Part shown: positions 1 through 64,000 of the stretch, in pieces | How the letters are laid out: every line of letters begins with the position of its first letter | How positions within the stretch are numbered: the first letter of the stretch is position 1 | Origin: Gammaproteobacteria bacterium | GTDB taxonomy: Bacteria; Pseudomonadota; Gammaproteobacteria; Eutrophobiales; Eutrophobiaceae | DNA: 64,000 bases | NCBI GenBank assembly: GCA_965221695.1 | Contig: OZ244905.1 | Span: 762,355-826,354 of the forward strand | Direction of reading: 5' to 3' | Notes under the pieces: model-generated | What the model was told of the DNA's origin: nothing | Database searches by the model: none | What the model saw: the letters and a program-made list of their open reading frames with translations, nothing else | Program-made: the position numbers and the translations under genes

Positions 1-373
1 ATGATCTTAACGGCGTCGGCCAAATGTTCCGGTTCGTTTTCATCCAGGGGTTGCGGGCGGCCATGGGCCACGTCACAGAACGGGCAACGCCGGGTGCAGG
101 TATCGCCCATGATCATGAAGGTGGCGGTACCGCGCGCAAAGCACTCACCCAGGTTGGGACAGGAGGCCTCCTCACAGACCGTATGCAGAGAGCGTTCCCG
201 CAACAGCCGCTTCAATTCGATTACCTTGGGATCCGTAGGCGCTTTTGCCCTGATCCAGTCGGGCTTTCTCGGCGCTTTACCTTCCATGGGGATCACCTTT
301 ACGGGGATGCGCGCGGTTTTGAATTTGCCGCGCCGCTCTTCTTTTGTCAGGTTTTCCAGTGCTGTTGCCATAG
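1..373 (-). CDS. lipA: Lipoyl synthase LipA, N-terminal part; the C-terminus runs off the window edge
   Basis: Reverse-complement translation from the ATG at 373 gives [45 protein letters not shown]...[12 protein letters not shown]...[14 protein letters not shown]. This has the radical-SAM CxxxCxxC motif and the auxiliary-cluster cysteines typical of LipA. The gene is not in the supplied ORF track because it is truncated. Confidence 0.85.
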
Positions 374-381
374 TAATATCG

Positions 382-1029
382 CTATTCCGGTACAATTTTA
401 TCAAACAATTCGAACTCTTCGTATGCAAAAAGGTTCAGCAGGCAGGGCAAAAATTGCTTAACCGCGTCACCGACCGTCAAATCCACGCCCTGGTCCGCCA
501 GTTGGGTGACCTCCAGGCCGGGATAACCGCAGGGATTGATGCGCCGGAACGGGGACAAGTCCATGTTTATGTTCAGGGCCAGTCCGTGGTAGCAACATCC
601 TTTCCTCACCCGCACACCCAGGGCCGCGATCTTGCTGTCGGTCAGGTACACACCCGGCATACGCGGACGGCGGCGCCCGTCCAGGTCGAACATTGCCAGG
701 AAATCAATGACCGCCTGCTCCAGCAGGAAAACGTACTCTTTAATGGACATTTCCAGTCGTTTCAGGTCGAGCAACGGGTAAATGACCAATTGGCCTTGGC
801 CGTGGTAGGTCACCTGCCCGCCCCGGTCGGTTTTGTATACTGGAATGACCCCTGGGTCCAACAGGTGCTCAACCTTGCCGGCCAGGCCGAGGGTAAATAC
901 CGGCTCGTGTTCCAGGCACCAGATTTCATCCTCGCTGTCCGGGCCGCGCCGGTCAGTCAATGCAACCATATCGTCATAAATGGCCTGGTATTTCTGCAGG
1001 CCGAATTGTCGGATTAAGACCTTGCTCAC
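382..1029 (-). CDS. lipB: Octanoyltransferase (lipoyl(octanoyl) transferase) LipB
   Basis: 215 aa. The sequence ILVRQxGLQxYxxxxxxM...WLxEHxPVFTxGxAGKxEHLL...[13 protein letters not shown]...RINPCGY aligns along its length with E. coli LipB. GTG start. It lies immediately upstream of lipA on the same strand. Confidence 0.9.
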
Positions 1030-1035
1030 TGATGT

Positions 1036-1058
1036 TTCACATGGATGGACAGGATATA
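1036..1058. repeat. 23-bp exact repeat TTCACATGGATGGACAGGATATA, copy 1 (copy 2 is at 18253..18275)
   Basis: The same 23-mer occurs at 1036-1058 and at 18253-18275. Each copy lies 6-20 nt upstream of a minus-strand start codon (lipB here, the intradiol dioxygenase there). Both are embedded in imperfect palindromes. Confidence 0.6.
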
Positions 1059-1154
1059 TTCAAAAAATGCTGTATGATAGCCATGGTGTCGGACATACCG
1101 TAATTTCAGTATAATCCAAGGCAGTCAGAAAACCTTATGTTATAGGAGACGCTC

Positions 1155-1535
1155 ATGAAGTTCTCAACTTTGTGGTTACCATTTATCCTGGTTATCGGCA
1201 TTGCATTCATGCAGACCACGCTGGTCCGGGCCGATTCCGCATCCACTGAGGTCATTGAAACCTGTCCCATGCCGGAAAAGCCTTCCATCCCGAACGGACT
1301 GAAGTCCAGCGAGGAAGAAATGCTGACCGCGCAACGGAGCATCAAGGACTATATTACCAGCGGCGAGGCCGTATTAACCTGCCTTGATGGACTCAAACAA
1401 AGCTGGGGAGAGACCGCCACTGAGGAACAATTGCAGATTAACAACCTGTTCCACAATAAAATGGTGGATGAAATGCAGTCAATTGGCGAACTTTTCAATT
1501 CGGCTGTCAGGGCGTACAAGGGCAGAAACCAGTAA
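1155..1535 (+). CDS. Hypothetical secreted/periplasmic protein with an N-terminal signal peptide and two Cys
   Basis: 126-aa ORF. AGGAGA RBS 6 nt upstream. Hydrophobic N-terminus MKFSTLWLPFILVIGIAFMQTTLVRA. No recognisable catalytic motif. Confidence 0.5.
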   Translation: MKFSTLWLPFILVIGIAFMQTTLVRADSASTEVIETCPMPEKPSIPNGLKSSEEEMLTAQRSIKDYITSGEAVLTCLDGLKQSWGETATEEQLQINNLFHNKMVDEMQSIGELFNSAVRAYKGRNQ

Positions 1536-1606
1536 ATTGTTGTCAACCCGCGGCGCTCCCTAAACCCTCATAACCGGGCAAGCCGTGAGGTATTGTTTTA
1601 TTTCGC

Positions 1607-2536
1607 ATGAAAGCGCTGGAAATTAATCGCCTGGAAAAAACCTACGGGAATGGTTTCCAAGCGCTGAAGGGAATCGACCTGGACGTGGATGAAGGTGATT
1701 TCTTCGCGTTGCTCGGTCCTAATGGCGCCGGTAAATCCACGACCATCGGTATTATCACCTCGCTGGTTACCAAAACCGCGGGCAGCGTCAGAATCCTCGG
1801 GCTGGATATTGATACCCATGCCACCGAGAGCAAATCCCGGCTCGGCATCGTCCCCCAGGAGGTCAACTTCTCGCTGTTCGAGACTTGCCTCAATATCCTG
1901 CTGAACCAGGCCGGGTATTATGGAATCGGCCGCAAACAAGCATACAAAAGGGCGGAGAAATACCTCAAACAACTGGGAATGTGGGAGCGGCGCAACCAAA
2001 TCTCCCGTACCCTGTCCGGCGGGCTCAAACGCCGCCTGATGATAGCCAGGGCGCTGATCCATGAGCCGGAACTGTTATTGCTGGATGAACCGACTGCCGG
2101 AGTGGATGTGGAACTACGCCGTTCCACCTGGGATTTTCTGAAAGAGATCAATCGCAACGGCACGACCATTGTCCTGACCACCCATTACCTGGAAGAGGCA
2201 GAGAGCCTGTGCCGGAACATTGCCATTATCGACAAGGGAGCGATCATCGAATACGGCGATAAAAAAGACCTGCTGGCCCAATTGCATTCGGAGACGTTTA
2301 TCCTGGACCTGGTCAGCCCCATCGAGAAATTGCCGGAAATGCCGTTCCTGGATATACGCCAGATCGACCCGATGACCCTGGAAGTAGTCATCAACAAGGA
2401 GCAGAACGCGAACGCCGTGTTCGAAATGCTGTCTGAACACTGGATTATCGTGAGCAGCATGCGCAACAAGACCAATCGCCTGGAAGAGTTGTTTATCCGC
2501 TTACTCGACGACAACGGGCAGGAAAATGCCTCCTGA
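1607..2536 (+). CDS. ABC transporter ATP-binding protein (ABC-2 type, YadG-like)
   Basis: Walker A GPNGAGKST, signature LSGGLKRR, Walker B LLLLDEPT, H-loop. 309 aa. Confidence 0.9.
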   Translation: MKALEINRLEKTYGNGFQALKGIDLDVDEGDFFALLGPNGAGKSTTIGIITSLVTKTAGSVRILGLDIDTHATESKSRLGIVPQEVNFSLFETCLNILLNQAGYYGIGRKQAYKRAEKYLKQLGMWERRNQISRTLSGGLKRRLMIARALIHEPELLLLDEPTAGVDVELRRSTWDFLKEINRNGTTIVLTTHYLEEAESLCRNIAIIDKGAIIEYGDKKDLLAQLHSETFILDLVSPIEKLPEMPFLDIRQIDPMTLEVVINKEQNANAVFEMLSEHWIIVSSMRNKTNRLEELFIRLLDDNGQENAS

Positions 2537-3302
2537 TCGCCTTTTCATTGCCTACAGGACGATCGTTTCCAAGGAGATCACCCGGTTCATGCGCATCTGG
2601 TCGCAAACCATCCTGCCCGCGGCGATCAGCATGGCGCTCTACTTCATCATTTTCGGCAACCTGATCGGCCCTCGCATCGGCGTGATGGGCGGTTTTTCCT
2701 ACATGGAGTTCATTGCCCCCGGGATCATTATGATGTCGATCATCAACAACGCTTATTCCAATGTCTCCTCGTCTTTCTTCGGGGCGCGCTTTCAGCGCCA
2801 CATTGAAGAGATGCTGGTCGCACCCATACCGTACTGGATAATCCTCGCGGGTTACATCTCCGGCGGGGTGCTCAGGGGCCTGATGGTAGGCATGATCGTA
2901 ACGGTCATAGCGCTGTTTTTCATCGGTTTGCCTTCGGTTTACAGTCCTGTCATCGTCATCAGCACCGTGGTCCTGACCTCCGTCCTGTTCTCCCTGGGCG
3001 GTTTTCTCAACGGCATGTTTGCGAACAACTTCGATGACATCTCCATCATTCCGACGTTCGTTCTGACCCCGCTGATATACCTGGGCGGCGTGTTCTATTC
3101 CATAGACCTGTTGCCGGACATCTGGCAATCAATCTCCCGGGCCAACCCGATACTGTACATGGTAAACGCGTTCCGCTACGGCTTCCTGGGCGTCTCCGAC
3201 ATCAGCATCGAGGTCGCATTCATCATCATCCTGCTGTTTATCCTGATCCTGTCGTCCCTGTCCCTTTACCTGTTACATCGGGGAGCGGGGATAAAGACCT
3301 AA
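2526..3302 (+). CDS. ABC-2 family transporter permease (YadH-like)
   Basis: 258 aa, multiple TM segments. N-terminus KEITRFMRIWSQTILPAAISMALYFIIFGNLIG closely resembles E. coli YadH. Overlaps the ATPase gene by 11 nt. Confidence 0.9.
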   Translation: MPPDRLFIAYRTIVSKEITRFMRIWSQTILPAAISMALYFIIFGNLIGPRIGVMGGFSYMEFIAPGIIMMSIINNAYSNVSSSFFGARFQRHIEEMLVAPIPYWIILAGYISGGVLRGLMVGMIVTVIALFFIGLPSVYSPVIVISTVVLTSVLFSLGGFLNGMFANNFDDISIIPTFVLTPLIYLGGVFYSIDLLPDIWQSISRANPILYMVNAFRYGFLGVSDISIEVAFIIILLFILILSSLSLYLLHRGAGIKT

Positions 3303-3566
3303 TTACAAATCCAGCACTAGCAAATCGCTTTTGGAACGGGAGCAGCACAGGGTCATCTGGTTGTTGGCTGCCTTTTCCTCATCGGTTTGAAACATGTCAT
3401 TGTGCTCCGGTTCCCCTTCCAGCACGCCCGTCAGGCAGGTGCCGCAGATGCCTTGTTCGCAGGATACTGGGATGATAATCCCATGTTCGCCCAGTGCATC
3501 GACGATCCTGACGCCGTCTTCAACGGTAATTACCTCACCACTGCTTGCGATTTTTACTTTAAACAT
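3303..3566 (-). CDS. [2Fe-2S] ferredoxin (plant/adrenodoxin-type), probable oxygenase electron carrier
   Basis: Cys ligand pattern SCEQGICGTC...CC. The preferred start is the internal ATG at 3566 (MFKVKI...) with a GGAGATAAGGA RBS. The track ORF extends to a TTG at 3581. Confidence 0.7.
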   Translation of the reverse strand: MFKVKIASSGEVITVEDGVRIVDALGEHGIIIPVSCEQGICGTCLTGVLEGEPEHNDMFQTDEEKAANNQMTLCCSRSKSDLLVLDL

Positions 3567-3605
3567 TTCCTTATCTCCCAAGGCTTCGAATCAGTCACCG
3601 ATTAA

Positions 3606-3953
3606 CTAACCACCCAAGTCAGCTTGGCTGCGTAGAACTCTTACACAATAGTTGTTCAGACTCTCGTTTGCTTTCAAGGACTCAATCACGAGGCGTTGAT
3701 GGAGTTCTGGTCCGACTCGCAGATTAAATTTGCCGGAATATTTTTTGCCTGCTACTGCCGGTGGCAATGGCGTATTGTCCAAATGGTGGATTTCAATCCA
3801 TTCTTCGATTAGTTTGCTCAGTTCCTGATATACCTCAGTCTCATTTTGGCCATGGATTCCCCCGAGCGTCAGGCCAGGCGCCCTGCCAATATAGCACTGA
3901 TCTTCTTCAGACCATTCTACAATTCTGAGATACCGATCAGCTTTTTTCATCAC
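3606..3953 (-). CDS. hicB: Type II toxin-antitoxin HicB-family antitoxin
   Basis: 115 aa. HicB-like N-terminal domain plus a C-terminal RHH-like segment (KFNLRVGPELHQRLVIESLKANESLNNYCVRVL). Overlaps the upstream hicA by 17 nt. Confidence 0.75.
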   Translation of the reverse strand: MMKKADRYLRIVEWSEEDQCYIGRAPGLTLGGIHGQNETEVYQELSKLIEEWIEIHHLDNTPLPPAVAGKKYSGKFNLRVGPELHQRLVIESLKANESLNNYCVRVLRSQADLGG

Positions 3954-4140
3954 TAATCAATTGAAGTGCTTGTTTCACGTCTTTAACCTGATAATGCTTC
4001 GCATCATCACCTGTCTTGCCACTAATTGTAATATTCAATCCGACCGGGTGCCTGAAATTACGGTGGCTACCCTTCCCTCCTCGGTCAACAAAACCGTATC
4101 GTTTTAGTTCGTTGATCAAATCCCTAACTTTAGGAGGCAT
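3937..4140 (-). CDS. hicA: Type II toxin-antitoxin HicA-family mRNA interferase toxin
   Basis: 67 aa. KVRDLINELKRYGFVDRGGKGSHRNFRHP matches the HicA/YcfA signature (K..GF...R..GSH....HP). Confidence 0.8.
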   Translation of the reverse strand: MPPKVRDLINELKRYGFVDRGGKGSHRNFRHPVGLNITISGKTGDDAKHYQVKDVKQALQLISDEKS

Positions 4141-4462
4141 TGTGACATAGTACTATAACGGTACTATAAATCAAGTATATAATCCCGGACCAAATACCAT
4201 TTCGGGAATAACCACCTCCCACGCGTCGCACTTTGCGCGATCCTGGTATTGTGGTTCTGACTGTTCGTGACACAACAACCAATGCCATGTTTCTCCAGGC
4301 CTGTTACCTGGTCGGACATCAGCGCCACCAGCGGAGAAATGGCCACGGTAAGCGCGCCGGTTTTGTAACCTCAAGGTCCAGAGACAGGAAACAAGGCATA
4401 GCGCCTGGAGTTTTACCGGCTTGCTGTGGCATTTGCTGTGGCATAGCTTGTACAGCAAAGGA

Positions 4463-4492
4463 AATATCGATATTATTTATAATTGTTGTCAA
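4463..4492. promoter_or_regulatory. Putative operator/promoter element (site C): AATATCGATATT palindrome plus TTGTTGTCAA box, ~110-140 bp upstream of the Rieske oxygenase gene
   Basis: AATATCGATATT at 4463-4474 and TTGTTGTCAA at 4483-4492. Both boxes recur at 27814-27829 and 38187-38209. Confidence 0.5.
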
Positions 4493-4602
4493 TATATCAT
4501 CGCATAAGAATATAGCTTATTGATTTCATGGAATAAAGTAAACAGCATGGTAGTTATACTGAAGAACCATAGGGTGGCCTGATTAAGTAAGAGGGGATTA
4601 CA

Positions 4603-5727
4603 GTGTCAAAACCGTTTCTGAAAAATGCCTGGTATGCGGCGGCCTGGAGCTACGAGGTGAAAAAGGAATTGTTCGAACGTACCATCATCGGCGAATCGAT
4701 CCTGTTCTATCGCAAAGAGAACAACGAGGCGGTGGCCATCAACAACGCGTGCCCGCACCGCTATTCGCCGTTGCACCTCGGAACGCTGATCGGCGATGTG
4801 GTGGAATGCGCTTACCACGGATTGCGTTACGACAGCGGCGGGCGTTGCGTGCATAACCCCCACGGGGACGGCAAGATCCCGGAAAAGATGTGCACCCGGG
4901 CCTACCCGCTGGAAGAAACCCATAACATGTTATGGATCTGGATGGGCGACCCGTCGCTGGCCGATCCCGCAACGATTCCCGATTTCAGTTGCCATACCGA
5001 CGCTGACTACCCGTCCGTCCAGGGTGTAATTGAAATGCACGGCAACTACGAGCTGATCACCGATAACCTGATGGACCTGTCCCATGTCGAGTTCCTGCAT
5101 AAAGGCATACTCGGCAGCGATGCGATTAAACGCGGGCAACACGAACTGTTGCAGGACGGCACTACGGTGTGGTCCAACCGCTGGTGCCCGGACGGATTGG
5201 CGCCGCCGGCCTGGGACCACATGTTCAAGGACTACGGCAAGCCGGTTGACCACTGGTTATACATGCGCTGGGACGCGCCCAGCCACATGCTGCTGGACGT
5301 GGGCATCACCCCTACGGGCAGACCGCGCAGCGAAGGGATATGGATGTACGGCACGGACATTCTTACGCCTAAGAACCAGACCTCCACGTATTATTTCTGG
5401 GGCGTCGCCAGGGACCACGACAAGAACAGCGCGGAGATGGACAAAATCTGGACCACGGCCGTCGAGACAGCCTTCGGCACTCAGGACAAACCCATGATCG
5501 AAGCCCAGCAAGGCATGCTGGAAAATCTGGACGTCATCGATCTCGACGAAGTTGACCCGGTGTTGCTGCCCATGGACAGCGCCACGGTGCGCTGCCGGCG
5601 CGTGCTGGACCAACTGCGCCGTCAGGATGGCATCAAGCTTCCCGACCCCCGCAACCCGGCCCTGACGGACCTGGTCTGGAAAACGAATGCGGAGCAATAC
5701 CAAGGCATCGTAGAACCAGTGGTGTGA
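4603..5727 (+). CDS. Rieske [2Fe-2S] non-heme-iron oxygenase alpha subunit, VanA / phthalate-dioxygenase-like family (aromatic O-demethylase/hydroxylase type)
   Basis: 374 aa. Rieske motif CPHR...17 aa...CAYHG. Mononuclear-iron region with the DNLMDLSHVEFLH motif typical of VanA-like oxygenases. GTG start with a GAGGGG RBS. No reductase gene is adjacent. Confidence 0.85.
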   Translation: MSKPFLKNAWYAAAWSYEVKKELFERTIIGESILFYRKENNEAVAINNACPHRYSPLHLGTLIGDVVECAYHGLRYDSGGRCVHNPHGDGKIPEKMCTRAYPLEETHNMLWIWMGDPSLADPATIPDFSCHTDADYPSVQGVIEMHGNYELITDNLMDLSHVEFLHKGILGSDAIKRGQHELLQDGTTVWSNRWCPDGLAPPAWDHMFKDYGKPVDHWLYMRWDAPSHMLLDVGITPTGRPRSEGIWMYGTDILTPKNQTSTYYFWGVARDHDKNSAEMDKIWTTAVETAFGTQDKPMIEAQQGMLENLDVIDLDEVDPVLLPMDSATVRCRRVLDQLRRQDGIKLPDPRNPALTDLVWKTNAEQYQGIVEPVV

Positions 5728-5839
5728 AGGCCACCTACTCTGCCTGCGCGCGTACTTCGCGATTGATGCGTATCGCAGCCTACAGGCGGACGCGGAAAGA
5801 CATCGCGCAAGCCCTTGATCCGTAGGACTGGCGTCTCAA

Positions 5840-7435
5840 CTACTCCTCGAACGCCGGCTTTATTTCGGTTTTCGGGGTCCAGTCCGGACCATAAAGCCGT
5901 TTGTATCTTTCCGGCCGGTCCACCGACCCCTTGGCGCCGCCGCCCCGCCACAGGTCGTATTTTGCATCGGCATACTCGGCAAAGAACGCGGTGAGCCTGG
6001 CGTCCAGTTCCGCAACGACTTCCCGATAAGACGGATCATCTATGATGTTCCGGTTCTGATCCGGGTCTGCCTGCATATCATACAATGCCGGCTCGCCTGT
6101 TGCGCGCAGGCGTTTCCAGTAAGCATACTTCTCAGTCCTGATTACCCTGGTCTCTTCCTGTTCAAAGAAAACCGCATCAGGGCGGCGGCCGGTGGCGCCT
6201 GCCAGCGCATGTCTGAAACTCTTGCCGGGGCTGTTATCGAAACGTACAGCGCCCATGCCGAGATAATCCAGGATGGTCACGGGTATATCATATTGGCCTA
6301 CCAGCAGGTCGCTGGTTTGCCCCGCGCTGATCTTGCCCATATGCCTGATGATCAGCGGGACATTCATCGCCGTCTCATACATGCTGGACGGTGTCGTGAC
6401 CACGGTATGCTGCCAGAGGCCATGCTGTCCGTAAAAGTTGCCCTGGTAGGAAGAAAAAATGACCAGGGTATTGTTCTCCAGACCCTTTTCCTTCAACGCC
6501 GCCAATACCTTGCCCACACCGTCATCCACCAGCGTATTCTGGGAAGCGACATTGGCCATGGTAGCCGGATCGTTATGCATGGCCAGTCCTTCTCGCAGTT
6601 TGCCCCGTAAAAACGGGTTGGTATCATCACTCAGCAACTGCTCCACCAGGTTATCGTTATACGCCGTGCGCGGAAATGACTTGAATTCCTTGCCCGCGTA
6701 GTCCTGGTAAAACCGATTCCTCGCAGGCCCGTAATTCGTCGGCGGGTTGGTATAAGGCCCGTCGTAATTCAATTGCAGGTAGAACGGCTCCTCGCCGGTG
6801 TAAGCCCGCAGGTATTCAACTGCCTTGTCCGTGAAGAAATCGACGATGTGCCGGTCGTTTATCCGGTATGTTTCGTCATTGTCGATGATGGTGTTGTCCC
6901 AGAAATCAATGGTATGCCCGTCTGGAAATGTGACCCAGTACTGGTAACCGATGGAGGCTTTCCAGGGTTGGCCCAGGTGCCACTTGCCTATCATCGCGGT
7001 CCGGTAACCGCGGTTTCTTAACGTGAGCGGCAAGGTGCGGAACTCCGCCACCGCGGACCAGTTTTCCGGCCACTGATCCAGCAGTTCATCATCCAGCCAA
7101 CTGTGTATCCCGTGTTGCGATGGCATCAGTCCGGTCATCAGGGTTGCCCGGGTGGGAGAGCACATGCCGTTCACCGCATAGGCGCGGGTAAAGCGGATGC
7201 CATCTGCGGCCAGCCGGTCTATATTGGGTGTGCTGATATCGGGATTGCCGTACGCGCCCAGTAATGAGGCAGCCTGGTTATCAGTCAGGATGAATACTAT
7301 ATTCGGTCTTTGTTCACCTGACTGCGCGACGCTCGCCCATAATGCCATTACGACCAGTTGGGACAGAATTAACGAAGTTCTGATCAATCCGAAGCCTCCT
7401 GCGGCCGGTTTAGCTGCAAAATAGGTTTTAATCAT
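5840..7435 (-). CDS. Sulfatase (arylsulfatase family; formylglycine-dependent), secreted
   Basis: 531 aa. Signal peptide. Sulfatase signature C-S-P-T-R (MCSPTRATLMTG) followed by GKWHLG. Confidence 0.9.
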   Translation of the reverse strand: MIKTYFAAKPAAGGFGLIRTSLILSQLVVMALWASVAQSGEQRPNIVFILTDNQAASLLGAYGNPDISTPNIDRLAADGIRFTRAYAVNGMCSPTRATLMTGLMPSQHGIHSWLDDELLDQWPENWSAVAEFRTLPLTLRNRGYRTAMIGKWHLGQPWKASIGYQYWVTFPDGHTIDFWDNTIIDNDETYRINDRHIVDFFTDKAVEYLRAYTGEEPFYLQLNYDGPYTNPPTNYGPARNRFYQDYAGKEFKSFPRTAYNDNLVEQLLSDDTNPFLRGKLREGLAMHNDPATMANVASQNTLVDDGVGKVLAALKEKGLENNTLVIFSSYQGNFYGQHGLWQHTVVTTPSSMYETAMNVPLIIRHMGKISAGQTSDLLVGQYDIPVTILDYLGMGAVRFDNSPGKSFRHALAGATGRRPDAVFFEQEETRVIRTEKYAYWKRLRATGEPALYDMQADPDQNRNIIDDPSYREVVAELDARLTAFFAEYADAKYDLWRGGGAKGSVDRPERYKRLYGPDWTPKTEIKPAFEE

Positions 7436-7486
7436 AGCATGTTGCCTGTTTCAGGACAGTAGCAAATCCGTTACACTGCGCTTGAA

Positions 7487-7978
7487 ATGGACATAACACG
7501 CAGAGATTTTATCCGGCTTACTCTCAGCCTCGCGCTGCTCCCCCCGGGCACGCGCGCCGTCTCCCGGGATACGACAGATCTGTGGTTAAACGATGATGGT
7601 AAGTTCCTGTCGGATATTGTCTACCAATTGTTCCCCCATGCGCAGTTAAGCAAGGATGTGTATGAACAGGTCGCGCAACAACTGGACGACAAGATCATGC
7701 AATCCGCGGAACTGACGGCAATGCTGGACGACGCCATCGGGGTTATGGCCGCACAATCCCAGGAACAATGGCTTGCCTTGCCGGCGCATCAGAAAGTGGC
7801 GGCGCTTGAGAAAATACAGCGCACGCCATTCTTTCAATTCGTCCGCAACGAATCCCTGAACGGGGTCTACCGCAGTCCGCTGACCTGGGAATTACTCGGC
7901 TACGAGGGGTCTTCCCTCGAGTTCGGCGGCTATATCAACCGGGGCCTCAACGACATTGACTGGTTGCCTGAACCCTGA
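7487..7978 (+). CDS. Gluconate 2-dehydrogenase subunit-3-family protein (small Tat-exported partner of a GMC oxidoreductase)
   Basis: 163 aa. Twin-arginine signal MDITRRDFIRLTLSLALLPPGTRA. Lies directly upstream of the GMC flavoprotein gene. Confidence 0.7.
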   Translation: MDITRRDFIRLTLSLALLPPGTRAVSRDTTDLWLNDDGKFLSDIVYQLFPHAQLSKDVYEQVAQQLDDKIMQSAELTAMLDDAIGVMAAQSQEQWLALPAHQKVAALEKIQRTPFFQFVRNESLNGVYRSPLTWELLGYEGSSLEFGGYINRGLNDIDWLPEP

Positions 7979-8035
7979 TGATCAGGGCACTGCGCAACGG
8001 TATGTGCCAGATGGAACAGGCCAGGGTATTCTCCA

Positions 8036-8134
8036 GTACCACTCCCGCGAAAGCGGGAGTCCAGTCAAATACTGTATCGCCCGAAGGGCGACCTCTTGAC
8101 CCACTGGATTCCCGTTTGCACGGGAATGGTACCG
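8036..8134. repeat. REP-like compound hairpin repeat, copy 1
   Basis: CTCCCGCGAAAGCGGGAGTCCAGTCAAAT + TGTATCGCCCGAAGGGCGAC + GGATTCCCGTTTGCACGGGAATGG. Near-identical modules recur at 12634-12813, 31402-31510, 36670-36838 and 62350-62460. Confidence 0.8.
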
Positions 8135-8162
8135 GGCATAGGTTACACAGCATATAGCTTGT

Positions 8163-9716
8163 ATGACAACATTCTCACTCAATGATCCTTCGGTGGTCGT
8201 GGTCATCGGTTCCGGCGCCGGCGGTGGAACAGTGTCGGAAATATTGGCGCGTAACGGCATTGATGTGGTCTGTCTTGAAGCCGGCAAGCGGCTCGACCTC
8301 ACGGAGATCGTTACCAATGAAGCCGAGATGTTCGGCAAAATCACCTGGCTGGATGAACGCCAGGGCAGCGGGGTCGCGCTGCCGCCATTCCCGGTATGGA
8401 ACTGCAAGACGGTGGGCGGCACGACCGTGCACTGGACTGCGACCGGCATCCGGCTGCAGGAACATGAGTTCAACGCGCTCAGCCGCTACGGTGCGGTCTC
8501 CGATACGTCCCTGGTGGACTGGCCGCTCAGCCTGGCGGAACTGGAACCGTATTACACCGCCGCTGAAGACCGCCTGGGCGTGACCGGCACGCACGGGATT
8601 GAACGACTGCCGGAAAGCAACAATTACAGGGTATTCAAAGCCGGCGCAAAAAAATGCGGCTACCAGGAGATCAACACCGGCAACCTGGCGATTAATTCCC
8701 GCCCGCGCGACGGCAGGGGCAGTTGCCTGCAACTGGGGTTCTGCGCCAGCGGCTGCGCAACCGGCGCCAAGTGGTCAACCCTGTATACAGATATTCCTGC
8801 GGCGGAACAGAGCGGTCATTTTGAATTACGAACGGAATCCATGGCGATAACGGTAAACCACGACCGGAACAAGGCGACCGGGGTCGACTACCTGGACAAA
8901 CACGGGCAAAAACACACCCAGTCGGCAAGGGCAGTCTGCATTGCCGGCAACACCGTGGAAACCACCAGGTTGTTGCTCAACTCCCGCTCTGATCTGTTCC
9001 CGCAGGGGCTGGCCAACGGCAGCGGTCAGGTCGGCAAAAACTACATGCGCCACGTGATGGCCAGTATCGTCGGCATCATGCCCGGGAAGGTAAACCAGCA
9101 TCGCGGCGCGCACCAGGCCGGTATTGTTTACGACGAGCGTTACCACGACAACAAACGCGGCTTTTTCGGCGGCCTGTTATTCGAAACCGTGAGTTTCACG
9201 CCGGAATCCATGGCCAGGTTCCTGCGGCCCGGAGGCTGGGGTAGCGCTTATACGGAACTGCTGGAACAATACAACCGCATGGCCGCGCTGCTGATCGTGG
9301 GTGAGGACCCTCCGATTGAAACCAATACCATCACGTTGCATCCCACGCGCAAAGACCATTATGGCCTGCCGGTGCCTGTCGTCCATTATGCGCATCACGC
9401 CAACTCCAACAGGATGCTGCGCTACGGCTTGGAACGGGGACGCAAGATCTATGAAGTCCTGGGCGCGGAGCAAACACTCGAATTGGTGAATGTGTTCCCG
9501 GCCACCCACAACATGGGCACGGCGCGCATGGGTAATGACCCGGCCACCAGCGTCTGTAACCGGTGGGGACAGACCCATGAGCTGGACAACCTGTTCATCA
9601 GCGATGGGAGCCTCTTCCCCACCTCAGGCTGCGCCAACCCAACGCTGACGATTATCGCGCTGGCGCTGCGCCAGGCCGAGTATCTGACCGCACAGCTCCG
9701 GTCAAATTCGATATAA
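8163..9716 (+). CDS. GMC-family FAD-dependent oxidoreductase (large subunit)
   Basis: 517 aa. N-terminal FAD Rossmann motif VVVIGSGAGGGTVSEILARNGIDVVCLEAG. C-terminal GMC region ending ...ANPTLTIIALALR. Confidence 0.9.
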   Translation: MTTFSLNDPSVVVVIGSGAGGGTVSEILARNGIDVVCLEAGKRLDLTEIVTNEAEMFGKITWLDERQGSGVALPPFPVWNCKTVGGTTVHWTATGIRLQEHEFNALSRYGAVSDTSLVDWPLSLAELEPYYTAAEDRLGVTGTHGIERLPESNNYRVFKAGAKKCGYQEINTGNLAINSRPRDGRGSCLQLGFCASGCATGAKWSTLYTDIPAAEQSGHFELRTESMAITVNHDRNKATGVDYLDKHGQKHTQSARAVCIAGNTVETTRLLLNSRSDLFPQGLANGSGQVGKNYMRHVMASIVGIMPGKVNQHRGAHQAGIVYDERYHDNKRGFFGGLLFETVSFTPESMARFLRPGGWGSAYTELLEQYNRMAALLIVGEDPPIETNTITLHPTRKDHYGLPVPVVHYAHHANSNRMLRYGLERGRKIYEVLGAEQTLELVNVFPATHNMGTARMGNDPATSVCNRWGQTHELDNLFISDGSLFPTSGCANPTLTIIALALRQAEYLTAQLRSNSI

Positions 9717-9820
9717 AGCTGCTTGGATACTGATGAAGAAGTATGTATTGACCATTTGGAATATACTGCCTATACTCTGGACTACATTAAGTGCTATCCA
9801 ATAACAACATGGAGGTAATC

Positions 9821-9985
9821 ATGAATTACGAATTAGTCACCATTATGGTAACTATCATTGCGACTGGCTGCGCTGTTATCGGCTTAATCCGTCCCAGCAT
9901 AACAAATTTACAAGAACGCATGTCCGGCCTGGAGCAACGCATGGCGCGCCTGGAAGGTTTGTTTGAGGGTTTTACCGGAAAGTAG
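9821..9985 (+). CDS. Small hypothetical membrane protein (one TM plus a short coiled coil)
   Basis: Internal ATG preceded by a GGAGGTAATC RBS. MNYELVTIMVTIIATGCAVIGLIRPS... 54 aa. Confidence 0.35.
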   Translation: MNYELVTIMVTIIATGCAVIGLIRPSITNLQERMSGLEQRMARLEGLFEGFTGK

Positions 9986-10011
9986 CACATCGCCACAATC
10001 GGAGAGGCTTC

Positions 10012-10458
10012 TTATTCCTCCGCTTGCTGACCCCGGCGCCGTTTTTCAATATCCTCCAGCAACCGGTCACGCTCGCTGCCGACGGTGTTTCCGCCGCGGT
10101 ACTCCGTGCCGTCCTCTGTTACAATCAGTTTCCAGTCCATCTTGTAGCCGCCGTCCCGAGCCGGGTTCCCGGTTATCTCGATGATATCGCCGGGTTGCAG
10201 TGTATCCCTACTCCAACCTCGCCGGCGCAGAATTGCCGAGGCATTCCCCTCTGCAAACCAGTTCTGGACTTCCCCATCAGCGGTGGTGACATCGAAATAG
10301 ATGCGGGCATGGGGATTGATCAAGCGGAACTTCGTCACCACGCCGGTTACGGTTATCAGCCGGTCCACCAGGTAGTGTGATTCGGGACTGTGGTGCGAGT
10401 ACGCAGTTGCGCAGCAGAACATCCCGGCTAGCAACGCCGCAGTCAGTCGACTATACAT
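10012..10458 (-). CDS. Hypothetical secreted protein
   Basis: Preferred start is the ATG at 10458 (MYSRLTAALLAGMFCCATAYS, signal peptide) with a GAGGA RBS. No catalytic motif recognised. Confidence 0.5.
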   Translation of the reverse strand: MYSRLTAALLAGMFCCATAYSHHSPESHYLVDRLITVTGVVTKFRLINPHARIYFDVTTADGEVQNWFAEGNASAILRRRGWSRDTLQPGDIIEITGNPARDGGYKMDWKLIVTEDGTEYRGGNTVGSERDRLLEDIEKRRRGQQAEE

Positions 10459-10484
10459 GGTTCGGTTCCTCTGGTTAATAGCCA

Positions 10485-11297
10485 TCAGTATTCGCCCGTG
10501 ATTGCCTCGCAGACGAATTCCTCCAGTTCCCAGTCGGGCGCAGGCAAAAAGCTCCTCTGGTTTTCATACGGTCTGCGGAAATTCACCGGATCGATGATCG
10601 CCAGTTCCAGGTCGAGCCTGCCGTTATCGGGATGATACGTATAGCGTTCAACAAAACGCGTGTCCCGGTCCGGTTTCAGCGCGCCGCCGCCCGGGACGCC
10701 GATTACGTTGGGAATAACATGGGTCGTCTCCACAACCAGGGTGTTGCCTTCATAATAGCCGGTCGAATGGCCGAGCCGGGTAGCAGGGGCGTCAGGTGGT
10801 AGCGCGGGTCCATCAAGGTAAACCGTCCTGACGGCATTCCAGTATTCGTAACGGAAGACGACCTTGTCAGCATATTGCTCGATCTGCATCGGCACCGGCG
10901 CCAGGATCTGGTGGCGCAGGCTATCGCCTTTCGGGGTGCAATCCAGCGCCGCGCCCTGCGCCGGGTCGTATTGCGCCTGTTTTACCAGGCCATCGGGGGT
11001 CAGCAGGTTGCTGTTCTGCGCCTGCTCATACTCCCGCATCTGGTAGAACAGTTCCTTAACTGTCTGATCGTCATTCTCAGGGTCACGCAACAGGGATTGC
11101 AGGTATTTGAAGCCCACCAGGGAGCAGCCCGAGCGGGCGCAGGCAAGGTCTTCGATACGCCAGCGTTCATCATCAGGCGTCAGCAGCGCATTGCTCCAGA
11201 CACCGGAAATAGCCGGGCGCTCGCCGGCGCCGGCATACACCGCGCCGCAACCGGCAATGAGCAGCGCTATACCGACAAAACGATAAAGAGTGTTCAT
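10485..11297 (-). CDS. Hypothetical secreted protein / lipoprotein
   Basis: Preferred start is the ATG at 11297 (MNTLYRFVGIALLIAGCGAVYA, lipobox-like). The track ORF is extended upstream to 11471. Probably co-operonic with the downstream secreted protein. Confidence 0.5.
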   Translation of the reverse strand: MNTLYRFVGIALLIAGCGAVYAGAGERPAISGVWSNALLTPDDERWRIEDLACARSGCSLVGFKYLQSLLRDPENDDQTVKELFYQMREYEQAQNSNLLTPDGLVKQAQYDPAQGAALDCTPKGDSLRHQILAPVPMQIEQYADKVVFRYEYWNAVRTVYLDGPALPPDAPATRLGHSTGYYEGNTLVVETTHVIPNVIGVPGGGALKPDRDTRFVERYTYHPDNGRLDLELAIIDPVNFRRPYENQRSFLPAPDWELEEFVCEAITGEY

Positions 11298-11459
11298 GCC
11301 ACCGCAGTATAAATGAAAACAGGGTGTAAATCTGCCGGACTCCCAAAGGAGGATGTTGTCTGACGCGGGCGTGACGTCTGCAATACCTGGCTGGCGCCCA
11401 GGTTTTCCAACGCAATGCTGACTAAAACCAAAGGCCGAGAGGGTATAATTCAACCAGCC

Positions 11460-12662
11460 ATGAACAGACACCTCCTTCTTGCGCTGATCGTCTCAGCCAG
11501 CGTTATTACCATGATGTCGACAGACTTGTATGCGCCGAGCCTCGCAAGTTTGCCGGTATTGCTGAACACCAGCCCGGAACTGGTCAAGCTGACGGTCAGT
11601 CTTAATCTTCTGGCTTATGGCCTCGCCACCCTTATCCACGGTCCACTGTCAGAACGCTTCGGCAGAAAGCCGGTGCTGCTATGGGGTCTGGTCGGATTTA
11701 CCCTGGCCAGTTTCCTCTGCGCAACGGCCGCCGACATCGACCAATTGCTGGCTGCGCGCGTGCTTCAGGGCATTGCCGCCGCAGTAGAAGGTGTTGTTGT
11801 GCTGGCCATCATCCGCGATGTATTTACCGAAAAGGAACAGGTCAGGGCAATTGCCGTGTACGGCATTGCCACCTCTTTTGCGCCCGCGTTTGCCCCCATG
11901 ATAGGTGGTTATATCCACGTATTATTCGGCTGGAGGATGAATTTCTACCTGCTCACAGGCCTGGCGCTGATCGTGACTGCGCTGATCACGTTGTTCCTGA
12001 AAGAATCCGCCGAAAAAGACCCCGACGCGCTGAACCTGAAAGAAATCTACGCGGATTATATTGGCCTGCTCTGCAACAGGTCATTCCTGACTTATGTCGT
12101 CATCGGCGGTTGCAGCCTGGGCTGTATCTTCGTGTTTATTACCGCAGGCCCTTTTATCCTGATTAACAACCATGGCGTGGCAACCGAGCATTTCGGTTAT
12201 TACCAGGCAGTCCTTGTGATTGCCTATATTATCGGCAGCCTATTGGCAGCCCGCATGACCCGGCGCCACAGCGCCAGGGAAATACTGCGCGTCGGGGTTT
12301 GCTTCGCAGTGTGCGGCGCCCTGTTATTGCTGGGAATCCTGGCATCTGGTTGGGAGACACCGGAAACCCTGACCCTGGCTGTTGCGGTACTGCTGTTCGC
12401 GGAAGGACCGATATTTGCCGTGGTGCCCACCCTGGCAATGGATACATCCGACCGCAGAACCGGCGCCGCAGCCGCTTTCATCGTGGCGGCAGAAATGGCT
12501 ATCGGCTCAGTTGCGGCGCTGGCGGTAAGCTGGGCCCATGACGGCACGGCATTACCGATGCTAATCACGATGCCGGCGCTGGTCGTGGTTATCGTTCTGG
12601 CATACCTGTACAGTGGGAAACTGCCTACTTATACCATTCCCGTGAAAACGGGAATCCAGTGA
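11460..12662 (+). CDS. MFS transporter (DHA1/Bcr-CflA-like drug:H+ antiporter family)
   Basis: About 12 predicted TM segments. MFS motif region GPLSERFGRKPVLLWGL. The last 8 codons (PVKTGIQ*) are encoded by a REP-like repeat. Confidence 0.85.
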   Translation: MNRHLLLALIVSASVITMMSTDLYAPSLASLPVLLNTSPELVKLTVSLNLLAYGLATLIHGPLSERFGRKPVLLWGLVGFTLASFLCATAADIDQLLAARVLQGIAAAVEGVVVLAIIRDVFTEKEQVRAIAVYGIATSFAPAFAPMIGGYIHVLFGWRMNFYLLTGLALIVTALITLFLKESAEKDPDALNLKEIYADYIGLLCNRSFLTYVVIGGCSLGCIFVFITAGPFILINNHGVATEHFGYYQAVLVIAYIIGSLLAARMTRRHSAREILRVGVCFAVCGALLLLGILASGWETPETLTLAVAVLLFAEGPIFAVVPTLAMDTSDRRTGAAAAFIVAAEMAIGSVAALAVSWAHDGTALPMLITMPALVVVIVLAYLYSGKLPTYTIPVKTGIQ

Positions 12663-12813
12663 AACTAAGAGTCGCCCTGCGGGCGACACAGTATTTGACT
12701 GGACTCCCGCTTCCGCGGGAGTGGTTCTGTGGTAGCATTCACAGGAGTGCCCCGTCCCATTCCCTTGCAAGTGCCCCCCGTCCCATTCCCGCGCAAGCGG
12801 GAATCCAGTAAGC
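12634..12813. repeat. REP-like compound hairpin repeat cluster, copy 2
   Basis: TTCCCGTGAAAACGGGAATCCAGTGAAAC, GTCGCCCTGCGGGCGACACAGTAT, CTCCCGCTTCCGCGGGAG, and repeated CCCGTCCCATTCCC units ending TTCCCGCGCAAGCGGGAATCCAGTAAGC. Confidence 0.8.
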
Positions 12814-12875
12814 AATTCTTCCTTACAAGAAGTCTCGTTGTCTGAAATATTGACGGACAATCCCAGGTTGAGCAA

Positions 12876-14591
12876 CTACTCCTGTGCGTCCCGCTGGTAA
12901 ACAACTTCTCCATTGATGATGGTGTACATCACCCTGACCCGATGCAGTTCATTGACCGGGATAGTGTACGGATCACGGTCCACGACCACCAGGTCCGCCA
13001 GTTTGCCCGGTTCTATGCTGCCCAGCCGGTCCTCTGTACCCATGTGCCGGGCTGAATTGACCGTGAACAGTTCAATGGCCTGGTCCAGGGTGATGGCCTG
13101 TTCCTTGCCGAAGCTGTCCTCGCTTCCACCGGGTCTTTCCCTGGTCACCAGCGTCTCGATAGCAATCCACGGGTTGACCGAGGGCACCACGGACCAATCC
13201 GAACCCGGAACTGCCAGGGCGCCGGATGCGATGACCTCGCGTACCGGCCACACGCGTTTGATGCGCTGCGTTCCGACCGCCGCAATAATGCTGTCATTAA
13301 TCGGACTGGGACTCCACAGGTAAGGCGACATCTCAAAACTTGCGCCGATTTCCCGCGCCAGGGGCATGTCCTCGGCAGCGACGAAAGTGGAATGCCCGAT
13401 GTTATGCCGCAGGTCGCTGTCGCCATTGGCCTGGCGCGCGCTGGCTATTGCCTGCAACCCGGCGCGCGCAGACGCATCGCCGGCGGCATGGAACTTCACC
13501 GTCAGGCCCATGGCATCGTAGCGGGTGACTACGTCATTCAATACGCGCTGCTCTTCCAGCAACATGCCGTAGCGGCTGGCTTCATCGTCGCGCCCCTCGA
13601 CCGTGCCTGCATAAGGCTCCAGCATCGCTGCCGTGTGGCTGTCGGTCGGAACGCCGTCGAGAAATATCTTGACGCAATCGGGTGATACACGTTCTCTTGC
13701 ATACGTTGCGCGGGTCTCGATAAACGCCCCTGTGTCTGCATTGGCGCTGAACCATGGCATACACAACCTCACGCGTTGTTTCAGGATGCCTGAGTCAGCC
13801 AGCGCGGCATAGGCGCCGGCTTCTTTTTCGGGATTAGAGGAATACCCGGTCGCCGCCTCCGAAAAAGACGTGATACCGTGGACCAGCATTTCATCCAGCG
13901 CCCATTCCAGCGCGGCGCTGATCTGTTCACCCGTTGCTTCGGGAATATGCATCCGCACCAGCATCACCGCCTCTTCCCTGAGTATGCCGGTCGGCGCACC
14001 GGAACTGTCGCGTTCGATGATTCCATCTTCAGGATTGGGCGTGCCGGCGCTCAAGCCGGCAATCTCTAGCGCCCGGGTATTGGCCCAGGCGCTGTGTTCG
14101 CTGGTATCACTGAGCAAAACCGGATTGTCCGGTGTGACTCCATCAAGCATGGCTGCGTTCGGCGCCTGGCCGATTGCGGACACATCCCATTGGCCGCCGG
14201 TAATCCACTCGCCCGGTTCGGCCTGTTCGGCGCAGTCCTTGACGCGCTGTTGGACCTGCGCCAGCGTAAAGCCCTGGGGAATGACACAGCGTTGTGCCTG
14301 CATGCCGGCATAGATGGGATGTACGTGCAGATCGTGAAACCCCGGGAATACCACCTGACCATCCAGGTCAATCACCTTGGCGCCGGTACCGACCAGGGCG
14401 CTGATCGTCTCCGTTGCGCCGACCGACTCGATCCTCCCTTGCCGGACAATCACCGCTTCGGCCACGGGTTGCTCCGGGTTCAGGGTATAAATTTTCCCGT
14501 TTATCAGCGCCACCTCCTCGGGAGCCCGGGTGCAGGCAGCGAGCAGGAGCAGCGCGATAAATACAGACAGGCTGAGAGGTTTTGTCGGCAT
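12876..14591 (-). CDS. Amidohydrolase-family metal-dependent hydrolase (Amidohydro_3-like), lipoprotein
   Basis: 571 aa. Lipoprotein signal ...LLLAACTRA. Metal-binding HxH (FHDLHVHP) near the N-terminus. Confidence 0.85.
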   Translation of the reverse strand: MPTKPLSLSVFIALLLLAACTRAPEEVALINGKIYTLNPEQPVAEAVIVRQGRIESVGATETISALVGTGAKVIDLDGQVVFPGFHDLHVHPIYAGMQAQRCVIPQGFTLAQVQQRVKDCAEQAEPGEWITGGQWDVSAIGQAPNAAMLDGVTPDNPVLLSDTSEHSAWANTRALEIAGLSAGTPNPEDGIIERDSSGAPTGILREEAVMLVRMHIPEATGEQISAALEWALDEMLVHGITSFSEAATGYSSNPEKEAGAYAALADSGILKQRVRLCMPWFSANADTGAFIETRATYARERVSPDCVKIFLDGVPTDSHTAAMLEPYAGTVEGRDDEASRYGMLLEEQRVLNDVVTRYDAMGLTVKFHAAGDASARAGLQAIASARQANGDSDLRHNIGHSTFVAAEDMPLAREIGASFEMSPYLWSPSPINDSIIAAVGTQRIKRVWPVREVIASGALAVPGSDWSVVPSVNPWIAIETLVTRERPGGSEDSFGKEQAITLDQAIELFTVNSARHMGTEDRLGSIEPGKLADLVVVDRDPYTIPVNELHRVRVMYTIINGEVVYQRDAQE

Positions 14592-14699
14592 TGTTCAGTC
14601 TCTCCGGGCAAACAACGGCTATGACTCGATTTAAGGAAACTCTGGACAAGTCCATCCTGGACTTGTCAGAGTACGGAAAACAAAAATGCGATTTTTGTT

Positions 14700-14930
14700 T
14701 TCCTCACAATATCAATGCCTTACAGTCATTGATATTGACGATACATCCTTGTATCGTAGGAACCTCTGAGACTTAATCAGAGGTTCTATAAATTGCCCTC
14801 CTGACATCCTGACATTGCAAGATTTTAATATCAATGATAGCCTGTCGTTGGAAAATAAGATAGTTAAAGAACCTCTGTTGAGGAACCTCCAAGATTTAGT
14901 CTCAGGGGTTCCAACAGTACAGGGATGTGC
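14700..14930. promoter_or_regulatory. Divergent promoter region (amidohydrolase <-> TonB receptor) with multiple GAACCTC(T/C) repeats and nested inverted repeats
   Basis: ATATCAATG-9nt-CATTGATAT. CGATAC-5nt-GTATCG. Perfect hairpin GAACCTCTGA-gacttaa-TCAGAGGTTC. Further GAACCTCTG, GGAACCTCC and the inverted GGGGTTCC. Tandem CCTGACATCCTGACAT. Confidence 0.5.
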
Positions 14931-14993
14931 CGTTTGACAATGGATGGACTTGTTCAGCGGTTCCTTGAAAAATCATCTTGAGGGGGAATTAAT

Positions 14994-17336
14994 ATGTCGG
15001 CGATAAAACTTCCGTTCTTGAACGCGCCAATGGTTTGCCTGTTGTACATGCTGAGCGCTAGTCCCGGCCCGGCCCTGGGCCAGCAGACCATGCTTGAAGA
15101 AATCATCGTAACCGCGCAGAAGCGCGAGCAGGGCATCAACGATGTCGGCATTACCGTTAATGCATTCACCGGGGCCCAGCTTGAAAACTACGGTGTGAGA
15201 TCGGCGGAACACCTGGAAAGCATTACCCCGGGACTGACTATTACCAATGCGCAGCCCCATGGCGTTCCCGTGTATACCATTCGAGGCGTCGGTTTTGCGG
15301 ACTATACCACCTCGGCTTCAAGCACCGTCGGGCTTTACTTCGACGAAGTAAACCTTCCGTACAGTGTGATGACCCGCGGTGTGCTGTTTGACATGGAGCG
15401 CGTGGAAGTCCTGAAAGGGCCGCAGGGAGACCTTTACGGGCGCAACTCCACCGCCGGGCAGATCAATTTTGTCGGTCGCAAACCCACCGAAGAATTTACG
15501 GCCGGGCTAAAACTGGGATACAGCCGTTTTGATGTGATCGACGCCGAAGCCTATGTAAGCGGCTCGCTGGCCGCTAATGCGCGCGCACGCGTGGCGGTTA
15601 AAACCACCCAATCAGCCGGTGACGGCTGGCAGAAAAGCCTGAGCCGTCCCGGTGACAGGCTGGGCGAATATGACGATATCGCGGTACGCGGCCTGCTGGA
15701 TCTGGATATCAACGACAACGCATCCTTATTCATCAACCTGCACTGGTATGAGGACAATTCCGACAACATGGCGCCAACCCCGGTAGATGGAATGTCAATA
15801 GGCCTCCCGACCTCACTGGCGTTACCCACCCCCGGTAATATCATATTTTCCGAAGGAAAGACCCGTGTTGCCGACTGGTCGCCCGACCTTCCCCCTGAAC
15901 GGGACAATACTCTCAAGGGCGTTTCCGCGAAACTGGACTGGGATTTTGGTGGGGTAAACCTGACGGCAATCAGTTCCTACGACAAGTTTGATCGGGATGA
16001 AACGTTTGATCCGTCCGGTGTCGGGTTTGAAGATGCCGATGTCCTGAATACGACCGACCTTAAAGTTTTCTCACAGGAAATTCGCCTGTCGTCAAACAAC
16101 GACTCCAACCTGTACTGGCTGGTCGGCGCCCACTACTCCTGGGATGAGATCAGTGAGAGCTATATCTTGTTTATGGATGAGTCGTTTTTTGCCTTTTTCG
16201 GCAACCCGCCCGGACTGGATATTGATACCAGCTACGACCAAACAACGGAAGCCGTAGCCGCGTTCGGCCATATTGAATACGAATTCGCCCCGGATTTCCG
16301 CTTAACCCTGGGCGCGCGCTACACGGATGAGAAACGGAAATGGAGCGGCTGCACCTACGACACCGGTGACGGTTCGCTGGGCGCGCTGTGGAACTTTATT
16401 CTCACGCCTGCTGTAATGATACCGCAGGGCTTCCCGGACCCCGGCCCGCTGGAGCCGGGTGGTTGCGGCATTTATGATGAAAGGCCCGGTTCGCCGACAT
16501 TCGGCCAACTGGCCGTGTTTTCGGACAGCATCACAACTGAAAAGTGGATGTGGAAAGCAACGTTTGATTACAGCCCGATAGAAGATATGCTGCTGTACGG
16601 CACGGTGTCGAAAGGGTTCAAATCCGGTGGTTTCAACGGCGCCGCCGCCCAGACTCACACCCAGCTACTGCCGTACAAAGCGGAAACATTGTTGTCTTTT
16701 GAGGCAGGCTTGAAATCGACGCTGTTTGACGGCAGGCTGCAATTGAACCTTGCCGGCTTCTATTATGACTATGAAGACAAGCAGGAACCCACTGTGGCCG
16801 TCACGCCTGTCGGCAATATATCGGGACTCACCAACGTACCTGAATCGGAAGCCGTAGGCGTGGAGATGGAGTCACACTGGTTGATAACCTCCGGGTTGAC
16901 CCTGGACCTGGGTGTTGCCTGGCTCAATACGGAAATCAAGGAATATGAGGCTGTCGATGAATTGGCCAGCGCCTGGCCAGTTGAGATCAGGTTCGATGCT
17001 TCCGGTTCCGACCTGGCAAACTCGCCTAACTGGCAGGCTAACGGAACGCTGACCTACGAATGGCCTCTCACCGGTACAATGAACATGATGCTGGCAGGAG
17101 ATTTCTCCTACAAGGCCGACAACGACGGCGCCGTACAGCCGCCGATCAGCGATTATTTTCTTGTGAATGCCCGTGCCAGGTTGAGCGCTGCCGACGACCG
17201 CTGGGGTGTGACAATTTGGGGGCGCAATATCTTCAATGAAGAGTACTGGCACTCAACCTCCACCAGCAACTGCTGTTATGTGAGGATGAACGGCATGCCG
17301 GCCACTTACGGAGTTTCTCTGGATTATAATTATTAG
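14994..17336 (+). CDS. TonB-dependent outer-membrane receptor
   Basis: 780 aa. Signal peptide. Plug domain with the TonB-box-like EEIIVTAQKRE. ...ITPGLTI...IRGVG... Long beta-barrel region. Confidence 0.88.
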   Translation: MSAIKLPFLNAPMVCLLYMLSASPGPALGQQTMLEEIIVTAQKREQGINDVGITVNAFTGAQLENYGVRSAEHLESITPGLTITNAQPHGVPVYTIRGVGFADYTTSASSTVGLYFDEVNLPYSVMTRGVLFDMERVEVLKGPQGDLYGRNSTAGQINFVGRKPTEEFTAGLKLGYSRFDVIDAEAYVSGSLAANARARVAVKTTQSAGDGWQKSLSRPGDRLGEYDDIAVRGLLDLDINDNASLFINLHWYEDNSDNMAPTPVDGMSIGLPTSLALPTPGNIIFSEGKTRVADWSPDLPPERDNTLKGVSAKLDWDFGGVNLTAISSYDKFDRDETFDPSGVGFEDADVLNTTDLKVFSQEIRLSSNNDSNLYWLVGAHYSWDEISESYILFMDESFFAFFGNPPGLDIDTSYDQTTEAVAAFGHIEYEFAPDFRLTLGARYTDEKRKWSGCTYDTGDGSLGALWNFILTPAVMIPQGFPDPGPLEPGGCGIYDERPGSPTFGQLAVFSDSITTEKWMWKATFDYSPIEDMLLYGTVSKGFKSGGFNGAAAQTHTQLLPYKAETLLSFEAGLKSTLFDGRLQLNLAGFYYDYEDKQEPTVAVTPVGNISGLTNVPESEAVGVEMESHWLITSGLTLDLGVAWLNTEIKEYEAVDELASAWPVEIRFDASGSDLANSPNWQANGTLTYEWPLTGTMNMMLAGDFSYKADNDGAVQPPISDYFLVNARARLSAADDRWGVTIWGRNIFNEEYWHSTSTSNCCYVRMNGMPATYGVSLDYNY

Positions 17337-17363
17337 TACTCTTTCAACTTAATTTTGACATGT

Positions 17364-18233
17364 TCAGCGGGTCGGCATCAGGCCCATGTCGAATTGCAGG
17401 TGGCTGAACGGCACCGGGATGTTGTAGCGGGCAGCCAGGCCGGCATCGTCGGATTGTTCATAATGGCCTATCAGCGAACTCTTGGTGGCGAACACCGCGT
17501 CTGAGTCCAGATACTCGTCGCCTTCCGAAAATACGTGCGTTGTCAGCGGCTCGTAACCGTCCGCAGAGACGATGAAATGGATATGGGCCGGGCGCATGCC
17601 GTGACGGCTGCTGGTTCGCAACAAATCACCAACCGGTCCGTCAGTGGGTATGGAATAGGATAGCGGTTTTTCCGTGACAAAAGCGTAATTGCCTTGCTCA
17701 TCCGTGGTGAAGATGCCGCGCATATTGTTCTCCGGCATGGTTTGATCCTGCACATCATACGTACCGTTCGCTGCGGTTTGCCAGATGTCCAGCTTTGCTC
17801 CCGCTATGGGATTACCGTCCGGGTCAGTCACCCTGCCCTGTACCAGCGCAATATCTCCACCATAATGCCGCTTGATGATGCTGGCGCCGTTTTCGTATTC
17901 CGGCGCGCCGGGCACGTAAAACGGCCCTAACACTGTGGACTCGGTGCCCTGGCCGGACTTGGGGTGGTTGATCGCATCAACCAGCATGGATACGCCCAGC
18001 ACGTCTGACAACAGGATAAATTCCTGGCGCTTATCGTCGCAGATCTGGCCTGTAGCGGTTAGGAACATGATGGCCTTGAACCATTCCTCTTCCGTCAACT
18101 CCACATCCTTGACAAACGCATGGAGGTGTTTGAGCAACGAGGTAATGATCTGCCTGAACCTTGGATCTTCTGTCTTGGAACCGTATTCTTCCAACACGAT
18201 TTCCGTCAGATTATCGATTGTAAAATCACGCAT
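17364..18233 (-). CDS. Intradiol ring-cleavage dioxygenase (hydroxyquinol 1,2-dioxygenase / catechol 1,2-dioxygenase family)
   Basis: 289 aa. Intradiol dioxygenase motifs GPFY, the Tyr/His iron-ligand region, and RPAHIHF. GGGGAGGAAATC RBS. Confidence 0.85.
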   Translation of the reverse strand: MRDFTIDNLTEIVLEEYGSKTEDPRFRQIITSLLKHLHAFVKDVELTEEEWFKAIMFLTATGQICDDKRQEFILLSDVLGVSMLVDAINHPKSGQGTESTVLGPFYVPGAPEYENGASIIKRHYGGDIALVQGRVTDPDGNPIAGAKLDIWQTAANGTYDVQDQTMPENNMRGIFTTDEQGNYAFVTEKPLSYSIPTDGPVGDLLRTSSRHGMRPAHIHFIVSADGYEPLTTHVFSEGDEYLDSDAVFATKSSLIGHYEQSDDAGLAARYNIPVPFSHLQFDMGLMPTR

Positions 18234-18252
18234 GATTTCCTCCCCGTGTAGT

Positions 18253-18309
18253 ATTCACATGGATGGACAGGATATACAGGATGCTGTCATGTCTTGCATC
18301 CTGTATATC
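18253..18309. repeat. Copy 2 of the 23-bp repeat, fused to a perfect 15-bp-arm hairpin (GGATATACAGGATGC-11nt-GCATCCTGTATATCC)
   Basis: Sits between the DUF1329 stop (18320) and the dioxygenase start (18233). No U-tract follows on the transcribed strand. Confidence 0.6.
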
Positions 18310-18319
18310 CATGTTAATC

Positions 18320-19618
18320 TTAACGCCCTTTTGCGCGCAATGCCTGCACGGTGAAATCTGTTTCTTTAAATGGTTTTTCCGGCAATATCGCCTTGAACTG
18401 CAGGGTCGTGCAGTGCAGCGCCTGGATATCGATCATGGAGACCGCATCGATGATCGGCACGCCCATGCCCCGGTTGGAGGGATGATGCCGGTCCGGGTGG
18501 GAGTAGGCGGCGATGGCGACTTTCCACAGGTTGCCAGGCCTGTCGAAGATGTGGCCATAGACCGGTAACATGGTCTGGGCGTCCAGGTAATAGCGACGCT
18601 TGGACAACGGATGTTGTTTCCAGTAAGGCTCGGCCTCCAGGATATACGCCTTGCGCACGTGCCAGGTGACATTCGGAAAGCAGTTACCCTTGCCGTGGAA
18701 GCCGATGAACCTGAAACCATCGAGCTGTTGCCCCACCTCCTCCAGTTGCTGCTCGTCATGATGGAAGAACGGCAGCAGTACCCAGGTGATGCCTTTATAG
18801 GTCCACTTCTGATCCATGATGCGGCCGTTATAACCTAAAAAGTCCTCGATCATAATGTCACTGCCGAGGAATGCGTCCGTGGTCTGTCCAGACGCCAGGC
18901 GGCGCACACGCCGGTGGCCGGACAGGTACAGCCAGACCTGCTCCGGCTTGGTATCGTCTTCCAGTCGTTGTACCAGCAGTTGCGTCCCGCGCAGGTCGGG
19001 CGGCGCCAGTACTCTCAGGTACAGGCCGTGGTAGATTTCGGACGGATTTTTCGGCATCGACGGAATCGGCTCCTGCACATGCCTGTGCATAAACTTCAGC
19101 GAACTGGCATAGAAGGACAACTCTCTCTCGATTTTGTCATGCCGTATATTCCTGTATTGCCAGTAAAATCCATCCACCTCACCGCTGTCGTAAGAATAGG
19201 TATAGCGCAGGTTCCAGGCCAGCTTGTCCCCTGCCCTGGGATCGTCAAGTTGCGGCTCTCTGGGGAACGGCCGTCCCGCGATGTAATTGTGAATAATCCC
19301 CGGCGCATCGCCGAGTTCGGTTTGATCCAGGTAACGCCTCGTTGCGTCGATATACGCAGCATGCGTGGACATGGATATGACCTCGCCCGTGGTGATGGTC
19401 AAAAACTCATCACTGATCAGGTCCACCAGCTTAGGCGCCAGAATAGGGCGGAATGACTCCACATTTTCTTTTGTGATCACCGTGCCCGGCGCGGGGTTAA
19501 GCGAGGCAACATGTGCCAGGTCAAAGGTGAACGACTCCTCGACCACATCTGCCCTGAGCGCGGCGGTACCGGCCAGAAGACCAAGCAACGATACGCAGAT
19601 AAATCGTCGAGAAGTCAT
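18320..19618 (-). CDS. DUF1329-family secreted protein (paralog 1)
   Basis: 432 aa. Signal peptide. Strongly paralogous to 24278-25585 (RRLASGQTTDAFLGSDIMIEDFLGYN vs RRLATGQTTDAFLGTDIMIEDFEGYN; ALHCTTLQFKA vs AKHCTTGQFKG). Confidence 0.8.
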   Translation of the reverse strand: MTSRRFICVSLLGLLAGTAALRADVVEESFTFDLAHVASLNPAPGTVITKENVESFRPILAPKLVDLISDEFLTITTGEVISMSTHAAYIDATRRYLDQTELGDAPGIIHNYIAGRPFPREPQLDDPRAGDKLAWNLRYTYSYDSGEVDGFYWQYRNIRHDKIERELSFYASSLKFMHRHVQEPIPSMPKNPSEIYHGLYLRVLAPPDLRGTQLLVQRLEDDTKPEQVWLYLSGHRRVRRLASGQTTDAFLGSDIMIEDFLGYNGRIMDQKWTYKGITWVLLPFFHHDEQQLEEVGQQLDGFRFIGFHGKGNCFPNVTWHVRKAYILEAEPYWKQHPLSKRRYYLDAQTMLPVYGHIFDRPGNLWKVAIAAYSHPDRHHPSNRGMGVPIIDAVSMIDIQALHCTTLQFKAILPEKPFKETDFTVQALRAKGR

Positions 19619-19688
19619 GTTTGTCCGCTAATCATTCTTCCGCAGATGATACAGGCTGGCGTAAATGAGTTTTACGGTCTTACACCCG

Positions 19689-21239
19689 CTAATCTGTGGC
19701 ATCTTCGGGCTTTTTCATAAACAGGTTGACATCATGGGGATTGACCAGGTCTCCAACCGTCCAGCCGTTGATGTCGTATTCATCCATACACTGCTGGGCA
19801 AAGTCCTTGAGTTCCTGCTCCAGGCCCGAGGCCTGCGCCGATATCAACGCATCAATGCGGATGTTTTCGTTATTGCCCGAGTAATTGCGTTCATACAGTT
19901 CATGGCGGCCACCGAACTCCGTGCCGATGGCATCCCACAACAGGCGCATGGTCTTGACCCGGTCCTCCGCATCGTGGCCGTAAGAGCCCCGCAGGTATTT
20001 ATCCAGGTAGACTTTCAGCTCCGGCACGTTGAAATCCGTCGCATGGGAGTTCAGGTAGATCAGGCCGCTGGCAACCATGTTCTCGATTAATTCCTTGGCG
20101 CGGGGATAGGCCATCGTCATCAGCACCCGATATACCTGCCCGGCATGGCCGTTCGGCACTTTTGCGCCCTTGAAATCGTCAGGCATGCCGCACATCGCAT
20201 CCGACAAGGCCCAGAACAGGTGGCGCAACACGATCATTTCACCTATCGCCACTTGCACGCCGCGATACCCCTTGGAACCGGTGATCTCCAGGGCCTTCAT
20301 GAACAGACCGGTAATGAAATCAAATTTTACCGCAAGCCGGGTGCAGCCGTGAAAGGCAAAGGTATAACCCCAACCGGAAGTACCCAGGAACGTACTGGCC
20401 GCCTCCATGTCCTGGTAGATAAAGACGTCTTCCCAGCGCATCAGCGCATTGTCCAGAACCAGTATCGCATCATTCTCATCCAGGCGGCTGGACAGCGGGT
20501 TGTCGAACGGGCTGCCCATCACCTCCGCCGCGTACGCGTAGGACGGCCGGCAAATCAGCTTCACCCCCGGCGTGTCCATGCTCAACATGCCGGAAATCGC
20601 AAAACGCTTGTCCTTGACGGGGATGGGTCCGTACTGTCCAAGGAAATTGTAGTGTGTCAGGGCCGACCCGGTCGCCACCACCTTGGCCCCGGAAATGATG
20701 ATGCCCTCATCCGTTTCCCCGGTACAGTGCATGTAGACATCCTCGATCTCTTCATGGGGTTTATGCCGGTCCACCGGGGGATTCACCAGGGCATGGTTCA
20801 GGAACGGCACACTTTCCTGGGCGCGCCGGTACCAGTTCAGGGCATTGCCGGCATAGTCACCGAAATACTCCTGGTTGAATCCCAGGGTCAGCATCAGGCT
20901 GGCCTTGTAATCGGGGGTACGGCCCATCCAGCCGTAAGTCATGCGCGCCCACTGGGCGATGGCCTCGCGCTGGGCGATCACATCTTCGCGGCTCCTGGCG
21001 ACCTTGAAGTAAGGATGGGTAAAACCGCCGTTGCCGGTATCGGTATCGGTACGCAGGTGCGGAAATTGCTCTTCATTATGCAGCGCATCGTAGAGGCGCG
21101 CCATCATCCTTGCGGGGTTGCGGAAGGCCGGGTGTTCGGTCACGTCGCGGACCCGCTCCCCGTAAATCCAGATCTCCCGGTCGTCTTTCAGGTTCTCAAG
21201 AAATTCAGCGCCGGTATAGGGGCGAATATCGTTATCCAC
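19689..21239 (-). CDS. 4-hydroxyphenylacetate 3-hydroxylase (HpaB)-family FADH2-dependent aromatic monooxygenase, oxygenase component
   Basis: 516 aa, the family-typical length. Family-level assignment by global resemblance to HpaB / chlorophenol / nitrophenol two-component monooxygenases. Confidence 0.8.
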   Translation of the reverse strand: MDNDIRPYTGAEFLENLKDDREIWIYGERVRDVTEHPAFRNPARMMARLYDALHNEEQFPHLRTDTDTGNGGFTHPYFKVARSREDVIAQREAIAQWARMTYGWMGRTPDYKASLMLTLGFNQEYFGDYAGNALNWYRRAQESVPFLNHALVNPPVDRHKPHEEIEDVYMHCTGETDEGIIISGAKVVATGSALTHYNFLGQYGPIPVKDKRFAISGMLSMDTPGVKLICRPSYAYAAEVMGSPFDNPLSSRLDENDAILVLDNALMRWEDVFIYQDMEAASTFLGTSGWGYTFAFHGCTRLAVKFDFITGLFMKALEITGSKGYRGVQVAIGEMIVLRHLFWALSDAMCGMPDDFKGAKVPNGHAGQVYRVLMTMAYPRAKELIENMVASGLIYLNSHATDFNVPELKVYLDKYLRGSYGHDAEDRVKTMRLLWDAIGTEFGGRHELYERNYSGNNENIRIDALISAQASGLEQELKDFAQQCMDEYDINGWTVGDLVNPHDVNLFMKKPEDATD

Positions 21240-21275
21240 TAAATATGACCTCTGTGATCTTTGTGTCCTCTGTGG

Positions 21276-23513
21276 CTAGCTCACCTTCCGCGCCTTGTAC
21301 TCCTCCGGACTTTCCGCGGTTTTGTATTTTTCCACTGCGATCTTCCGATGCAGGATGACCGGTTGTTCCGCGACCGGCGGTGATGCTATCTCCGCAGGGT
21401 AACAACCCATGGTTTGCTTAGCCGGGTCCATGTTGGTGCGTTTCGAGAACTGGCGCCGGTTGGTACGCTCGGCGGGGATAATATTGCCTTCACTGTCGCT
21501 GTCGAGGTCCCACCACCACTTCTTCACCGGGTTGATCAAACCGTTGCCCACCACGTCATCCAGTTTTGCGATCCAGCTTCGGGTAAACGGCAGGTTCATC
21601 GCCGCCCACAGGAACGGCCTCTCAGCCAACACCCCCTCAATGTTCCAGGGGCAGGTCTTCATACAGCGGCCGCACAGCGCGCCGGCGGCGTTGGTAATCC
21701 GATAACGCGCGCATTTTTCCACGTCCGGCTTCCACATTTCATAGCCGTTGAACATGATTTTGTCGCCGTAGGGGATCGCCTGGCACGGGCACTCCCGCGC
21801 GCACTTGGTGCATTTCTCACAAAAATCCTGCAAGCCGAAATCGATCGGTTTATCCGGCAATAACGGCAAATCAGTCGTGATAATACCGGACTTGAAGCGC
21901 GGACCCACGTAGGGATTCAACACCAGTTCACCGATGCGGCTCAGTTCGCCCAGCCCCGCTTCCAGGATGATAGGAATATGCAGAACATCCTGGTCCATCA
22001 CGCTGTGGCCCCGGGCGGAATACCCCAGGGAGCGGATATGGGCGCCGACAACACCGCCGATGAGCTGGGCGCGCAAGTAGGCGCGCATGCTTTGTGCGCC
22101 ACTGATCCAGTCATCCCCGCTGGCGCCTTCCATGGTCTCGTAGCCCTGGTCCACCAGGATGGCGATTCCGTACTTGTGGTACGGCTTTATCTCCGAACCG
22201 TCGGTATCGTGGGAATACCAGGCATAGTCGGGCAGCTCGCAGATGCCCACCATGTCCGCTCCCATGTAATACAGGGCGGCCTTCACCGCCTCGGCGTTTT
22301 TTTTCGGATCATCGGTACCGGGGGCAATAGCATCCGCTTCCTTGCCATACTGCAGCGGCACCATTGCACCCAGCGGCGGTATCATCGCATGGCCGTATGG
22401 CGACTTGGTGATCATGCGAAAATTGTGCAATTCCTGCTGCGGTTTATCACCGAGATCGCCCAGGGCAGCGCGGATAAACATATCGTGACGTTTGGGAACC
22501 CGCGGCACGTTCGGCCGGTCAATAAACGTAGTGGTGGTGTCCTGCGTTTTCAGTTTTTCCATCGGATAAGGACCCAGGCGGAACGGCCTGTTTTTGAACA
22601 GCTTGCCCTTGTAGCCCGGTCGCGCCCCGCCCATTCCCAGCCACCAGCCCGGGCCATGAGACTTCAGCGATTGCATCATCCCGCGTTGCGCCAGCGGTTT
22701 ATCGGCCGCCAGCTCCATGGTTGTCGAGACCACGGCCATACCGAATTGATCCCCAAGGTAGGGGTTGGTGACCTTGCCACCGCCGTTGGCGCCGGTTACC
22801 TCTCCCAGGCCGCTGCAAAGCAACAGGTAATCGAGATCGAGGTCGCTTGCCGATGCGGTGTGCAATGTCGCCTCATATCCCAGAAAACGGATGTAATTCA
22901 CCATCACCGCCGCCGCTTCGGCCACTCTTAGCGCTGCCCGCTGTGGCTGGGTACCGACCAGCCAGGTTTCGCTCTCAGCATGAGATTCCGGTTCCCTGGT
23001 GTACTCGAACAGTAGGACCAGCGCATAGCCATGACTGAAATCCTTGTTCGCGTCCTCCATGGAACGCTGCCAGGCTTCCTGGCCTTCCCGGACGGTAAAC
23101 TCTGCCATCGCATTGGCCGCCGACCCGGCCTGGTATTCTTTTTCCTGCGCTTGCGCCAGCGACTCATTGATGATGGGTTGTGCCAGTATCGCTTGTTCGG
23201 GTATCGCGCAGGTCGCCGCCATACTGACATCGAGGTTGTAACAACCGGCTTTCAGGTGATTGGCGCGTTCTTGCGGGTCTGACGGAATGGGCGCCTGCTT
23301 GGGCGCCGGGTCGCCCAGGCGCATGCGGTCGAACAGGTCGAGGTATTCACGGAACGCGCCGGCCATGGATTCCGGATTGCCGGGCGTAACCGCTTCCCGC
23401 GTTCGTTGCCCTGCAGCCGGTGAATAGTCGGGTATGGAATTACCGCGTGCCAGCCGTTCCAGCGGGAATGGACCCATGTGCATGGCACGATGTTTATGGG
23501 AAAAGAGTCGCAT
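21276..23513 (-). CDS. Reductive dehalogenase-family protein, long 'catabolic/aerobic' type (NpRdhA-like; cobalamin + two [4Fe-4S])
   Basis: About 745 aa. C-terminal Fe-S motifs FCEKCTKCARECPCQAIP (CxxCxxCxxxCP) and CGRCMKTCPWN (CxxCxxxCP), the arrangement diagnostic of RdhA/QueG-type enzymes. The long N-terminal extension fits the self-contained catabolic RdhA class. No TAT signal or RdhB anchor is present. The start is ambiguous (TTG at 23522, ATG at 23513/23483/23477). Confidence 0.6.
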   Translation of the reverse strand: MRLFSHKHRAMHMGPFPLERLARGNSIPDYSPAAGQRTREAVTPGNPESMAGAFREYLDLFDRMRLGDPAPKQAPIPSDPQERANHLKAGCYNLDVSMAATCAIPEQAILAQPIINESLAQAQEKEYQAGSAANAMAEFTVREGQEAWQRSMEDANKDFSHGYALVLLFEYTREPESHAESETWLVGTQPQRAALRVAEAAAVMVNYIRFLGYEATLHTASASDLDLDYLLLCSGLGEVTGANGGGKVTNPYLGDQFGMAVVSTTMELAADKPLAQRGMMQSLKSHGPGWWLGMGGARPGYKGKLFKNRPFRLGPYPMEKLKTQDTTTTFIDRPNVPRVPKRHDMFIRAALGDLGDKPQQELHNFRMITKSPYGHAMIPPLGAMVPLQYGKEADAIAPGTDDPKKNAEAVKAALYYMGADMVGICELPDYAWYSHDTDGSEIKPYHKYGIAILVDQGYETMEGASGDDWISGAQSMRAYLRAQLIGGVVGAHIRSLGYSARGHSVMDQDVLHIPIILEAGLGELSRIGELVLNPYVGPRFKSGIITTDLPLLPDKPIDFGLQDFCEKCTKCARECPCQAIPYGDKIMFNGYEMWKPDVEKCARYRITNAAGALCGRCMKTCPWNIEGVLAERPFLWAAMNLPFTRSWIAKLDDVVGNGLINPVKKWWWDLDSDSEGNIIPAERTNRRQFSKRTNMDPAKQTMGCYPAEIASPPVAEQPVILHRKIAVEKYKTAESPEEYKARKVS

Positions 23514-23580
23514 TTCAATCAATCGCCAATGTTATGATTCGATGTTCGATAACGGGTTTGGATGCTGCCCCTGTTGATCT

Positions 23581-24174
23581 TTATGTTTTTTGCAGTCCGA
23601 GTTCGCGCAAGTAGTCATGCACGAAATCAATCCGGTCATTGCCCCAGAATATCTGGTCGCCTTGCACAAATGTCGGCACGCCGATCACACCGGCTTCCTG
23701 CGCCTCCTGCCAGTTGTCCTCCAGGACCTTCTGCCTGGCCGGATCATCCAGTGACGCACTGAACTCATCGGGGTCTAGGCCACACTCACGGGCGATGTCC
23801 ACCAGGGTATCAAGCTGTCCAATATCCTTACCCAGCGCCCATTCGGTATCCATCACCCGGTTGATATAGTCTCGCAGGCAGCCTTTTTCTTCGGCCAATA
23901 GAGAACCAACACCCGCCGGAGTCGGATCAGTGGTAATGGGTGGAGGGTTGCAAGGGATATTCATCCGTTTTGCCCAGCGGGCAACATCCTGGCGGGTAAG
24001 CGGGATTTTGACCTTTGCCCGGTCCGGCGCCGAGCGGCCGTTCCATCCTGCCAGCGGCCGCCAAACCAGGTTGACATGGTAGTCATCCACCAGGCTGAAC
24101 ATGGTCTTGCTGGCGAGATAACAATAAGGACTTCGAAAATTGAAGAAAAACTTTAAATCAACAGACTCCCTCAC
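23581..24174 (-). CDS. DsbA-like thioredoxin-fold protein, 2-hydroxychromene-2-carboxylate (HCCA) isomerase / kappa-GST-like family
   Basis: 197 aa. N-terminal hallmark DLKFFFNFRSPYCYLA (FxFxSPxxYL). C-terminal VPTF...G...FWG. Confidence 0.7.
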   Translation of the reverse strand: MRESVDLKFFFNFRSPYCYLASKTMFSLVDDYHVNLVWRPLAGWNGRSAPDRAKVKIPLTRQDVARWAKRMNIPCNPPPITTDPTPAGVGSLLAEEKGCLRDYINRVMDTEWALGKDIGQLDTLVDIARECGLDPDEFSASLDDPARQKVLEDNWQEAQEAGVIGVPTFVQGDQIFWGNDRIDFVHDYLRELGLQKT

Positions 24175-24277
24175 CTGTGCTGCTCCTTACGTCTGCCAAA
24201 GAGGGCACGAATGTCGCAGAGCAATCAAGTCAAACTCTGTGAATTCTGTACCCTCTGTGGCAATAAAATAAGTGATG

Positions 24278-25585
24278 TTACCTGCCGCTCTTGCGCAGGT
24301 TTTGCACCGTGAACATCTGCGGCGGGTTCAACGTGGGATCCAACTGGCCCTTGAACTGGCCGGTGGTGCAGTGTTTTGCCTGCACGTCATACATCATGAA
24401 GCAATTATCGATGGCGACGCCGGAACCCTTGTTACCGGGCAAGTGCCGGTCCGGATAGGCCTGGCAGATGGAAAACGACTTCCACAGGTCGCCCTTGCGG
24501 TCGAACTCGGCCTGGCGCGGAATGGTGTATGTCTGCGCATCGATATACATTACGCGCCGGCTCAACGGGTGATTCGGATCCTTCGGCGTCCCGTGCAGCT
24601 CATAGACCTTGCGCAGTTCCCAGGTGGTCTTAGGATAACAACCATCCACGTCAACGAACTGGTAACCATCGGGTTCGGGCGGCATATCGGTGGCCAGTTC
24701 CAGCTCGTCATGGTTATGGAACGGCAGAAAACCGTTCTTTGTGCCGATATACTCCCAGTTGTAGTCGGATACGCGGTTGTTGTAGCCTTCAAAGTCCTCG
24801 ATCATGATATCCGTGCCCAGGAATGCATCCGTCGTCTGCCCCGTGGCCAGACGCCGTACTCGCCGCTGGAAACCCAGGTACAGCCAGGCGTCATCCCGCT
24901 TCAGGTCGTTCTTGTAACGATGAATGAGAAGCTGGGTATTGGCGATATCAAACGGCTCCAGCGCGCGCACATAAATTGAGCGGAACAATTGCGCGGGATT
25001 GTCTTCAAACTCCGGAACCGGTTCCTGGTTCACCCGATGTTTCCAATTCAGGAAATGGAAGCTCCACTTGATAGTGCGTTCGAGCTTTCCTGATTTGGCG
25101 TTCCTGAACTTCCAGTAGAACGGCGAGATTGCGGCGTTATCGCCCCAGTTATAACCGTACTGGTAATTCCAGGCGACTTTCAGTCCAGCCTGGGGGTCAT
25201 TCACATCCGGTTCAGCAGGAAATGCCCGCCCGGCAACAAAATTATCCACCAGCCCATCCGCATTCAAGGATGGTTGATTGTTGACCGCTTCCATGGTTGC
25301 CTTGATATAGTTCGGGTGTAACTCCAATGATTCCGTTACCTTAGTCTGCAATGCCGTCTCACCGTTTTTGATATGGTCGTACAACGCCGGATCGAGAATC
25401 TCCTTGAACTGCTCCACGTTACCCTGGTCGATGACCATCCCGGGCGTGTATCCTGGAAACTCCGGTGTCCAGTTTTCATAAGGATAAAACGATTTCCTTA
25501 CATCTTCTTCGGTAAAATCGGCTGAGACCGCCAGGCTCAGGGCAACCAGCGGCATAACAGCGAGATACTTGACATACTTGAACAT
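24278..25585 (-). CDS. DUF1329-family secreted protein (paralog 2)
   Basis: 435 aa. Signal peptide MFKYVKYLAVMPLVALSLAVSA. Paralog of 18320-19618. Confidence 0.8.
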   Translation of the reverse strand: MFKYVKYLAVMPLVALSLAVSADFTEEDVRKSFYPYENWTPEFPGYTPGMVIDQGNVEQFKEILDPALYDHIKNGETALQTKVTESLELHPNYIKATMEAVNNQPSLNADGLVDNFVAGRAFPAEPDVNDPQAGLKVAWNYQYGYNWGDNAAISPFYWKFRNAKSGKLERTIKWSFHFLNWKHRVNQEPVPEFEDNPAQLFRSIYVRALEPFDIANTQLLIHRYKNDLKRDDAWLYLGFQRRVRRLATGQTTDAFLGTDIMIEDFEGYNNRVSDYNWEYIGTKNGFLPFHNHDELELATDMPPEPDGYQFVDVDGCYPKTTWELRKVYELHGTPKDPNHPLSRRVMYIDAQTYTIPRQAEFDRKGDLWKSFSICQAYPDRHLPGNKGSGVAIDNCFMMYDVQAKHCTTGQFKGQLDPTLNPPQMFTVQNLRKSGR

Positions 25586-25615
25586 AATAATTAAGCCTCC
25601 TTCCTGAAAATAGTG

Positions 25616-27769
25616 TTAGAAGCGATAGCGAATCAGAACTTGAAACTCGTCCTCGTGCTGCGCCATGCCGATGGGACCGGAACGGAATCGGCCCAGTGGT
25701 TCAAAACCCCTGCGGTCTCCGCAACTGGAACCCACAACATAGGGTTCGGTACAACCGGGGCCATTAGTAAACGGCGGAAATGCATTGGAAGTACGACCGT
25801 CATCCGCGACTCGGGCGCCGGTGCCCAACTTGATATTGGCGCCGAAGATCAAACGCAGGTTATCGTTGATCAGGTAGTCCACACCCGGGGCCACGACGGC
25901 CGCCTTGGCGCGAAAATCATACGCGGTGATAATTCGCGGCAGTACCCGGTCGTTCCTGAAGAAACCCTGGAACAGGAAAGTGCCGATATAACCATTCTTC
26001 CAGTCCTGGAAACCGATCTGCTGCCCGCTGATGGGATGACTGATTGATTTGTGATCAAGCAGGTGCTGGCCGAAAATCTGGGCCGACAGCAGGAAGGTCC
26101 TGTTCGGGTTCAACCAGCGGATATAGGTGGGGCGGTCCCAACCGATGACCCAGCGAATCACGTCTGATTCGGAATTCAGGTCAGATGCCGAGGTATCGGC
26201 AAACTCCTCGCCACTGGTATGGGCCAGTTCCACCCGGAACGCCGACTTCAGTGGATCAATGTAAAAGTCCGCCGAGCCGCCTATCAGGGTAACCCTTGGG
26301 AAGTGGATATCAAATGCCGGCACATATTGCCTGACCCGTTCAAGACCGGGCGTATCGGTAGGATCAAGCGGGCTGAAGCCCAACGGGCATCCGGCAAACG
26401 CCGGGCTCCACAGTCCCGGCGCAGGTGTAGTCGGTGGGCAACCCTGGGGTGGAATCAAGGTTCCCAGGAACGGGTTGACGCCTTCGATCTCGGCGCGTAA
26501 AGCCGGGAGTTGCGAATAAAATGTCATCGCGTTAAGCGAGAAACCCACGCCCCTGAACACACCTTCCAAACGCACCCCGCCCTGGTCGAAGTCCCAGCCG
26601 GGCAAGTGGATATCACGGATACCGATAACATGACGGGGGAAATCCGTTGCCAGGTTCCCATCCGGGGCAAGATGACCGGCAAAGTTATTGACGGTACACC
26701 CATTGTCCCAACAATTCTTCAGCGCCCGGAACAGGTCACCGGCAAGCAGGATATTGTAAGGCTGCCCGCCTTGACCCAGGTTGTTCGGACGGAATTTCTC
26801 GAAGTTCCAGATCACCTGGAAGTTCAGGTCATCAAAGGCGCCTACAGCGCCGGCACGGTACTCCGCAGAAAAGATCCCCAGCGGGATACGGCTGTCCTCG
26901 AACTCCTCGTAAATACTCTGGATAGAAAAATCGATCGGGTTGACCTGGTCCAGTACCCGAAACAGGTCGGTGCGGCCCCAGACCACCTGCTGGCGGCCGA
27001 TGCGGAAGTTGATCTCATCGCCGTTGTTGACCGGCATGGTCGCGTCAACGTAGATCTCCCGCAACCAACCATGGTCATCAGTGAATTCTGGAAAGCGCAG
27101 GTCGTCCAGGGTCGCATCCATATAACCGGGGATACAACCGCGGGGATCGACATCACAGGGCCGGGTCGGGGTAAACAGTTCCAACCCGCCGCCGTACTCA
27201 CCGTTATTGTTGCTGGCTGCAAGTTCGCCACCCACCCTTTTCAGTCCTTCATTGGGATTGACTGTGGTATCGAAACCAAAGCCTCCGCCCCCGGGCAGGG
27301 CCGGCACACCCGCAGAGACCGGTGAGAAGCCCCAGGGCGCATCCACGGTGGGATGATTTGTGAGTTCAGAAACATTGACCATTTGCAACTCGGCATCAGG
27401 ACCGAATCCGACCGGAAGATAGACCCCTGAACCGGAACTGGTGGTCGTGACCGGTCCTCCCGAACGCTTGCCAAAGGTATCGTCGTTCAGGTCGTAGACG
27501 CCATCATAGGTGGCTCGCAGGGTTCCATGAAAGGACAACTCGGAGAACAATCCCGTGGGCTTGAATATTTTCGACCACTCAATCTGACCGCGTATGCGTT
27601 CCTTGGTAATGCCGTAACTGTCACGGTGGTGGTAGGTGTTGTCGACAAAGCCGTGGATTGTCAGGGTGCCGTCACTCGAGTTCCACGCAGATACCGACAG
27701 TGGCGCGATGGCAACAGCGCCTGCGATCGCACTCGATAACAGGGTGAGAGAAAACCTGCGGATATTCAT
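25616..27769 (-). CDS. DUF1302-family outer-membrane beta-barrel protein
   Basis: 717 aa. Signal peptide ...AIAPLSVSA. C-terminal aromatic ...LIRYRF typical of OM barrels. Classical partner of DUF1329. Confidence 0.8.
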   Translation of the reverse strand: MNIRRFSLTLLSSAIAGAVAIAPLSVSAWNSSDGTLTIHGFVDNTYHHRDSYGITKERIRGQIEWSKIFKPTGLFSELSFHGTLRATYDGVYDLNDDTFGKRSGGPVTTTSSGSGVYLPVGFGPDAELQMVNVSELTNHPTVDAPWGFSPVSAGVPALPGGGGFGFDTTVNPNEGLKRVGGELAASNNNGEYGGGLELFTPTRPCDVDPRGCIPGYMDATLDDLRFPEFTDDHGWLREIYVDATMPVNNGDEINFRIGRQQVVWGRTDLFRVLDQVNPIDFSIQSIYEEFEDSRIPLGIFSAEYRAGAVGAFDDLNFQVIWNFEKFRPNNLGQGGQPYNILLAGDLFRALKNCWDNGCTVNNFAGHLAPDGNLATDFPRHVIGIRDIHLPGWDFDQGGVRLEGVFRGVGFSLNAMTFYSQLPALRAEIEGVNPFLGTLIPPQGCPPTTPAPGLWSPAFAGCPLGFSPLDPTDTPGLERVRQYVPAFDIHFPRVTLIGGSADFYIDPLKSAFRVELAHTSGEEFADTSASDLNSESDVIRWVIGWDRPTYIRWLNPNRTFLLSAQIFGQHLLDHKSISHPISGQQIGFQDWKNGYIGTFLFQGFFRNDRVLPRIITAYDFRAKAAVVAPGVDYLINDNLRLIFGANIKLGTGARVADDGRTSNAFPPFTNGPGCTEPYVVGSSCGDRRGFEPLGRFRSGPIGMAQHEDEFQVLIRYRF

Positions 27770-27813
27770 CGTTTATCCCCCTTCGCTAAGTGAACTTGAT
27801 TAGTGTAGTTATG

Positions 27814-27840
27814 AAAATATCGATATTTTTTCATTATAGC
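27814..27840. promoter_or_regulatory. Putative operator/promoter element (site A): AAAATATCGATATTTT perfect palindrome followed by TTTTTTC...TTATAGC, 45-70 bp upstream of the DUF1302 start
   Basis: 16-bp perfect palindrome. The ATATCGATATTTTTTC(N)TTATAGC string is shared with site B (38200-38245). The core is shared with site C (4463-4474). Confidence 0.5.
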
Positions 27841-27933
27841 CTCTTTATTCGCCATTACCATGAATATTTTTTGGGCGGGGACAGGACGTGCCTGTCTCCA
27901 CCTATTGCATAATGATTCCCCAATTCCTCGCTG

Positions 27934-30333
27934 TCAGTCCATGTCAATCTCATCGATCATCGAACCAGTGCCTTTTTCCCAGCGCTCCTCTCCAGCCTTC
28001 ATGATGAATTTCGGCTTGAAAATGTTCACCCAGGCTGGCACCAGGAACATCGCAGACGCCATGTTCATGATCAGCATGATGATAAGCAGGCGGGCCGCGT
28101 CCGCCTGGAAACGCAATTCGGAAATGAACACCCACATGATAATTCCGCCCACCAGGGTCGTAGCAGTCAGCGCAATGGCAACGCCGGTGGTGCTGACCGC
28201 GCGCCGGATCGCGTCCTGCACATTGTCGGCTACATGCATCTCCTCCTTGATGCGGTCCATCATGTAAATCGCGTAATCCACCCCAAGACCGATACCCACG
28301 GCTATCATCGGCACGGTATTGACGTTCAGCCCCATGTTCAGCAATCCCATGCAGGCATAGGTGAGCGTGGTGGCGAAGGTCATGGATACCAGCATCATGA
28401 AGCCGGAGTGGAACGAACCGTAAAACCAGAGAGTAAACGCCAGGATCAGCACCAATACCGCGGGCACGACGATGACATTGGTCTCAAAAGCCTCTTCGTT
28501 GATGGCCGCGGTCACCCCGACCGGGCCGCCTGCCAGGTCGATGTGCAGCCCCTCAATCCGGCTGCCGGTTGTATCTATCCATTCCTTGGCCATGTGGATC
28601 GCGCGCCGTATGGTCTCGCCTGTATGGTCCTTGTAATAGAACACCATGTTGGCCAGCCGGTCATCGGTATCGATATATTCCAGCAATGCGCCCTGGGTCG
28701 GCGCCGACATCATAAACATGAACAGCAGCCCGCCGATATTCTGGTCGATGGACGGGATCACCGCCCAACGCGGGTCATTGTTGCGAGTCATCTGGTTCAC
28801 CTGGGTCAGCAGGTTGTTGACCCCCTTCACACCGCCCAGTTTCGGGTCCAACAGCATGTGGTTCTGGAAATCCGCCAACGCTTTCATGATCTCCGGTTTT
28901 TTCAAACCACCTATTTCATCGGCGCGGGCAATGATGAACAGTTCCTCCGCTCCCGGAAAACGTTCATTGATCGCAGTGGATGAAACATTGAAATCATGGT
29001 CGTGATAGAGCAACGGTGAGCCCGGTTCCGGTTCCCCGATCTGCACCCAGGAACTGAAATACGTCGCGCAAAGAGCAATGATGAGACAGGTAATGAGCAC
29101 CGCTTTCGAACGTCCCCTGGTACCGACAACCTGGGCAAACTTGGGAAAGATCGCCCGCGCCAGGGTATGCTTGACGGCCACATCTTTGGGCCTTGGCAGT
29201 TCCGCCAGCAGCATCGGGATCACGATCAGCACGGTGACCACCATGCAGACCGCCCAGAACGACGCGTAAATGGCCATCTTGTCATTAATCGGCACCGAAC
29301 CCAAGCCGATGAGGTACAGCGCGGAGGCATCCGCAACGATGGCCAGCGCGCCGGGCCTGAACAACGCGTTGAAGGTGTTTCGGGCCGCTGGCACCTTCTC
29401 GCCGGTGCGCGACAACTCAAGGAAATAGCGTTCCATTTTCTGGATGCCGTGGGACATGGCGCGCGCAGAGATCAGAAACGGCACCACCAGCATCAGCGGA
29501 TCCAGGTTATAACCGAACACCCCCATGAAACCCACACCCCAGATACTGGTCAGGATCATGCCCAGCAACGGCAGCAGGATACCGTAAAGCCGGCGCGAGT
29601 AGAAAACCAGGATGCCCAGTACGATCAATATGGTATAGAAGAAGATGAGTAGGATATCGCCACTGTAGGAATCCACCCAACCCACCAGCACCGGGTGGCC
29701 GGTGGCGTGGATTTTCACTCCCGGCGCGGCCTCTTCCGCCCGGATCGCCTGGATTTCCTCAAACACCTTGCCGTAATCGAGCTGGCCTTCATTTAAGGTG
29801 CCCTTGATCAAGGCCGCTTTCATGTCCGGCGAAACCAGCAATCCGTAGACATTGGTACTGGCCAGCACGTCCCGTTGAATCTGCGCCAGTTGTTCTTCCG
29901 TGTATTCTTCGTGGTGCGGGTCGTAATAGTTCTGCGAACGGATGGTGCCATCCGGAGTCAGGAAGATCTTCCTGGTGTTGCGGTGGGTCAGGCTGGTCAC
30001 CAGGTTGTGGTTGATATTGGACACGCTGTCCAGCTTTTGGGTAATGCGGTGAATCCGGTCGAGGGCATCATTCGTGAAGATCGTCCCCTCCTCCACTTCC
30101 ATCGCCATGACGATGATATTGGCCCCGCCGAACGTATCGCGGATACTGTTATGCAGTTGTATGTACGGGTGTTCCTGGGGCAACAGGTCGGCAAAGTCCG
30201 AGAGCATGCGCACGGTGGGAATATTCCAGGCAAACATCGCGGTAATCAGGAATATCAGCGCCAGCACGAATTTCCGGTTGTTGAACAGGAAATTACCGAA
30301 TACCGGAAAAATCTGGCTGGTATCTAGTTTCAT
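27934..30333 (-). CDS. RND-superfamily exporter (MMPL/COG1033-like, two 6-TM bundles)
   Basis: 799 aa. Two hydrophobic multi-TM blocks separated by large soluble loops. Overlaps the upstream Ycf48-like gene by 4 nt. Confidence 0.8.
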   Translation of the reverse strand: MKLDTSQIFPVFGNFLFNNRKFVLALIFLITAMFAWNIPTVRMLSDFADLLPQEHPYIQLHNSIRDTFGGANIIVMAMEVEEGTIFTNDALDRIHRITQKLDSVSNINHNLVTSLTHRNTRKIFLTPDGTIRSQNYYDPHHEEYTEEQLAQIQRDVLASTNVYGLLVSPDMKAALIKGTLNEGQLDYGKVFEEIQAIRAEEAAPGVKIHATGHPVLVGWVDSYSGDILLIFFYTILIVLGILVFYSRRLYGILLPLLGMILTSIWGVGFMGVFGYNLDPLMLVVPFLISARAMSHGIQKMERYFLELSRTGEKVPAARNTFNALFRPGALAIVADASALYLIGLGSVPINDKMAIYASFWAVCMVVTVLIVIPMLLAELPRPKDVAVKHTLARAIFPKFAQVVGTRGRSKAVLITCLIIALCATYFSSWVQIGEPEPGSPLLYHDHDFNVSSTAINERFPGAEELFIIARADEIGGLKKPEIMKALADFQNHMLLDPKLGGVKGVNNLLTQVNQMTRNNDPRWAVIPSIDQNIGGLLFMFMMSAPTQGALLEYIDTDDRLANMVFYYKDHTGETIRRAIHMAKEWIDTTGSRIEGLHIDLAGGPVGVTAAINEEAFETNVIVVPAVLVLILAFTLWFYGSFHSGFMMLVSMTFATTLTYACMGLLNMGLNVNTVPMIAVGIGLGVDYAIYMMDRIKEEMHVADNVQDAIRRAVSTTGVAIALTATTLVGGIIMWVFISELRFQADAARLLIIMLIMNMASAMFLVPAWVNIFKPKFIMKAGEERWEKGTGSMIDEIDMD

Positions 30334-31319
30334 GATTTATCTCCCACCAGTTCCTGAGCTGAAAAAATTTCCAATACGCCTGCGGGTCCGCTCACGATCA
30401 AGCGCTGATCGGGTAACGGCATGATCCCGCGCAGGTACTGGCGGAACGGCCGGCCATGATCGAACGGCAACCACCTGTCTCCATCCAAACGGAAAATGCT
30501 GCCTTCACCACCGGTGACAAACAACTGGCCGTTGGCTTTTGCCAGCGTATACAATGTCACCAGGCTGCCGGTAGCTTGTGTCTCCCAGGTCTCTCCGCCA
30601 TCGTCCGTAGCCAGGACCACGCCGCCCAGGCCGGCGATCCAGCCCCGGTTCGGATCCTCAAAATACATGCTTTGCGGATAAAACTCGTCCGGCATCGGCG
30701 GCATGAATTCCCAGTTGGAGCCGGCATCGGCGGTTTTCAGCAAAGTGCCGAACTCGCCGGCGATATAGATGTTCTGATCATCGAAAAACTGGATGTCCGT
30801 AAAAATAATATCCTCATCCAGGGAGGTTACGTCCCAACTCACGCCGCCATCCCGGCTGACCGAGATGGTGGAAAAGCTGCCTACCACCCACAGGTTGCCG
30901 GCAGGGTCACACTGTATGGCCTGGGGCGCCTCCTCGGTCGCGAGTTGGCTCCTGTTCCAGCTCTCACCCTGGTCGTTCGACAGCCATACTTCACCTTCAA
31001 AGGCCAGCGCGGCAAACAGGCCACCGGCGCAACTGGTAATGTCCAGGAACGCCGGCCAGGAAGGGATTTGATAGCGTTGCCAGCTCGCGCCATCGTCTTG
31101 TGACGACAGGATGACACCACCGGAGCCGACTGCGACGATATTTTGCTGAAATGCACTGACGGCCTGGAAATTGTCGGTCCTGCGAATCGGGTTTTGCAGG
31201 GCTTTCTCGACCTCATCCAGCACCAACGGCGACTCGCAAGCGGATGCCAACACGCAGGCCACAGCCAACAGCCAGCGGCTTGCAAACCGGGCGCTCTCTT
31301 TGATGTAATTATTATTCAT
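30330..31319 (-). CDS. Ycf48-like BNR/Asp-box repeat lipoprotein (photosystem II stability/assembly-factor homolog)
   Basis: 329 aa. Lipobox LASAC. Four SxDxGxSW-type Asp-box repeats (SQDDGASW, SNDQGESW, SRDGGVSW, TDDGGETW, TADAGSNW). Confidence 0.8.
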   Translation of the reverse strand: MNNNYIKESARFASRWLLAVACVLASACESPLVLDEVEKALQNPIRRTDNFQAVSAFQQNIVAVGSGGVILSSQDDGASWQRYQIPSWPAFLDITSCAGGLFAALAFEGEVWLSNDQGESWNRSQLATEEAPQAIQCDPAGNLWVVGSFSTISVSRDGGVSWDVTSLDEDIIFTDIQFFDDQNIYIAGEFGTLLKTADAGSNWEFMPPMPDEFYPQSMYFEDPNRGWIAGLGGVVLATDDGGETWETQATGSLVTLYTLAKANGQLFVTGGEGSIFRLDGDRWLPFDHGRPFRQYLRGIMPLPDQRLIVSGPAGVLEIFSAQELVGDKS

Positions 31320-31401
31320 GTTTCCCCTAAATTAACCCTCATAAACAGCGCGCTGCGCATCCTGGCCGCATGTAATTGTTGACATAATCCAAATCACGCC
31401 C

Positions 31402-31510
31402 CCGTACCACTCGTGCGAAACACCACCTTACCACTCCCGCAAAACACCAACTTACCACTCCCGCGAAAGCGGGAGTCCAGTCAATTACTGTGTCGCCCGC
31501 AGGGCGACCC
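31402..31510. repeat. REP-like compound hairpin repeat, copy 3
   Basis: CCACTCGTGCGAAACACC, CCACTCCCGCAAAACACC, CCACTCCCGCGAAAGCGGGAGTCCAGTCAATTACTGTGTCGCCCGCAGGGCGACC. The ~50-nt core is nearly identical to 8041-8095. Confidence 0.8.
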
Positions 31511-31523
31511 GTTATTATAGTTT

Positions 31524-32312
31524 TCAAACCATCCGAAAACTGACCTTCCCCAAGTCCTGGAAGCGCACATTGATCGTATCGCCTTTGTCCAGAGCAACCG
31601 CCGCCGTGATTCCCCCGGTCATTATGAACGTCCCTGCGGGTATGGTCTCACCGCGCGCAGCCAGCATGTTCGCCAGCATCGCCACGCTCAGGGCAGGATG
31701 CCCCAACACTGCGGCGCCGGCGCCGGTCTCAACCACTTCTCCGTTTTTCTCCATCACCACCCCAAGGGCCGGCAAGTCCAGGGAGTCCGCGCCACGCAAG
31801 ACACTGCCGACGACAAAGCCTGCGGCGGAAGTATTATCGGCAATGACGCTCTTCAGGTCAAAACGAAAATTTTCATAGCGGGAATCGATGATCTCCAACG
31901 CCGCCGTAACAAAATCAACGGCTTGCAATACCTGGCCGATATGGCATCCGGGACCGGCCAGTTCCGCTTTTGTCACGACAGCCACCTCCGCTTCCACGCG
32001 CGGGTGGATAAACGCTGAGCAGTCAATCTCAGCGCCATCGGCGTAACCGCCGGTAGCAGGCAGGAAACCGTATACCGGATCGGACACCCCCATCTGCCGC
32101 ATCTTGGCCTGGGAGGTCAGGCCCATTTTCAGGCCGGCGATGCGGATGCCGCGTTCTTCTTTGCGCCGGCGGATCTCGTACTGGATGGCGTAGGCGTCCT
32201 CCCAGTCCAGTTCCGGGTAGTCATCGGTAATCTTCGTTACCGCTTGCCGGTTGAGTTCGGCATTCTCCAGCCGCTCGGCCAGTTGCCTGATGGTTTTTTG
32301 ATCCAGCGTCAT
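31524..32312 (-). CDS. 4-oxalocrotonate decarboxylase (XylI/DmpH-like)
   Basis: 262 aa. Collinear high similarity to XylI ([10 protein letters not shown]...GLKMGLTS...[21 protein letters not shown]...[27 protein letters not shown]). Position at the end of the meta operon. Confidence 0.85.
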
Positions 32313-33349
32313 TGCACTGCCTTTATTTCACGCCGCGCCCGCGCCATGTTCAGCGCAACGTCTTCGATCATGTCTTCCTGGCCGCCGATGGTCTTCATCT
32401 TCCCCAGCTCGACCAGGATGTCGCCCGAAGGCAGCTTGTATTTTTCACCGACGCGCTTCGCGTGCAGCAGGAACGAAGAGTAGACACCGGCATAACCCAT
32501 GATCAACGAGTCACGGTCGACCCGGATCAACTGGTCCATTATCGGCACCACCACATCTTCCGCAACGTTCATCAATTTGAATACATCCACGCCGGTTTTG
32601 ACGCCCATGCGGTCCAGCACCGCGTTGAACACCTCAAGCGGCGTGTTGCCGGCGCCGGCGCCCAGCCCCGCGGCGGAACCGTCAATCCGGTCGGCGCCCG
32701 CTTCGACTGCGGCCAGTGAATTGGCAATGCCCATTGCCAGGTTATGGTGCCCGTGAAAGCCAATCTCGGTATCGGCTTGCAGGCCGGCGCGCAATGCCCC
32801 GATGCGGGCCGTGACATCATCCGGCAGCATATAGCCGGCAGAATCGGTGCAGTAAATGCAGTTGGCGCCATAGGATTCCATCAATTTGCCCTGTTCAAGC
32901 AACTGTTCCGGTTCCACCATATGCGCCATCATCAGGAAACCGACGGTATCCAGGCCCAGTTTTCGAGCTGAACTGATATGTTGTTCCGAGACATCCGCCT
33001 CGGTGCAATGGGTCGCGACGCGGATGGTATGGACTCCACAATCCCGCGCCATGTTCAAATGATCCACGGTGCCGATACCCGGCAACAGCAAGGCCGACAC
33101 ATTTGCCTGCTTCATACGCGGCGTGACCGCTTGCAGGTACTCTTCATCGGAGCTGGCAGGAAAGCCGTAATTGATGGAGGCGCCACCCAGGCCATCGCCA
33201 TGGGTCACTTCGATAAGGTGGACGCCTGCGTCATCCAGCGCGGAAGCGACATCGATCATCTGCTCAGTCGTGATCTGGTGGCGCTTGGCATGCATCCCGT
33301 CGCGCAGGCACATATCATGCAGTTTTACTGTTTTTCCGTTTAGATTCAT
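32309..33349 (-). CDS. 4-hydroxy-2-oxovalerate aldolase (DmpG/MhpE/BphI-like)
   Basis: 346 aa. DRE-TIM N-terminus [13 protein letters not shown]...[13 protein letters not shown]. 4-nt overlap with the decarboxylase gene. Confidence 0.9.
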
Positions 33350-33392
33350 GGTGTTGTTGTATCAGTTTCGACTTGATCGCTGTTTTGTGGGG

Positions 33393-34301
33393 CTAAGCGT
33401 TGGCCGCATCCAGGCGCAATGCGCCGTTGATGATTTCTTCCGCGAACATCTCACCGGTTCGCAGCGCCGCGGCGGTCATGATGTCCAGGTTGCCCGCGTA
33501 ATCCGGCAGGTAATCTCCCAGACCCTTCACCTCCATGAAGATGGAGACGCGCCGGCCGTCGAATACCGGGCCGTTTTTCAATTGGTAGCCGGGCACGTAC
33601 TTCTGCACTTCCCGGATCATGTCGTGGACGGATTTGCGGATAGCATCCTGGTCGGGATCGTCCTGCGTCAGGCAATGGATGGTGTCGCGCATGATCAGCG
33701 GGGGTTCAGCAGGGTTGAGGATGATGATGGCCTTGCCGCGTCCGGCGCCGCCTACCCGTTCCAGCCCGTTGGCCGTGGTGCGGGTGAACTCATCGATATT
33801 CTTGCGGGTGCCCGGGCCGGCGGATTTCGACGCGACAGTCGCCACGATCTCTGCGTATTCCACCGGTTGTACCCTGCTTACCGCGGCTACCATCGGGATT
33901 GTCGCCTGGCCACCGCAACTGACCATGTTCACGTTGGTCTCCTGTTTGCCGACATGTTCCTGCAGGTTTACGGGCGGCACACAATACGGGCCGATGGCAG
34001 CCGGCGTCAGGTCGATGACCAGCACACCCCGTTGTTCCAGCTTCCGGGAGTTCTCCGGGTGGACCGAGGCAGAGGTCGCATCGAAGGCGATCCTGATACC
34101 GTCTTTTTCAATATGTTCGAGCAACGCATCCACGCCTTCGTGGGTGGTCTTCAGGCCGCTCGCGCCGGCCTTTGCCAGGCCGTCCGAGTTCGGGTCGATT
34201 CCCACCATCCACACCGGGTTGATGCGATCACTGCGCAGCGCCTTTATCATCAGGTCCGTGCCGATATTGCCGGAACCGACCAAAGCAGCATTAACTTTCA
34301 T
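33393..34301 (-). CDS. Acetaldehyde dehydrogenase (acetylating) (DmpF/MhpF/BphJ-like)
   Basis: 302 aa. [27 protein letters not shown]-binding start. Catalytic Cys region [12 protein letters not shown]. Confidence 0.9.
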
Positions 34302-34327
34302 ATTCAGTTTACCCCTGTCCTCTATCC

Positions 34328-35119
34328 TCAGTTGAACCGCACCGATGCGTTGCCGATTCCGCCGACAGCCAGGGTCATTACATCTCCGGGCACGACGGGG
34401 TGCAGCGGCACCAGGGAACCGGACAGGATCACTTCACCCGCTTCCAGCTTGATACCGAACTCGCCCAGGGTGTTCGCCAACCAGGCCACACAGTTTACTG
34501 GTGAACCCAGCGCCGCGGCGCCGGCGCCGGTGGCGATAACTTCACCATTTTTGGTATGTACCATGCCGCAGGTCACCAGGTCCACGGCGCGCGGGCTCAC
34601 GGCCCGATCTCCGAGCAGGAACGCCCCGCAGGACGCGTTATCGGCAATGGTGTCTTGTATCTTTATCTTCCAATCCTGAATACGGGAATCCACGATTTCA
34701 AAACAGGGCATCACACATTCCGTGGCGCGCAGCACCTCGGCATTGGTGATACCCGGACCATCCAGGTCGTGTTTCAGGATGAACGCGATCTCACCCTCTG
34801 CCCTGGGCTGGATCATTTCCGCGCTGATGGGTACTTCGTCGCCGTCGTTGTAGACCATGCGGTCGGTCAGGTAACCGAAGTCCGGCTGGTTGACCTGCAG
34901 CATATTCATAACCGCCTTGCTAGTAACACCAATCTTCTTGCCGATGATTTTCTCGCCGTCATCCAGGCGCCGTTGCAGTAATTGCAGCGAAATGCGGTAG
35001 GAGTCCTCAATGGTGATATCCGGTTCCTGGTCTGTCAGTGGCTCGATGGTCTTGCGCGCGCGCAGGCAATCGTACAAGGTATTGCCATAAGACAGTATTT
35101 TTTCTTCAGTCAGGCTCAT
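34328..35119 (-). CDS. 2-oxopent-4-enoate hydratase (XylJ/DmpE/MhpD-like)
   Basis: About 263 aa from the ATG at 35119. Close similarity to XylJ ([28 protein letters not shown]...[47 protein letters not shown]). Confidence 0.85.
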
Positions 35120-35148
35120 TATTTCTGTCACAGTGTCGGATTGAATTC

Positions 35149-36639
35149 CTACAGTTTCACACACACGTTGCGCATCTCGGTGTAGAACTCAAGTGAGTGT
35201 ACACCACCTTCGCGGCCTATGCCCGATTGTTTGGAGCCGCCGAACGGAGTCCTGAGATCGCGCAGGAACCAGCAGTTGACCCAGGTGATGCCGACATCAA
35301 TGGCGGCGGCGACCCGGTGCGCGCGGGATGCATTCCCGGTCCAGATCGCCGTTGCCAGGCCGTAGCGCGTGTCATTGGCCATCGCAATCACTTCGGCCTC
35401 ATCGTCAAAAGGCTGTACATGGCAGCAAGGACCAAAGATCTCCTCCCGGATGACCGGCGATGATTCAGGCAGGCCCGTCCAGATGGTCGGTTCCACCCAG
35501 AAGCCGCCGGCCAGATCGTCGTGCACTTGCGGAATACCGCCGCCGGTTACGACCTGCGCGCCCTCTTCCCTGGCCTTTTCATAGTAGGACAGCACTTTTT
35601 CCCGCTGCTGCCGGCTAATCATCGGCCCCAGAGTGGTGGTTGCCAGTTCCGGCTTGCCGGTTGCCAGGTTTTCGGCGCCCAGTCTGAGCCGGTCCACGAA
35701 TTCATCGAATACCGGGCGCTCCACGTAAACCCGTTCCGTTCCCAGGCAGACCTGGCCGCAGTTGGCGAATACCGAACGCATGGCCCCTTCCAGGGCCTTG
35801 TCCATATCGCAGTCGGCAAACACCACGCCCGCGTTTTTGCCGCCCATTTCAAAGGAGACATCGCGCAGCCCTACGGCTGCGGCTTTCATGATTTGCGAAC
35901 CGGTGGTTGTCTCACCGGTAAACGTGATCGCGTCCACGCCCTGGTGCGTGGTCAGGTACTCGCCGGCAGATTCCGGCCCGAAACCATGCACGACATTGTA
36001 TACGCCAGCGGGAATACCCACCGCATTCATCACCTCACCCAACAGGGTCGCGGTCGCCGGAGTCTCTTCGGACGGCTTGACCACGACCGCATTACCACAG
36101 GCCAGCGCCGGACCGACCTTCCAGGTCATCAGTAACAGCGGCAGGTTCCAGGGACAGATCACGCCGATGACCCCCTTGGGCACGCGCAGCGCATAATTCA
36201 ATGCGCCGGCGCCGTCCGGCGTGTCCATCATGAAGGATTCCGCCGGCACATTCTTGATCACATCGGCAAATATCTTGAAATTGGCCGCGCCCCGGGGTAT
36301 ATCCACATGCCGCGCGAGCGACCAGGGCTTGCCGGTATCAAGACACTCCGCTTCGACAAAATCATCGAACCTGGCGTTGATGCCATCGGCCAGCTCATAC
36401 AGTAAAGCCACGCGTTGCTCTACGGTCAGTGAACCCCAAGGGCCTTCGAGAGCGGCCCGCGCCGCTTCGACTGCCGCATCGACTTCATCACGACCCGCTT
36501 CATGGACCTGCGCATAGGCCTCCCCCGTCACCGGGTTCAGCGTGTCAAACATTCTGCCGCCGGCAGATCCGACAAACTCGCCGCCGATAAAATGGCAGAA
36601 CGGCGACCCGGATACAACCTGTTTTACTTGAGCATGCAT
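35149..36639 (-). CDS. 2-hydroxymuconic semialdehyde dehydrogenase (XylG/DmpC-like NAD+ aldehyde dehydrogenase)
   Basis: About 496 aa from the ATG at 36639 (GGAG RBS). ALDH motifs and XylG-like segments PDGAGALNYA, VICPWNLPLLLMTWKVGPALACGN, FGGSKQSGIGREGG, C-terminal ...EFYTEMRNVCVKL. The track ORF is over-extended to 36666. Confidence 0.88.
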   Translation of the reverse strand: MHAQVKQVVSGSPFCHFIGGEFVGSAGGRMFDTLNPVTGEAYAQVHEAGRDEVDAAVEAARAALEGPWGSLTVEQRVALLYELADGINARFDDFVEAECLDTGKPWSLARHVDIPRGAANFKIFADVIKNVPAESFMMDTPDGAGALNYALRVPKGVIGVICPWNLPLLLMTWKVGPALACGNAVVVKPSEETPATATLLGEVMNAVGIPAGVYNVVHGFGPESAGEYLTTHQGVDAITFTGETTTGSQIMKAAAVGLRDVSFEMGGKNAGVVFADCDMDKALEGAMRSVFANCGQVCLGTERVYVERPVFDEFVDRLRLGAENLATGKPELATTTLGPMISRQQREKVLSYYEKAREEGAQVVTGGGIPQVHDDLAGGFWVEPTIWTGLPESSPVIREEIFGPCCHVQPFDDEAEVIAMANDTRYGLATAIWTGNASRAHRVAAAIDVGITWVNCWFLRDLRTPFGGSKQSGIGREGGVHSLEFYTEMRNVCVKL

Positions 36640-36669
36640 TTTTTTCTGACTCCTATTACACCCCAATAT

Positions 36670-36838
36670 TATTCCCGCTTAAGCGGAAAGCCAGCTAACA
36701 AAGTATCGCCTGTCAGGCGATACGCTATCATACTGGACTCCCGCTTACGTGGGAGTAGTACGAGCATCGCTCCTACTCCAGTACCATTCCCGCGAAAGCG
36801 GGAATCCAGTGAAACAAACCGTCGCTTCAGCGACACTA
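36670..36838. repeat. REP-like compound hairpin repeat cluster, copy 4 (fills the HMSD-GlcG intergenic region)
   Basis: TTCCCGCTTAAGCGGGAAAG, GTATCGCCTGTCAGGCGATAC, CTCCCGCTTACGTGGGAG, TTCCCGCGAAAGCGGGAATCCAGTGAAAC, CGTCGCTTCAGCGACACTAT. Confidence 0.8.
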
Positions 36839-36840
36839 TA

Positions 36841-37269
36841 TTATTCCGGGGCCAAATACCCCAGCGCATATTCGGCTATTTCCCCATCCTGTTGTTCCGA
36901 AGCGCCGGAAACGCCTATCGCGCCGATACGGCGCCCGCCAATCTCAATCGGCGCCCCACCACCACAAACCATCAACCGGTCAGCATTGGGGAGACCGATT
37001 CTGCACGCCGGCGACAGGGAATCCAATACTTCTCCCCATTTCGATGTCGGCATGCCGAAACTCATAGCCGTGTAAGCCTTGTTGATCGCCAGGTCAACGG
37101 AATGAAACGCCGAACCCGGCATGCGCAAAAACGCGGCAAGATGCCCGCCGCTGTCCACTACTGCGACATTGACTTTCACGCCTAACTCCTCCGCCCGCGT
37201 TACCGCAGCCTGAACCAGTGCGTGAGCCGCTTCCCAGTGGATGCTGCCCTGATCTACCACCACTTTCAT
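36841..37269 (-). CDS. GlcG/HbpS-family (DUF336) haem-binding-like protein
   Basis: 142 aa. Family-typical length and the pattern ...AVVDSGGHL.AF.RMDGA...A..KA.TA... 4-nt overlap with the upstream GST gene. Confidence 0.65.
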   Translation of the reverse strand: MKVVVDQGSIHWEAAHALVQAAVTRAEELGVKVNVAVVDSGGHLAAFLRMPGSAFHSVDLAINKAYTAMSFGMPTSKWGEVLDSLSPACRIGLPNADRLMVCGGGAPIEIGGRRIGAIGVSGASEQQDGEIAEYALGYLAPE

Positions 37270-38054
37270 CTGTTCAGATGCGCTTGTATCTTGCGCCAGG
37301 GGGCCTGCCCCTTGTGCTTGAGTTCAGCCATTTTTTCCGCAGAAAAATCAGCCGCGACCCCAACCTGGTAAGACGGCCGGTCAACGCAACGCGCATACCA
37401 GTCAGCGACCCGTTTGCGCGACTGGTACCAGTCTGCCCAGCCGAATTGGAACAGGGTTTGAAAATACGGGGACATGGCCGCGTCCGCCAGCGAGAACCGA
37501 TCGCCCGCAAGCCAATCCTGGGTTTCCAGCGTGCGTTCCATGTCGGCAATGGTCTTCTCGTAGGTCGCCACTGCGTCGACGATATCGGGCGCATCATAGC
37601 CCATCTTCAGCAGCCGCCTCTGCCGCTCTCGCCGGGGTTTCTCGACAACCCGGTCAATGACAGCATTCATCTCCGCTTCTGAAAGCATTTTGAGCTTGTC
37701 CGCCATAACCAGCGGCCATTGCAACGCGCCGCAACTCGGGTGCACCTTGATGTCAATGTGTTTCATCCACAGACGCATCTGCGCGCTATGGTAGGGATTG
37801 TCCGGACGCATATCCGGTTCAGGAAACTTGTCCTGCAGGTACTCGCAGATGATGGAGGATTCGATTACCGACCTGCCATCGTCGACCAGGGTCGGCACCA
37901 CGCCCAACGGGTTCAGCTTGAGATAGTCCGGCGCAAGATTTTCCTTCTCCGCCAGTTCCACGTGACGCTTTTCCCAATCCAGGTCTTTTTCTGCCAGTAC
38001 GATGCGCACCTTCTGCGAACAGGGCGACATGGGATGAGTGTATAATTCAAGCAT
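37266..38054 (-). CDS. Glutathione S-transferase-family protein (Cys-containing N-terminal thioredoxin-like domain)
   Basis: 262 aa. N-terminus LELYTHPMSPCSQKVRIVLAEKDL (GST_N with an active-site-region Cys). C-terminal alpha-helical GST_C-like domain. Confidence 0.75.
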   Translation of the reverse strand: MLELYTHPMSPCSQKVRIVLAEKDLDWEKRHVELAEKENLAPDYLKLNPLGVVPTLVDDGRSVIESSIICEYLQDKFPEPDMRPDNPYHSAQMRLWMKHIDIKVHPSCGALQWPLVMADKLKMLSEAEMNAVIDRVVEKPRRERQRRLLKMGYDAPDIVDAVATYEKTIADMERTLETQDWLAGDRFSLADAAMSPYFQTLFQFGWADWYQSRKRVADWYARCVDRPSYQVGVAADFSAEKMAELKHKGQAPWRKIQAHLNR

Positions 38055-38186
38055 TATGGGTTCGCCTCATCGTTATCGTCATCGTTAATTCCTGCGGCCC
38101 GCGCGTATGTTCTTCGGGCTTATGTTCTTGGCGCTTGTGCTGCCAGTGGATTGCATCTGATATTATGGATATAATTTATTTTATCG

Positions 38187-38245
38187 TTGTTGTCAAATAA
38201 TATCGATATTTTTTCGTTTTGTCGATATTTTTTTATAGCATATTG
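38187..38245. promoter_or_regulatory. Putative operator/promoter element (site B) in the GST <-> GntR divergent region: TTGTTGTCAA + AATAATATCGATATTTTTTC + GTCGATATTTTTTTATAGC
   Basis: TTGTTGTCAA at 38187-38196 (its reverse complement contains TTGACA for the minus-strand operon). ATATCGATAT at 38200-38209. A second TCGATATTTTTTT at 38222. TTATAGC shared with site A. Confidence 0.5.
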
Positions 38246-38333
38246 TTTTACTGTAACGCCAGTTGAGCATGAACTTATTCAAAAAACCTCACAGACCCCG
38301 CTTTTCACCCTTCACAACAGCCTTGCCGGGTAA

Positions 38334-39014
38334 TTGACGATGCGCGCCAAAACGCTGGTTGAAGCGTCTTATGACCGGATCCGTTCCGATATTATCGCGG
38401 GGAAACTGGCGCCGGGTTCCAAGCTGCGCATTGAGGAGTTGCGGGAAGACTATAACATCGGCGCAAGCCCGTTACGCGAGGCCCTGAACCGGCTGGCCGG
38501 CGAAGGCTTTGTCACCGCGGAAAGGCAGCGAGGGTTCAAGGTTGCGCCGGTTTCTACAGAGGACCTGAAAGACCTGAGTCGCATGCGGGTGATGCTGGAA
38601 TGCCAGGCGTTGCGCGACAGTATCAGGAACGGCGATGATGAATGGGAGGTAAACCTGGTCGCATCCCACCACCGCCTGCAAAAGGCGGAACAGCATTACG
38701 GTAAGAACCTGGCGGAATGGGAACAACGCAACGATGAATTCCACGAAGCCCTGGTGGCGGCCTGCGGCTCAACATGGTTACTGCGCTTGCGCCACCTGCT
38801 CTACGAACAGCATAAGCGCTACCGTTTCATCGCGATACTGTCCCAACAGGAAGGGCGGGATGTTCACCAGGAACATCGCGAGATACTGGAAGCGACTCTG
38901 GCGCGTGACATCAACGCGGCCTGCAAAGCCACGCAACAACATATACAGCAGACGTTGGACACCAGCATCCGGGTATTCACTGAGCTGGAAAAAAACAGCC
39001 CCCTCTCCGTATAA
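38334..39014 (+). CDS. GntR-family transcriptional regulator (FadR/FCD subfamily)
   Basis: 226 aa. N-terminal wHTH (AKTLVEASYDRIRSDIIAGKLAPGSKLRIEELREDYNIGASPLREAL), then a helical FCD-like effector domain. Divergent from the catabolic operon. The start may be the ATG ~6 nt downstream of the track TTG. Confidence 0.85.
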   Translation: MTMRAKTLVEASYDRIRSDIIAGKLAPGSKLRIEELREDYNIGASPLREALNRLAGEGFVTAERQRGFKVAPVSTEDLKDLSRMRVMLECQALRDSIRNGDDEWEVNLVASHHRLQKAEQHYGKNLAEWEQRNDEFHEALVAACGSTWLLRLRHLLYEQHKRYRFIAILSQQEGRDVHQEHREILEATLARDINAACKATQQHIQQTLDTSIRVFTELEKNSPLSV

Positions 39015-39034
39015 CTGCCCGGGGTAGTACCGTC

Positions 39035-41329
39035 TTGAACAATACGTTTCTCCGTTCAATCCCGGCGGCCATCATAGCTGTGTTGACAACATTTGCCGGC
39101 CTGGCCCAGGAAACTGCGCCATTGCTGGAAGAGATCATCGTGACCGCCGAAAAACGCGCCGAAAGCCTGCAGGACTTGTCCCAGGCCGTGACCGCGCTGT
39201 CGGGCGAGGCACTGGACAACCGCAATATCACCAGCTTTGTGGACCTCAGCGGCATAGCCCCGGGCGTTACCGTCGCCAAGAACGAAGGGGTAAGAACCGT
39301 CATCTCCATACGCGGCGTGGGCAACGAGGCCAACCAGAACTCGATAGCCAACCCTTCCGTGTCCTACCACCTGGACGGAATCTACGTGGCATCGCCGTTT
39401 GCCCTGCGCACCGACTTCCTGGACCTGGAACGTATTGAAGTGTTGCGCGGCCCCCAGGGCACCCTGTTCGGCCAGAACTCCACGGGCGGTGCGATCAATG
39501 TGATTACGCAGGCGCCGGATACAGGGGAATTCTTCGGCAAGGCCGATATCACAGTGGGGAACTACAGCCTGACGCGGGTGCGCGGTTCGGTCAACATCCC
39601 CATCAGCGATACCACGGCCTTGCGCGCCTCGGTCGCTACCCACAACCATGACGGCTTCAGCAAGAACATCTTGCTGGACCAGGAACTGGATCAGGCCGAC
39701 AACTTTTCCGGCCGCACCCGCCTGCTCTGGGCGCCGGCTGAAAACCTGCGCTTCAACTTCACTGCGCAGTATTTTGACGAAAACACCAACGGCGCGGCAC
39801 AGAAAGGTATTTTCGACTCCACCCCGAACCCGCGCCGTCTGACCCAGGACCGGCACAGCAGTTACCAACTGGAGAGCCAGCTCTACAGTCTGGTCGCTGA
39901 ATGGGAACTGCCCGCGTTCACGGTCAAGTCGCTGACCAGCTACCAGGACGATGAGGTCTCCGCGTCACGGGACAACGACCGTCATGATTTTTCCACGCTG
40001 ATTAACCGCGGGACCTTCCTGTTGCCAGCCAGCGTTGATCCGGAGGCTGTCGGCCAGAAGACCATCACACAGGAGCTCAACCTTATCTCCTACGAACCGC
40101 TGTTCGGCCGACTCGATTGGGTGGTCGGGATGTTCTACCTGGATACCGATGTGGACATCCTGTTTCGAGAATATATCGACTTTAATACCGACGGCGTTTA
40201 TGGTCCCGACAAGGTCAGTGTGGAGGAGGTGCTGAACTTCGGGGGAGAAGTCGGCTTCATCTCTGATTCAAATCCGCAGCGGGAATCGATCTCCGTCTAT
40301 GGCCAGGGCGCGTACAATCTTACCGACAGTCTGCGCCTGGTCGCCGGGCTGCGTTATACGGAAGATCAGGTTAACTCCAAGGTCACCAATTTCTTCGGCC
40401 GCGCCGGCACCGCTGTTCTTGAAACCCGGAGCGAGAAGCTTACCGGCCGCGGCGTGGTGGAAATCGATCTCAACATTAACGCGATGGCATATGCGTCATA
40501 CACCCGCGGTTTCAAACCGGGCGGCAGCAACCTGACCTACGGCCGGGAGGATGTGGTGGCTCCCATCCTGGTGCTGCCCACCTACAAGGATGAGACGGTA
40601 CAGGCCTGGGAAGTCGGCCTCAAGACCGACTTTGCCGGCAACCGGGTGCGGGTCAACGCCGCGGCGTTCTACTACGACTACGAAAACCTGCAATTCCAGG
40701 CGACCGACCCCGAAGTGTTCGAGGGTGGGGTCGGCAACCTGCCGGGATCGGAAATCTACGGCGCCGAGATGGAACTGCTGGCGTTCGTCACAGACAGCCT
40801 GACCCTGGATGCGCGCCTGTCCTGGCTGGAAACGAAGATCTCCGAATCACACCTGGCGCTGGACAACGTGCGCTCCGATGACGCCACCAACGCGCTCTTG
40901 CCCCAGTGCCAGTTCAACCTGTTCTGCGACGACATCCAGCGCGCCCGCGCCGCGGCGGTGACGGACGTAAAAGGCAACCAACTCGCCAAGACGCCCAATT
41001 TCACCGCGGACGTGATGCTGCGCTACCTGACTCGCCTGGGCAATTGGAGCGATTTCGAGACCAGCGTGCAATACCTCTACCGGGGCGGCTTCCAGCACCG
41101 CATCTTCAACAACCCGAAAACCGATGATGTGCCCAGCTACCATATCGTCAACCTGGTATTGACGATTGCGCCGGACGCGTACCCCTGGCACATCGACCTG
41201 ATGGGAATGAACCTGACTGACGAAGATGGTATTAACGCCCGCTTCACCGATGTCTTCGGCGTCGGCTCCACCAGCGACGAACTGATCCCACCCCGGCAAT
41301 ACATGGTACGCTTCGGCATGGAGTTCTGA
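39035..41329 (+). CDS. TonB-dependent outer-membrane receptor
   Basis: 764 aa. Signal peptide. TonB box/plug EEIIVTAEKRAE. C-terminal ...MVRFGMEF with terminal Phe. Confidence 0.9.
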   Translation: MNNTFLRSIPAAIIAVLTTFAGLAQETAPLLEEIIVTAEKRAESLQDLSQAVTALSGEALDNRNITSFVDLSGIAPGVTVAKNEGVRTVISIRGVGNEANQNSIANPSVSYHLDGIYVASPFALRTDFLDLERIEVLRGPQGTLFGQNSTGGAINVITQAPDTGEFFGKADITVGNYSLTRVRGSVNIPISDTTALRASVATHNHDGFSKNILLDQELDQADNFSGRTRLLWAPAENLRFNFTAQYFDENTNGAAQKGIFDSTPNPRRLTQDRHSSYQLESQLYSLVAEWELPAFTVKSLTSYQDDEVSASRDNDRHDFSTLINRGTFLLPASVDPEAVGQKTITQELNLISYEPLFGRLDWVVGMFYLDTDVDILFREYIDFNTDGVYGPDKVSVEEVLNFGGEVGFISDSNPQRESISVYGQGAYNLTDSLRLVAGLRYTEDQVNSKVTNFFGRAGTAVLETRSEKLTGRGVVEIDLNINAMAYASYTRGFKPGGSNLTYGREDVVAPILVLPTYKDETVQAWEVGLKTDFAGNRVRVNAAAFYYDYENLQFQATDPEVFEGGVGNLPGSEIYGAEMELLAFVTDSLTLDARLSWLETKISESHLALDNVRSDDATNALLPQCQFNLFCDDIQRARAAAVTDVKGNQLAKTPNFTADVMLRYLTRLGNWSDFETSVQYLYRGGFQHRIFNNPKTDDVPSYHIVNLVLTIAPDAYPWHIDLMGMNLTDEDGINARFTDVFGVGSTSDELIPPRQYMVRFGMEF

Positions 41330-41343
41330 CGGGAATGGTTCCG

Positions 41344-43650
41344 TCATTTTCCATCTGCATCTCTCAACACCGTCGTTTCATAGCGAACTCCATCCGGTAT
41401 CGGCACCGCCTGGTGCACGGTCACACCGTACTCCCCCTCGGTGGGTTTGGATGAATCCACGGCTACGAACGATGTGTAACTGGACACAAGCTGGTATTGC
41501 AGTGCAACCCGCCTGATGGCGTCACGCAACTCCCCATGGGGGTCTCCCACAGTCGACTGCCGATCCGATAGCTCGGCGATATTGGTACGCGCCCAGACCT
41601 TGGCGAGAGACGGACCGGCATTGCTTGCGCCAGTAGCATCCAGCGCAAAAGCACGGCGCGTGCCGTCAACCGTCCCGGATACGGTCACCGTTGTGGGTTC
41701 GTCCCGGAACTTTCCTGCAACAACCAGTGGTCGTCCTACAAACAGGTCGGGGAGGTGGCCGGGATAGGTATTGGATACGGCCATGTTACCCCAATCAATT
41801 TCAATGTCGGTGAGCGCCGCGCGGCTTACGCGCTTGAAAAATTCCTCCATCACCTGTTCCGCCGGATCATTCAGTCCCAAGTAGGCGACGGCGCCGCGCC
41901 CGACTTTAGCCATTCGTTCCATAAGATAGCGGTTGACGGATTCTCCAACACCAAAACTGAAAATGCGGGCATTGCTGATACGCTTGTACACCTCGGCCAA
42001 AATCTCTGCTTCATTACCGATATAACCATCCGTTAGAAACGAGACAAACCGGAACCGCGACGGGTTGTGAGGAAAATCCAGGGCTGCCCTGATCCCCTCG
42101 ATCATCATCGTGCCGCCCTGGCTGTCCAGTTTCGCAAGATATCGACGGGCAGCCGCCAGGTTTTTCTCCGTCGCGGCGACAGGCTCCCGGCCAAATTGGG
42201 AGGCATTATCCGAAAAACGGATGATCTGGAACGTATCGGTCGGGTGAAGCAGTCCCAATGCCGTATCGATAGCCTGTTTGGCCTGAGCCAGTGGACGGCC
42301 GCTCATCGAACCGGAACAGTCGATGACGAACACCATCTCCATCGGTCGGCGAGAAACCCGCAAAGTATCTATCGGTGGGATCATCATCAGTGAAAAGAAC
42401 CCTTCTCCCGTCTCCGGGTCTTGGTAGGTCATCAGGCTGGATTTGACGGCCTCTCCGGCGATGCGATAATCGAGCACGAAATCCCGATTGGGAAGAGTAG
42501 TCTGTTGCGCCAGTTGTACGGTCGCAGACGCAGACCCGTCCCGATTGACATTGATCTCATGGGTCGATTTCAGCTCTTCGATGTGCACGCCGGCGTCGAT
42601 GCGCACGCTGATACCCAGGTCATGACCTGATCGCTCCGAAGGCGTAAGGTATTCAACACCTATTGCACCCGGCGTTGCCGTGCGGCCACCGCGCGGGAGC
42701 GCCACTACCGGGTCGTGGCTTTTGGGCGGGTTGAAGCGCGGACCGACCACCGTGGGAAATACGAAAGAGTACCACCCATCCTTGTACGCGAGGGTGTGAA
42801 AGTAGGTGATGTCGACATCGATTGCCTTACCGGGCTCAATGTTGGCGACTTTCTGCTCGAATATGTTCGGACGATGCTGGACCAACAGACTTGCATGGTA
42901 GCCCTGCTCCCGCGCCGCGTGATAGATGGCCTCAGCTTCTTCCTTCTCCCGCAAGATGCCACGAATGGTGCGCTCCCCGATGACCATCAGGAATTCTGAG
43001 ACCGCGGCTTTCTCCGGCAGTGGAAACACATAGACGGCCTCGATCTTTGTATCAAACGGGTTGGCAAACTGCTGTTTAACCCGAACTGTGCTGATGTGGC
43101 CGGCAATAGATGCGTCTACGTCCGTGTGTTGCAACGGCAGCGGCACCTCTGCTGTTTCTCCGGCTTTATCTTGGGGTGGAACGTTCGCAATCAGACTTCC
43201 GGAACCGGGAACCTGTGTGCCTTCACCGACTGAAGGAGTGGAAGCCGCATAATCGGTAATTTCTTCAGAAGATGACGCCTTGGCGATGATCCAGATTTCC
43301 TCTGAAAAGGATTTTGACACCGCGCCCGGAGAAGCCAGGACGCCTTCCTGGGCTGGCACATCAAGTGGCAAGCCACTAACGTTACCCAGCCTTTCCCGAA
43401 AAACCTGGTAAGACTGCGTTTGTGACAGTGGCGCTGTGTCCAAGTGCGGGTAGACGGCTGGTTCCCCAGGTATCGGCAAGCCACCTGCTCCTTCCATTGT
43501 CTTCTCCGGAGGCGCGGACTGGGAAGTCTGCCCCTGAGGTGGTGGTGAAGCGGGCATCGGTGGTGGGCTGGAGCACGATGCCAGCAACTTGATGCCGATC
43601 ATCATCAGCAAAATTATCATGCAGGATACAAATTGGAACTGTCTATTCAT
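41344..43650 (-). CDS. VIT + von Willebrand factor A domain lipoprotein
   Basis: 768 aa. Signal/lipobox ...LLASCSS. Pro-rich linker. vWA MIDAS motif VFVIDCSGSMSG. N-terminal VIT-like region. Confidence 0.75.
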   Translation of the reverse strand: MNRQFQFVSCMIILLMMIGIKLLASCSSPPPMPASPPPQGQTSQSAPPEKTMEGAGGLPIPGEPAVYPHLDTAPLSQTQSYQVFRERLGNVSGLPLDVPAQEGVLASPGAVSKSFSEEIWIIAKASSSEEITDYAASTPSVGEGTQVPGSGSLIANVPPQDKAGETAEVPLPLQHTDVDASIAGHISTVRVKQQFANPFDTKIEAVYVFPLPEKAAVSEFLMVIGERTIRGILREKEEAEAIYHAAREQGYHASLLVQHRPNIFEQKVANIEPGKAIDVDITYFHTLAYKDGWYSFVFPTVVGPRFNPPKSHDPVVALPRGGRTATPGAIGVEYLTPSERSGHDLGISVRIDAGVHIEELKSTHEINVNRDGSASATVQLAQQTTLPNRDFVLDYRIAGEAVKSSLMTYQDPETGEGFFSLMMIPPIDTLRVSRRPMEMVFVIDCSGSMSGRPLAQAKQAIDTALGLLHPTDTFQIIRFSDNASQFGREPVAATEKNLAAARRYLAKLDSQGGTMMIEGIRAALDFPHNPSRFRFVSFLTDGYIGNEAEILAEVYKRISNARIFSFGVGESVNRYLMERMAKVGRGAVAYLGLNDPAEQVMEEFFKRVSRAALTDIEIDWGNMAVSNTYPGHLPDLFVGRPLVVAGKFRDEPTTVTVSGTVDGTRRAFALDATGASNAGPSLAKVWARTNIAELSDRQSTVGDPHGELRDAIRRVALQYQLVSSYTSFVAVDSSKPTEGEYGVTVHQAVPIPDGVRYETTVLRDADGK

Positions 43651-44108
43651 TGCGACCTCTCCTGTAGGTAGTCGTCAGGTTCTGTTAAAGAAATCTTCGC
43701 ATTGATTACACGCCCTTCTCGTGTGGTAGCCACAATCAGGCGCAATTCGAAATCGGGTTCTCCTTCCAGCATCAGGTGTAGCCTGGCGAGACGAACGCGA
43801 CCACTTGGCAATGTGCTTTCATCGGCCAGCGAGTAATCGGCAACGACTATCCGGTCAGCATTACCACCGGCGACAGGTTCCCGGTCATAGTACGGCGCCC
43901 GCTGAAAAGCAGGGTGACCGCCGTTCTCGACACCCACCACTTTCATCGCGCCGTTGCGGTCTTTGAGTTCGAACTGCCAGGCGGCCACGGTAGTCGGGCT
44001 GTCCAAGTAGATGTCCAGCGACGCAAAACGCGTGCTTGACCTGCTGTCCGCACAGACGAAACCCGTAAGCAAGATGAGAAAGGCTGCTACGAAGAGCCGA
44101 CTGTTCAT
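43647..44108 (-). CDS. Hypothetical secreted protein (operon partner of the VIT-vWA protein)
   Basis: 153 aa. Signal peptide MNSRLFVAAFLILLTGFVCA. 4-nt overlaps with both neighbours. Confidence 0.5.
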   Translation of the reverse strand: MNSRLFVAAFLILLTGFVCADSRSSTRFASLDIYLDSPTTVAAWQFELKDRNGAMKVVGVENGGHPAFQRAPYYDREPVAGGNADRIVVADYSLADESTLPSGRVRLARLHLMLEGEPDFELRLIVATTREGRVINAKISLTEPDDYLQERSQ

Positions 44109-44500
44109 AGCATGCCGTCCCGGTCCAAAGCCACCAGGCGATAAGCGAAAGCATCCAGGTCAGCTTGGGTAACATCCTGGTCCGCGCGAGCCAGGGCCAG
44201 GACATCGGCAATATCGATCCGGCCGGAGCCGTCAAAATCTGCGTAAATCGGAATGTCGTCTTGTTGAGTAAGCTGTATTGTCATAAACAGGGCAACCACG
44301 AGCACACAGGCCGCAGCTACGCGCCAGGCGCCCAGTGGTTGCCAAAGAGGGATACGGCGTGGTGCGAACTGGGCGTGCGTCATGCCGGCCAGCCTGCGGT
44401 CGACCCGGGAGGTGATAATATCGGGTGCCGCGTCGATGCGCTTCAGCTCATCGATCAGGGCTTCGGGCAGTTGCTCGTTTTGTTCGTTTACGCCAGTCAT
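44105..44500 (-). CDS. Putative anti-sigma factor (single TM) with a dockerin/EF-hand-like DxDxSGxIDxxD motif
   Basis: 131 aa. Central TM (WRVAAACVLVVALFMTI). DFDGSGRIDIADVLAL. Located directly downstream of the ECF sigma gene. Confidence 0.5.
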   Translation of the reverse strand: MTGVNEQNEQLPEALIDELKRIDAAPDIITSRVDRRLAGMTHAQFAPRRIPLWQPLGAWRVAAACVLVVALFMTIQLTQQDDIPIYADFDGSGRIDIADVLALARADQDVTQADLDAFAYRLVALDRDGML

Positions 44501-44545
44501 GTCATGAGTTCCCTGTCCATATAACGCACTACATGGAAAAAAGGT

Positions 44546-45130
44546 TCATTCGACTGAAAAATAATCCGCAAGCAGAGGAGAATCCCTGAGAATTGCGATG
44601 CCCCCGTGCAGTCGGGACTTCACGGTACCCACAGGGATGCCCAGGACTTGTGCGATCTCATCCAGCGACATCCCGTCCACGAATCGAAGCATCAGGGTCT
44701 CCCGTTGGCCGAGCGGCAGATTCGCAAGCAACTTGCCGAGGTCTCTGTTGTCTCTATCCTGGGGGGCGGGCATATCTTCGGGCGTTATATCATCGGCAAT
44801 CGGGAACCGTCCTGCCTTGCGCGTTGCTGAAATTGCCGCGTTTTTTGCTATGGGATAGAGCAGCGTCGTCAGCTTGGCTGTCAGTATTATCCCTTCACCG
44901 GCAGGCGGAAAACGACGTAGCAGTTGGACAAAGGTATCTTGGAGCACATCCAGTGCGACATCGATATCAGGAGTAAAGCGTAGCGCTACGCGCAACACGT
45001 AATCCTTGTGGCGCAGATACAGGGCTTCAAACGCGGCCGCCGCTGCGACTGCATCACCATGGTTGCAAACGTCCACCAGCGTTTCGTCGTTACGAGGGTC
45101 TTGCCGATGGCTCCGGACCATGATGTGCAA
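44546..45130 (-). CDS. RNA polymerase ECF-type sigma-70 factor
   Basis: 194 aa. Region 2 (YLRHKDYVLRVALRFT...DVLQDTFVQLL) and region 4 HTH (LPLGQRETLMLRFVDGMSLDEIAQVLGIPVGTVKSRL). Confidence 0.85.
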   Translation of the reverse strand: MHIMVRSHRQDPRNDETLVDVCNHGDAVAAAAAFEALYLRHKDYVLRVALRFTPDIDVALDVLQDTFVQLLRRFPPAGEGIILTAKLTTLLYPIAKNAAISATRKAGRFPIADDITPEDMPAPQDRDNRDLGKLLANLPLGQRETLMLRFVDGMSLDEIAQVLGIPVGTVKSRLHGGIAILRDSPLLADYFSVE

Positions 45131-45285
45131 TCACTCAAGAGTTAGCGCCGGTTAGTCACCGGACGGTAAACCATCCTTATTTGTTGTCCGCCTGCAAAAT
45201 CGGCAAACCATGCCCGCAGATGTTAGCATTTGATCTGGTTATTACTGTGCTAATTGAAAATCAAATTTACAATTAGCACATGTTT

Positions 45286-45735
45286 TTAGCTCTCCATTGT
45301 CATGGTTTCAGCGGCCCTGTCACCTACAACAAGGCTTCTTCCCACAGATCGTAAGGCCACTTCAACACTGCTGATATGCGAACGATGATCTGGGTCAACG
45401 AGCTTTCGGGCCGCAGCCTCGCTCAGACCAAGACGTTTTGCCAGCGCTGTCTTGCTAATACCCTGGCGGCGCATGGCCGTATACAGCGCCAATTTTGCAG
45501 CTACGACTGGTGAAACCGCAACAAGTTCCTGGCCATCCACCACGGCGCTCGGTACCGGAATGTCCCAATGCTGCCGAACATACCCTGCCAAAGCGGCTGT
45601 TAACGCATCTTCAGCCATTGCCAGCGCTTCGCTCCTGTCCTTACCGCCGGTAAGCGCCCCCGGCACATCCGGGAAGGTGACATAGAAACCCCCTCCCTCT
45701 TCCGGGGATAAAACACATGGATAAACGTAGTACAT
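45286..45735 (-). CDS. hicB: Type II toxin-antitoxin HicB-family antitoxin (second copy)
   Basis: 149 aa. N-terminal HicB-like fold (YVYPCVLSPEEGGGFYVTFPDVPGALTGG). C-terminal HTH/RHH-like (ISKTALAKRLGLSEAAARKL). 1-nt overlap with the upstream hicA. Confidence 0.75.
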   Translation of the reverse strand: MYYVYPCVLSPEEGGGFYVTFPDVPGALTGGKDRSEALAMAEDALTAALAGYVRQHWDIPVPSAVVDGQELVAVSPVVAAKLALYTAMRRQGISKTALAKRLGLSEAAARKLVDPDHRSHISSVEVALRSVGRSLVVGDRAAETMTMES

Positions 45736-45941
45736 CAGAATTCCTCTTTTTCGATATCAAGGTCTTTCAGCATCGCCGCAAGAAGCCCCTTACCGATTTC
45801 TTTTCGCGGTACAGTCGTAAACCGGTTGCCAAGATGAAGACGCCCGTGACTTCCCTTGCCACGTCTGGGGTCATAATGGCATCTCAACCCTTTCTTCCTA
45901 GCATAACGCTTGACGCGCCAAATGAATTCCGTTCCGTCCAT
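45735..45941 (-). CDS. hicA: Type II toxin-antitoxin HicA-family toxin (second copy)
   Basis: 68 aa. KRYARKKGLRCHYDPRRGKGSHGRLH matches the HicA signature. Confidence 0.8.
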   Translation of the reverse strand: MDGTEFIWRVKRYARKKGLRCHYDPRRGKGSHGRLHLGNRFTTVPRKEIGKGLLAAMLKDLDIEKEEF

Positions 45942-46144
45942 GGTAATATAATAGTGCTATATACTACGAAAATCGATAGAATTCGTACTTTTATATTCGC
46001 ATAGTGGTGTCGGGTTCATCAAACTCAATTCCGTGAAATAAATTCTCATACTCACGTTTGTACTAAACATCAAATCGTGCTGTATATTATTCCCCTATCA
46101 AAGCGTCCGACAGACTGCAAGTGGTGAAATTGGAGTAAAACCTC

Positions 46145-48394
46145 GTGCCAACATTAGATCACAAGCTCGTAGAAATTGCACTTGAACATACAGGTGGGAC
46201 TGAGTTTGAGAAGTTTTGCCAGACTTTTTTCACAAATGTGGTGGGTGTCGAATTAGTTCCCTTGGGTGGGATGCATGATGGTGGAGCTGATGCTTTCTTA
46301 GGTGAAGGCTTGCTCCAAGGCAGTCATACCAAGCCTGATGTTTTCTTTCAAGCAACAACTCAAGCAGACCACCGTTCTAAAATTCGAGCAGACCACCGTT
46401 CTAAAATTCGACACACCGTTGAAAGATTACGAAAAGTCGGACGACAGCCCAAACTTGTTAACTATTGTACATCTCGCATGATAGGCATGATTGACAAGGA
46501 AGAAGAGGCGCTTTCAAATGAACTAAATGTCGATGTTAGAATTAGAGATCGTAACTGGATTGTCAGCAATATAAATCACTCTCCACAGACAATTGCGGCT
46601 TTCAATAGCTATTTAGCGCCATCGCTAAGTTTCCTTGAGGATTTCAATACATCCTTGAAAATAAAAGTATTGCCCGATATATCTGCACGTACTATGTGTG
46701 TATTTCTGGGGCAAGAAATAGACCGGCGGCGTGGCAATACAGATCTTCTTGAGGCGGTAACTGATAGCTTAATCTTATGGGCATTAGAAGATACTGACCC
46801 AGACACCAAAATTTTTATGAAGCGCCAAGATATTATAAATAAAATTGAAGGAACATTGCCTTCTGCAAAACAGTTCATCCGCGGCGTATTTGATAACCGA
46901 ATAAGACTATTAGCATCCAAAACTAATACTACAGGTAGAGAGATCCGTTGGTATAAGAAAGAAGATAAATTTTGTCTCCCGTATGAAACTCGTAAAATCA
47001 TAATAAATGAAAAAACTGAGGATGAATTCTTAAAAATTAAAGTCATGGATCTATACAGAAAAAGAGCCAATGAGTGTCTTAATGAGGAAACAATTGCACT
47101 TTCTGATGAGGTTGCAAACATCGCACACAGGGCGCTCGAACTGACGTTTGAAAATGAGGGGCTATTACTGGCTGCTTTTCTGACGGGAGAAAATACTCAA
47201 AACCAATACGATGGCACGATCTCAGATCAAGTTGATGAAGCCATTAATGAAACTAAACTGACCGGTGAAACCGCAACTAGTTACAAGGAGGTAGCACTGT
47301 CGATTCTTCGGCAAGCTTTTTACAAAAGTACAGAAGAAGAACGCATATATTATGGCAAACTTTCCCGCACCTATACTCTAATGTTCACATTACGCAATGA
47401 GCCGAGAATCGTTGAATATTTCAAAAGTATGTCATCAAATTTTGTTTTGTTCATTGGCTCCGACATCATCATCCGAGCGCTATCAGAGAGATATTTGGCA
47501 CCTGAAGATCAGATGACTATCAATATGCTGTATATTCTTCAAGATGCAGGCTCCTCCCTTATCCTAACCCAAATGGCAGTCAGAGAAGTTCAAGCTCACT
47601 TGAGAGCCACAAATCAGGAATTCCAGAATTACTTCGTAAGCTTGGAGCACAATGTCGACAAAGAAATTGCTCGTCACTCCGATAAAATTTTGATCCGTTC
47701 TTATTTCTATGCAAAATTTAATCCATCACTAGATTCAAAGCCCAATAGTTGGCGAGATTTCGCTGGACAGATTTGTAGCCACGAAAAACTTCATAAGACG
47801 GAAGAATCCAGGATTGAGGTGAAGAATTATTTAATTGAAAAATTCAATTTCGAGTATTTAGATGACAATGATTTGGAAAAGATCACAAATGAGAACGAAA
47901 TAAATAATCTTGCTGAAAAACTTACAGAAATCAAATCAGAGGAAGTACTAGCCCTTAACGATGCAAAACATATTCTTGGAGTCTATGGAAAACGTCGTGA
48001 CCTGCGAGAAAATCATATATCTAATCCTTATGGATATCGAACTTGGTGGCTTACGCATGAAACTAAGGTCCGAAGCGTCACTAAAGATATTGTTGATAAT
48101 CAGGGGGCAGAATATATCATCCGTCCCGAATTTATCCTGAATTTCATCGCGCTTTCACCAACAATGGCGCAAGTGCGCAAAAGTTATAATACCATTTTCC
48201 CCACTCTTTTAGGTATCAGGTTATCTAATAGAATGAGGAAAGATATTTTCCAAAAAGTAATGGGAAAAGTACAGGAAGTAAGAAGAATTGATGATGCACG
48301 CGCCAAAGCCAAGCTTGCACAGATGTCAAACGATCTAAAAGGTGACAATTTCAAGCAGTATGAAAATAATTTTGAACTCCTTTTTCAAGAATAA
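46145..48394 (+). CDS. Large hypothetical protein with an N-terminal Mrr-like (PD-(D/E)xK restriction-endonuclease) domain; candidate defence protein; low GC
   Basis: 749 aa. N-terminus TGGTEFEKFCQTFFTNVVGVELVPLGGMHDGGADAF resembles the Mrr catalytic-domain signature (…FE.F…G..V…GG.DGG.D…). About 650 further residues have no recognisable motif. GC content is visibly much lower than in the flanking genes. Contains a perfect in-frame 24-bp tandem duplication. Confidence 0.6.
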   Translation: MPTLDHKLVEIALEHTGGTEFEKFCQTFFTNVVGVELVPLGGMHDGGADAFLGEGLLQGSHTKPDVFFQATTQADHRSKIRADHRSKIRHTVERLRKVGRQPKLVNYCTSRMIGMIDKEEEALSNELNVDVRIRDRNWIVSNINHSPQTIAAFNSYLAPSLSFLEDFNTSLKIKVLPDISARTMCVFLGQEIDRRRGNTDLLEAVTDSLILWALEDTDPDTKIFMKRQDIINKIEGTLPSAKQFIRGVFDNRIRLLASKTNTTGREIRWYKKEDKFCLPYETRKIIINEKTEDEFLKIKVMDLYRKRANECLNEETIALSDEVANIAHRALELTFENEGLLLAAFLTGENTQNQYDGTISDQVDEAINETKLTGETATSYKEVALSILRQAFYKSTEEERIYYGKLSRTYTLMFTLRNEPRIVEYFKSMSSNFVLFIGSDIIIRALSERYLAPEDQMTINMLYILQDAGSSLILTQMAVREVQAHLRATNQEFQNYFVSLEHNVDKEIARHSDKILIRSYFYAKFNPSLDSKPNSWRDFAGQICSHEKLHKTEESRIEVKNYLIEKFNFEYLDDNDLEKITNENEINNLAEKLTEIKSEEVLALNDAKHILGVYGKRRDLRENHISNPYGYRTWWLTHETKVRSVTKDIVDNQGAEYIIRPEFILNFIALSPTMAQVRKSYNTIFPTLLGIRLSNRMRKDIFQKVMGKVQEVRRIDDARAKAKLAQMSNDLKGDNFKQYENNFELLFQE
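46364..46411 (+). repeat. Perfect 24-bp tandem duplication (GCAGACCACCGTTCTAAAATTCGA x2) inside the 749-aa ORF, encoding ADHRSKIR x2
   Basis: Direct read of the sequence at 46364-46387 and 46388-46411. The duplication is in frame. Confidence 0.9.
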
Positions 48395-48449
48395 TCCAGA
48401 GGGTGTACTGAGCGCATGCAAGTGTCGTCGTGATTAATGCTTAAATCCA

Positions 48450-48836
48450 ATGCAAACATTGCAAACAAACTCAGATATTCCGGATGACACTGCAGCGGTC
48501 ATCGAGGGTAAACACAGGACGGGTTTAACTGTTGTTCCTGACGGCTACAGGGTAAAAAAGTTGGCTGAAGTGAAAAACTATCTAAACCACAATATGGATC
48601 TGTTGGGTTTTTTATCGTCGCTGCCCGCATCTATCTCTAAATCGAAAGGCGTGGAATCCATTGACCTGGAGTTCTATCATGATATTGAGGAACATTGGGA
48701 TAAGCTGTTTGTAGTCGTCAACACTCAAATCGAAGATATGGATGAACTCGATGCCCTGGAAGACTCATTATATTCTTCTTTGTTTGAACCCAAGGATGAT
48801 ATGCTATCAGGTCGAGTGGTGCTATCCGTAGGATGA
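48450..48836 (+). CDS. Hypothetical protein (acidic C-terminus)
   Basis: 128-aa ORF with no recognised motif. The HEPN-like ORF follows 4 nt downstream. Confidence 0.4.
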   Translation: MQTLQTNSDIPDDTAAVIEGKHRTGLTVVPDGYRVKKLAEVKNYLNHNMDLLGFLSSLPASISKSKGVESIDLEFYHDIEEHWDKLFVVVNTQIEDMDELDALEDSLYSSLFEPKDDMLSGRVVLSVG

Positions 48837-48839
48837 CCT

Positions 48840-49061
48840 ATGCCGATTGAACCAAGGGACATGGTTGCGTACGCGCATGGGATGCTTAAAACAGCAGGAT
48901 CAGAAATCGAGTATAGAAACGTTGTAAATCGCGCCTATTATGGGGCTTTTATCACCGCCAGAGACTTTGCAGAAATTACTACCGATAGCGGGAGCGTACA
49001 TCGTGAAGTCGTTGAGCACTACCGCGTCGATGTAGTTACTCATGTGGCGGGTGGCGCGTAA
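48840..49061 (+). CDS. Small HEPN-like protein (possible HepT-type toxin domain); conflicts with an antisense ORF
   Basis: 73 aa. RAYYGAFITARDF resembles the HEPN helix. C-terminal R-x4-H-x-Y (VHREVVEHYRVD) resembles the HEPN RX4-6H nuclease motif. AGGATGA RBS. Overlaps the minus-strand ORF 48900-49163 by 162 bp. Confidence 0.3.
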   Translation: MPIEPRDMVAYAHGMLKTAGSEIEYRNVVNRAYYGAFITARDFAEITTDSGSVHREVVEHYRVDVVTHVAGGA

Positions 49062-49163
49062 CAGCTTGTCTATCTCTTTATCGGTCCTGGCCTGTGAAAT
49101 AGCAAGTTTATCCAAGGAAGCCGATATGTCCGCCAAGGACCGGAGAGTTTTTTCTTCATTCAT
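48900..49163 (-). CDS. Alternative small hypothetical ORF antisense to the HEPN-like ORF
   Basis: 87 aa. Strong AAAGGAG RBS 8 nt upstream of the ATG. No motif recognised. It is mutually exclusive with the plus-strand HEPN-like ORF over 162 bp. Confidence 0.3.
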   Translation of the reverse strand: MNEEKTLRSLADISASLDKLAISQARTDKEIDKLLRATRHMSNYIDAVVLNDFTMYAPAIGSNFCKVSGGDKSPIIGAIYNVSILDF

Positions 49164-49616
49164 GATGAGATCTCCTTTCTGGGATAACCGGAATAATCAG
49201 GATCGAGGCACACACCCAACGGCGTGTCCGGCAGTATTGTCGCATGTTCCCGGTGCAATGAATATGTGAAAGGCTCGGTATGTGTGCCCCAGGTCGGAAT
49301 GCAGTATAATCAACTTTCCTTGATATTTTGTCAGCCCGCACAAATTACAATACAAATATGAAACAGGCTGATTTCAAACAACCGGCCCAACGAATTTATC
49401 GCGCCCGGCAAACAGAAGGTGTGGAATGCAGACTGGAGTTCCACAGGCAGGATAGATCGTTCCGGTTCATCGACTCACTGTGCTGGTAGGATAGACGAAG
49501 CGCCAGAGGCAGGATGATTCGGGTGGAATTTATAGCGGTAGATACGACTGCTGACCCTGAGAGTGCAGGCAATAAAGTCAAGCGCCTCCGTAGTGCCGCA
49601 ATCAAGTAACAAGCAT

Positions 49617-51164
49617 ATGGCAAAGCCAGAAAAAAACAAAGGCGCTCATCTCGGGTTCGAGTCGAAGCTCTGGGCGACCGCGGACAAGTTGCGCGGCAAC
49701 ATGGAACCGTCCGACTACAAGCATGTCGCTCTCGGCCTGATCTTCCTCAAGTACATCTCGGACGCTTTCGAAGCAAAGCGAAGCGAGTTGCTAAAGAACA
49801 AGAATGCCGATGCCGAGGATCCGCTGGAATATCTCGCCTATAACCTCTTCTGGGTTCCTAAGGCAGCTCGCTGGTCGCGTCTGCAGGCCAGAGCCAAGCA
49901 GACGACGATTGGCAAAGACATCGACGATGCCATGCTAGCCATTGAAGCCAGCAATACCTCGCTCAAGGGCGTCCTGCCGAAAGATTACGCCCGACCGGCG
50001 CTCAATAAGGTCATGCTCGGCGAACTGATCGACCTGGTGAGCGGCATCGGCATGGCCGAAGAGGCGGACCGCTCCCGCGACATACTCGGGCGGGTGTACG
50101 AGTACTTCCTCGGCGGCTTTGCCGGGGCGGAAGGCAAGCGAGGCGGCGAGTTCTACACGCCCCGCTCCGTCGTCCGGCTACTGGTCGAAATGCTGGAGCC
50201 TTACAAGGGCCGCGTCTATGACCCCTGCTGCGGTTCCGGCGGCATGTTCGTGCAGTCAGAGCGTTTCGTCGAGGAACACGGCGGACGCGTAGGCGACATT
50301 GCTATCTACGGCCAGGAAAGCAACTACACGACCTGGCGTCTCGCCAAGATGAACCTTGCGGTGCGCGGTATCGACGCCGATATCCGCTGGAACAATGAAG
50401 GCAGCTTCCACAAAGACGAACTACCGGACCTCAAGGCCGACTTCATCCTGGCCAATCCACCCTTCAATGTCTCCGATTGGGGTGGCGACCGGCTACGCGA
50501 CGATGTCCGCTGGACGTTCGGCGTGCCACCGGTAGGCAACGCCAACTACGCCTGGCTCCAGCACATCCACCATCACCTTGCACCCAATGGATCAGCAGGG
50601 GTGGTACTCGCTAACGGTTCCATGTCCACCACAACGTCAGGTGAAGGAGACATCCGTCGCGCCATGGTCGAAGCCGATGCGGTGGATTGTATGATCGCAC
50701 TGCCGGGACAGCTCTTCTATTCGACACAGATCCCCGCTTGCCTCTGGTTCCTCGCTCGCAACAAGAATCCTGGCCAAGGTCAACGTGACCGGCGCGGCGA
50801 GGTGCTGTTCATCGACGCCCGCAAGGTCGGGCACATGGTCGACCGGACCCGTAAGGAGTTTTCTGACGAGGATATCGCACGGATCGCAGATTGCTACCAT
50901 ACCTGGCGCGGAGAACCCGACATGGCCCTATATGAAGATGAACCGGGCTTTTGCAAGTCCGCCACGCTGGAGGAGATTACGAAACACGGCCACGTTCTGA
51001 CACCCGGCCGCTATGTTGGTGCTGCGGCAATCAAAGATGATGACGTGCCATTTGAGGAGCGGTTCGCGGAGTTAAAGGAGACGCTGGCTGAGCAATTCAC
51101 CGAGTCCCGAAACCTGACCAAGATCATTCAGAATAAACTGGACGAAATCGGTACTCATGAATAG
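49617..51164 (+). CDS. hsdM: Type I restriction-modification system DNA methyltransferase subunit HsdM
   Basis: N-terminal [38 protein letters not shown] motif. N6-adenine MTase catalytic motif NPPFN ([12 protein letters not shown]). Preferred start is the ATG at 49617. Confidence 0.9.
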
Positions 51165-52449
51165 ATGGTCCATACTTTCATTGCGGGACGTCGGTGTCGA
51201 GTTGATTGACTGTCTACACAAGACACCCGCAGCACAAACGGAGGGATATCCATACGTAGGTATTCCTCAGATGAGGGACGGATGGATAGACTTTGGCAGC
51301 GCTCGAAAGATATCACATGACGACTTTGTCGAATGGACGACGAAGGCAATGCCTCAACAACACGACGTAATTCTCTCGCGGCGTACAAATCCTGGGGTAA
51401 CGGCCATTGACAGGACAGGCACTGAATTCGCGCTCGGTCAGAATCTCGTCTTACTTCGCGCAGATGGCATCCAAATCGATCCACCATTTTTGAAATGGCT
51501 CGTACGCTCGCCTGCTTGGTGGCAGCAGGTTGAAAAATTCATGAACGTTGGCGCTGTATTCAACAGCTTGAGGTGTGCTGATGTGCCTAACTTCGAGCTC
51601 CCAGTTCCGCCCTTCGAGACTCAACGGCGAATGGGAAACTTGCTTGATGTCCTTGAAAGCGCAATTGACATGAATCGTCGAATGAACGAAACACTGGAGG
51701 CGATGGCTCGGGCAATCTTCAAGGACTGGTTCGTCGATTTCGGCCCCACGCGTGCCAAGGCTGAAGGGCGCGCTCCCTACCTCGCCCCCGACATCTGGGA
51801 TCTGTTCCCTGACGCACTGGACGACGAGGGCAAGCCGGTTGGATGGGATTGGTCAAAAATCGCGTCGATGGCGAGCACTAAGCTAGGAGGTACTCCTTCG
51901 CGCAAGAAACCCGAATTGTGGGGTGGCAGTGTGCCTTGGATAAACTCGGGAAAGGTCAATCAGCTCCGTGTGATATCCCCCAGCGAATTCATCACAACTG
52001 AAGGATTAGAGAATTCCTCGGCTAAGCTACTGCCCAAGAGAACGACTCTAATTGCCATTACTGGCGCCACTTTAGGCCAAGTTAGTCTTAGCGAGTGTGA
52101 GACTAGCACCAATCAATCTGTGGTTGGCATAGTCGGCAATGATCGAATGCTGAATGAGTTTCTATATTGTTGGATAAGAGAAAATATTGGCGAGCTTCTT
52201 GCGTTACAGACAGGTGCCGCTCAACAACACATCAACAAGGGCAATGTTGACCAATTAGCGGTTCTGTCTCCAGCCGCGGAAGTATTGAACTCTTGGGTTA
52301 GTCTGTCACGGCCGCTCTTTGACTTGATTGCGTTGAATTGCTTCGAAAGTGAAACCCTATCCGTAACTCGCGACCTTCTCCTTCCAAAACTCATGTCCGG
52401 CGAAATCCGTCTTCGGGATGCCGAAAGGGCTGTTGAGGCCGTGGCATGA
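51157..52449 (+). CDS. hsdS: Type I restriction-modification specificity subunit HsdS
   Basis: 430 aa. Two target-recognition-domain halves with conserved spacer helices. Overlaps hsdM by 8 nt. Confidence 0.8.
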
Positions 52450-53594
52450 TCCGCGTCCCCGTCAACCCCGATCTTCTGCGCTGGGCCCGCGAGCGCGCCA
52501 GAGTCACGCAGGATGACCTGACCGTTAAGTTCAAGAAGCTGCCCAGTTGGGAGGACGGAGAGGCGCAACCTACTCTCAAGCAATTGGAAAAGTTCGCTCG
52601 CGCCGTCCATGTGCCATTCGGTTACCTTTTTCTCACAGAGCCTCCCGAGGAACCTCTCCCGATTTCGGATTTTCGTACGGTCACGGATACTGCAACCGCC
52701 AGACCAAGTCCGGATTTGCTCGACACACTCTACGCCATGCAGCGGCGGCAGGCGTGGTTACGCGAATACCTCGTTGAGAACGACGCGGAGCCGCTGACAT
52801 TCGTGGCTAGCGCCCGACTTGCTGACGACCCAAGCGTCGTAGGTCGTGAAATGCGGCGCACCCTTGGTCTTGAAGAGGGTTGGGCCGAGGGAGTCACCAC
52901 TTGGCAAGATGCCGTGAATGAACTACGCCGCATGATCGAAGGGCTAGGCGTAATGGCCGTGATCAATGGCGTGGTCGGCAACAATACGCACCGTCGGTTG
53001 AGTGTGGCGGAGTTTCGCGGGTTCGCGCTCTCGGATCGCTACGCGCCCCTGCTCTTCGTGAATGGTGCGGATGCGAAGTCCGCCCAAATGTTCACACTGG
53101 CTCACGAACTGGCGCACATCTGGCTCGGTGAAGCGGGGATTTCCAATTTCGAGAACCTCCTTCCCGGCGGCATGAAGGTGGAAGATTGGTGCAACCAGGC
53201 AGCGGCCGAATTCCTCGTACCTTCGGGAGAGTTGCGGGAGCGATGGATTGAGGTGAGACGGGGACAGAATCCCTTCGAGGACCTTGCACGCTCGTTCAAG
53301 GTGAGCCCCGTGGTCGCCGCCCGTCGAGCTATGGACCTCAATCTCCTTGAGCGTAACGCCTTTTTCGATTTCTATCAGCGCTACTTCAACCAGGAACGCA
53401 GGCCTGGCAAGACATCGTCCGGAGGCGATTTCTACAACAACCAAAATGCGCGCGTCGGTAAGCTTTTCGCAACCTGTGTGATGAGAGCGGCTCTGGAAGG
53501 TCAAATCGGATTCAGAGTGGCTTACGAATTGACCGGTCTCCGGGGCGGAACATTTCAGGATTACGCCGGGCGATTGGGCATCAGGCTCCCGTGA
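52446..53594 (+). CDS. XRE-family HTH + ImmA/IrrE-family Zn-metallopeptidase (COG2856-like)
   Basis: 382 aa. N-terminal HTH region. Zinc-peptidase HExxH motif in FTLAHELAHIWLGE. 4-nt overlap with hsdS. Confidence 0.75.
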   Translation: MIRVPVNPDLLRWARERARVTQDDLTVKFKKLPSWEDGEAQPTLKQLEKFARAVHVPFGYLFLTEPPEEPLPISDFRTVTDTATARPSPDLLDTLYAMQRRQAWLREYLVENDAEPLTFVASARLADDPSVVGREMRRTLGLEEGWAEGVTTWQDAVNELRRMIEGLGVMAVINGVVGNNTHRRLSVAEFRGFALSDRYAPLLFVNGADAKSAQMFTLAHELAHIWLGEAGISNFENLLPGGMKVEDWCNQAAAEFLVPSGELRERWIEVRRGQNPFEDLARSFKVSPVVAARRAMDLNLLERNAFFDFYQRYFNQERRPGKTSSGGDFYNNQNARVGKLFATCVMRAALEGQIGFRVAYELTGLRGGTFQDYAGRLGIRLP

Positions 53595-54112
53595 TGGCAG
53601 ATCGACTCTATCTTGTAGACTCCGATGTCCTGATTACGGCGAAGAACCTTTACTATGCTTTCGATATTTGCCCGGGTTTTTGGAAGTGCTTGATTCAACG
53701 GCACCGGGAGGGTCTTGTTTTCAGCGTCGACCGGGTACGCAACGAACTGCTGGCAGGTCGCGAAACAGAGGAGCTTGTTCGCTGGGTCAGGAACGAAGTT
53801 CCGGAGGGTTTTTTCCTGGCTATGGATTCCGATGAGGTAGCTCGCGTCTATACGGAAATCATGTTGTGGGTACAGCGGCATCCGAATTACTTTGACCAGG
53901 CTAAGGCGCAATTCGCAACAAGCGCCGATGGCTGGCTCGTCGCATGCGCACAGGTGCGAAGTGCAACGGTTGTGACGAATGAGCAGCCTTCCCCGGAGTC
54001 CAGGAAAGTCGTAAAGCTGCCGGATGTCTGCGACAAGTTCAATGTTCCTTGGAGGAATACCTTTGAGATGCTTCGAGCGTTAGGGGCGCAGTTCGATTTG
54101 GAGAAGAGTTAG
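53591..54112 (+). CDS. DUF4411-family (PIN-like fold) protein, partner of the XRE/ImmA protein
   Basis: 173 aa. N-terminal LYLVDSDVLITAKNLYY (PIN-like acidic start). 4-nt overlap with the upstream gene. Confidence 0.65.
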   Translation: MMADRLYLVDSDVLITAKNLYYAFDICPGFWKCLIQRHREGLVFSVDRVRNELLAGRETEELVRWVRNEVPEGFFLAMDSDEVARVYTEIMLWVQRHPNYFDQAKAQFATSADGWLVACAQVRSATVVTNEQPSPESRKVVKLPDVCDKFNVPWRNTFEMLRALGAQFDLEKS

Positions 54113-54249
54113 ATGGCTGATGCCAGAGGCTGGAGAATCAAGATTCCGAATGCCTGCATCATGCTCGGCCTACGCTGCATGAACCCCGACGAGATGCTCC
54201 ATCGCGAGTGCGCAAGATTTATCCTGGGGACGAGAAGAGACACGGCCTG

Positions 54250-57525
<3,276 letters not shown>

Positions 57526-57573
57526 CCTCAAAGACCTTCGAGATACAGGTTCAGGACTATCTGGATAGGAACT

Positions 57574-57831
57574 TCACGAGGTTTCCCGAGTGAATATCCC
57601 CTCATGTATTTCCTCTTCGGCCACTGAGCGGTAGGCGTAGAGCAGGCAGGCGTGAATGTCCTCCGGTTCCAGGATAGGATATTCACTTAAGATCGTATCC
57701 ACTGTGTCTCCTGCGGCAAGTTTTGCCAGGACATGTTCTACAGCGAATCGCATGCCGCGAATAATCGGTTTACCACCGAAGATGTCGGGGCGAACAGAGA
57801 TACGGTTGAGTAGTTCGGTCTCTTGAGTCAT
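57574..57831 (-). CDS. DUF433-family small protein (antitoxin-like); no cognate PIN/DUF5615 partner in the window
   Basis: 85 aa. ISVRPDIFGGKPIIRGMRFAVEHVL matches the DUF433 signature. Confidence 0.65.
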   Translation of the reverse strand: MTQETELLNRISVRPDIFGGKPIIRGMRFAVEHVLAKLAAGDTVDTILSEYPILEPEDIHACLLYAYRSVAEEEIHEGIFTRETS

Positions 57832-57879
57832 GGTTACCTCCCTCGGTCGTATTCTCTCGTTCCTTTATTATTGCCATTA

Positions 57880-57911
57880 TAATGCACAAATTTTGCAAAA
57901 TTTGTGCATTA
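57880..57911. promoter_or_regulatory. Perfect 32-bp palindrome TAATGCACAAATTTTGCAAAATTTGTGCATTA abutting a TATAAT box, upstream of the DUF433 gene
   Basis: The reverse complement is identical. TATAAT lies immediately adjacent and is oriented for minus-strand transcription. Located 49-80 bp upstream of the DUF433 start codon. Confidence 0.6.
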
Positions 57912-57976
57912 CAAGCTTTCCTGTAACCAACTTCCCGTTCTTACGGCAGATGCCGATGGGGAGGCGGAAGAAGTCC

Positions 57977-59131
57977 CTAGAATGAATCCTCACCCCCGAT
58001 ATAGCCCTTGATGGGTACCCCGGACAGGGGTTCGCCGCCGTCTTTGCCTACCCGGTAGGTTTCCTGGAAGTACAGTGAGTGGGTGCGTTCCTGGTTCATG
58101 AAGTGCGGGTGCATTGAGCAGACCATGTTCTCCGGCAGTACGAAGTCAAAGCCCTCGCCTATCCTGGGCATTTCGATCATGGTCATGCCGATGGAGTGGC
58201 CGCAAACATGGCCTGAGCGGTAGCCGCGGTCGAAGATCGGCTTCATGCAGGCGTTGCTGGCTGCCTCGGCGGTGTTGCCGGCCTTCATATGCTCTTTGGC
58301 AAGTTCATGGAACTCCTGGTAAGCGGTCATCATTTCTGCGGTAGTCGCATCCATGCCTTGGGGGAACACGGGGCGGGAGAATTCGACCCAGTGGCCGCCC
58401 TCGCCGGAGACCTCGAGCCCGTACATCATACCGTCGCTGTCCTGTATGGGCCGTTGGGTGGGAAACACCATCTGCGGTTCCAGGGAGCCGTTGGGTCCCA
58501 TCTGTATCATGTCCATGGTGTTGCGGGCGCAACCGGCCGCGGCAAAAGTATTCTCGGCAATGCCCATCAGTTCCGCTTCCGTTTTGCCCGGCCCGTAGGC
58601 GCGGATCACATCCAGCACACCTTGCTTGTTGATCTCCATCGAATGGCGCACCGACGCGATTTCCTCCTCGCTCTTCTGCGCGCGGGCATAGTCGAACTGG
58701 ATTTCAAAATCGATAATCTCGAAGTCTTTTGCCGCCAGCGCGGAATAATCACGCACGTTGATGATGTATTGCAGGCCGTAGATGCCCAGCCGTTTCACCC
58801 CACTGCCCTGCAGAAACTCCGCCATCCACTCGCCGCAATGGGGGGGGAACTCGCGTTGTTCTATGAAGGTCGCGGTATGATCGCCCACCCAGGTCGCTTC
58901 CCGAGGAAATACGCACACGGGGTCGCCGTCGGCGGGGATAACCACGTACGCATAGCGGTGCAGGATCAGGAACCCGCACAGGTAACGCACTGCGCCCTCG
59001 AACCCGGTATATTCGCTGCCGCTGACCACCAGCGCGTCCAGTCCTTCTTTTTCCATAGCCGCGCGCACGTTCGCGTAACGGCGCTCTATCTCGGCCTGGC
59101 TGGGGCGAAAACGGTTAATATAATCAGTCAT
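57977..59131 (-). CDS. M24-family metallohydrolase (creatinase / Xaa-Pro peptidase-like)
   Basis: 384 aa. N-terminal creatinase-like domain. C-terminal pita-bread fold with metal-ligand His/Glu pattern (…HGLGH-like GHSIGM…E…). Confidence 0.75.
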   Translation of the reverse strand: MTDYINRFRPSQAEIERRYANVRAAMEKEGLDALVVSGSEYTGFEGAVRYLCGFLILHRYAYVVIPADGDPVCVFPREATWVGDHTATFIEQREFPPHCGEWMAEFLQGSGVKRLGIYGLQYIINVRDYSALAAKDFEIIDFEIQFDYARAQKSEEEIASVRHSMEINKQGVLDVIRAYGPGKTEAELMGIAENTFAAAGCARNTMDMIQMGPNGSLEPQMVFPTQRPIQDSDGMMYGLEVSGEGGHWVEFSRPVFPQGMDATTAEMMTAYQEFHELAKEHMKAGNTAEAASNACMKPIFDRGYRSGHVCGHSIGMTMIEMPRIGEGFDFVLPENMVCSMHPHFMNQERTHSLYFQETYRVGKDGGEPLSGVPIKGYIGGEDSF

Positions 59132-59145
59132 TTCTTGTTTCCTCT

Positions 59146-60093
59146 TTAGTGTTCAGGATATTCCAGGGACCATGAAGCTTCCAGGCCCTTGATGATCGCC
59201 GCGCATGCTTCGTTCATCGGACAGGGGATACCCAGTTCCCGGCCCAGCCTGGCGATGCCGCCGTTCAGGGCATCCACCTCGGTCAACCTTTCCGCCATCA
59301 CGTCCTGCAACATGCTGGGCGGGTGGTAATAGGCCTTTTCCCTGCCGTAGTCGATCAACGCCTCCGGGTCGCTGTCCAGGGTAATTCCCAGTGCGTCCGC
59401 GACGGCCACGCCTTCACTTACCAGCGCCGACATGACCTTGCGCACGCCTTCCTGGTCGCAGGCCACGCCGTGGGGCAGGCGAGTCAGCGCGCCCATCGCG
59501 TTGGAAGCGGAGTTGAAGATTAGCTTGGTCCACTGGGCGCCGCGGGCATCCTCCATGGCCAAGCACTCCATGCCGCTGCGGTTCAGCGCATCGGCCAGCC
59601 GTTCAACCTCTTGCATGGTAGCGGGATTCACGGCAAACGGGCCGATCCAGGTCTTGCCGCCAGCATCATGGTTGACCACGCCCGGCGCACTGATATGTCC
59701 CGCCGGGAAGATGGTGCCCTGGATCACCCGCGGCGCATACTCGGCCACTATCTCCTCGTTACCGATACCGTTCTGCACCGAGCAGACTGCGCCATCGCGG
59801 AAGATCGGCGCCACGGCTTCCATGGCCGACCGGGTGAACATGGTCTTCGTGGCGATAATGCCGAACTCGCACTGCGGGATCTCGCTCACCTGCGTGCGCG
59901 CATGGACGGTGGCAACAAAATCGCTCAATCCGGTCAGGCGCAGACCATTCTCATTGATCGCGTCCACATGTTTGCGGTCAAGGTCAAAGGCCCAGACCTC
60001 GACATCGTCCAGCCGGGCCAGATACGCGCCGTACAGACCGCCAATGGCGCCACAACCGATGATACATACCTTCATTAAATTCTCCTCACCCAT
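59146..60093 (-). CDS. 2-dehydropantoate 2-reductase (PanE/ApbA)-family oxidoreductase
   Basis: 315 aa. N-terminal Rossmann motif MKVCIIGCGAIGGLYGAYLARL. Confidence 0.75.
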   Translation of the reverse strand: MGEENLMKVCIIGCGAIGGLYGAYLARLDDVEVWAFDLDRKHVDAINENGLRLTGLSDFVATVHARTQVSEIPQCEFGIIATKTMFTRSAMEAVAPIFRDGAVCSVQNGIGNEEIVAEYAPRVIQGTIFPAGHISAPGVVNHDAGGKTWIGPFAVNPATMQEVERLADALNRSGMECLAMEDARGAQWTKLIFNSASNAMGALTRLPHGVACDQEGVRKVMSALVSEGVAVADALGITLDSDPEALIDYGREKAYYHPPSMLQDVMAERLTEVDALNGGIARLGRELGIPCPMNEACAAIIKGLEASWSLEYPEH

Positions 60094-60161
60094 TGTGTTG
60101 CCGGCAATGGATTATGTTATGGCAGTTCTGACTTAAGCAGAGTGGTACGGGAGCGGGAGCG

Positions 60162-61118
60162 TTACCCATGACTGTAACTGCTTTCATACGCCTTGACCAA
60201 GCGGTACAAGGTCTCATGGTACGGCGCCGGAATACCAGCCTTGTGCGCCTCACGCACGATGGAACCCGTGATCCAGTCTATCTCCGTTGCGCGCTTGTTG
60301 CGCACGTCATCAAGCATTGAGGGAATATGGGCATAGTCCTCGCCGCTGGTCGTGCCCTGGTTAACCGCTCTGACGTTCATTGCCCAGGGGTCATCCGCCA
60401 GGGTCACGCCGCGTGCTTCTGCGATAGATTTGGCCTCACCCATCATCGCGTAGACCAGATGACCCAGATCCTCCAGTCTGTCCTGCGCCGCAAAGGCCTT
60501 CGCATGAGGCAGGTCTGTCAACGCTGAGATGCTGTTCACCGCGGAGTTGAAGATCAGCTTGGACCACTGGTGCGGCAGCAGGTCTTCGTAGGCCTCCGCC
60601 TTCAGTCCGGAACGAACAAACAGTTCCTCAACCTGTTTCACGAAATCAAACGTCGCGCTGCCCTGCGCCCAAGGCCCCATCCAGGTGGCCGTATCCAACT
60701 CATATTCGACATGCGTATCCGTATGGCGGGTACCGCTCATAAAGGTCACGCCGGATATGATGGGCCAGTCACCAAAGCGGCTTACCATTTCCTCGCAACC
60801 AAGGCCGTTCTGGATCATCAACACGTGGGCGCTGGTGAAATGGCCCTCAATCATCCGACTACAGTCTTCCACGGCAAGCGCCTTGGACGCAATGATTACC
60901 AGGTCAACATCGCCCAGTTCTGCCGCGTGCGCCGACGCGCGCACGTTTGCGTGCAGTTCGGATTTGCCGCTGACCCGCAGGCCCTCGGCATTCAACGCCT
61001 GCGCGTGCTCCTTGCGCCGCGTCAGTACCGCCATGTCCACGATAGCGCCCAGGTGCCCCACCAGCAAGCTGCCGATGGCGCCGGCGCCGACAACGCAAAC
61101 CTTTTCGATTTCTTTCAT
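60162..61118 (-). CDS. 2-dehydropantoate 2-reductase (PanE/ApbA)-family oxidoreductase, second paralog
   Basis: 318 aa. N-terminal motif KVCVVGAGAIGSLLVGHLGA. Confidence 0.75.
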   Translation of the reverse strand: MKEIEKVCVVGAGAIGSLLVGHLGAIVDMAVLTRRKEHAQALNAEGLRVSGKSELHANVRASAHAAELGDVDLVIIASKALAVEDCSRMIEGHFTSAHVLMIQNGLGCEEMVSRFGDWPIISGVTFMSGTRHTDTHVEYELDTATWMGPWAQGSATFDFVKQVEELFVRSGLKAEAYEDLLPHQWSKLIFNSAVNSISALTDLPHAKAFAAQDRLEDLGHLVYAMMGEAKSIAEARGVTLADDPWAMNVRAVNQGTTSGEDYAHIPSMLDDVRNKRATEIDWITGSIVREAHKAGIPAPYHETLYRLVKAYESSYSHG

Positions 61119-62314
61119 ACAACCCGGCCGACGATGTCCTTGAATTCCTCGTCGGTGACCAGGCGCGCATTTCGGACGCCGAGTTCCTTGACTTCTGCAA
61201 GGACTCCGGCGCGCTTGTCTTCCGGTATATTCAACCCCAGCTCCTCACCCTTGAGCTTGATGTTGGACAGCCCACTCTTCTTGCCCAGCACGATGCGGCG
61301 TTCGGCGTCCACGATCTCGGAAGAATACGGCTCAATGGCCTGGGGGATATGGAACTGGTTCGCGACTGCGCCGCTCTCGCGGGTGTAGAGAAATTCGCCG
61401 ACCACGGGTTTCCAGCCATCCACGCTGTAGCCACCCGCCTGTTGCACCACTTTCGAGGTCTCCCTGGCTTGGGCCAGATCCAGCTCCACCGGCATGTCGT
61501 ACAGGCATTGCAAGGCCAGGGCCACTTCGCAGATGTCCGCATTGCCGGCGCGCTCGCCCATGCCGTTGATCGTGCCTTGGATCCAGCGGGCGCCGCCGCG
61601 CACGGCCGCCACTGCGCTTGCGGTGGCAAGACCGAAATCATTATGGCCGTGCCAGTGGATGGGGATGTCAGGCCCGACCCAACTGCTGACCTCGCCGATC
61701 AATCGTTCCACCGCTTCAGGTGAACAGACACCGATAGTATCCACCACGGACACCTCATCGGCGCCCTGCTCAATGGCCGTCGAATACACGTCGCGCAGGA
61801 ACCCCAGGTCGCTGCGCGTGGAGTCCACGGCAAAGAAGTTCACGGTTTTTATGCCGTTGTCCTTCGCATGCCTGATGGCATCGGTAACGCGCTGCAGGAC
61901 GACGTCCCGGGTGAAACCGTATGCCTTGATCTTCATATCGCTGGTCGAAATTTCAATCAGCACATGTTCCGTGCCCAATTCAATATGGGCGTCGATATCC
62001 GCCTTGACGGCGCGGGAAAACCCCCAGATTTCAGAGCGCAGTCCCGCATCCAGGATGCGTTTCACCGCCTTGGTATCGTCCTCGGAGACCCGGGGAAACC
62101 CCGATTCAATCCGAGCCACGCCCAGGTCGCTGAGTTTGCAGGCGATAGTAAATTTTTCCTCGGGGGTGAAGCAAACGCCAACGGATTGCTCGCCGTCGCG
62201 CAAGGTCGTGTCGTAAAAACGCACGGGTGTGGAGCGGTCGAAGCGGGAAAGAATGTCATCGCTGCGGTTCAACTCGCTGGTCCAGATCTTGTCCTGTGCA
62301 ATGCTTGTGTTCAT
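61115..62314 (-). CDS. HMGL-like DRE-TIM metallolyase (isopropylmalate / homocitrate / citramalate-synthase-like aldolase family)
   Basis: 399 aa. YDTTLRDGEQS at the N-terminus. HxH metal site (IHWHGHNDFGLATA). Confidence 0.75.
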   Translation of the reverse strand: MNTSIAQDKIWTSELNRSDDILSRFDRSTPVRFYDTTLRDGEQSVGVCFTPEEKFTIACKLSDLGVARIESGFPRVSEDDTKAVKRILDAGLRSEIWGFSRAVKADIDAHIELGTEHVLIEISTSDMKIKAYGFTRDVVLQRVTDAIRHAKDNGIKTVNFFAVDSTRSDLGFLRDVYSTAIEQGADEVSVVDTIGVCSPEAVERLIGEVSSWVGPDIPIHWHGHNDFGLATASAVAAVRGGARWIQGTINGMGERAGNADICEVALALQCLYDMPVELDLAQARETSKVVQQAGGYSVDGWKPVVGEFLYTRESGAVANQFHIPQAIEPYSSEIVDAERRIVLGKKSGLSNIKLKGEELGLNIPEDKRAGVLAEVKELGVRNARLVTDEEFKDIVGRVV

Positions 62315-62349
62315 CGTAATTTACTCATAATAGTTATACAATTTTATCG

Positions 62350-62460
62350 GGATTCCAGTTGACAATAATACTCCTTATAAGGAAGGTCTGCTTACTGGAT
62401 TCCCGTTTTCACGGGAATGGTACGGAGGGCGCCATGAACGGAGCCACAGTACCACTCCTT
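62350..62460. repeat. REP-like hairpin repeat, copy 5
   Basis: ACTGGATTCCCGTTTTCACGGGAATGGTAC matches the module at 8101-8134. Confidence 0.7.
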
Positions 62461-62482
62461 CGAATGTCACCGACGCCTCAAT

Positions 62483-63352
62483 TCAACTGCTGCTGAACCA
62501 GTCGTACAACTCATCGGCCGTGGCAAACCATACGTCATTCTTCGCAAGCATATAATCCAGGGCTTGCTCGAAATATTTTATCCGGTGTGGCACACCCATG
62601 ATATAAGGATGAACGCCTAACGACATGACTCTGGGCTGGCGCGCGCCTTCCTGGTAGAGCCGGTCGAACTGGTCCACAGCGCGTTGCAGCCAGACTTCCG
62701 ATGTGTGCGCGTGCACAACCATCATAGGCAGGTCGCTGAGTTCAAAGGAATACGGCATGGCCATCATCGGTCCAGCCGCGGTTTTCATGGCAACGGGGTG
62801 TTCATCCATGGGCCAGTCACAGACAAATTTGAACCCGGCCGAGGCCAGATAATCCAGCGTATCCAGGGTCTCGTGCAGGCCGGGGCCCAACCATCCTTTA
62901 GGAGATTTGCCGATATAATCGCGTAGCGCGGCGAAGGATTTATTGATGACCTCCTGCTGGTTTTCAACTACATGAACCGGCGCTTGGGCATAACCATGGC
63001 CCATGAAATCCCATCCCGCATCCAGCATGGCCCGGGCCACCGGCTCGCCGGCGCCCTCCAGGACTCGCGCGTTGATCGGCGCGCTGGCCTTGAGATTGCG
63101 TTCAGCGAGCGCTTCCATGATGCGCCAGATGCCCACCCGCATACCGTATTCGTGCCAGGCCCAGTTGGGAATGTTGGGCACGGTGGCGACCCCGGCCGGC
63201 GAGGTCACGTACTCTCTGGCCACGGGTTTTTCGATATTCCATTCTTCGATGTTGACTACCAGGTATACCGCGACGCGCGCGCCGTTCGGAAACCGGAGCT
63301 GCTCGCGTTGCGGCATGGCGGAATAATCAAATCGTTCGTGTGGCAGTTTCAT
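62483..63352 (-). CDS. Polysaccharide-deacetylase-family protein (PuuE/allantoinase-like)
   Basis: 289 aa. Family resemblance (…VAVYLVVNIEEW…HGY…). Confidence 0.65.
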   Translation of the reverse strand: MKLPHERFDYSAMPQREQLRFPNGARVAVYLVVNIEEWNIEKPVAREYVTSPAGVATVPNIPNWAWHEYGMRVGIWRIMEALAERNLKASAPINARVLEGAGEPVARAMLDAGWDFMGHGYAQAPVHVVENQQEVINKSFAALRDYIGKSPKGWLGPGLHETLDTLDYLASAGFKFVCDWPMDEHPVAMKTAAGPMMAMPYSFELSDLPMMVVHAHTSEVWLQRAVDQFDRLYQEGARQPRVMSLGVHPYIMGVPHRIKYFEQALDYMLAKNDVWFATADELYDWFSSS

Positions 63353-63459
63353 TTCCGTATTTTAACCTTTAGCCCGGATATCTCACAAGTTCAGAGATAT
63401 TCGGGCTCCCGCGCCTGTTGTGCCAGTGCGTGTGGGATTGCGATGAAAAGGTTGCGTTA

Positions 63460-63497
63460 TTACAAAAAAAACAAGGGCGGCCATCGCCGCCCTCGTG
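63460..63497 (-). terminator. Rho-independent terminator downstream of the TonB-receptor gene
   Basis: On the minus strand: GGGCGGCGATGGCCGCCC hairpin followed by TTGTTTTTTTTG. Confidence 0.7.
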
Positions 63498-63522
63498 TTC
63501 GCAATGCGCCTGAAAATCCGGG

Positions 63523-64000
63523 TTAGAAACTATAGCGCGCCTTGACGTAGTACTGACCACCGTTATAGCCGAACGGCGCAGTGGCCGGGTACTTGGAACC
63601 GGCGACGCCACCCCACTCATTCTTGTCGGGATAGTTGTCGAACAGGTTCGCGGCGCCGGCGATCAACTCCATCCCATCGAACAGACTGTAGGCCGCTTCC
63701 GCATCGAAGGTGATCTCGCCGCCGAGTTCAAGCGGTAAATCTTCAGAGTCAAGATGAGCCTCAAAATAATCCGAGTGGAAATTCAATCGCGCCAGCACGC
63801 GCCACTTGTCCTGCCGGTGGCGGAAACTGAGGTTGCCTTTCCAGTGCGGCACGTTTTCTTCCAATTGTCGTAACCGGTGATCTTTCAACAATCCGCGCTG
63901 GGTTACATTGGTGTCGACATAGCTGACCGCCAAAGACAGCACGCTGTCGCCGGCGCCCAGGCTGAAGCGGTGGTTGGCAACGATGTCCACCCCCTGGGTG
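63523..64000 (-). CDS. TonB-dependent receptor, C-terminal part; the gene continues beyond the window edge
   Basis: Beta-barrel C-terminal region ending ...YYVKARYSF with terminal Phe. Truncated. Confidence 0.75.
   Translation of the reverse strand, partial: TQGVDIVANHRFSLGAGDSVLSLAVSYVDTNVTQRGLLKDHRLRQLEENVPHWKGNLSFRHRQDKWRVLARLNFHSDYFEAHLDSEDLPLELGGEITFDAEAAYSLFDGMELIAGAANLFDNYPDKNEWGGVAGSKYPATAPFGYNGGQYYVKARYSF

Follow-up and report, generated by a model that had tools for sequence, protein, structure and literature searches.

AphS and BphS are GntR repressors of the meta-cleavage genes for phenol and biphenyl, respectively (PMC6449761). Their operator is a palindrome, AwATATCGATATwT, since refined to AAATmTCGAkATTT, and its occurrence at multiple sites implies cooperative binding (PMC6449761); the BphS sites of Pnap_4153, for instance, lie at -115 and -96, 19 bp apart (PMC6449761). 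BphS represses through the overlap of operator and promoter and is released by the ring-fission product HOPDA (PMC10282184). AphS is invariably encoded in an aphRS operon together with the sigma-54 activator AphR, and its target is a multicomponent phenol hydroxylase. Dual control of the aph genes, involving AphS, AphR and AphT, is common in Betaproteobacteria, and in Dechloromonas aromatica genes for DUF1302, PF07044, COG1033 and COG4447 proteins have already been predicted as AphS targets (PMC6449761). A further FCD-GntR repressor, the glutarate-responsive CsiR/GlaR of Escherichia coli and Pseudomonas putida, has the operator A(A/G)AAATCTAGA(C/T)ATTTT in Pseudomonas and TTGTN5TTTT or ATGTN5TTTT in E. 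coli (bioRxiv 10.1101/557751).

The subject of this article is a stretch of DNA from an uncultured gammaproteobacterium, a host unlike those of BphS. The window, by which we mean the whole 64-kb stretch analyzed, carries palindromes that are very probably the operators of an AphS/BphS-type FCD-GntR repressor encoded at 38334-39014, and that would join the genes behind them, a distant Rieske oxygenase gene included, in one predicted regulon. It is a new example of a known switch and brings no new regulatory principle. Because neither a sigma-54 activator nor a phenol hydroxylase was found among the window's ORFs of at least 100 aa, the system is BphS-like in organization and not AphS proper. 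As with BphS (Acidovorax/Pseudomonas sp. KKS102, Tn4371, Burkholderia xenovorans LB400, Polaromonas CJ2), a stand-alone FCD-GntR gene sits beside a meta-cleavage operon, with the same operator palindrome, several boxes in a region, a 19-bp pair as at Pnap_4153, and operators that overlap promoters, here predicted ones. The regulons differ in content: the window has no bphA or HOPDA hydrolase and instead encodes a DdmC-like Rieske oxygenase, an NpRdhA-like dehalogenase, HpaB and an intradiol dioxygenase.

The palindrome and its promoters

The earlier note had drawn attention to a palindrome recurring at three separate promoters, and the recurrence is real. The 12-bp palindrome AATATCGATATT has three exact copies in the window, all intergenic: upstream of the Rieske gene (site A, 4463-4474), upstream of DUF1302 (site B, 27816-27827) and in the gap between the GST and GntR genes (site C, 38199-38210). 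A first-order Markov null gave no copies in 150 simulations. A weight matrix trained exclusively on sites from other genomes, with the variant of the pPHE24 homolog left out, placed its top four hits in the window at boxes A (24.2), B (28.0), C1 (28.7) and C2 (16.3), again all intergenic; the best scores over 200 shuffles averaged 13.3 and peaked at 23.5. Each box reads as an even 14-nt palindrome of the AphS/BphS kind (AAATATCGATATTA at A, AAATATCGATATTT at B, TAATATCGATATTT at C1, TTTTGTCGATATTT at C2), and the invariant portion of the motif is the CG-containing core TCGA inside ATATCGATAT. Of the ~50 genes that the window holds, no others are preceded by the motif.

A consensus promoter scan of the three regions returned ambiguous or conflicting hexamer pairs, the DNA being AT-rich, and the -35 elements are poor at site A of the window and at site B. 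For these reasons we took promoter geometry from the conserved -10 hexamers alone.

Box A (4462-4475) precedes a plus-strand gene (4603-5727) for a VanA-family Rieske oxygenase with Pfam Rieske and VanA_C domains, whose best PDB match is the dicamba O-demethylase DdmC (E 3e-74). As read from the letters, the box fills the 17-bp spacer upstream of a TATAAT that would be the -10 of the Rieske promoter (4478-4483, plus strand). The same layout is found in relatives L009, L010 and L011, where the palindrome occupies the spacer before TATAAT upstream of Rieske orthologs of 86-90% identity. The footprint kept in all three runs (T)TGAAA/TGGAAA-AAAATATCGATATT(A/T)TT-TATAAT, the L009 promoter being TTGAAA-N17-TATAAT, and just 22 bp (4462-4483) of the Rieske intergenic region are still identical to L010 and L011. 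Membership of this distant gene in the regulon, as the earlier note supposed, is thus favored by a box held at a fixed promoter position in orthologs whose flanks have diverged. Rieske homologs of 80% (L020) and 70% (L021) identity stand in differing gene contexts and have no box upstream, which restricts the link between operator and Rieske gene to a single clade (86-100% identity). The likely electron donor of the oxygenase is a Fer2 [2Fe-2S] ferredoxin encoded at 3303-3581 on the minus strand and 94% identical to the ferredoxin of L010 (tblastn); in L010 and L011 the ferredoxin gene lies ~118 bp from the Rieske gene, and in relatives it diverges from the same operator region.

Box B is, as had been claimed, a perfect 16-bp palindrome (AAAATATCGATATTTT, 27814-27829); DUF1302 starts at 27769, and the 12-mer part of the box is 47-58 bp upstream of that point. 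The predicted DUF1302-operon promoter has a TATAAT -10 on the minus strand (27833-27838). Box B begins 5 nt downstream of it and would therefore overlap the expected transcription start. Orthologs of DUF1302 (67-86% identity) in L012, L013, L014 and L022 also have the palindrome just past the -10, which reads TATAAT in L012 and L014, TACAAT in L013 and TATAGT in L022, with the box (as ATATCGATAA in L013) beginning after a further 4-5 nt. Behind box B runs a predicted minus-strand operon (17364-27769; Pfam, NCBIfam) for DUF1302, DUF1329, a DsbA-like protein, an NpRdhA-like reductive dehalogenase, an HpaB-family monooxygenase, a second DUF1329 protein and an intradiol dioxygenase, all of these genes sharing a strand and spaced 30-103 bp apart. 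The dehalogenase matches PDB 4RAS (E 8e-176). Gene order is the same in L013 and L014, and the first part of it in L012 and L022. The suggestion that the Rieske enzyme O-demethylates a methoxylated halo-aromatic gains indirect support from having DdmC as its nearest structure and an NpRdhA-type dehalogenase behind box B.

Site C has two boxes, C1 (38198-38211) and the degenerate C2 (38217-38230), a fourth box centered 19 bp from C1; the multiple boxes are thus found in the regulator's own divergent region, with a single box each at A and B. C1 is kept in L001, L002 and L012 and has variants in L003-L007. On the minus strand lie one or more predicted operons (27934-38054) for GST, an HbpS-like protein, 2-hydroxymuconic semialdehyde dehydrogenase (NCBIfam TIGR03216), a hydratase/decarboxylase, acetaldehyde dehydrogenase, HOA aldolase, a BNR/Ycf48-like protein and an MMPL/RND exporter (Pfam), syntenic with L001-L007 and L012-L014. 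Their predicted promoter reads TTGACA-N17-TATATC, with the -35 at 38191-38196. In the other direction, the probable GntR -10 is a plus-strand TATAAT (38170-38175) upstream of both boxes; GGATATAAT is kept in the window, L001, L002 and L012, and becomes GGTATAAT in L003. In L002 there are ~10 bp between the end of box C2 and the start codon, which puts the GntR promoter upstream of the boxes, and given the probable -10 at 38170, C1 and C2 probably lie in the transcribed leader of the GntR gene. We considered whether TTATAGC/TATAGC belongs to the element or serves as the GntR -10, and dropped both ideas because it is missing in L001 (a 98%-identical relative) and L002. The string ATATCGATATTTTTTC...TTATAGC had been credited to sites A and B; it is common to B and C.

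The regulator

The protein encoded at 38334-39014 (plus strand) has the Pfam GntR domain at residues 12-70 (E 1.2e-18) and FCD at residues 80-205 (E 8.6e-22), and is a homolog of the AphS/BphS family and a predicted repressor. Twenty base pairs 3' of its gene is one for a TonB-dependent receptor (39035-41329, plus strand; Pfam), probably cotranscribed, and this pairing is kept in L001-L004. Since a homolog search gave no entries named AphS or BphS, subfamily membership was judged through an AphS defined by context, that of the aphR-aphS/phenol-hydroxylase locus of Verminephrobacter eiseniae (P0280), whose published sites we found again. The window protein is 45% identical to it over 218 residues (E 2e-58). 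Identity is 45-49% to L015, L017 and L018, where boxes are present too, and 47% to the pPHE24 homolog (L016), which has an AAAATATATATTTTT variant without the TCGA core. The Betaproteobacteria homologs examined thus stand at ~45-49%. A PDB search with the protein gave FCD regulators that were unnamed or unrelated, and the literature on 7XP0 gave nothing relevant.

Two named assignments were set aside. AphS itself, known from Comamonas testosteroni TA441 and predicted in many Betaproteobacteria, shares the motif and protein subfamily with the window, but its AphR partner and multicomponent phenol hydroxylase are both absent: no sigma-54 activator or phenol hydroxylase is found among window ORFs of at least 100 aa (compare L018 and L023). 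CsiR/GlaR is the best NCBIfam model match (NF008576) and resembles the window system in its multiple sites overlapping a promoter and in an operator that runs from an A-tract through a short palindromic core to a T-tract; box C2 (TTGTCGATATTTT) even fits TTGTN5TTTT. The match, at 164.1 bits, falls below the equivalog cut-off of 218, however, and the operator core is TCGA in the window, CTAGA in CsiR/GlaR. Identity to E. coli GlaR/CsiR is 39%, the protein being closer to those of AphS/BphS context, and csiD/lhgO/gab and glutarate hydroxylase genes were not found in the window.

What points to the divergent GntR protein as the regulator, the candidate proposed earlier, is the company its gene keeps. 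Paired TCGA-core boxes lie upstream of all eight orthologs examined (46-98% identity), 19 bp apart in seven of the eight (the spacing is seen in L002, L003/4, L005, L006, L012 and L015), and all eight genes diverge from a meta-cleavage lower-pathway operon. The arrangement of regulator beside meta-cleavage genes, with boxes in the common intergenic region, is shared by the window, L001-L007 and L012. The idea of a common regulator is further supported by the motif itself, which is the published AphS/BphS consensus (PMC6449761). Footprinting across related genomes, which the earlier note had advised, finds the boxes kept at the Rieske, DUF1302 and GntR promoters while their flanks diverge.

Other readings of the boxes

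Might the palindrome belong to a different regulator, either a global one or one whose gene lies elsewhere, with the adjacent GntR a bystander or mere target? We think this improbable. The window is 64 kb of a ~3.5-Mb genome, L012 has a TetR gene within its cluster, and the aph genes of Betaproteobacteria often answer to AphS, AphR and AphT together. Against it, neither a TetR gene nor a sigma-54 activator is present in the window, the motif is the consensus of the GntR's own protein family, and the paired boxes travel with the GntR gene over 46-98% identity, reaching homologs in Betaproteobacteria whose contexts are unrelated.

The earlier note had placed a second box, TTGTTGTCAA, beside the palindrome at all three promoters. 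The palindrome is at A, B and C; TTGTTGTCAA has no copy at B. Its exact copies in the window are at 1537, 4483 and 38187, three against ~0.11 expected, and two of them fall no more than 20 bp from a palindrome, so that one could imagine a second operator common to the regulon promoters, for a coregulator or a second GntR contact. We give this very little credence. The copy at 1537 is in an unrelated place immediately 3' of a stop codon, and relative to the palindrome TTGTTGTCAA has one orientation and distance at site A and another at site C. With one mismatch allowed there is no enrichment (seven copies vs 3.55 expected, a number that 8 of 100 shuffles reach). TTGTTGTCAA is not conserved upstream of Rieske orthologs, and at site C conservation is limited to the TTGACA hexamer, kept in L001, L002 (TTGCTGTCAA) and L012 (GGATGTCAAA) without the 4-nt extension and itself absent from L003/4. 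Absence at B, variable orientation and spacing, and lack of ortholog conservation led us to reject a common second box, although exact copies are nominally over-represented. Of the ten bases of TTGTTGTCAA, six make up the minus-strand -35 consensus, and the most fitting reading is a TTGACA -35 hexamer on that strand; at site C this hexamer is the functional core of the copy. The TTGACA that its reverse complement was said to supply at site B belongs to C (the GST operon, 38196 to 38191) and to A (4492 to 4487).

That the motif is a generic AT-rich, UP-element-like feature, a chance repeat or a leader RNA hairpin is scarcely credible: the intergenic DNA is AT-rich, A/T tracts flank the box and the boxes at B and C would be transcribed, but the invariant core contains CG, no other window gene has the motif, null models give none, orthologous positions keep it while flanks diverge, the site A box sits untranscribed in a promoter spacer, and a hairpin would have, by reasoning and not by fold calculation, just six A-U pairs around a 4-nt loop.

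The predicted regulon and its biology

With the AphS/BphS-type repressor as the preferred reading, a simple switch can be pictured. The motif, where it lies, how it is conserved, the protein homology and the agreement with the published consensus are what the data show; from them we infer binding, repression, transcription starts, operon boundaries and effector. A repressor dimer would bind each 14-16-bp box (consensus AAAATATCGATATTTT, core TCGA). The box would lie in the -35/-10 spacer at the Rieske promoter and 5 nt past the -10, over the transcription start, at the DUF1302/dehalogenase operon; in the GST-GntR region two boxes 19 bp apart would abut the meta-pathway -35 and lie in the regulator's own leader. 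Because the boxes fall in a spacer, over a predicted start and beside a -35, positions consistent with repression, their occupancy would block RNA polymerase at all three places. Release would come from a pathway intermediate, presumably a ring-cleavage product or an aromatic acid, by analogy with BphS and HOPDA. The predicted regulon would comprise the DdmC-like O-demethylase (with its ferredoxin in relatives), the DUF1302/DUF1329 and RdhA-HpaB-dioxygenase operon, the GST, lower meta-cleavage and BNR/MMPL operon, and the GntR-TonB receptor pair.

It is this content, a DdmC-like O-demethylase together with an NpRdhA-like reductive dehalogenase, that is the notable point.

What does the finding mean? 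An anonymous palindrome becomes a named, testable switch, with a defined predicted regulon for an uncultured marine gammaproteobacterium. A shared operator serves as functional annotation: it argues for joint action of a meta-cleavage lower pathway with an aerobic NpRdhA-type dehalogenase operon and, 23 kb away, a DdmC-like O-demethylase. The prediction that AphS/BphS proteins control DUF1302/DUF1329/MMPL/BNR genes, made for Betaproteobacteria, extends to Gammaproteobacteria, and the regulator with its 16-bp operator may offer a biosensor for the inducing intermediate. More tentatively, and here we would not press the case, a clade of uncultured gammaproteobacteria, probably associated with sponges, may have recruited an AphS/BphS-type repressor to an aerobic regulon dedicated to natural methoxylated and brominated aromatics. 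Its parts would be a DdmC-like O-demethylase and the accompanying ferredoxin, a reductive dehalogenase of the NpRdhA type that tolerates oxygen, an HpaB-type hydroxylase, enzymes of ring cleavage and a DUF1302/DUF1329/MMPL/BNR envelope module, with a halogenated or ring-fission intermediate as inducer. If true, sponge holobionts would have in this repressor a one-protein sensor of organobromine turnover.

Three promoters and one palindrome

The exact 12-mer AATATCGATATT is present three times in the 64-kb window by exact search (4463-4474, 27816-27827 and 38199-38210). Through Pfam, NCBIfam and PDB searches we annotated the genes that these copies accompany. Site A lies upstream of a VanA-family Rieske oxygenase gene (4603-5727, plus strand), the closest solved relative of which is the dicamba O-demethylase DdmC (E 3e-74). 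Site B lies upstream of a DUF1302 gene (25616-27769, minus strand), followed on the same strand, in order, by genes for DUF1329, a DsbA-like protein, a reductive dehalogenase, an HpaB-family monooxygenase, a second DUF1329 protein and an intradiol dioxygenase. Site C is the divergent region between a GST gene and the gene for an FCD-type GntR regulator (38334-39014, plus strand; 226 aa; start codon TTG), with a TonB-dependent receptor next. The minus-strand genes of 27934-38054 encode GST, an HbpS-like protein, 2-hydroxymuconic semialdehyde dehydrogenase, a hydratase/decarboxylase, acetaldehyde dehydrogenase, an aldolase, a BNR protein and an MMPL exporter. Between the end of the MMPL gene and the palindrome of site B is a GC-rich inverted repeat, GGGGACAGGACGTGCCTGTCTCC (27870-27905). 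A T-run lies ahead of it on the plus strand, which on the minus, coding strand makes an A-run behind it. As a terminator of the minus-strand operon it does not have the canonical intrinsic form.

The dehalogenase (748 aa; 21276-23522, minus strand) scores 209 bits against TIGR02486, where the cut-off is 160, and its match to PDB 4RAS has E 8e-176 (about 1e-176 for the 4RAS/6ZXU matches); 4RAS is NpRdhA, an oxygen-tolerant enzyme. The reductive dehalogenase homolog sits within an aerobic aromatic-catabolism operon, adjoining the HpaB-type monooxygenase and the intradiol dioxygenase, an arrangement kept at four loci from other genomes (L012-L014 and L022).

The palindrome is genuine and highly non-random. 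Its observed number of near-matches was reached in none of 100 dinucleotide shuffles of the window, and no exact copy appeared across 150 simulations under a first-order Markov null. At site B, 47-58 bp ahead of the DUF1302 start, it extends, as the earlier note had said, to 16 bp of perfect symmetry, AAAATATCGATATTTT (27814-27829), and at site C the first box, C1, is joined by an additional degenerate one, C2 (TTTTGTCGATATTT, 38217-38230), 19 bp away centre to centre. A weight matrix trained only on sites outside the window and then scanned across it ranked these four boxes highest (C1 28.7, B 28.0, A 24.2, C2 16.3), all of them intergenic; across 200 block shuffles the top score had a mean of 13.3 and a maximum of 23.5.

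The observation that had started this work was nevertheless only partly confirmed: the palindrome at three promoters is real, whereas the second box claimed for each of them, TTGTTGTCAA, is missing from site B. The extended string ATATCGATATTTTTTC...TTATAGC, assigned to A and B, is actually common to B and C, and the TTGACA -35 element that the reverse complement of TTGTTGTCAA was said to provide at B is found at C and A. Exact copies of TTGTTGTCAA begin at 1537, 4483 and 38187, three against about 0.11 expected, a nominal over-representation for a word picked post hoc; with one mismatch permitted there is no enrichment in the window. We rejected TTGTTGTCAA as an operator, given its absence from B, the different positions and orientations that it takes up at A and C with respect to the palindrome, its poor conservation (orthologs retain no more than the TTGACA hexamer at C, and none of the word upstream of the Rieske orthologs L009-L011) and the identity of six of its ten bases with the minus-strand -35 consensus. 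We read it as two -35 hexamers, one for the GST promoter and one for a putative minus-strand promoter facing a hicAB cassette and a ferredoxin gene. The third copy (1537-1546) lies just past the stop codon of an ORF (1155-1535); an ABC-transporter ATPase gene follows 60 bp further on, and no palindrome is near.

Boxes kept in related genomes

Scanning species-representative genomes with the GntR protein gave orthologs at seven loci, all from Gammaproteobacteria or Pseudomonadota metagenome-assembled genomes, with identities of 98% (L001), 81-82% (L002-L004) and 46-51% (L005-L007). Each of the seven lies divergently to a meta-cleavage lower-pathway operon, with two or three TCGA-core boxes right upstream of the regulator gene, for example TTATCGATATT...TTATCGATATT in L003 and AATATCGATTT...GTATCGATGT in L005. 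The spacing is 19 bp except in L007 (14 bp), and L012, reached via DUF1302, has the identical pairing. Exact 19-bp centre spacing recurs in the window (38203/38222), L002, L003, L005 (tripled), L006, L012 and the plasmid locus L015, while protein identity falls from 98% to 49%. Nineteen base pairs is a non-integral number of helical turns; a Polaromonas BphS pair at Pnap_4153 (-115 and -96) is spaced alike (site table, PMC6449761).

In the window's GST-GntR divergent region, TTGACA-N17-TATATC on the minus strand is the predicted GST/meta-pathway promoter, its TTGACA retained in L001, L002 and L012. On the plus strand GGATATAAT (38170-38175) is conserved, with both C boxes downstream of it, and is probably the -10 element of GntR. 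In L002 only about 10 bp separate the end of C2 from the ATG start codon, which leaves room for the GntR promoter only on the upstream side of the boxes. The window (38230-38334) and L001 have about 95 bp more between C2 and the GntR start than L002 does (9987-10001).

DUF1302 orthologs (L012 86%, L013 81%, L014 75%, L022 67%) carry TATAAT, TACAAT or TATAGT and, 4-5 nt further on, the box, which would thus cover the expected transcription start. In the Rieske orthologs L009-L011 (86-90% identity) (T)TGAAA or TGGAAA is followed by AAAATATCGATATT(A/T)TT and then TATAAT, the box filling the 17-bp spacer of a sigma-70-type promoter (TTGAAA-N17-TATAAT in L009). Between the window and L010 or L011 the identical stretch of this intergenic region is only 22 bp, the box plus TATAAT. 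On the one contig that holds L009 and L014 the Rieske gene is some 25-30 kb from the cluster, as in the window. Rieske homologs at 80% and 70% identity have no box and different gene contexts, so recruitment of the Rieske gene to the predicted regulon is clade-specific.

L010 and L011 each have, about 118 bp from the Rieske gene and divergent from it, a [2Fe-2S] ferredoxin gene that shares the operator region, which fits a three-component DdmABC-like system. The window retains the ferredoxin gene (3303-3581, minus strand); a toxin-antitoxin cassette (hicB 3606-3953 and hicA 3937-4140, both minus strand) is inserted between it and the operator. A consensus TTGACA (4492 to 4487, minus strand) points toward the ferredoxin gene and hicAB; transcription of the cassette may therefore now start at an operator-controlled divergent promoter.

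A probable regulator of the AphS/BphS kind

A full-text search that combined TATCGATA with GntR turned up Suvorova and Gelfand 2019 (PMC6449761), and by sequence the element belongs to the operator/repressor family described there: boxes A, B and C1 agree with the AphS/BphS consensus at 13-14 of 14 positions. The AphS targets predicted in that study, in Dechloromonas aromatica among others, include DUF1302, PF07044 (DUF1329), COG1033 (MMPL-type exporter) and COG4447 (BNR), and multiple sites are taken to imply cooperative binding (PMC6449761).

We compared the regulator with BphS and AphS homologs assigned by gene context. Searched by tblastn, plasmids yielded GntR homologs of 45-49% identity in bph/aph contexts: Paraburkholderia pBN2 (L015; hydrolase, ring-hydroxylating dioxygenase, catechol 2,3-dioxygenase), a Simplicispira plasmid (L017; hydrolase and lower meta pathway) and an Ideonella plasmid (L018; a sigma-54 regulator then GntR, divergent from phenol hydroxylase, the canonical aphRS layout). 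Each of the three has TCGA-core boxes in the intergenic regions concerned. The Verminephrobacter eiseniae protein P0280, within an aphR-aphS/phenol-hydroxylase locus where both published AphS sites (AAATCTCGATATTT and AAATATCGAGAATC) were recovered, is 45% identical to the window GntR over 218 residues (E 2e-58). On Pseudomonas fluorescens plasmid pPHE24 (L016, 7782-8019) a 47%-identical FCD-GntR, divergent from an mhp-like meta-cleavage cluster, has AAAATATATATTTTT instead of a TCGA-core box, which may reflect diverged operator specificity inside the same subfamily.

CsiR is a near neighbour whose operators are built on a similar plan, A(A/G)AAATCTAGA(C/T)ATTTT, and box C2 fits its E. coli form TTGTN5TTTT; E. 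coli GlaR/CsiR is, however, only 39% identical to the window GntR, less than P0280, and the CsiR NCBIfam model scores 164 bits, under its 218-bit cut-off. Within AphS/BphS, the window has neither an AphR-type sigma-54 activator nor a phenol hydroxylase that we could find, an organisation like that of stand-alone BphS rather than AphS proper.

The other regulators in the window are an ECF sigma factor, two HicB antitoxins and an M78/IrrE-like protein; no further ones were found there. Two blocks are missing from L002-L004, where an M24 peptidase comes almost directly after the TonB receptor and HicB2: 41344-45130 (VIT-VWA, two unknown proteins, the ECF sigma factor) and 46145-57525 (two unknown proteins, type I restriction-modification HsdM/S/R, the M78/IrrE-like protein, DUF4411). 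Both look like strain-specific islands.

A predicted regulon

One repressor dimer would sit on each box: at the Rieske promoter in the spacer that parts the -35 from the -10, at the DUF1302 operon over the start site and, in the divergent region, at C1, which borders directly on the TTGACA -35 of the predicted GST/meta-pathway promoter. With both C boxes downstream of the probable GntR promoter, autoregulation by roadblock is implied. This promoter layout we infer, a simple promoter scan being ambiguous in such AT-rich DNA. In KKS102, repression by BphS comes from the overlap of its operator with the promoter, and the meta-cleavage product HOPD releases BphS (review, PMC10282184); by analogy, a pathway intermediate would release the repressor here.

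The central interpretation of the earlier note, a common regulator, the GntR protein, that places the distant Rieske gene in one regulon with the cluster, has strong comparative backing: phylogenetic footprinting in related genomes, which it had proposed as a check, finds the boxes kept at the Rieske, DUF1302 and GntR promoters of orthologs. Some genome names (RHO3_bin_19, ROBB21 and PANK22, for instance) may point to sponge metagenomes. The main addition is a predicted regulon in uncultured gammaproteobacteria that would bring together a DdmC-like O-demethylase, an NpRdhA-type dehalogenase, ring-cleavage genes and a DUF1302 module.

Follow-up and report, generated by a model that had tools for sequence, protein, structure and literature searches.

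Compound hairpin repeats of a gammaproteobacterial genome as a probable lineage-specific variant of the dRS3/NTS class

The hairpin repeats identified at five sites of the analysed window (the whole stretch of 64,000 nucleotides of contig OZ244905.1) are probably a lineage-specific variant of the dRS3/NTS (REP-like) hairpin class, acting at the DNA level. The class of hairpin is already known and widespread, and the variant is peculiar to the lineage. A sequence-only reading had described a REP-like, modular, genome-wide family at these sites, and this description is borne out: ten copies are found there, and the pattern also matches 8-kb blocks in public genomes, at least 85 in number, of which at least 64 belong to one MAG 96-98% identical to the window. 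A restriction of the elements to the window is thereby refuted.

Hairpin A and the five sites of the window

The central part is the 29-nt hairpin A, (G)TACCA-YTCCCGY-N4-RCGGGAR-TCCAGT, in which a stem of 7-8 bp is capped by a tetraloop and bordered by fixed unpaired flanks, with 10 clean copies at the five reported sites. A window search with the core YTCCCGY-N4-RCGGGAR gave 14 matches at up to two mismatches, against 3.8 expected, a number reached by no shuffle. At up to one mismatch 10 matches were found (8042, 8109, 12637, 12704, 12786, 31458, 36672, 36738, 36787 and 62400), against about 0-4 expected, and every one lies within the five sites. The same families were recovered in the window by a repeat finder. 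As its basic unit the family has an inverted doublet, A-37 nt-A', with one hairpin of the T·A type and one of the C·G type, and the 37-nt inner spacer holds a second hairpin, B (GTCGCCC-N4-GGCGAC). The doublet is usually nested in a composite element of about 200 nt with conserved arms of about 35 nt and about 70 nt, one of which abuts or contains the stop codon of the upstream gene. The parts are as follows:

7968-8036, plus strand: site 1, right arm, containing TGA 7976-7978 of ORF 7487-7978 (from alignment, fuzzy search and ORF ends)
8037-8065, plus: site 1, hairpin A of C·G type, TACCACTCCCGCGAAAGCGGGAGTCCAGT; DNA fold -9.8 kcal/mol, z -6.0
8076-8092, unstranded: site 1, hairpin B, ATCGCCC-GAAG-GGCGAC, in the 37-nt inner spacer
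8103-8131, minus: site 1, hairpin A of T·A type, with an exact dRS3 palindrome at 8108-8127
8133-8170, plus: site 1, degenerate left arm, overlapping the GMC oxidoreductase gene start at 8163
12632-12660, plus: site 2, hairpin A of T·A type, read through by the MFS gene (TGA 12660-12662)
12671-12687, unstranded: site 2, hairpin B, GTCGCCC-TGC-GGGCGAC, followed on the minus strand by TCTTAGTTTC; flagged as terminator-like
12698-12726, minus: site 2, hairpin A of C·G type, closing the doublet 12632-12726 (fold -29.5 kcal/mol, z -7.2)
12750-12809, plus: site 2, half-hairpin direct repeat, then a third hairpin A of T·A type (12781-12809)
12816-12871, plus: site 2, remnant of a second subfamily, hairpin B2 TTCTTCCTTACAAGAAG and a terminal-inverted-repeat-like end ATTGACGGACAATCCCAGGTTGA
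31332-31403, plus: site 3, right-arm-like module adjoining the start of gene 30330-31319 and no stop; atypical orientation
31404-31452, plus: site 3, two tandem hairpin A half-copies (5' half only), kept in the relative
31453-31508, plus: site 3, hairpin A of C·G type (31453-31481) and hairpin B (31492-31508); 95% identity to 8037-8093
36667-36760, plus: site 4, doublet of a degenerate A (36667-36695), B (36703-36723) and an inverted A of C·G type (36732-36760); repeats D4 and I5
36782-36834, plus: site 4, hairpin A of T·A type (36782-36810) and a short B variant (36821-36834)
62348-62385, plus: site 5, remnant 3' half of hairpin A, CGGGATTCCAGT, and a second-subfamily hairpin B2, CTCCTTATAAGGAAG
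62394-62422, minus: site 5, hairpin A of T·A type, 100% complementary to 12632-12660 (repeat I8 of the repeat finder)
62449-62466, plus: site 5, hairpin A half-copy, GTACCACTCCTTCGAATG
8037-8093, 12632-12688, 31453-31509 and 36782-36838: direct repeat D1, 57-nt copies (repeat finder)
8034-8131 and 12632-12729: repeat I1, reverse complements, 98 nt, 88% (repeat finder)

As had been stated, the sites lie between tandem or convergent genes: site 1 is tandem (+ +), site 2 convergent, and sites 3-5 tandem (- -). The claim that a repeat supplies a stop codon also holds, and two window genes end inside family modules. The first, ORF 11415-12662, encodes an MFS transporter (Pfam MFS_1, E 6e-53) whose stop codon (TGA, 12660-12662) falls within the conserved TCCAGTGAAAC flank of the copy 12632-12660; the repeat contributes nine codons and the stop, where eight codons had been counted. 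The second, ORF 7487-7978, terminates (TGA 7976-7978) in another module of the site 1 element. The near-identical pair noticed earlier is real (8037-8093 and 31453-31509, 95% over 57 nt), although the second interval as first given is off by about 10 nt. The same hairpin A is joined to different intervening modules, and the B2 remnant of site 2, compared with tt-type elements of other MAGs, corresponds to repeat I2, complementary to 62361-62430.

Conservation, composite element and turnover

Relaxed matching identified 227 copies of hairpin A among the window and the 85 public blocks listed. In 121 copies the stem is closed by T..A and in 104 by C..G, with a mismatch there in only 2; other compensated stem variants (CCCGT/ACGGG, CCCAC/GTGGG and TGCCC/GGGCA) also occur. 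The stem is constrained. Of 164 copies, 155 retain the non-palindromic 3' flank TCCAGT, and the 5' flank is T(A/C)CC, never CGTC, in all 164 oriented copies. Exact dRS3 palindromes (ATTCCC-N8-GGGAAT) occur five times in the window against 0 expected, and the copies 12781-12808 and 36782-36809 match 25 of the 28 positions of the NTS CGTCATTCCCGCGMAVGCGGGAATCYRG, all mismatches falling in the 5' flank. None of the ten window copies is matched by the SRM search motif of the literature; the published NTS and SRM patterns miss the family because the 5' flank differs. When this flank was left free in a metagenome scan, 120 loci were obtained, almost all of them canonical NTS.

The doublets show a fixed geometry, with a modal inner spacer of 37 nt and an outer spacer of 29-30 nt, and 65 of 73 convergent pairs mix one T-type and one C-type hairpin. 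As single-stranded DNA a doublet folds into three hairpins with additional flank-flank stems (-28 to -29.5 kcal/mol, z -6.2 to -7.3). In the near-identical MAG the unit also forms tandem arrays; these have a 124-nt period with alternating orientation, reach six doublets (locus L027, 6362-7076) and are bordered by a conserved arm abutting stop codons.

Alignment of 26 isolated doublets with their flanks yielded the right-arm consensus ACCCTCATGATCAGG..CTGCAC...GGCACAGGCCAGGGCATTCCTCC, and the left-arm family has, as reverse complement, the consensus ..GGTCAGTTAGTAAAATTTACACAGCAAA. Among the 25 right arms located by fuzzy search, 12 directly follow a stop codon (P about 3e-10), and at least 10 have the end of a long ORF within -12 to +7 nt. 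The ends of the composite element are dissimilar and without terminal inverted repeats, and its hairpins lie 35-70 nt from them. Judging from one filled/empty pair and the flank consensus, the element appears to insert just past a (C/T)TAA-like sequence; that pair shows no clear target duplication, with three ambiguous bases only.

Elements are present or absent between two genomes that are about 97% identical. An element of 197 nt occurs in the relative and is absent at the same place in the window; another site carries an element in the relative against an unrelated hairpin in the window; and at site 4 the relative has two extra 50-nt units just upstream of the 36782 hairpin.

Partner enzyme and alternative readings

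Two partners have been ascribed to this class of hairpins in the literature, SsnA from experiment and a Group-2 RAYT from genomic association. SsnA is a small GIY-YIG nuclease which binds and cuts NTS only as single-stranded DNA and in a strand-specific manner, and does not bind the RNA form (Nat Commun 2025, PMC11893778). Where a genome has over 200 such motifs, an SsnA homologue is encoded in 81% of cases, and there is an enrichment of animal and plant symbionts (PMC11893778). The base most critical for SsnA binding is the C after the palindrome, and cleavage depends most on the three bases upstream of the palindrome (PMC11893778). The 3' flank TCCAGT of the window family includes the critical C; the three upstream bases are ACC or CCC, not GTC. 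In an unbiased metagenome sample, six intact GIY-YIG ORFs of about 96 aa (Pfam PF01541, E 1e-13 to 8e-16) were found, each lying between two inverted NTS separated by about 305 nt. Neither the window nor about 680 kb of related symbiont DNA, from the blocks listed, yielded an ssnA-like GIY-YIG gene.

In the proposed mechanism, hairpin A would extrude when the DNA becomes single-stranded, during replication or DNA uptake, and would then be bound by a hairpin-specific enzyme encoded elsewhere in the genome. The likeliest candidate is a small Ssn-family GIY-YIG nuclease with a cleavage specificity shifted to fit the altered 5' flank, the alternative being a Group-2 RAYT. We know of no transposition chemistry in Ssn nucleases. 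Spread, turnover and array growth would result from this putative interaction together with recombination and slippage between copies. Effects on genes, namely the supply of stop codons, the addition of structured RNA between the genes of operons and perhaps a weak terminator activity of hairpin B, would be secondary.

A REPIN, by definition, is an inverted doublet with a short spacer, which is the architecture found here. It is possible, though unlikely, that the doublets are non-autonomous REPINs copied by a single-copy Group-2 RAYT encoded outside the window, as proposed for Neisseria. There, the palindrome has been assigned to the Group-2 RAYT NMAA_0235 by genomic association, and REPIN decay correlates with RAYT frameshifts (Bertels and Rainey). 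The window copy 12785-12805 differs by a single base from the REPIN master 21-mer of Neisseria, ATTCCCGCGCAGGCGGGAATC, the elements are polymorphic between near-identical genomes, and a Y1-transposase-like HUH-motif fragment lies between NTS copies at metagenome locus L178. That single fragment stands against six intact GIY-YIG genes framed by the hairpin, and no intact RAYT occurs among the 120 metagenome loci. The 5' box of hairpin A is GTAC-CA, GTAG being missing. Searches by tblastn with E. coli RayT and with an HMM of 120 enterobacterial RayT sequences (Group 2 only) found no RAYT in the window or in about 680-740 kb of repeat-bearing lineage DNA in the 85 blocks listed; with an enterobacterial Group 2 HMM and sampled blocks only, this absence is weak evidence against REPINs. 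A RAYT as the mobilising enzyme, as first suggested, is not established.

It is more improbable still that the hairpins were selected for mRNA 3'-end stabilisation, termination or attenuation, or modulation of translation termination beside stop codons. The last of these roles has a precedent in E. coli, where, as Liang, Rudd and Deutscher reportedly described in 2015, REPs at most 15 nt from a stop codon modulate translation termination. Each of the five window sites lies downstream of a gene, and the stop-codon preference of the right arm, which a pure selfish-DNA model does not predict, could reflect an RNA- or translation-level role. An orientation bias relative to transcription is possible, as 9 of 10 doublets in tandem-gene contexts are oriented alike, according to a crude gene caller; site 3 has the opposite orientation. 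After hairpin B, the favoured orientation has CCTTTGTTTC: the 10 nt there include 5.2 T, compared with 3.1 in the opposite orientation. A function as terminator or 3'-end stabiliser is weakly supported. Only hairpin B has this T-rich run, in one orientation, and the case for it as a terminator is weak; for hairpin A, with a U-tract on neither strand, it is unsupported. The suggested structure check gave a strong fold for the site 1 transcript (-88.8 kcal/mol, z -5.0); an Rfam search of the repeats gave no match. Any transcript meets both orientations in doublets and arrays, and full elements occur inside operons, where a real terminator would be polar, e.g. one that separates a Tat-signal small subunit from its GMC oxidoreductase; the relative has an element in a 14-nt spacer that links a stop codon to the start codon of the following gene. 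Across phyla the unpaired flanks are conserved base for base, a pattern in line with recognition by a protein rather than generic RNA stability, and SsnA, known to recognise the NTS hairpin, does not bind RNA.

Comparison with known systems

The REP/REPIN-RAYT systems of Pseudomonas, E. coli and Neisseria (Bertels and Rainey) resemble the window family in (i) a short extragenic palindrome in high copy; (ii) an inverted doublet able to fold into a long hairpin; (iii) presence/absence polymorphism between strains. The window family differs in that it lacks a GTAG box, that the sampled DNA yielded no RAYT, and that its doublet halves are of systematically different subtypes. IS200/IS605-derived PATEs and other non-autonomous ssDNA transposons share the dissimilar ends, the lack of terminal inverted repeats and the internal hairpins, as well as the apparent insertion after a (C/T)TAA-like sequence without clear target duplication. 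Unlike in these transposons, the hairpins of the window family are not subterminal, being set 35-70 nt in from the ends; neither a TnpA nor a TnpB gene was found near the elements.

BIME function is defined by the proteins bound, IHF, gyrase or Pol I. E. coli BIMEs and Neisseria NIMEs are similar to the window family in the two hairpin subtypes alternating in orientation, the two alternating spacer types (37 and 29-30 nt in the window family), the tandem arrays (six or more doublets in the window family) and the use of one hairpin with varied intervening modules. However, the window family is unrelated in sequence to the E. coli REP, and its arrays, in contrast to BIMEs and NIMEs, are flanked by the conserved arm abutting stop codons.

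With respect to the Neisseria dRS3/NTS/SRM, there are differences in the 5' flank (T(A/C)CC instead of CGTC), in the compensated C·G variant, which makes up about half of the copies and is obligatorily paired with the T·A variant, in the added hairpin B and arms of about 35 and 70 nt, and in the ssnA gene, not found in the sampled DNA of the window lineage. The features in common are the 20-nt palindrome ATTCCC-N8-GGGAAT, the stem CCCGCG..GCGGG with GNRA-like loops, the oriented 3' flank TC(C/T)(A/G)G with the critical C included, and hundreds of copies in a host-associated bacterium; among the canonical NTS of metagenomes, too, inverted doublets are common.

Architecture of the hairpin repeats

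The repeats that recur at five intergenic sites of the window are built on a 29-nt hairpin, designated hairpin A, with the structure (G)TACCA - YTCCCGY - N4 - RCGGGAR - TCCAGT. The core YTCCCGY-N4-RCGGGAR gave 14 matches in the window at up to two mismatches, against 3.8 expected, a number that none of 100 shuffles reached; the 10 matches with at most one mismatch all lie within the five sites. The modules that the sequence-only reading had described at these intervals are visible on reading the intervals, the repeat finder gives the same families, and the coordinates proved correct to about 10 nt. The same tool returned 57-nt direct copies at 8037-8093, 12632-12688, 31453-31509 (95%) and 36782-36838, a reverse-complement pair of 98 nt (8034-8131 and 12632-12729, 88%), and a 29-nt perfect complement of 12632-12660 at 62394-62422.

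Repeat sites and related features in the window
8036-8134 (approximate): site 1
7968-8170: full composite element at site 1
12634-12813 (approximate): site 2, three hairpins
31402-31510 (approximate): site 3
36670-36838 (approximate): site 4, three hairpins
62350-62460 (approximate): site 5
31404-31452 and 12750-12780: half copies of hairpin A
12816-12871 and 62348-62422: remnants of a second subfamily
7487-7978: ORF with its stop codon (TGA, 7976-7978) in a repeat module
11415-12662: MFS transporter ORF with its stop codon (TGA, 12660-12662) in a repeat copy

Each site lies 3' of a gene, and the five sites occupy one convergent and four tandem gene pairs, in agreement with the intergenic placement first proposed. 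The MFS transporter gene had rightly been read as terminating in a repeat: its TGA is part of the conserved flank (..TCCAGTGAAAC) of one hairpin copy. Another gene, 7487-7978, with a twin-arginine signal (motif read by eye) and located upstream of a GMC oxidoreductase gene, takes its stop codon from another module of the family. At least two genes of the window owe a new or displaced stop codon to the elements, which also give rise to spurious ORFs; both effects are of importance for annotation.

Two subtypes of hairpin A exist, set apart by a compensated change in the basal pair of the stem. Among 227 copies in the window and the related loci listed, this pair is T..A in 121 (T-type), C..G in 104 (C-type) and mismatched in 2, counts which show that the stem is maintained and not the number of independent compensatory events, since the copies descend from few masters. 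Other compensated stem variants found in symbiont and metagenome copies are CCCGT/ACGGG, CCCAC/GTGGG, TGCCC/GGGCA and CCCCC/GGGGG. The hairpin is, as in REP sequences, a short extragenic imperfect palindrome present in tens to hundreds of copies per genome. As in REPINs, it also occurs as doublets, two hairpins inverted around a short spacer; of the 73 convergent pairs in the window and the loci listed, 65 join one T-type and one C-type hairpin. The modal inner spacer, almost always observed, is 37 nt long and carries a second hairpin, hairpin B (GTCGCCC-N4-GGCGAC). Divergent neighbours stand 29-30 nt apart, and arrays with a 124-nt period result. Two tandem arrays of 124-125-nt period were identified in contig_2 of the related MAG CBDCSC01, one of six doublets (L027, 6362-7076) with one copy of the stop-codon-side arm ahead of it, the other of 6.5 units (L019, 5527-6305). 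Both possess the features of BIMEs and NIMEs: (i) two subtypes; (ii) alternating orientation; (iii) fixed alternating spacers; (iv) organization in arrays. Long doublet arrays may collapse or be misassembled in short-read assemblies. The outer spacer and the half copies derive from the 5' half of hairpin A.

Alignment of 26 isolated doublets with their flanks defined two conserved, mutually unrelated arms, TTTGCTGTGTAAATTTTACTAACTGACCTRCGCCCCG on the T-type side and GGAGGAATGCCCTGGCCTGTGCCAACAGTTACATGC..GTGCAGAGCCCTGATCATGAGGGT on the C-type side, and most of these doublets lie within an element of about 200 nt that bears both. The element shows no terminal inverted repeats, as the arms are unrelated, and no clear target duplication in the single filled/empty pair, features that would be looked for in a MITE. 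Covariation in the arms is minimal (covariation term -0.62 kcal/mol), and no structural claim is made for them. The second subfamily is composed of two T-type hairpins, a CTCCTTATAAGGAG palindrome at the centre and terminal inverted repeats of about 24 nt (TTCAAYCTGRTATTGCCGGATAAC), and forms a MITE-like shell around hairpin A. It predominates in other gammaproteobacterial MAGs (L040 7009-7100, L044 2822-2914, L062 6564-6656, L079 33-124 and L082 from 2529). Doublets, arms, half copies and this subfamily bear out the description of the family as compound and modular.

Distribution and turnover

Occurrence beyond the window, on which the sequence-only reading had staked the family, was established by an exact-pattern scan with one genome per species, which returned at least 85 8-kb blocks of public genomes. 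At least 64 of the blocks listed come from the single MAG CBDCSC01 ("Gammaproteobacteria bacterium", ~3.5 Mb, six contigs), and the others mainly from the gammaproteobacterial MAGs JAPOQU01, JAPPLI01, VYCZ01, OZ220696, OZ244846, CBDBDW01 and CBDCTH01. The bin-name series APA_bin and SB0675_bin occur in sponge-symbiont papers, and the lineage is likely sponge-associated.

The window is 96-98% identical to contig_6 of CBDCSC01 over three overlapping blocks, and this MAG is a close relative with a distinct genome. The relative carries a full element of 197 nt that lies exactly between one gene's stop codon and the ribosome-binding site of the gene after it; the window has at this point a 14-nt spacer (59131/59146), and the junction ambiguity is just 3 bases. 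A full element of about 200 nt in the relative corresponds to an unrelated hairpin at 18270-18310 in the window, and site 4 of the relative is longer by two 50-nt units. The two genomes do not differ at site 3. Three element differences between near-identical genomes indicate that the family is dynamic now or was recently.

Several other features of the window were recorded. The hairpin at 18270-18310 has a perfect 15-bp stem, GGATATACAGGATGC-N11-GCATCCTGTATATCC, and lies between genes 17364-18233 and 18320-19618. The latter (432 aa) and gene 24278-25585 (435 aa) are paralogous, with DNA stretches of ~71-79% identity at a constant offset of 5952 nt in the repeat finder, indicating a duplicated gene or operon segment. 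The AT-rich motif AATATCGATATTTTTT, found by the same tool in three intergenic regions (4463-4506, 27816-27835 and 38199-38242, with a tandem duplicate at 38199-38237), has no relation to the hairpin family and may be an operator or promoter element. A HicB-like antitoxin is encoded at 45286-45735. It is followed by a variable defence island (45900-57980) with a complete type I restriction-modification system (HsdM, HsdS, HsdR), in which an M78 peptidase / DUF4411 pair is inserted between S and R; upstream of the system, a low-GC (39%) 749-aa ORF and a 128-aa ORF gave no Pfam match. The island ORFs are 46145-48394, 48450-48836, 49563-51164, 51157-52449, 52446-53594, 53591-54112 and 54208-57525. 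The 97%-identical relative (L072) has other and shorter content at this place, without counterparts of 45935-48411 and 48873-57977.

Gene ends, folding and the search for a partner enzyme

The three bases just outside the C-type-side arm form a reverse-complement stop codon (TTA, TCA or CTA) in 12 of 25 copies, against an expected 3/64 (binomial P ~3e-10), and the remaining copies are mostly one-base variants of TAA. In at least 10 copies an open frame of 99 codons or longer terminates between -12 and +7 nt from the arm; in three of these (L017, L042 and window site 1) the stop codon is inside the arm. Such a placement could result if the element inserted immediately 3' of (C/T)TAA-like targets and purifying selection spared the copies at gene ends; alternatively, it could reflect a function linked to the termination of translation. 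The home-made gene caller applied in the context census was unreliable, extending ORFs through repeats and calling 18 of 84 clusters "inside genes", and only its tandem-context orientation count was used, with caution.

The repeats had also been proposed to act as transcription terminators. A Rho-independent terminator combines a G+C-rich stem with a U-tract directly after it; hairpin A has no T-tract and was never flagged as a terminator, and hairpin B was flagged once, for the copy 12687-12671 (minus strand). In the orientation that hairpin B usually presents to the upstream gene, its tail is CCTTTGTTTC; this starts with CC, and the resemblance to a terminator is partial at best. The position of elements between closely coupled genes of an operon means that termination, if it occurs, must be leaky. 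The RNA structure prediction that had been suggested gave, for the site-1 transcript, one long stem as the preferred fold (-88.8 kcal/mol, z -5.0). RNA-level effects are probably secondary.

Folded as ssDNA, the doublet forms three hairpins (A, B, A') on either strand (-28 to -29.5 kcal/mol, z -6.2 to -7.3), with pairing of the outer (GTACCA/TGGTAC) and inner (TCCAGT/ACTGGA) flanks; a single hairpin A reaches -9.8 kcal/mol (z -6.0). The reading regarded as probable is that these are DNA-level hairpin repeats of the Neisseria-type dRS3/NTS class, set in REPIN-, BIME- or NIME-like mosaics. In this model the hairpins would extrude as ssDNA and be recognised by a partner enzyme encoded elsewhere.

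The RAYT (REP-associated tyrosine transposase) that the sequence-only reading had considered as such an enzyme was searched for with E. coli RayT from NC_000913 (tblastn) and with an HMM of 120 homologues. Neither detected a RAYT in the window and the 85 listed loci; these cover a subset of the related genome, and absence of the partner is thus weak evidence. The sole tblastn match was spurious (GreA), and the HMM was narrow, since the homologue search had given close enterobacterial sequences only. In the loci listed, the ORFs between closely spaced hairpins were all housekeeping genes (MsrB, MobA-like, TatABC, AmtB, S18), with no RAYT. Among the 120 metagenome loci listed, the same HMM found only a 32-residue HUH-motif fragment, in L178. 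This Y1-transposase fragment (1361-1609, minus strand; ..VVMPNHIHMIISL..) is located among three NTS copies (1226, 1323, 1575) next to an RpoD-like sigma factor gene, and may be a decayed RAYT once associated with the NTS hairpin.

The second candidate is SsnA, a GIY-YIG nuclease of ssDNA. Genes for ssnA are framed by NTS-like motifs across phyla, and among genomes that contain over 200 motifs, 81% encode an SsnA homologue, with enrichment of symbionts (PMC11893778). A seed search of the metagenome loci listed revealed six intact ssnA-like ORFs of ~96 aa, and Pfam analysis of two of them (L109 and L096) identified a GIY-YIG domain (PF01541, E 1e-13 and 8e-16).

ssnA-like ORFs in metagenome loci and the position of hairpin copies
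L096, 259-546: framed by inverted canonical NTS hairpins, 304-307 nt between
L109, 130-417: framed as in L096
L179, 4350-4736: framed as in L096
L162, 1150-1566: hairpin copies on both sides, other arrangement
L169, 1321-1656: hairpin copies on both sides, other arrangement
L119, 2317-2742: one hairpin copy found, ~175 nt downstream

The metagenome sample independently reproduces, for the canonical NTS, the published NTS-ssnA-NTS architecture and association. An HMM of the six ORFs gave no match in the window or in the listed loci L001-L085, a subset of the related genome. Viral contigs gave no match to hairpin A alone or to a pattern of hairpin, ~300 nt and inverted hairpin aimed at a framed ssnA; Rfam at the gathering threshold gave none in the whole window, and the stem-loop sequence, looked up verbatim in the literature, gave incidental matches only. 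For the symbiont lineage any partner is one that we infer: an Ssn-type GIY-YIG nuclease is a plausible but tentative assignment, something else or an enzyme now lost is doubtful, and a RAYT is unlikely.

In a further reading, which is improbable, a re-targeted Ssn-type GIY-YIG nuclease, or an as yet unlinked enzyme, has the TACCA-flanked hairpins as its substrate and not only cuts the element but also mobilises it, which would make the ~200-nt composite a new class of non-autonomous single-strand transposon. Insertion would then take place immediately after stop-codon-like (C/T)TAA sites and leave no duplication, and the two hairpins of a doublet, being obligatorily of different type (T·A / C·G), would be kept from folding together into a single long stem. 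Integron attC sites (ordinary operon genes flank the repeats and no core site matches) and CRISPR arrays (the 124-nt units are near-identical throughout, with no variable spacers) were rejected by reasoning.

Comparison with the dRS3/NTS class and REP systems

The dRS3 palindrome ATTCCC-N8-GGGAAT has five exact matches in the window, against 0 expected, and is contained in the T-type hairpin; the other five window copies carry the compensated variant ACTCCC-N8-GGGAGT. The Neisseria master REPIN sequence, ATTCCCGCGCAGGCGGGAATC, with 241 occurrences in N. meningitidis 2594, has been assigned to a Group-2 RAYT (Bertels and Rainey), and window copy 12785-12805 is one base from it. The 28-nt NTS, CGTCATTCCCGCGMAVGCGGGAATCYRG, is bound and cut by SsnA, a single-domain GIY-YIG protein of 94 aa (PMC11893778). 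Copies 12781-12808 and 36782-36809 match it at 25 of 28 positions, and all three mismatches are located in the 5' flank. Identity over about 24 contiguous bases, including non-palindromic flank, is hard to explain by generic hairpin constraints and implies that the sequences share ancestry or are recognised by one protein family.

The two flanks behave differently. On the 3' side, the C right after the palindrome (..GGGAATCYRG) is present, with TCCAGT in 155 of 164 oriented copies from the window and the related MAG loci listed, and this flank is common to symbiont and metagenome copies. The 5' (C)GTC is absent: the 164 copies include TACCA (83), TCCCA (39) and AACCA (14), the only types reported, and no CGTCA. 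A metagenome scan with the 5' flank left free yielded at least 120 loci, and the matches listed were almost all canonical NTS, with GTCA in 142 of 157 and xCCA never. Accordingly, none of the 10 window copies fits the degenerate SRM motif as published, and all 10 fit once its leading HGTC is removed; the motif has 6 matches in total in the 741 kb of symbiont DNA and 159 in the metagenome loci (686 kb). The window repeats thus belong to a known, widespread hairpin class, as a lineage-specific variant of it with an altered 5' flank.

The first sequence-specific nucleases of ssDNA to become known were linked to this class only in 2025; SsnA cuts one strand of ssDNA only and not RNA, the C after the palindrome being critical for binding and the three upstream bases for cleavage (PMC11893778). 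It is this cleavage-determining 5' flank that has changed, and published NTS/SRM search patterns therefore miss the family of this lineage. With these repeats, the range of the dRS3/NTS class comes to include gammaproteobacteria of an uncultured lineage that probably live in association with sponges. A cognate Ssn, should there be one, would be a naturally occurring enzyme that cuts ssDNA with a new specificity, the property on which the usefulness of the Ssn family as a tool depends. The regular doublets and arrays, the turnover between 97%-identical genomes and the stop-codon adjacency offer a clean case for how such repeats spread, suited to asking whether a RAYT or an Ssn drives the process.

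REP palindromes of the REP/REPIN-RAYT systems reportedly carry a GTAG-type tetranucleotide box on their 5' side; hairpin A has (G)TAC-CA instead. The kind of repeat itself is known; new in comparison with the known systems are the altered 5' flank, hairpin B, the composite element abutting stop codons and the doublet in which a T·A and a C·G hairpin are obligatorily combined.

Follow-up and report, generated by a model that had tools for sequence, protein, structure and literature searches.

The window, which here means the whole 64-kb stretch of DNA analyzed, contained 16 consecutive intact ORFs on the minus strand at positions 17364-38054 (Table 1). The junctions of these ORFs were mostly overlaps or gaps of ≤ ~100 bp, and the three longer intergenic gaps in the cluster were 164, 201, and 204 bp. 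Pfam and NCBIfam profile searches gave a significant family assignment for each of the 16 ORFs. The 16 minus-strand genes and the divergent GntR regulator of the original prediction were confirmed, and its domain calls were correct. Its placement of TonB-dependent receptors at both ends held for this window but not for the lineage. In L001, which was 96-98% identical to the window in DNA over the cluster, the left-hand receptor was replaced by a non-homologous receptor, and in other relatives CoA-transferase and MaoC genes occupied its position. The left-hand receptor is strain-variable and is no conserved member of the cluster. The right-hand receptor gene was separated from the GntR gene by 21 bp; its 81% ortholog adjoined GntR in L081, whereas in L082 and L083 no such gene stood next to GntR. 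The 21-kb cluster is real and conserved, and it is apparently co-regulated.

Table 1. Positions of the cluster genes, regulatory sites, and flanking genes in the 64-kb window.
Feature	Position	Strand	Basis
Operator palindrome (4462-4475) upstream of VanA-like Rieske oxygenase (4603-5727)	4462..5727	+	Pfam Rieske + VanA_C
TonB-dependent receptor, convergent on last cluster gene	14994..17336	+	Pfam
Hydroxyquinol-1,2-dioxygenase-type intradiol dioxygenase	17364..18233	-	Pfam Dioxygenase_N/_C
DUF1329/LolA-like protein, copy b	18320..19618	-	Pfam PF07044
HpaB-family two-component flavin monooxygenase, oxygenase component	19689..21239	-	Pfam HpaB_N + HpaB
NpRdhA-type catabolic reductive dehalogenase without reductase domain (RdhA)	21276..23522	-	TIGR02486, 209 bits vs 160
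Kappa-GST/2-hydroxychromene-2-carboxylate (HCCA)-isomerase-like DsbA-fold protein	23581..24174	-	Pfam DSBA
DUF1329/LolA-like periplasmic protein, copy a, AmeB-like	24278..25585	-	Pfam PF07044
DUF1302 outer-membrane protein, AmeA-like	25616..27769	-	Pfam PF06980
Internal promoter-operator before DUF1302	27814..27838	-	TATAAT + palindrome
HAE3-family RND inner-membrane transporter, AmeD-like	27934..30333	-	Pfam MMPL
BNR/Ycf48-like beta-propeller protein, AmeC-like	30330..31319	-	Pfam PSII_BNR
4-Oxalocrotonate (2-oxo-3-hexenedioate) decarboxylase XylI/DmpH	31524..32312	-	TIGR03218, 420 bits vs 350.6
4-Hydroxy-2-oxovalerate aldolase XylK/DmpG	32309..33349	-	TIGR03217, 551 bits vs 286
Acetaldehyde dehydrogenase, acetylating, XylQ/DmpF	33393..34301	-	TIGR03215, 468 bits vs 282
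2-Oxopent-4-enoate hydratase XylJ/DmpE	34328..35119	-	TIGR03220, 428.6 bits vs cut-off 408.8
2-Hydroxymuconic semialdehyde dehydrogenase XylG/DmpC	35149..36639	-	TIGR03216, 861.8 bits vs cut-off 693
HbpS/GlcG-like (DUF336) protein	36841..37269	-	Pfam PF03928, 134.7 bits
Glutathione S-transferase (GST), first cluster gene	37266..38054	-	Pfam GST_N/GST_C
Two candidate operator copies, GntR/GST divergent region	38199..38230		AATATCGATATT; TTGTCGATATTT with one mismatch
GntR/FCD-family transcriptional regulator, divergent from cluster	38334..39014	+	Pfam GntR + FCD
TonB-dependent receptor, co-directional with GntR	39035..41329	+	Pfam Plug + TonB_dep_Rec

XylG, XylJ, XylQ, XylK, and XylI all passed the NCBIfam equivalog cut-offs. 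XylG was 496 amino acid residues long from an ATG at 36639, as were its relatives, and the start of XylJ (263 residues from an ATG at 35119) agreed with the length of its relatives. The best solved relative of the GST was the beta-etherase LigF with only 88 bits; GST orthologs (62-64%) adjoined RdhA in L018, L025, and L036. The HbpS-like gene was kept between the GST and XylG genes in L081-L083. The quartet of BNR, RND, DUF1302, and DUF1329 proteins resembled AmeABCD, which serves in tolerance/export of hydrophobic growth substrates (PMC6394551, where AmeA is described). Hydrophobic phenolic compounds are the probable substrates of the quartet, which would act in efflux/tolerance or in trafficking. 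Among NCBIfam models, the RND transporter best matched the HAE3 model TIGR00921 with 127.8 bits, short of the 351.9-bit cut-off, and its identity across the clade was 92-96%. The BNR gene overlapped the XylI stop codon in L082, and throughout the clade DUF1329 copy b kept its place between the HpaB and dioxygenase genes.

The 748-residue RdhA, whose probable ATG start was at 23513, matched the NpRdhA structures 6zxu/4ras over its full length (E 1e-176). Both of its Fe-S motifs were intact, and in the NpRdhA alignment, read against PMC7565698, residues S422, M423, Y426, K488, and R552 were conserved. The predicted RdhA-like protein thus stood the comparison with NpRdhA with its catalytic residues kept. 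The predicted island for catabolism of halogenated or hydroxylated aromatics is well founded, because this protein matches NpRdhA and retains the phenol-OH-binding and proton-donor residues. Catabolic RdhAs characterized so far all act on ortho-halophenols, and one of them introduced into E. coli W allowed growth on 3-bromo-4-hydroxyphenylacetate (PMC10463259), presumably through the native Hpa pathway of that strain. The DsbA-fold protein had HCCA isomerase 2imd as its best solved relative; its N-terminal FRSPYCY aligned with FLSPFSY of 2imd, and a CxxC motif was absent. Its homologs adjoined RdhA in L019, L028, L029, L035, and L036.

The HpaB-like protein scored 629 bits to 4oo2, a Photorhabdus homolog, and ~590 bits to E. 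coli HpaB. An assignment to the TcpA/HadA/HnpA kind was rejected (~98 bits vs ~590 for E. coli HpaB). Its score against TIGR02310 was 671 bits, which is below the 885 cut-off. The residues aligned to R113/Y117/H155, which we take to be the phenol-binding triad of E. coli HpaB, were kept. The loop corresponding to the one by which E. coli HpaB presumably binds para substituents differed, so that the product regiochemistry is uncertain. The intradiol dioxygenase, predicted to be of a hydroxyquinol/catechol type, belonged to the former and not to the latter, as solved hydroxyquinol dioxygenases scored 239-288 bits vs ≤155 bits for catechol 1,2-dioxygenases. Y164, Y197, H221, and H223, which we assume to be the iron ligands of 1tmx, were conserved. 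For hydroquinone or resorcinol catabolism, an HpaB and a hydroxyquinol dioxygenase are enough. Residues shaping the substrate pocket of RdhA also differed from those of NpRdhA (F290M, K307L, P311R, A419G, and N452V), whose K307, at the entrance to the active site, forms a salt bridge with the carboxylate of benzoate (PMC7565698). The RdhA homolog might then reduce another group or be a relic, and the substrates of the cluster would be hydroxy-aromatics without halogen, for example hydroquinones, resorcinols, or phenolic metabolites of sponges or algae. This is quite improbable, given that RdhA passed the NCBIfam reductive-dehalogenase model, its NpRdhA match was full-length, its two Fe-S motifs were intact, as were the catalytic Tyr/Lys/Arg/Ser, its dN/dS was 0.08, and the characterized catabolic RdhAs share the substrate class noted above.

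The comparative synteny survey called for by the original prediction showed that the order XylK-XylI-BNR-RND-DUF1302-DUF1329-DsbA-like-RdhA-HpaB-DUF1329-dioxygenase was kept in 14 other species-level genomes (L001-L012, L014, and L034). The part from GntR to XylG recurred in both genomes inspected (L081 and L082). The dN/dS values of the 15 scorable genes ranged from 0.04 to 0.18 at a dS of ~1 substitution per site; the XylJ value was confounded by matches to its XylI paralog. L014 possessed extra copies of HpaB and the dioxygenase, and in L015 the cluster stopped at RdhA, with HpaB and the dioxygenase absent. Synteny within the clade could reflect descent alone. Among distant genomes (60-67% identity), L018, L020, L021, L023, L033, L036, and L045 also linked RdhA with these gene families. 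As judged from gene order, the recurrence of the cluster is more than chance. One genome of the clade, L009, is APA_bin_93, a metagenome-assembled genome from Aplysina aerophoba, and the host of the cluster is apparently an uncultured, sponge-associated gammaproteobacterium. Aplysina aerophoba is a bromotyrosine-producing sponge.

In the sister lineage L083, DmpR-hydrolase-DmpKLMNOP-ferredoxin-catechol 2,3-dioxygenase genes adjoined GntR and the divergent GST-HbpS-XylGJQKI-BNR-RND-DUF1302-DUF1329 genes. In the more distant L021, catechol 2,3-dioxygenase headed the GntR-controlled operon, followed by XylG-XylI-BNR-RND, with RdhA and phenol hydroxylase upstream. The unit of GntR and the divergent GST-HbpS-XylGJQKI-quartet genes is, by this comparison, ancestral. 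Its position beside dmpKLMNOP and catechol 2,3-dioxygenase in L083 and the operon headed by the latter in L021 suggest that the supercluster arose by accretion of modules. In the sister lineage, phenol hydroxylase and catechol 2,3-dioxygenase feed the operon; this cluster carries RdhA-HpaB-dioxygenase instead, suggesting that this block is a lineage-specific addition.

Neither catechol 2,3-dioxygenase, phenol hydroxylase, a maleylacetate reductase-like Fe-ADH, nor 2-oxoacid:ferredoxin oxidoreductase was found in the window by tblastn and Pfam scans, and a ferredoxin and its reductase were also missing from the 64 kb. No match to 4-oxalocrotonate tautomerase or an HpaC-type flavin reductase was found in the 64 kb either, which is a weaker negative. 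Each branch of the pathway proposed below depends on partners from among these missing genes. Thus, the predicted absence of catechol 2,3-dioxygenase, maleylacetate reductase, and, less firmly, flavin reductase was borne out. The accompanying claim of two complete ring-fission logics was not, as neither route was complete within 64 kb: the intradiol route lacked maleylacetate reductase, and the meta route lacked its dioxygenase, tautomerase, and hydrolase branch. Catechol 2,3-dioxygenase and maleylacetate reductase were also absent from the 10-kb flanks of relatives, and none of the closest homologs of the sister lineage's catechol 2,3-dioxygenase was placed on a clade chromosome, which is a weak test. 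The Xyl genes, under strong purifying selection, must have a substrate source. The intradiol dioxygenase might therefore have replaced a lost catechol 2,3-dioxygenase: the HpaB-like enzyme would hydroxylate twice, from phenol via catechol to pyrogallol, and the dioxygenase would form 2-hydroxymuconate, which would enter the lower pathway at XylI. A hydroxyquinol-accepting intradiol dioxygenase also turns pyrogallol into 2-hydroxymuconic acid (PMC9204233), and entry of pyrogallol-derived 2-hydroxymuconate into the meta pathway was proposed as feasible (PMC6628648). However, XylG, which is not needed by this route, is equally conserved, no tautomerase was found (the 21.5-kb stretch of the sister lineage shows none either), the dioxygenase is an ordinary hydroxyquinol-group member by sequence, the second hydroxylation by this HpaB homolog is hypothetical, and catechol 2,3-dioxygenase may sit elsewhere in the 3-5 Mb genomes. 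We consider such a route very unlikely. Of unlinked genes and unconventional wiring, the two possibilities originally raised, the latter is not required, as the ancestral unit sits beside catechol 2,3-dioxygenase in L083.

GntR orthologs in the same divergent position were 82, 73, 62, and 48% identical in L081, L082, L083, and L021, respectively. The operator block of the GntR/GST region was invariant in an alignment of the window with L081, L082, and L083. At the internal promoter before DUF1302, TATAAT at 27838-27833 was followed by the palindrome AAAATATCGATATTTT at 27829-27814 (minus strand). Its core TATA and AAATATCGATATTTT columns did not vary among nine aligned genomes, of which L015 and L083 were two, and 16 loci carried the exact palindrome at the orthologous position. 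Candidate operator matches numbered 8, vs 0.61 expected. The palindrome AAATATCGATATTT was present at both promoters and invariant across lineages, which indicates a single regulon made up of two or more transcription units. The VanA-like Rieske oxygenase gene is a candidate outlying member.

The RdhA-HpaB-dioxygenase block could instead owe its place to historical accident, the operon that it follows (lower meta pathway plus envelope quartet) being unrelated and self-contained. The two halves would then serve different substrates, and the supercluster would have no function as a single pathway. Consistent with this, phenol hydroxylase and catechol 2,3-dioxygenase accompany the GntR-Xyl-quartet unit in L083, which has no RdhA in 21.5 kb ending inside DUF1329, L015 has RdhA without its two partners, and neither ring-cleavage route is complete. 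However, the internal promoter for DUF1302 through the dioxygenase carries the invariant operator of the first promoter, and synteny is retained at the dS given above. In distant genomes RdhA again lies, in differing arrangements, beside quartet genes, GSTs, phenol hydroxylase, catechol 2,3-dioxygenase, and XylG, and this recurrence argues for functional, not accidental, linkage. Mere juxtaposition is thus unlikely.

We favor, with moderate confidence, a composite catabolic regulon in which a halophenol front end was added to the ancestral GntR-Xyl-quartet operon, every step below being inferred from homology and gene context. The ancestral GntR/FCD operon would comprise the GST, the HbpS-like protein, and XylG, J, Q, K, and I as the dehydrogenative lower half of catechol meta-cleavage, and would run on into the AmeABCD-type envelope system with its HAE3 RND pump. 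The kappa-GST-like protein, the NpRdhA-type dehalogenase, the HpaB-type hydroxylase, the second DUF1329 protein, and the hydroxyquinol-type dioxygenase would have been gained at its 3' end. A single GntR protein is predicted to bind the palindrome AAATATCGATATTT (site also given as ATATCGATAT) and to govern the first promoter and the internal promoter, the latter driving the half of the cluster for transport and dehalogenation. The dehalogenase, as a cytoplasmic and oxygen-tolerant B12/Fe-S enzyme, would strip bromine ortho to the phenolic OH, probably from natural bromophenols or bromotyrosine-derived phenols, with electrons from an unlinked ferredoxin system. The HpaB-like enzyme, supplied with FADH2 by an unlinked reductase, would add a hydroxyl group ortho to the existing one. 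From phenols with a hydroxyl or halogen in the para position, hydroxyquinol would result, which the intradiol dioxygenase would convert to maleylacetate for an unlinked reductase to process. Phenols without a para substituent would yield catechol, whose entry into XylGJQKI would require a catechol 2,3-dioxygenase gene outside the cluster. The original prediction did not recognize this gene combination as a described operon, and the literature searched contained no description of it. The pathway is of a kind already known and represents no new kind of system; what is new is the combination of genes.

The original prediction of sixteen consecutive minus-strand genes was confirmed by the ORF map, and the ORF map and Pfam also bore out its divergent GntR regulator and its TonB-dependent receptors at both ends. 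In transcription order, these genes encode a GST, an HbpS-like protein, XylG, XylJ, XylQ, XylK, XylI, a BNR protein, an RND protein, DUF1302 and DUF1329 proteins, a DsbA-fold protein, the reductive dehalogenase (RdhA), an HpaB-family oxygenase, a second DUF1329 protein and an intradiol dioxygenase. The junctions were mostly small gaps or 4-bp overlaps (GST/HbpS-like, XylK/XylI and BNR/RND), and the three larger gaps were those before XylG (201 bp), BNR (204 bp) and DUF1302 (164 bp). The GC content of the cluster was even, ranging from 0.53 to 0.59.

Features of the window, with NCBIfam equivalog scores for the lower meta pathway
Feature	Coordinates	Strand	Remarks
2Fe-2S ferredoxin-domain ORF, 92 aa	3303-3581	-	near VanA-like Rieske oxygenase
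Two small overlapping ORFs (115, 67 aa)	3606-4140	-	HicB/HicA antitoxin-toxin pair by eye; no NCBIfam match
Operator palindrome AATATCGATATT	4462-4475		about 130 bp upstream of VanA-like Rieske oxygenase
VanA-like Rieske oxygenase	through 5727		Rieske and VanA_C domains
Arylsulfatase-like sulfatase and GMC oxidoreductase	5840-7435 and 8163-9716		near VanA-like oxygenase, upstream of cluster
REP-like palindrome	8043-8058
REP-like palindromes (at 12705, 12787)	12705-12802
Second (left) TonB-dependent receptor	14994-17336		convergent on last cluster gene
Cluster, 16 ORFs	38054 down to 17364	-
Operator site	27814-27829		RND-DUF1302 gap
Repeat-rich gap	31320-31523		before BNR; REP-like palindrome at 31459-31474
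Repeat-rich gap	36640-36840		before XylG; REP-like palindromes at 36673-36803
HbpS/GlcG-like protein	36841-37269	-	second gene
GST	37266-38054	-	first gene in transcription order
Operator site	38199-38230
Operator site			one intragenic copy
GntR/FCD regulator	38334-39014	+	divergent from first gene; Pfam GntR HTH and FCD
TonB-dependent receptor			21 bp after GntR/FCD gene
ECF-type sigma-70 factor, VIT and von Willebrand A protein of 768 aa, and two small ORFs with no family match	41344-45130	-
Low-GC island	46000-50000		GC 0.39-0.47 versus about 0.56
ORF, 749 aa	46145-48394		no Pfam or PADLOC match; directly upstream of type I restriction-modification system
Type I restriction-modification system (HsdM, HsdS, HsdR)	49563-57525		M78-peptidase/RmrA-like and DUF4411 genes between S and R genes
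Two tandem ApbA/PanE-like ketopantoate reductase paralogs	59146-62314		beside HMGL-like (homocitrate/isopropylmalate synthase-type) and M24 peptidase/creatinase-like genes
XylG/DmpC			TIGR03216, 862 bits; cut-off 693
XylJ/DmpE			429 bits; cut-off 409
XylQ/DmpF			468 bits; cut-off 282
XylK/DmpG			551 bits; cut-off 286
XylI/DmpH			420 bits; cut-off 351

Homology comparisons with characterized enzymes placed RdhA, the monooxygenase and the dioxygenase nearest to NpRdhA, HpaB and hydroxyquinol dioxygenases, respectively. RdhA scored 209.4 bits on NCBIfam TIGR02486, which is above the cut-off of 160.35, and matched the NpRdhA structures (PDB 4ras and 6zxu) with an E value of 1e-176 over its residues 2-107 and 160-745. 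Its two 4Fe-4S motifs, CekCtkCareCP and CgrCmktCP, aligned with those of NpRdhA, and Pfam Fer4_16/Fer4_7 matched residues 568-628 under the gathering scores. The proposed RdhA-like Fe-S/cobalamin protein was thus substantiated. The N-terminal part contains the vestigial duplicate of the cobalamin-binding domain described for catabolic RdhAs, and the size of 748 aa would fit their monomeric type of about 700 aa (PMC10463259). The C-terminus coincides with that of NpRdhA, which places RdhA in the truncated subclass without the phthalate-dioxygenase-reductase domain borne by most catabolic RdhAs (PMC10463259). No RdhB membrane anchor was found beside RdhA, whose neighbors are the DsbA-like and HpaB genes, and no twin-arginine signal was seen by eye in its N-terminus as aligned to NpRdhA.

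Similar to NpRdhA of Nitratireductor pacificus pht-3B, RdhA has a vestigial and an active cobalamin domain, two 4Fe-4S clusters and no reductase domain. Residues S422, M423, Y426, K488, R552, F291 and F310 (NpRdhA numbering) were identical in both proteins; in NpRdhA, Tyr426 is the proton donor, and Ser422, Lys488 and Arg552 bind the hydroxyl group (PMC7565698). Different from NpRdhA, RdhA has no linked redox partner in the window, and five residues near the ligand were changed (F290M, K307L, P311R, A419G and N452V), including the lysine that, in NpRdhA, forms a salt bridge to the carboxylate of the benzoate where the active site opens (PMC7565698). Given that the catalytic residues are kept and ligand-side residues are changed, the catalytic machinery for ortho-halophenols is intact, and the para substituent preferred by RdhA is probably different from that of NpRdhA. 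Cobalamin-dependent dehalogenation of ortho-halophenols is the predicted activity, and a role of this homolog outside halogen chemistry is unlikely because the catalytic residues are intact. In three distant relatives, a two-subunit 2-oxoacid:ferredoxin oxidoreductase is directly upstream of RdhA (L025, 6428-9481; L036, 6959-9936; L062, 6958-9935). This oxidoreductase is a plausible candidate for the physiological electron donor of truncated catabolic RdhAs.

The monooxygenase belongs to the HpaB family, as had been predicted, with Pfam scores of 274 bits for HpaB_N and 199 bits for HpaB_C. It scored 629 bits to a Photorhabdus structure and 590 bits to HpaB of Escherichia coli, but only about 87-99 bits to TcpA, HadA, TftD and NpcA. 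The kinship with TcpA/HadA/HnpA that had also been considered was ruled out by this difference (about 98 versus 590-629 bits). On TIGR02310 (4-HPA 3-monooxygenase), the score of 671.4 bits was under the cut-off of 885.2. The residues aligned to Arg113, Tyr117 and His155 of E. coli HpaB, which we take to be its phenol-binding triad, were kept, and the loop at 207-217, which presumably binds the para substituent, differed in sequence and was one residue shorter than that of the aligned solved chain. A metagenome scan with this homolog found six loci, three of them in the same clade. In L086, a marine metagenome contig, a 69%-identical HpaB homolog is part of a PAH-type multi-Rieske cluster (694-14109) with four Rieske dioxygenase alpha and three beta subunits, a reductase, an HCCA-isomerase-like protein, a hydrolase and an SDR. 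Thus, this HpaB subfamily is not tied to hydroxyquinol dioxygenases.

The dioxygenase, predicted to be of the hydroxyquinol/catechol type, possesses intradiol Dioxygenase N and C domains (Pfam) and groups with the hydroxyquinol-type enzymes instead of with those for catechol, chlorocatechol or protocatechuate. It scored 239-288 bits to solved PnpC, 6-chlorohydroxyquinol and hydroxyquinol dioxygenases, while catechol 1,2-dioxygenases did not exceed 155 bits, and was below the cut-off on every NCBIfam catechol/chlorocatechol equivalog; hydroxyquinol is its predicted substrate. The residues equivalent to Y164, Y197, H221 and H223 of 1tmx, presumably the iron ligands, were all conserved. In the clade member L014 (12296-19958), another HpaB gene and two additional genes for intradiol dioxygenases come after the HpaB-DUF1329-dioxygenase block. 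The tcp, had, hnp, cph and npc pathways use a two-component HpaB-superfamily monooxygenase and a hydroxyquinol 1,2-dioxygenase, with the para halogen removed oxidatively. The cluster has the same enzyme pairing; however, the monooxygenases of those pathways are only distant kin of that in the window, and their gene clusters include a maleylacetate reductase gene, as a rule also one for a flavin reductase, and none for a B12 dehalogenase.

All five proteins of the predicted xylIKQJG-like lower meta pathway scored above their NCBIfam equivalog cut-offs. Similar to the dmp and xyl operons of Pseudomonas sp. CF600 and pWW0, XylG-J-Q-K-I are in canonical order. Different from those operons, the window has no ring-cleavage dioxygenase of that pathway, XylT, XylF/DmpD branch or XylH/DmpI; its regulator is of the GntR/FCD type instead of XylS or DmpR; and its operon starts with the GST and HbpS-like genes and ends into an envelope transport quartet. 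Searches of the 64 kb did not find C23O (catechol 2,3-dioxygenase), a multicomponent phenol hydroxylase, a maleylacetate-reductase-like Fe-ADH, a 2-oxoacid:ferredoxin oxidoreductase, the ferredoxin XylT or the hydrolase XylF. Weaker searches of the window also gave no match to 4-oxalocrotonate tautomerase (XylH) or, with a query for the E. coli protein, to the flavin reductase HpaC. The predicted lack of C23O, maleylacetate reductase and flavin reductase was hence consistent with these searches, whereas the two complete ring-fission logics proposed for the cluster were not: neither route is complete in the 64 kb because C23O, the maleylacetate-reductase-like Fe-ADH and other partners were undetected. 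In a weak test, for which contigs are given per exact sequence only, none of the matches to the C23O of the sister lineage, or of the members of their sequence clusters, was on a contig with the length of a clade chromosome.

The DUF1302, DUF1329, COG4447 BNR and HAE3 RND pump genes are contiguous (Pfam, ORF map), in agreement with the proposed OM/RND transport quartet, although the top NCBIfam match of the RND protein, the HAE3 model, was under its cut-off. The quartet belongs to the family characterized as AmeABCD in Castellaniella defragrans, for which alone export of, or tolerance to, hydrophobic substrates has been shown (PMC6394551). Its families are the same as those of a DUF1302/DUF1329/BNR/RND co-fitness group from RB-TnSeq work, and DUF1302/DUF1329 genes are also found within a phenol hydroxylase/C23O cluster of Zoogloea. 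Similar to AmeABCD, the genes of all four families are grouped within an island for the catabolism of hydrophobic substrates. Different from AmeABCD, the gene order is BNR-RND-DUF1302-DUF1329 instead of DUF1302-DUF1329-BNR-RND, the quartet is predicted to be split by an internal regulated promoter, and an extra DUF1329 paralog is located between HpaB and the dioxygenase. The two glutathione-related proteins were identified as expected. The DsbA-fold protein contains the Ser motif of HCCA isomerase/kappa-GST proteins and no CxxC, by which a CxxC thiol oxidoreductase was ruled out. The best solved relative of the GST, a GST-family member, was the beta-etherase LigF at only 88 bits.

In the GntR/GST intergenic alignment of the window, L081, L082 and the sister-lineage locus L083, an invariant block contained two copies of ATATCGATAT. 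The motif ATATCGAYA occurred 8 times in the window versus 0.61 expected. The RND-DUF1302 site has a -10-like TATAAT and, six bases further on, AAATATCGATATTTT. Across nine genomes, L015 and L083 among them, neither element varied in its core columns, while the flanks varied freely. The exact operator 10-mer was at the orthologous position in 16 loci, and in L020 it was 155 bp upstream of RdhA. This strong phylogenetic footprint, together with the GntR HTH and FCD domains and a palindrome invariant at two promoters across lineages, as is characteristic of GntR/FadR-subfamily regulons, suggests that one repressor would act on two or more promoters. From the second of these, DUF1302, DUF1329, the DsbA-like gene, RdhA, HpaB, the second DUF1329 and the dioxygenase would be transcribed. 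A generic sigma-70 scan gave no excess of promoter-like sites (12 versus 12.1 in shuffled sequence). The HbpS-XylG gap, which is 24 bp in L082 and 121 bp in L081, contains two minus-strand terminator-like hairpins in the window that might attenuate transcription there. An accidental juxtaposition of the RdhA half and the Xyl/quartet half is an explanation weakened by the operator shared by both promoters and by the independent co-occurrence of the two halves in distant genomes.

A promoter-like TTGTTGTCAA, which resembles the GST-promoter element, was also found near the VanA-like Rieske oxygenase. An O-demethylase that unmasks the phenol hydroxyl of methoxylated bromoaromatics would fit the regulon, which is speculation, and the nearby sulfatase and GMC oxidoreductase might have as substrates phenolics that are sulfated or masked in another way.

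A scan with one genome per species identified 378 loci with RdhA relatives. The best match, L001 from a gammaproteobacterial MAG, was 96-98% identical in cluster DNA. The synteny survey proposed earlier showed that the order recurs beyond L001: in 13 further species-level genomes (L002-L012, L014 and L034), the DsbA-like-RdhA-HpaB-DUF1329-dioxygenase order was kept, with RdhAs 82-91% identical to that of the window, as was the upstream XylK-to-DUF1329 order where the contig extends far enough. The GntR/GST-HbpS-XylG-XylJ-XylQ arrangement was likewise conserved in L081 and L082. Compared with 9-11 clade genomes, the scored cluster genes had dN/dS values of 0.04-0.18 at dS of about 0.8-1.5; for genes that were seen only in L081 and L082, the values come from this pair of genomes. 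That for XylJ was discarded, as it was confounded by matches to the XylI paralog in loci without XylJ; true XylJ orthologs were 81-90% identical. Purifying selection acts on the scored genes, the orphan Xyl genes among them, and the gene order has survived near-saturating synonymous change. The left TonB-dependent receptor differed in this respect. Compared with L001 (16350-18300), its flanking DNA was 96-98% identical on both sides, but the receptor body (about 15500-17370) had no DNA homology and the protein there was only 48% identical, as would be expected of a replaceable cassette. At this position, L002 (17275-19531), L007-L012 and L014 have genes for a family III CoA-transferase and a MaoC-like dehydratase after the dioxygenase.

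Comparisons with more distant loci show that the cluster is composite. In L083, where XylG was 77-79% identical, a DmpR-hydrolase-DmpKLMNOP-ferredoxin-C23O module is immediately beside the same GntR/GST-HbpS-XylGJQKI-BNR-RND-DUF1302-DUF1329 unit as in the window. In L021, whose RdhA was 65% identical, the arrangement is GntR/C23O-XylG-XylI-BNR-RND with phenol hydroxylase and RdhA upstream. RdhA is beside DmpR and phenol hydroxylase genes in L020, L023, L033 and L045, and L023 and L033 also have a C23O there. Near RdhA, L019, L028 and L035 have a DsbA-like gene and one for a maleylacetate-reductase-like Fe-ADH, and quartet genes and GSTs adjoin RdhA in L018 and L036. In L015 of the wider clade, the cluster stops at RdhA, which is followed by a FAH-family gene and then by unrelated genes. 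In L081 and L082, the two clade genomes that show that side, the phenol hydroxylase/C23O module is no longer adjacent. The simplest history would be an accretion in three steps. Phenol hydroxylase and C23O would have supplied an ancestral GntR-controlled meta-pathway-plus-quartet operon; this operon would then have gained the DsbA-like gene and RdhA at its 3' end; and the HpaB-DUF1329-dioxygenase block would have been gained last, in the subclade of the window. The two repeat-rich gaps were rejected as scars of module insertion, because their palindromes are dispersed REP-like elements and the junctions of relatives are short or overlapping. TCCCGC-N4-GCGGGA palindromes occurred 7 times in the window versus 0.4 expected and clustered in intergenic gaps, while relatives had none at the gaps before XylG and BNR, and XylI overlaps BNR in L082.

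Gene identities, conserved catalytic residues and gene order, the shared operator and the recurrent association of RdhA with phenol/catechol-catabolic and quartet genes form the evidence base for a possible mechanism. RdhA would debrominate ortho-brominated phenols, and the HpaB homolog would next hydroxylate ortho to the hydroxyl group. Para-hydroxylated or para-halogenated phenols would yield hydroxyquinol for the intradiol enzyme, while phenol would yield catechol, for which an unlinked C23O would be needed to reach XylGJQKI. Alternatively, the hydroxyquinol-type intradiol dioxygenase would have replaced a lost C23O in the symbiont lineage. B12-dependent debromination plus double HpaB hydroxylation would then lead to pyrogallol, which the dioxygenase would cleave to 2-hydroxymuconate, the substrate with which the retained lower meta pathway would be entered at XylI. 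Such rewired chemistry has precedent and would explain the missing C23O and reductase, but it leaves the conserved XylG without explanation and relies on predicted activities, and we consider it improbable. If true, it would be a natural hybrid of ortho-type fission and a meta-type lower pathway in one GntR regulon and an aerobic sink for host-made bromophenolics in sponges. In the favored route through hydroxyquinol and an unlinked C23O, the GSTs may act on halogenated quinones or ring-fission products by dehalogenation or detoxification, in analogy with BphK, PcpC and LinD, and possible roles of the quartet are export of toxic substrate or its trafficking across the envelope.

Similar to BhbA in the bhb bromoxynil cluster of Comamonas sp. 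7D-2, RdhA is a non-respiratory catabolic dehalogenase within an aerobic aromatic-degradation cluster, in which the debrominated phenol proceeds to oxygenolytic ring cleavage and the organohalide serves as carbon source (PMC10463259). The bhb route leads to 4-carboxy-2-hydroxymuconate semialdehyde (PMC10463259), which we read as protocatechuate 4,5-cleavage. In contrast, RdhA of the window is of the truncated NpRdhA type, and the enzymes after it are a hydroxylase of the HpaB type and an intradiol dioxygenase of the hydroxyquinol type; a lower meta pathway for catechol and an AmeABCD-like quartet are joined to it. In E. coli W, expression of JtRdhA allowed growth on 3-bromo-4-hydroxyphenylacetate (PMC10463259). 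Ortho-debromination yields a phenol usable by the 4-hydroxyphenylacetate pathway of the host, the presumed route. This growth directly sets a precedent for the coupling of a catabolic RdhA to an Hpa-type pathway. That pairing was engineered, whereas the RdhA and HpaB-type genes of the window are natural neighbors, 36 bp apart. The E. coli Hpa pathway runs on via homoprotocatechuate extradiol cleavage (HpaD-I); the window has no Hpa-type downstream genes, and its HpaB homolog is under the HpaB-2 equivalog cut-off.

Our literature search found no description of this gene combination, in line with the view that it is not a described operon. Catabolic RdhAs in aerobic aromatic pathways (bhb, NpRdhA), pathways with HpaB-superfamily and hydroxyquinol dioxygenase enzymes, dmp/xyl operons and AmeABCD are already known. 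What is new is the particular combination, its predicted control as a single GntR regulon, the exchange of back ends as modules, which can be demonstrated, and the presence in a lineage of gammaproteobacteria with MAGs derived from sponges. L009 is APA_bin_93, whose prefix marks MAGs from Aplysina aerophoba, which produces bromotyrosine alkaloids; L034 (RHO3_bin_19) is probably from Rhopaloeides odorabile, a sponge in the same data set. Distant RdhA homologs were also found in the recognized sponge symbionts Poriferisodalis and Entotheonella. In the literature found, sponge debromination was attributed to the anaerobic Desulfoluna.

The cluster would place oxygen-tolerant, B12-dependent debromination, wired to aerobic ring cleavage, in gammaproteobacteria including sponge MAGs, as a natural counterpart of the engineered JtRdhA route in E. 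coli W. It is a clear case of a dehalogenase front end bolted to different aromatic back ends. For the truncated catabolic RdhAs, whose context is poorly known, it offers candidate partners in the kappa-GST-like protein, the GSTs and, in relatives, the 2-oxoacid:ferredoxin oxidoreductase. Moreover, it places the uncharacterized DUF1302/DUF1329/BNR/RND quartet in a defined setting of regulation and catabolism, with an operator that can be tested.
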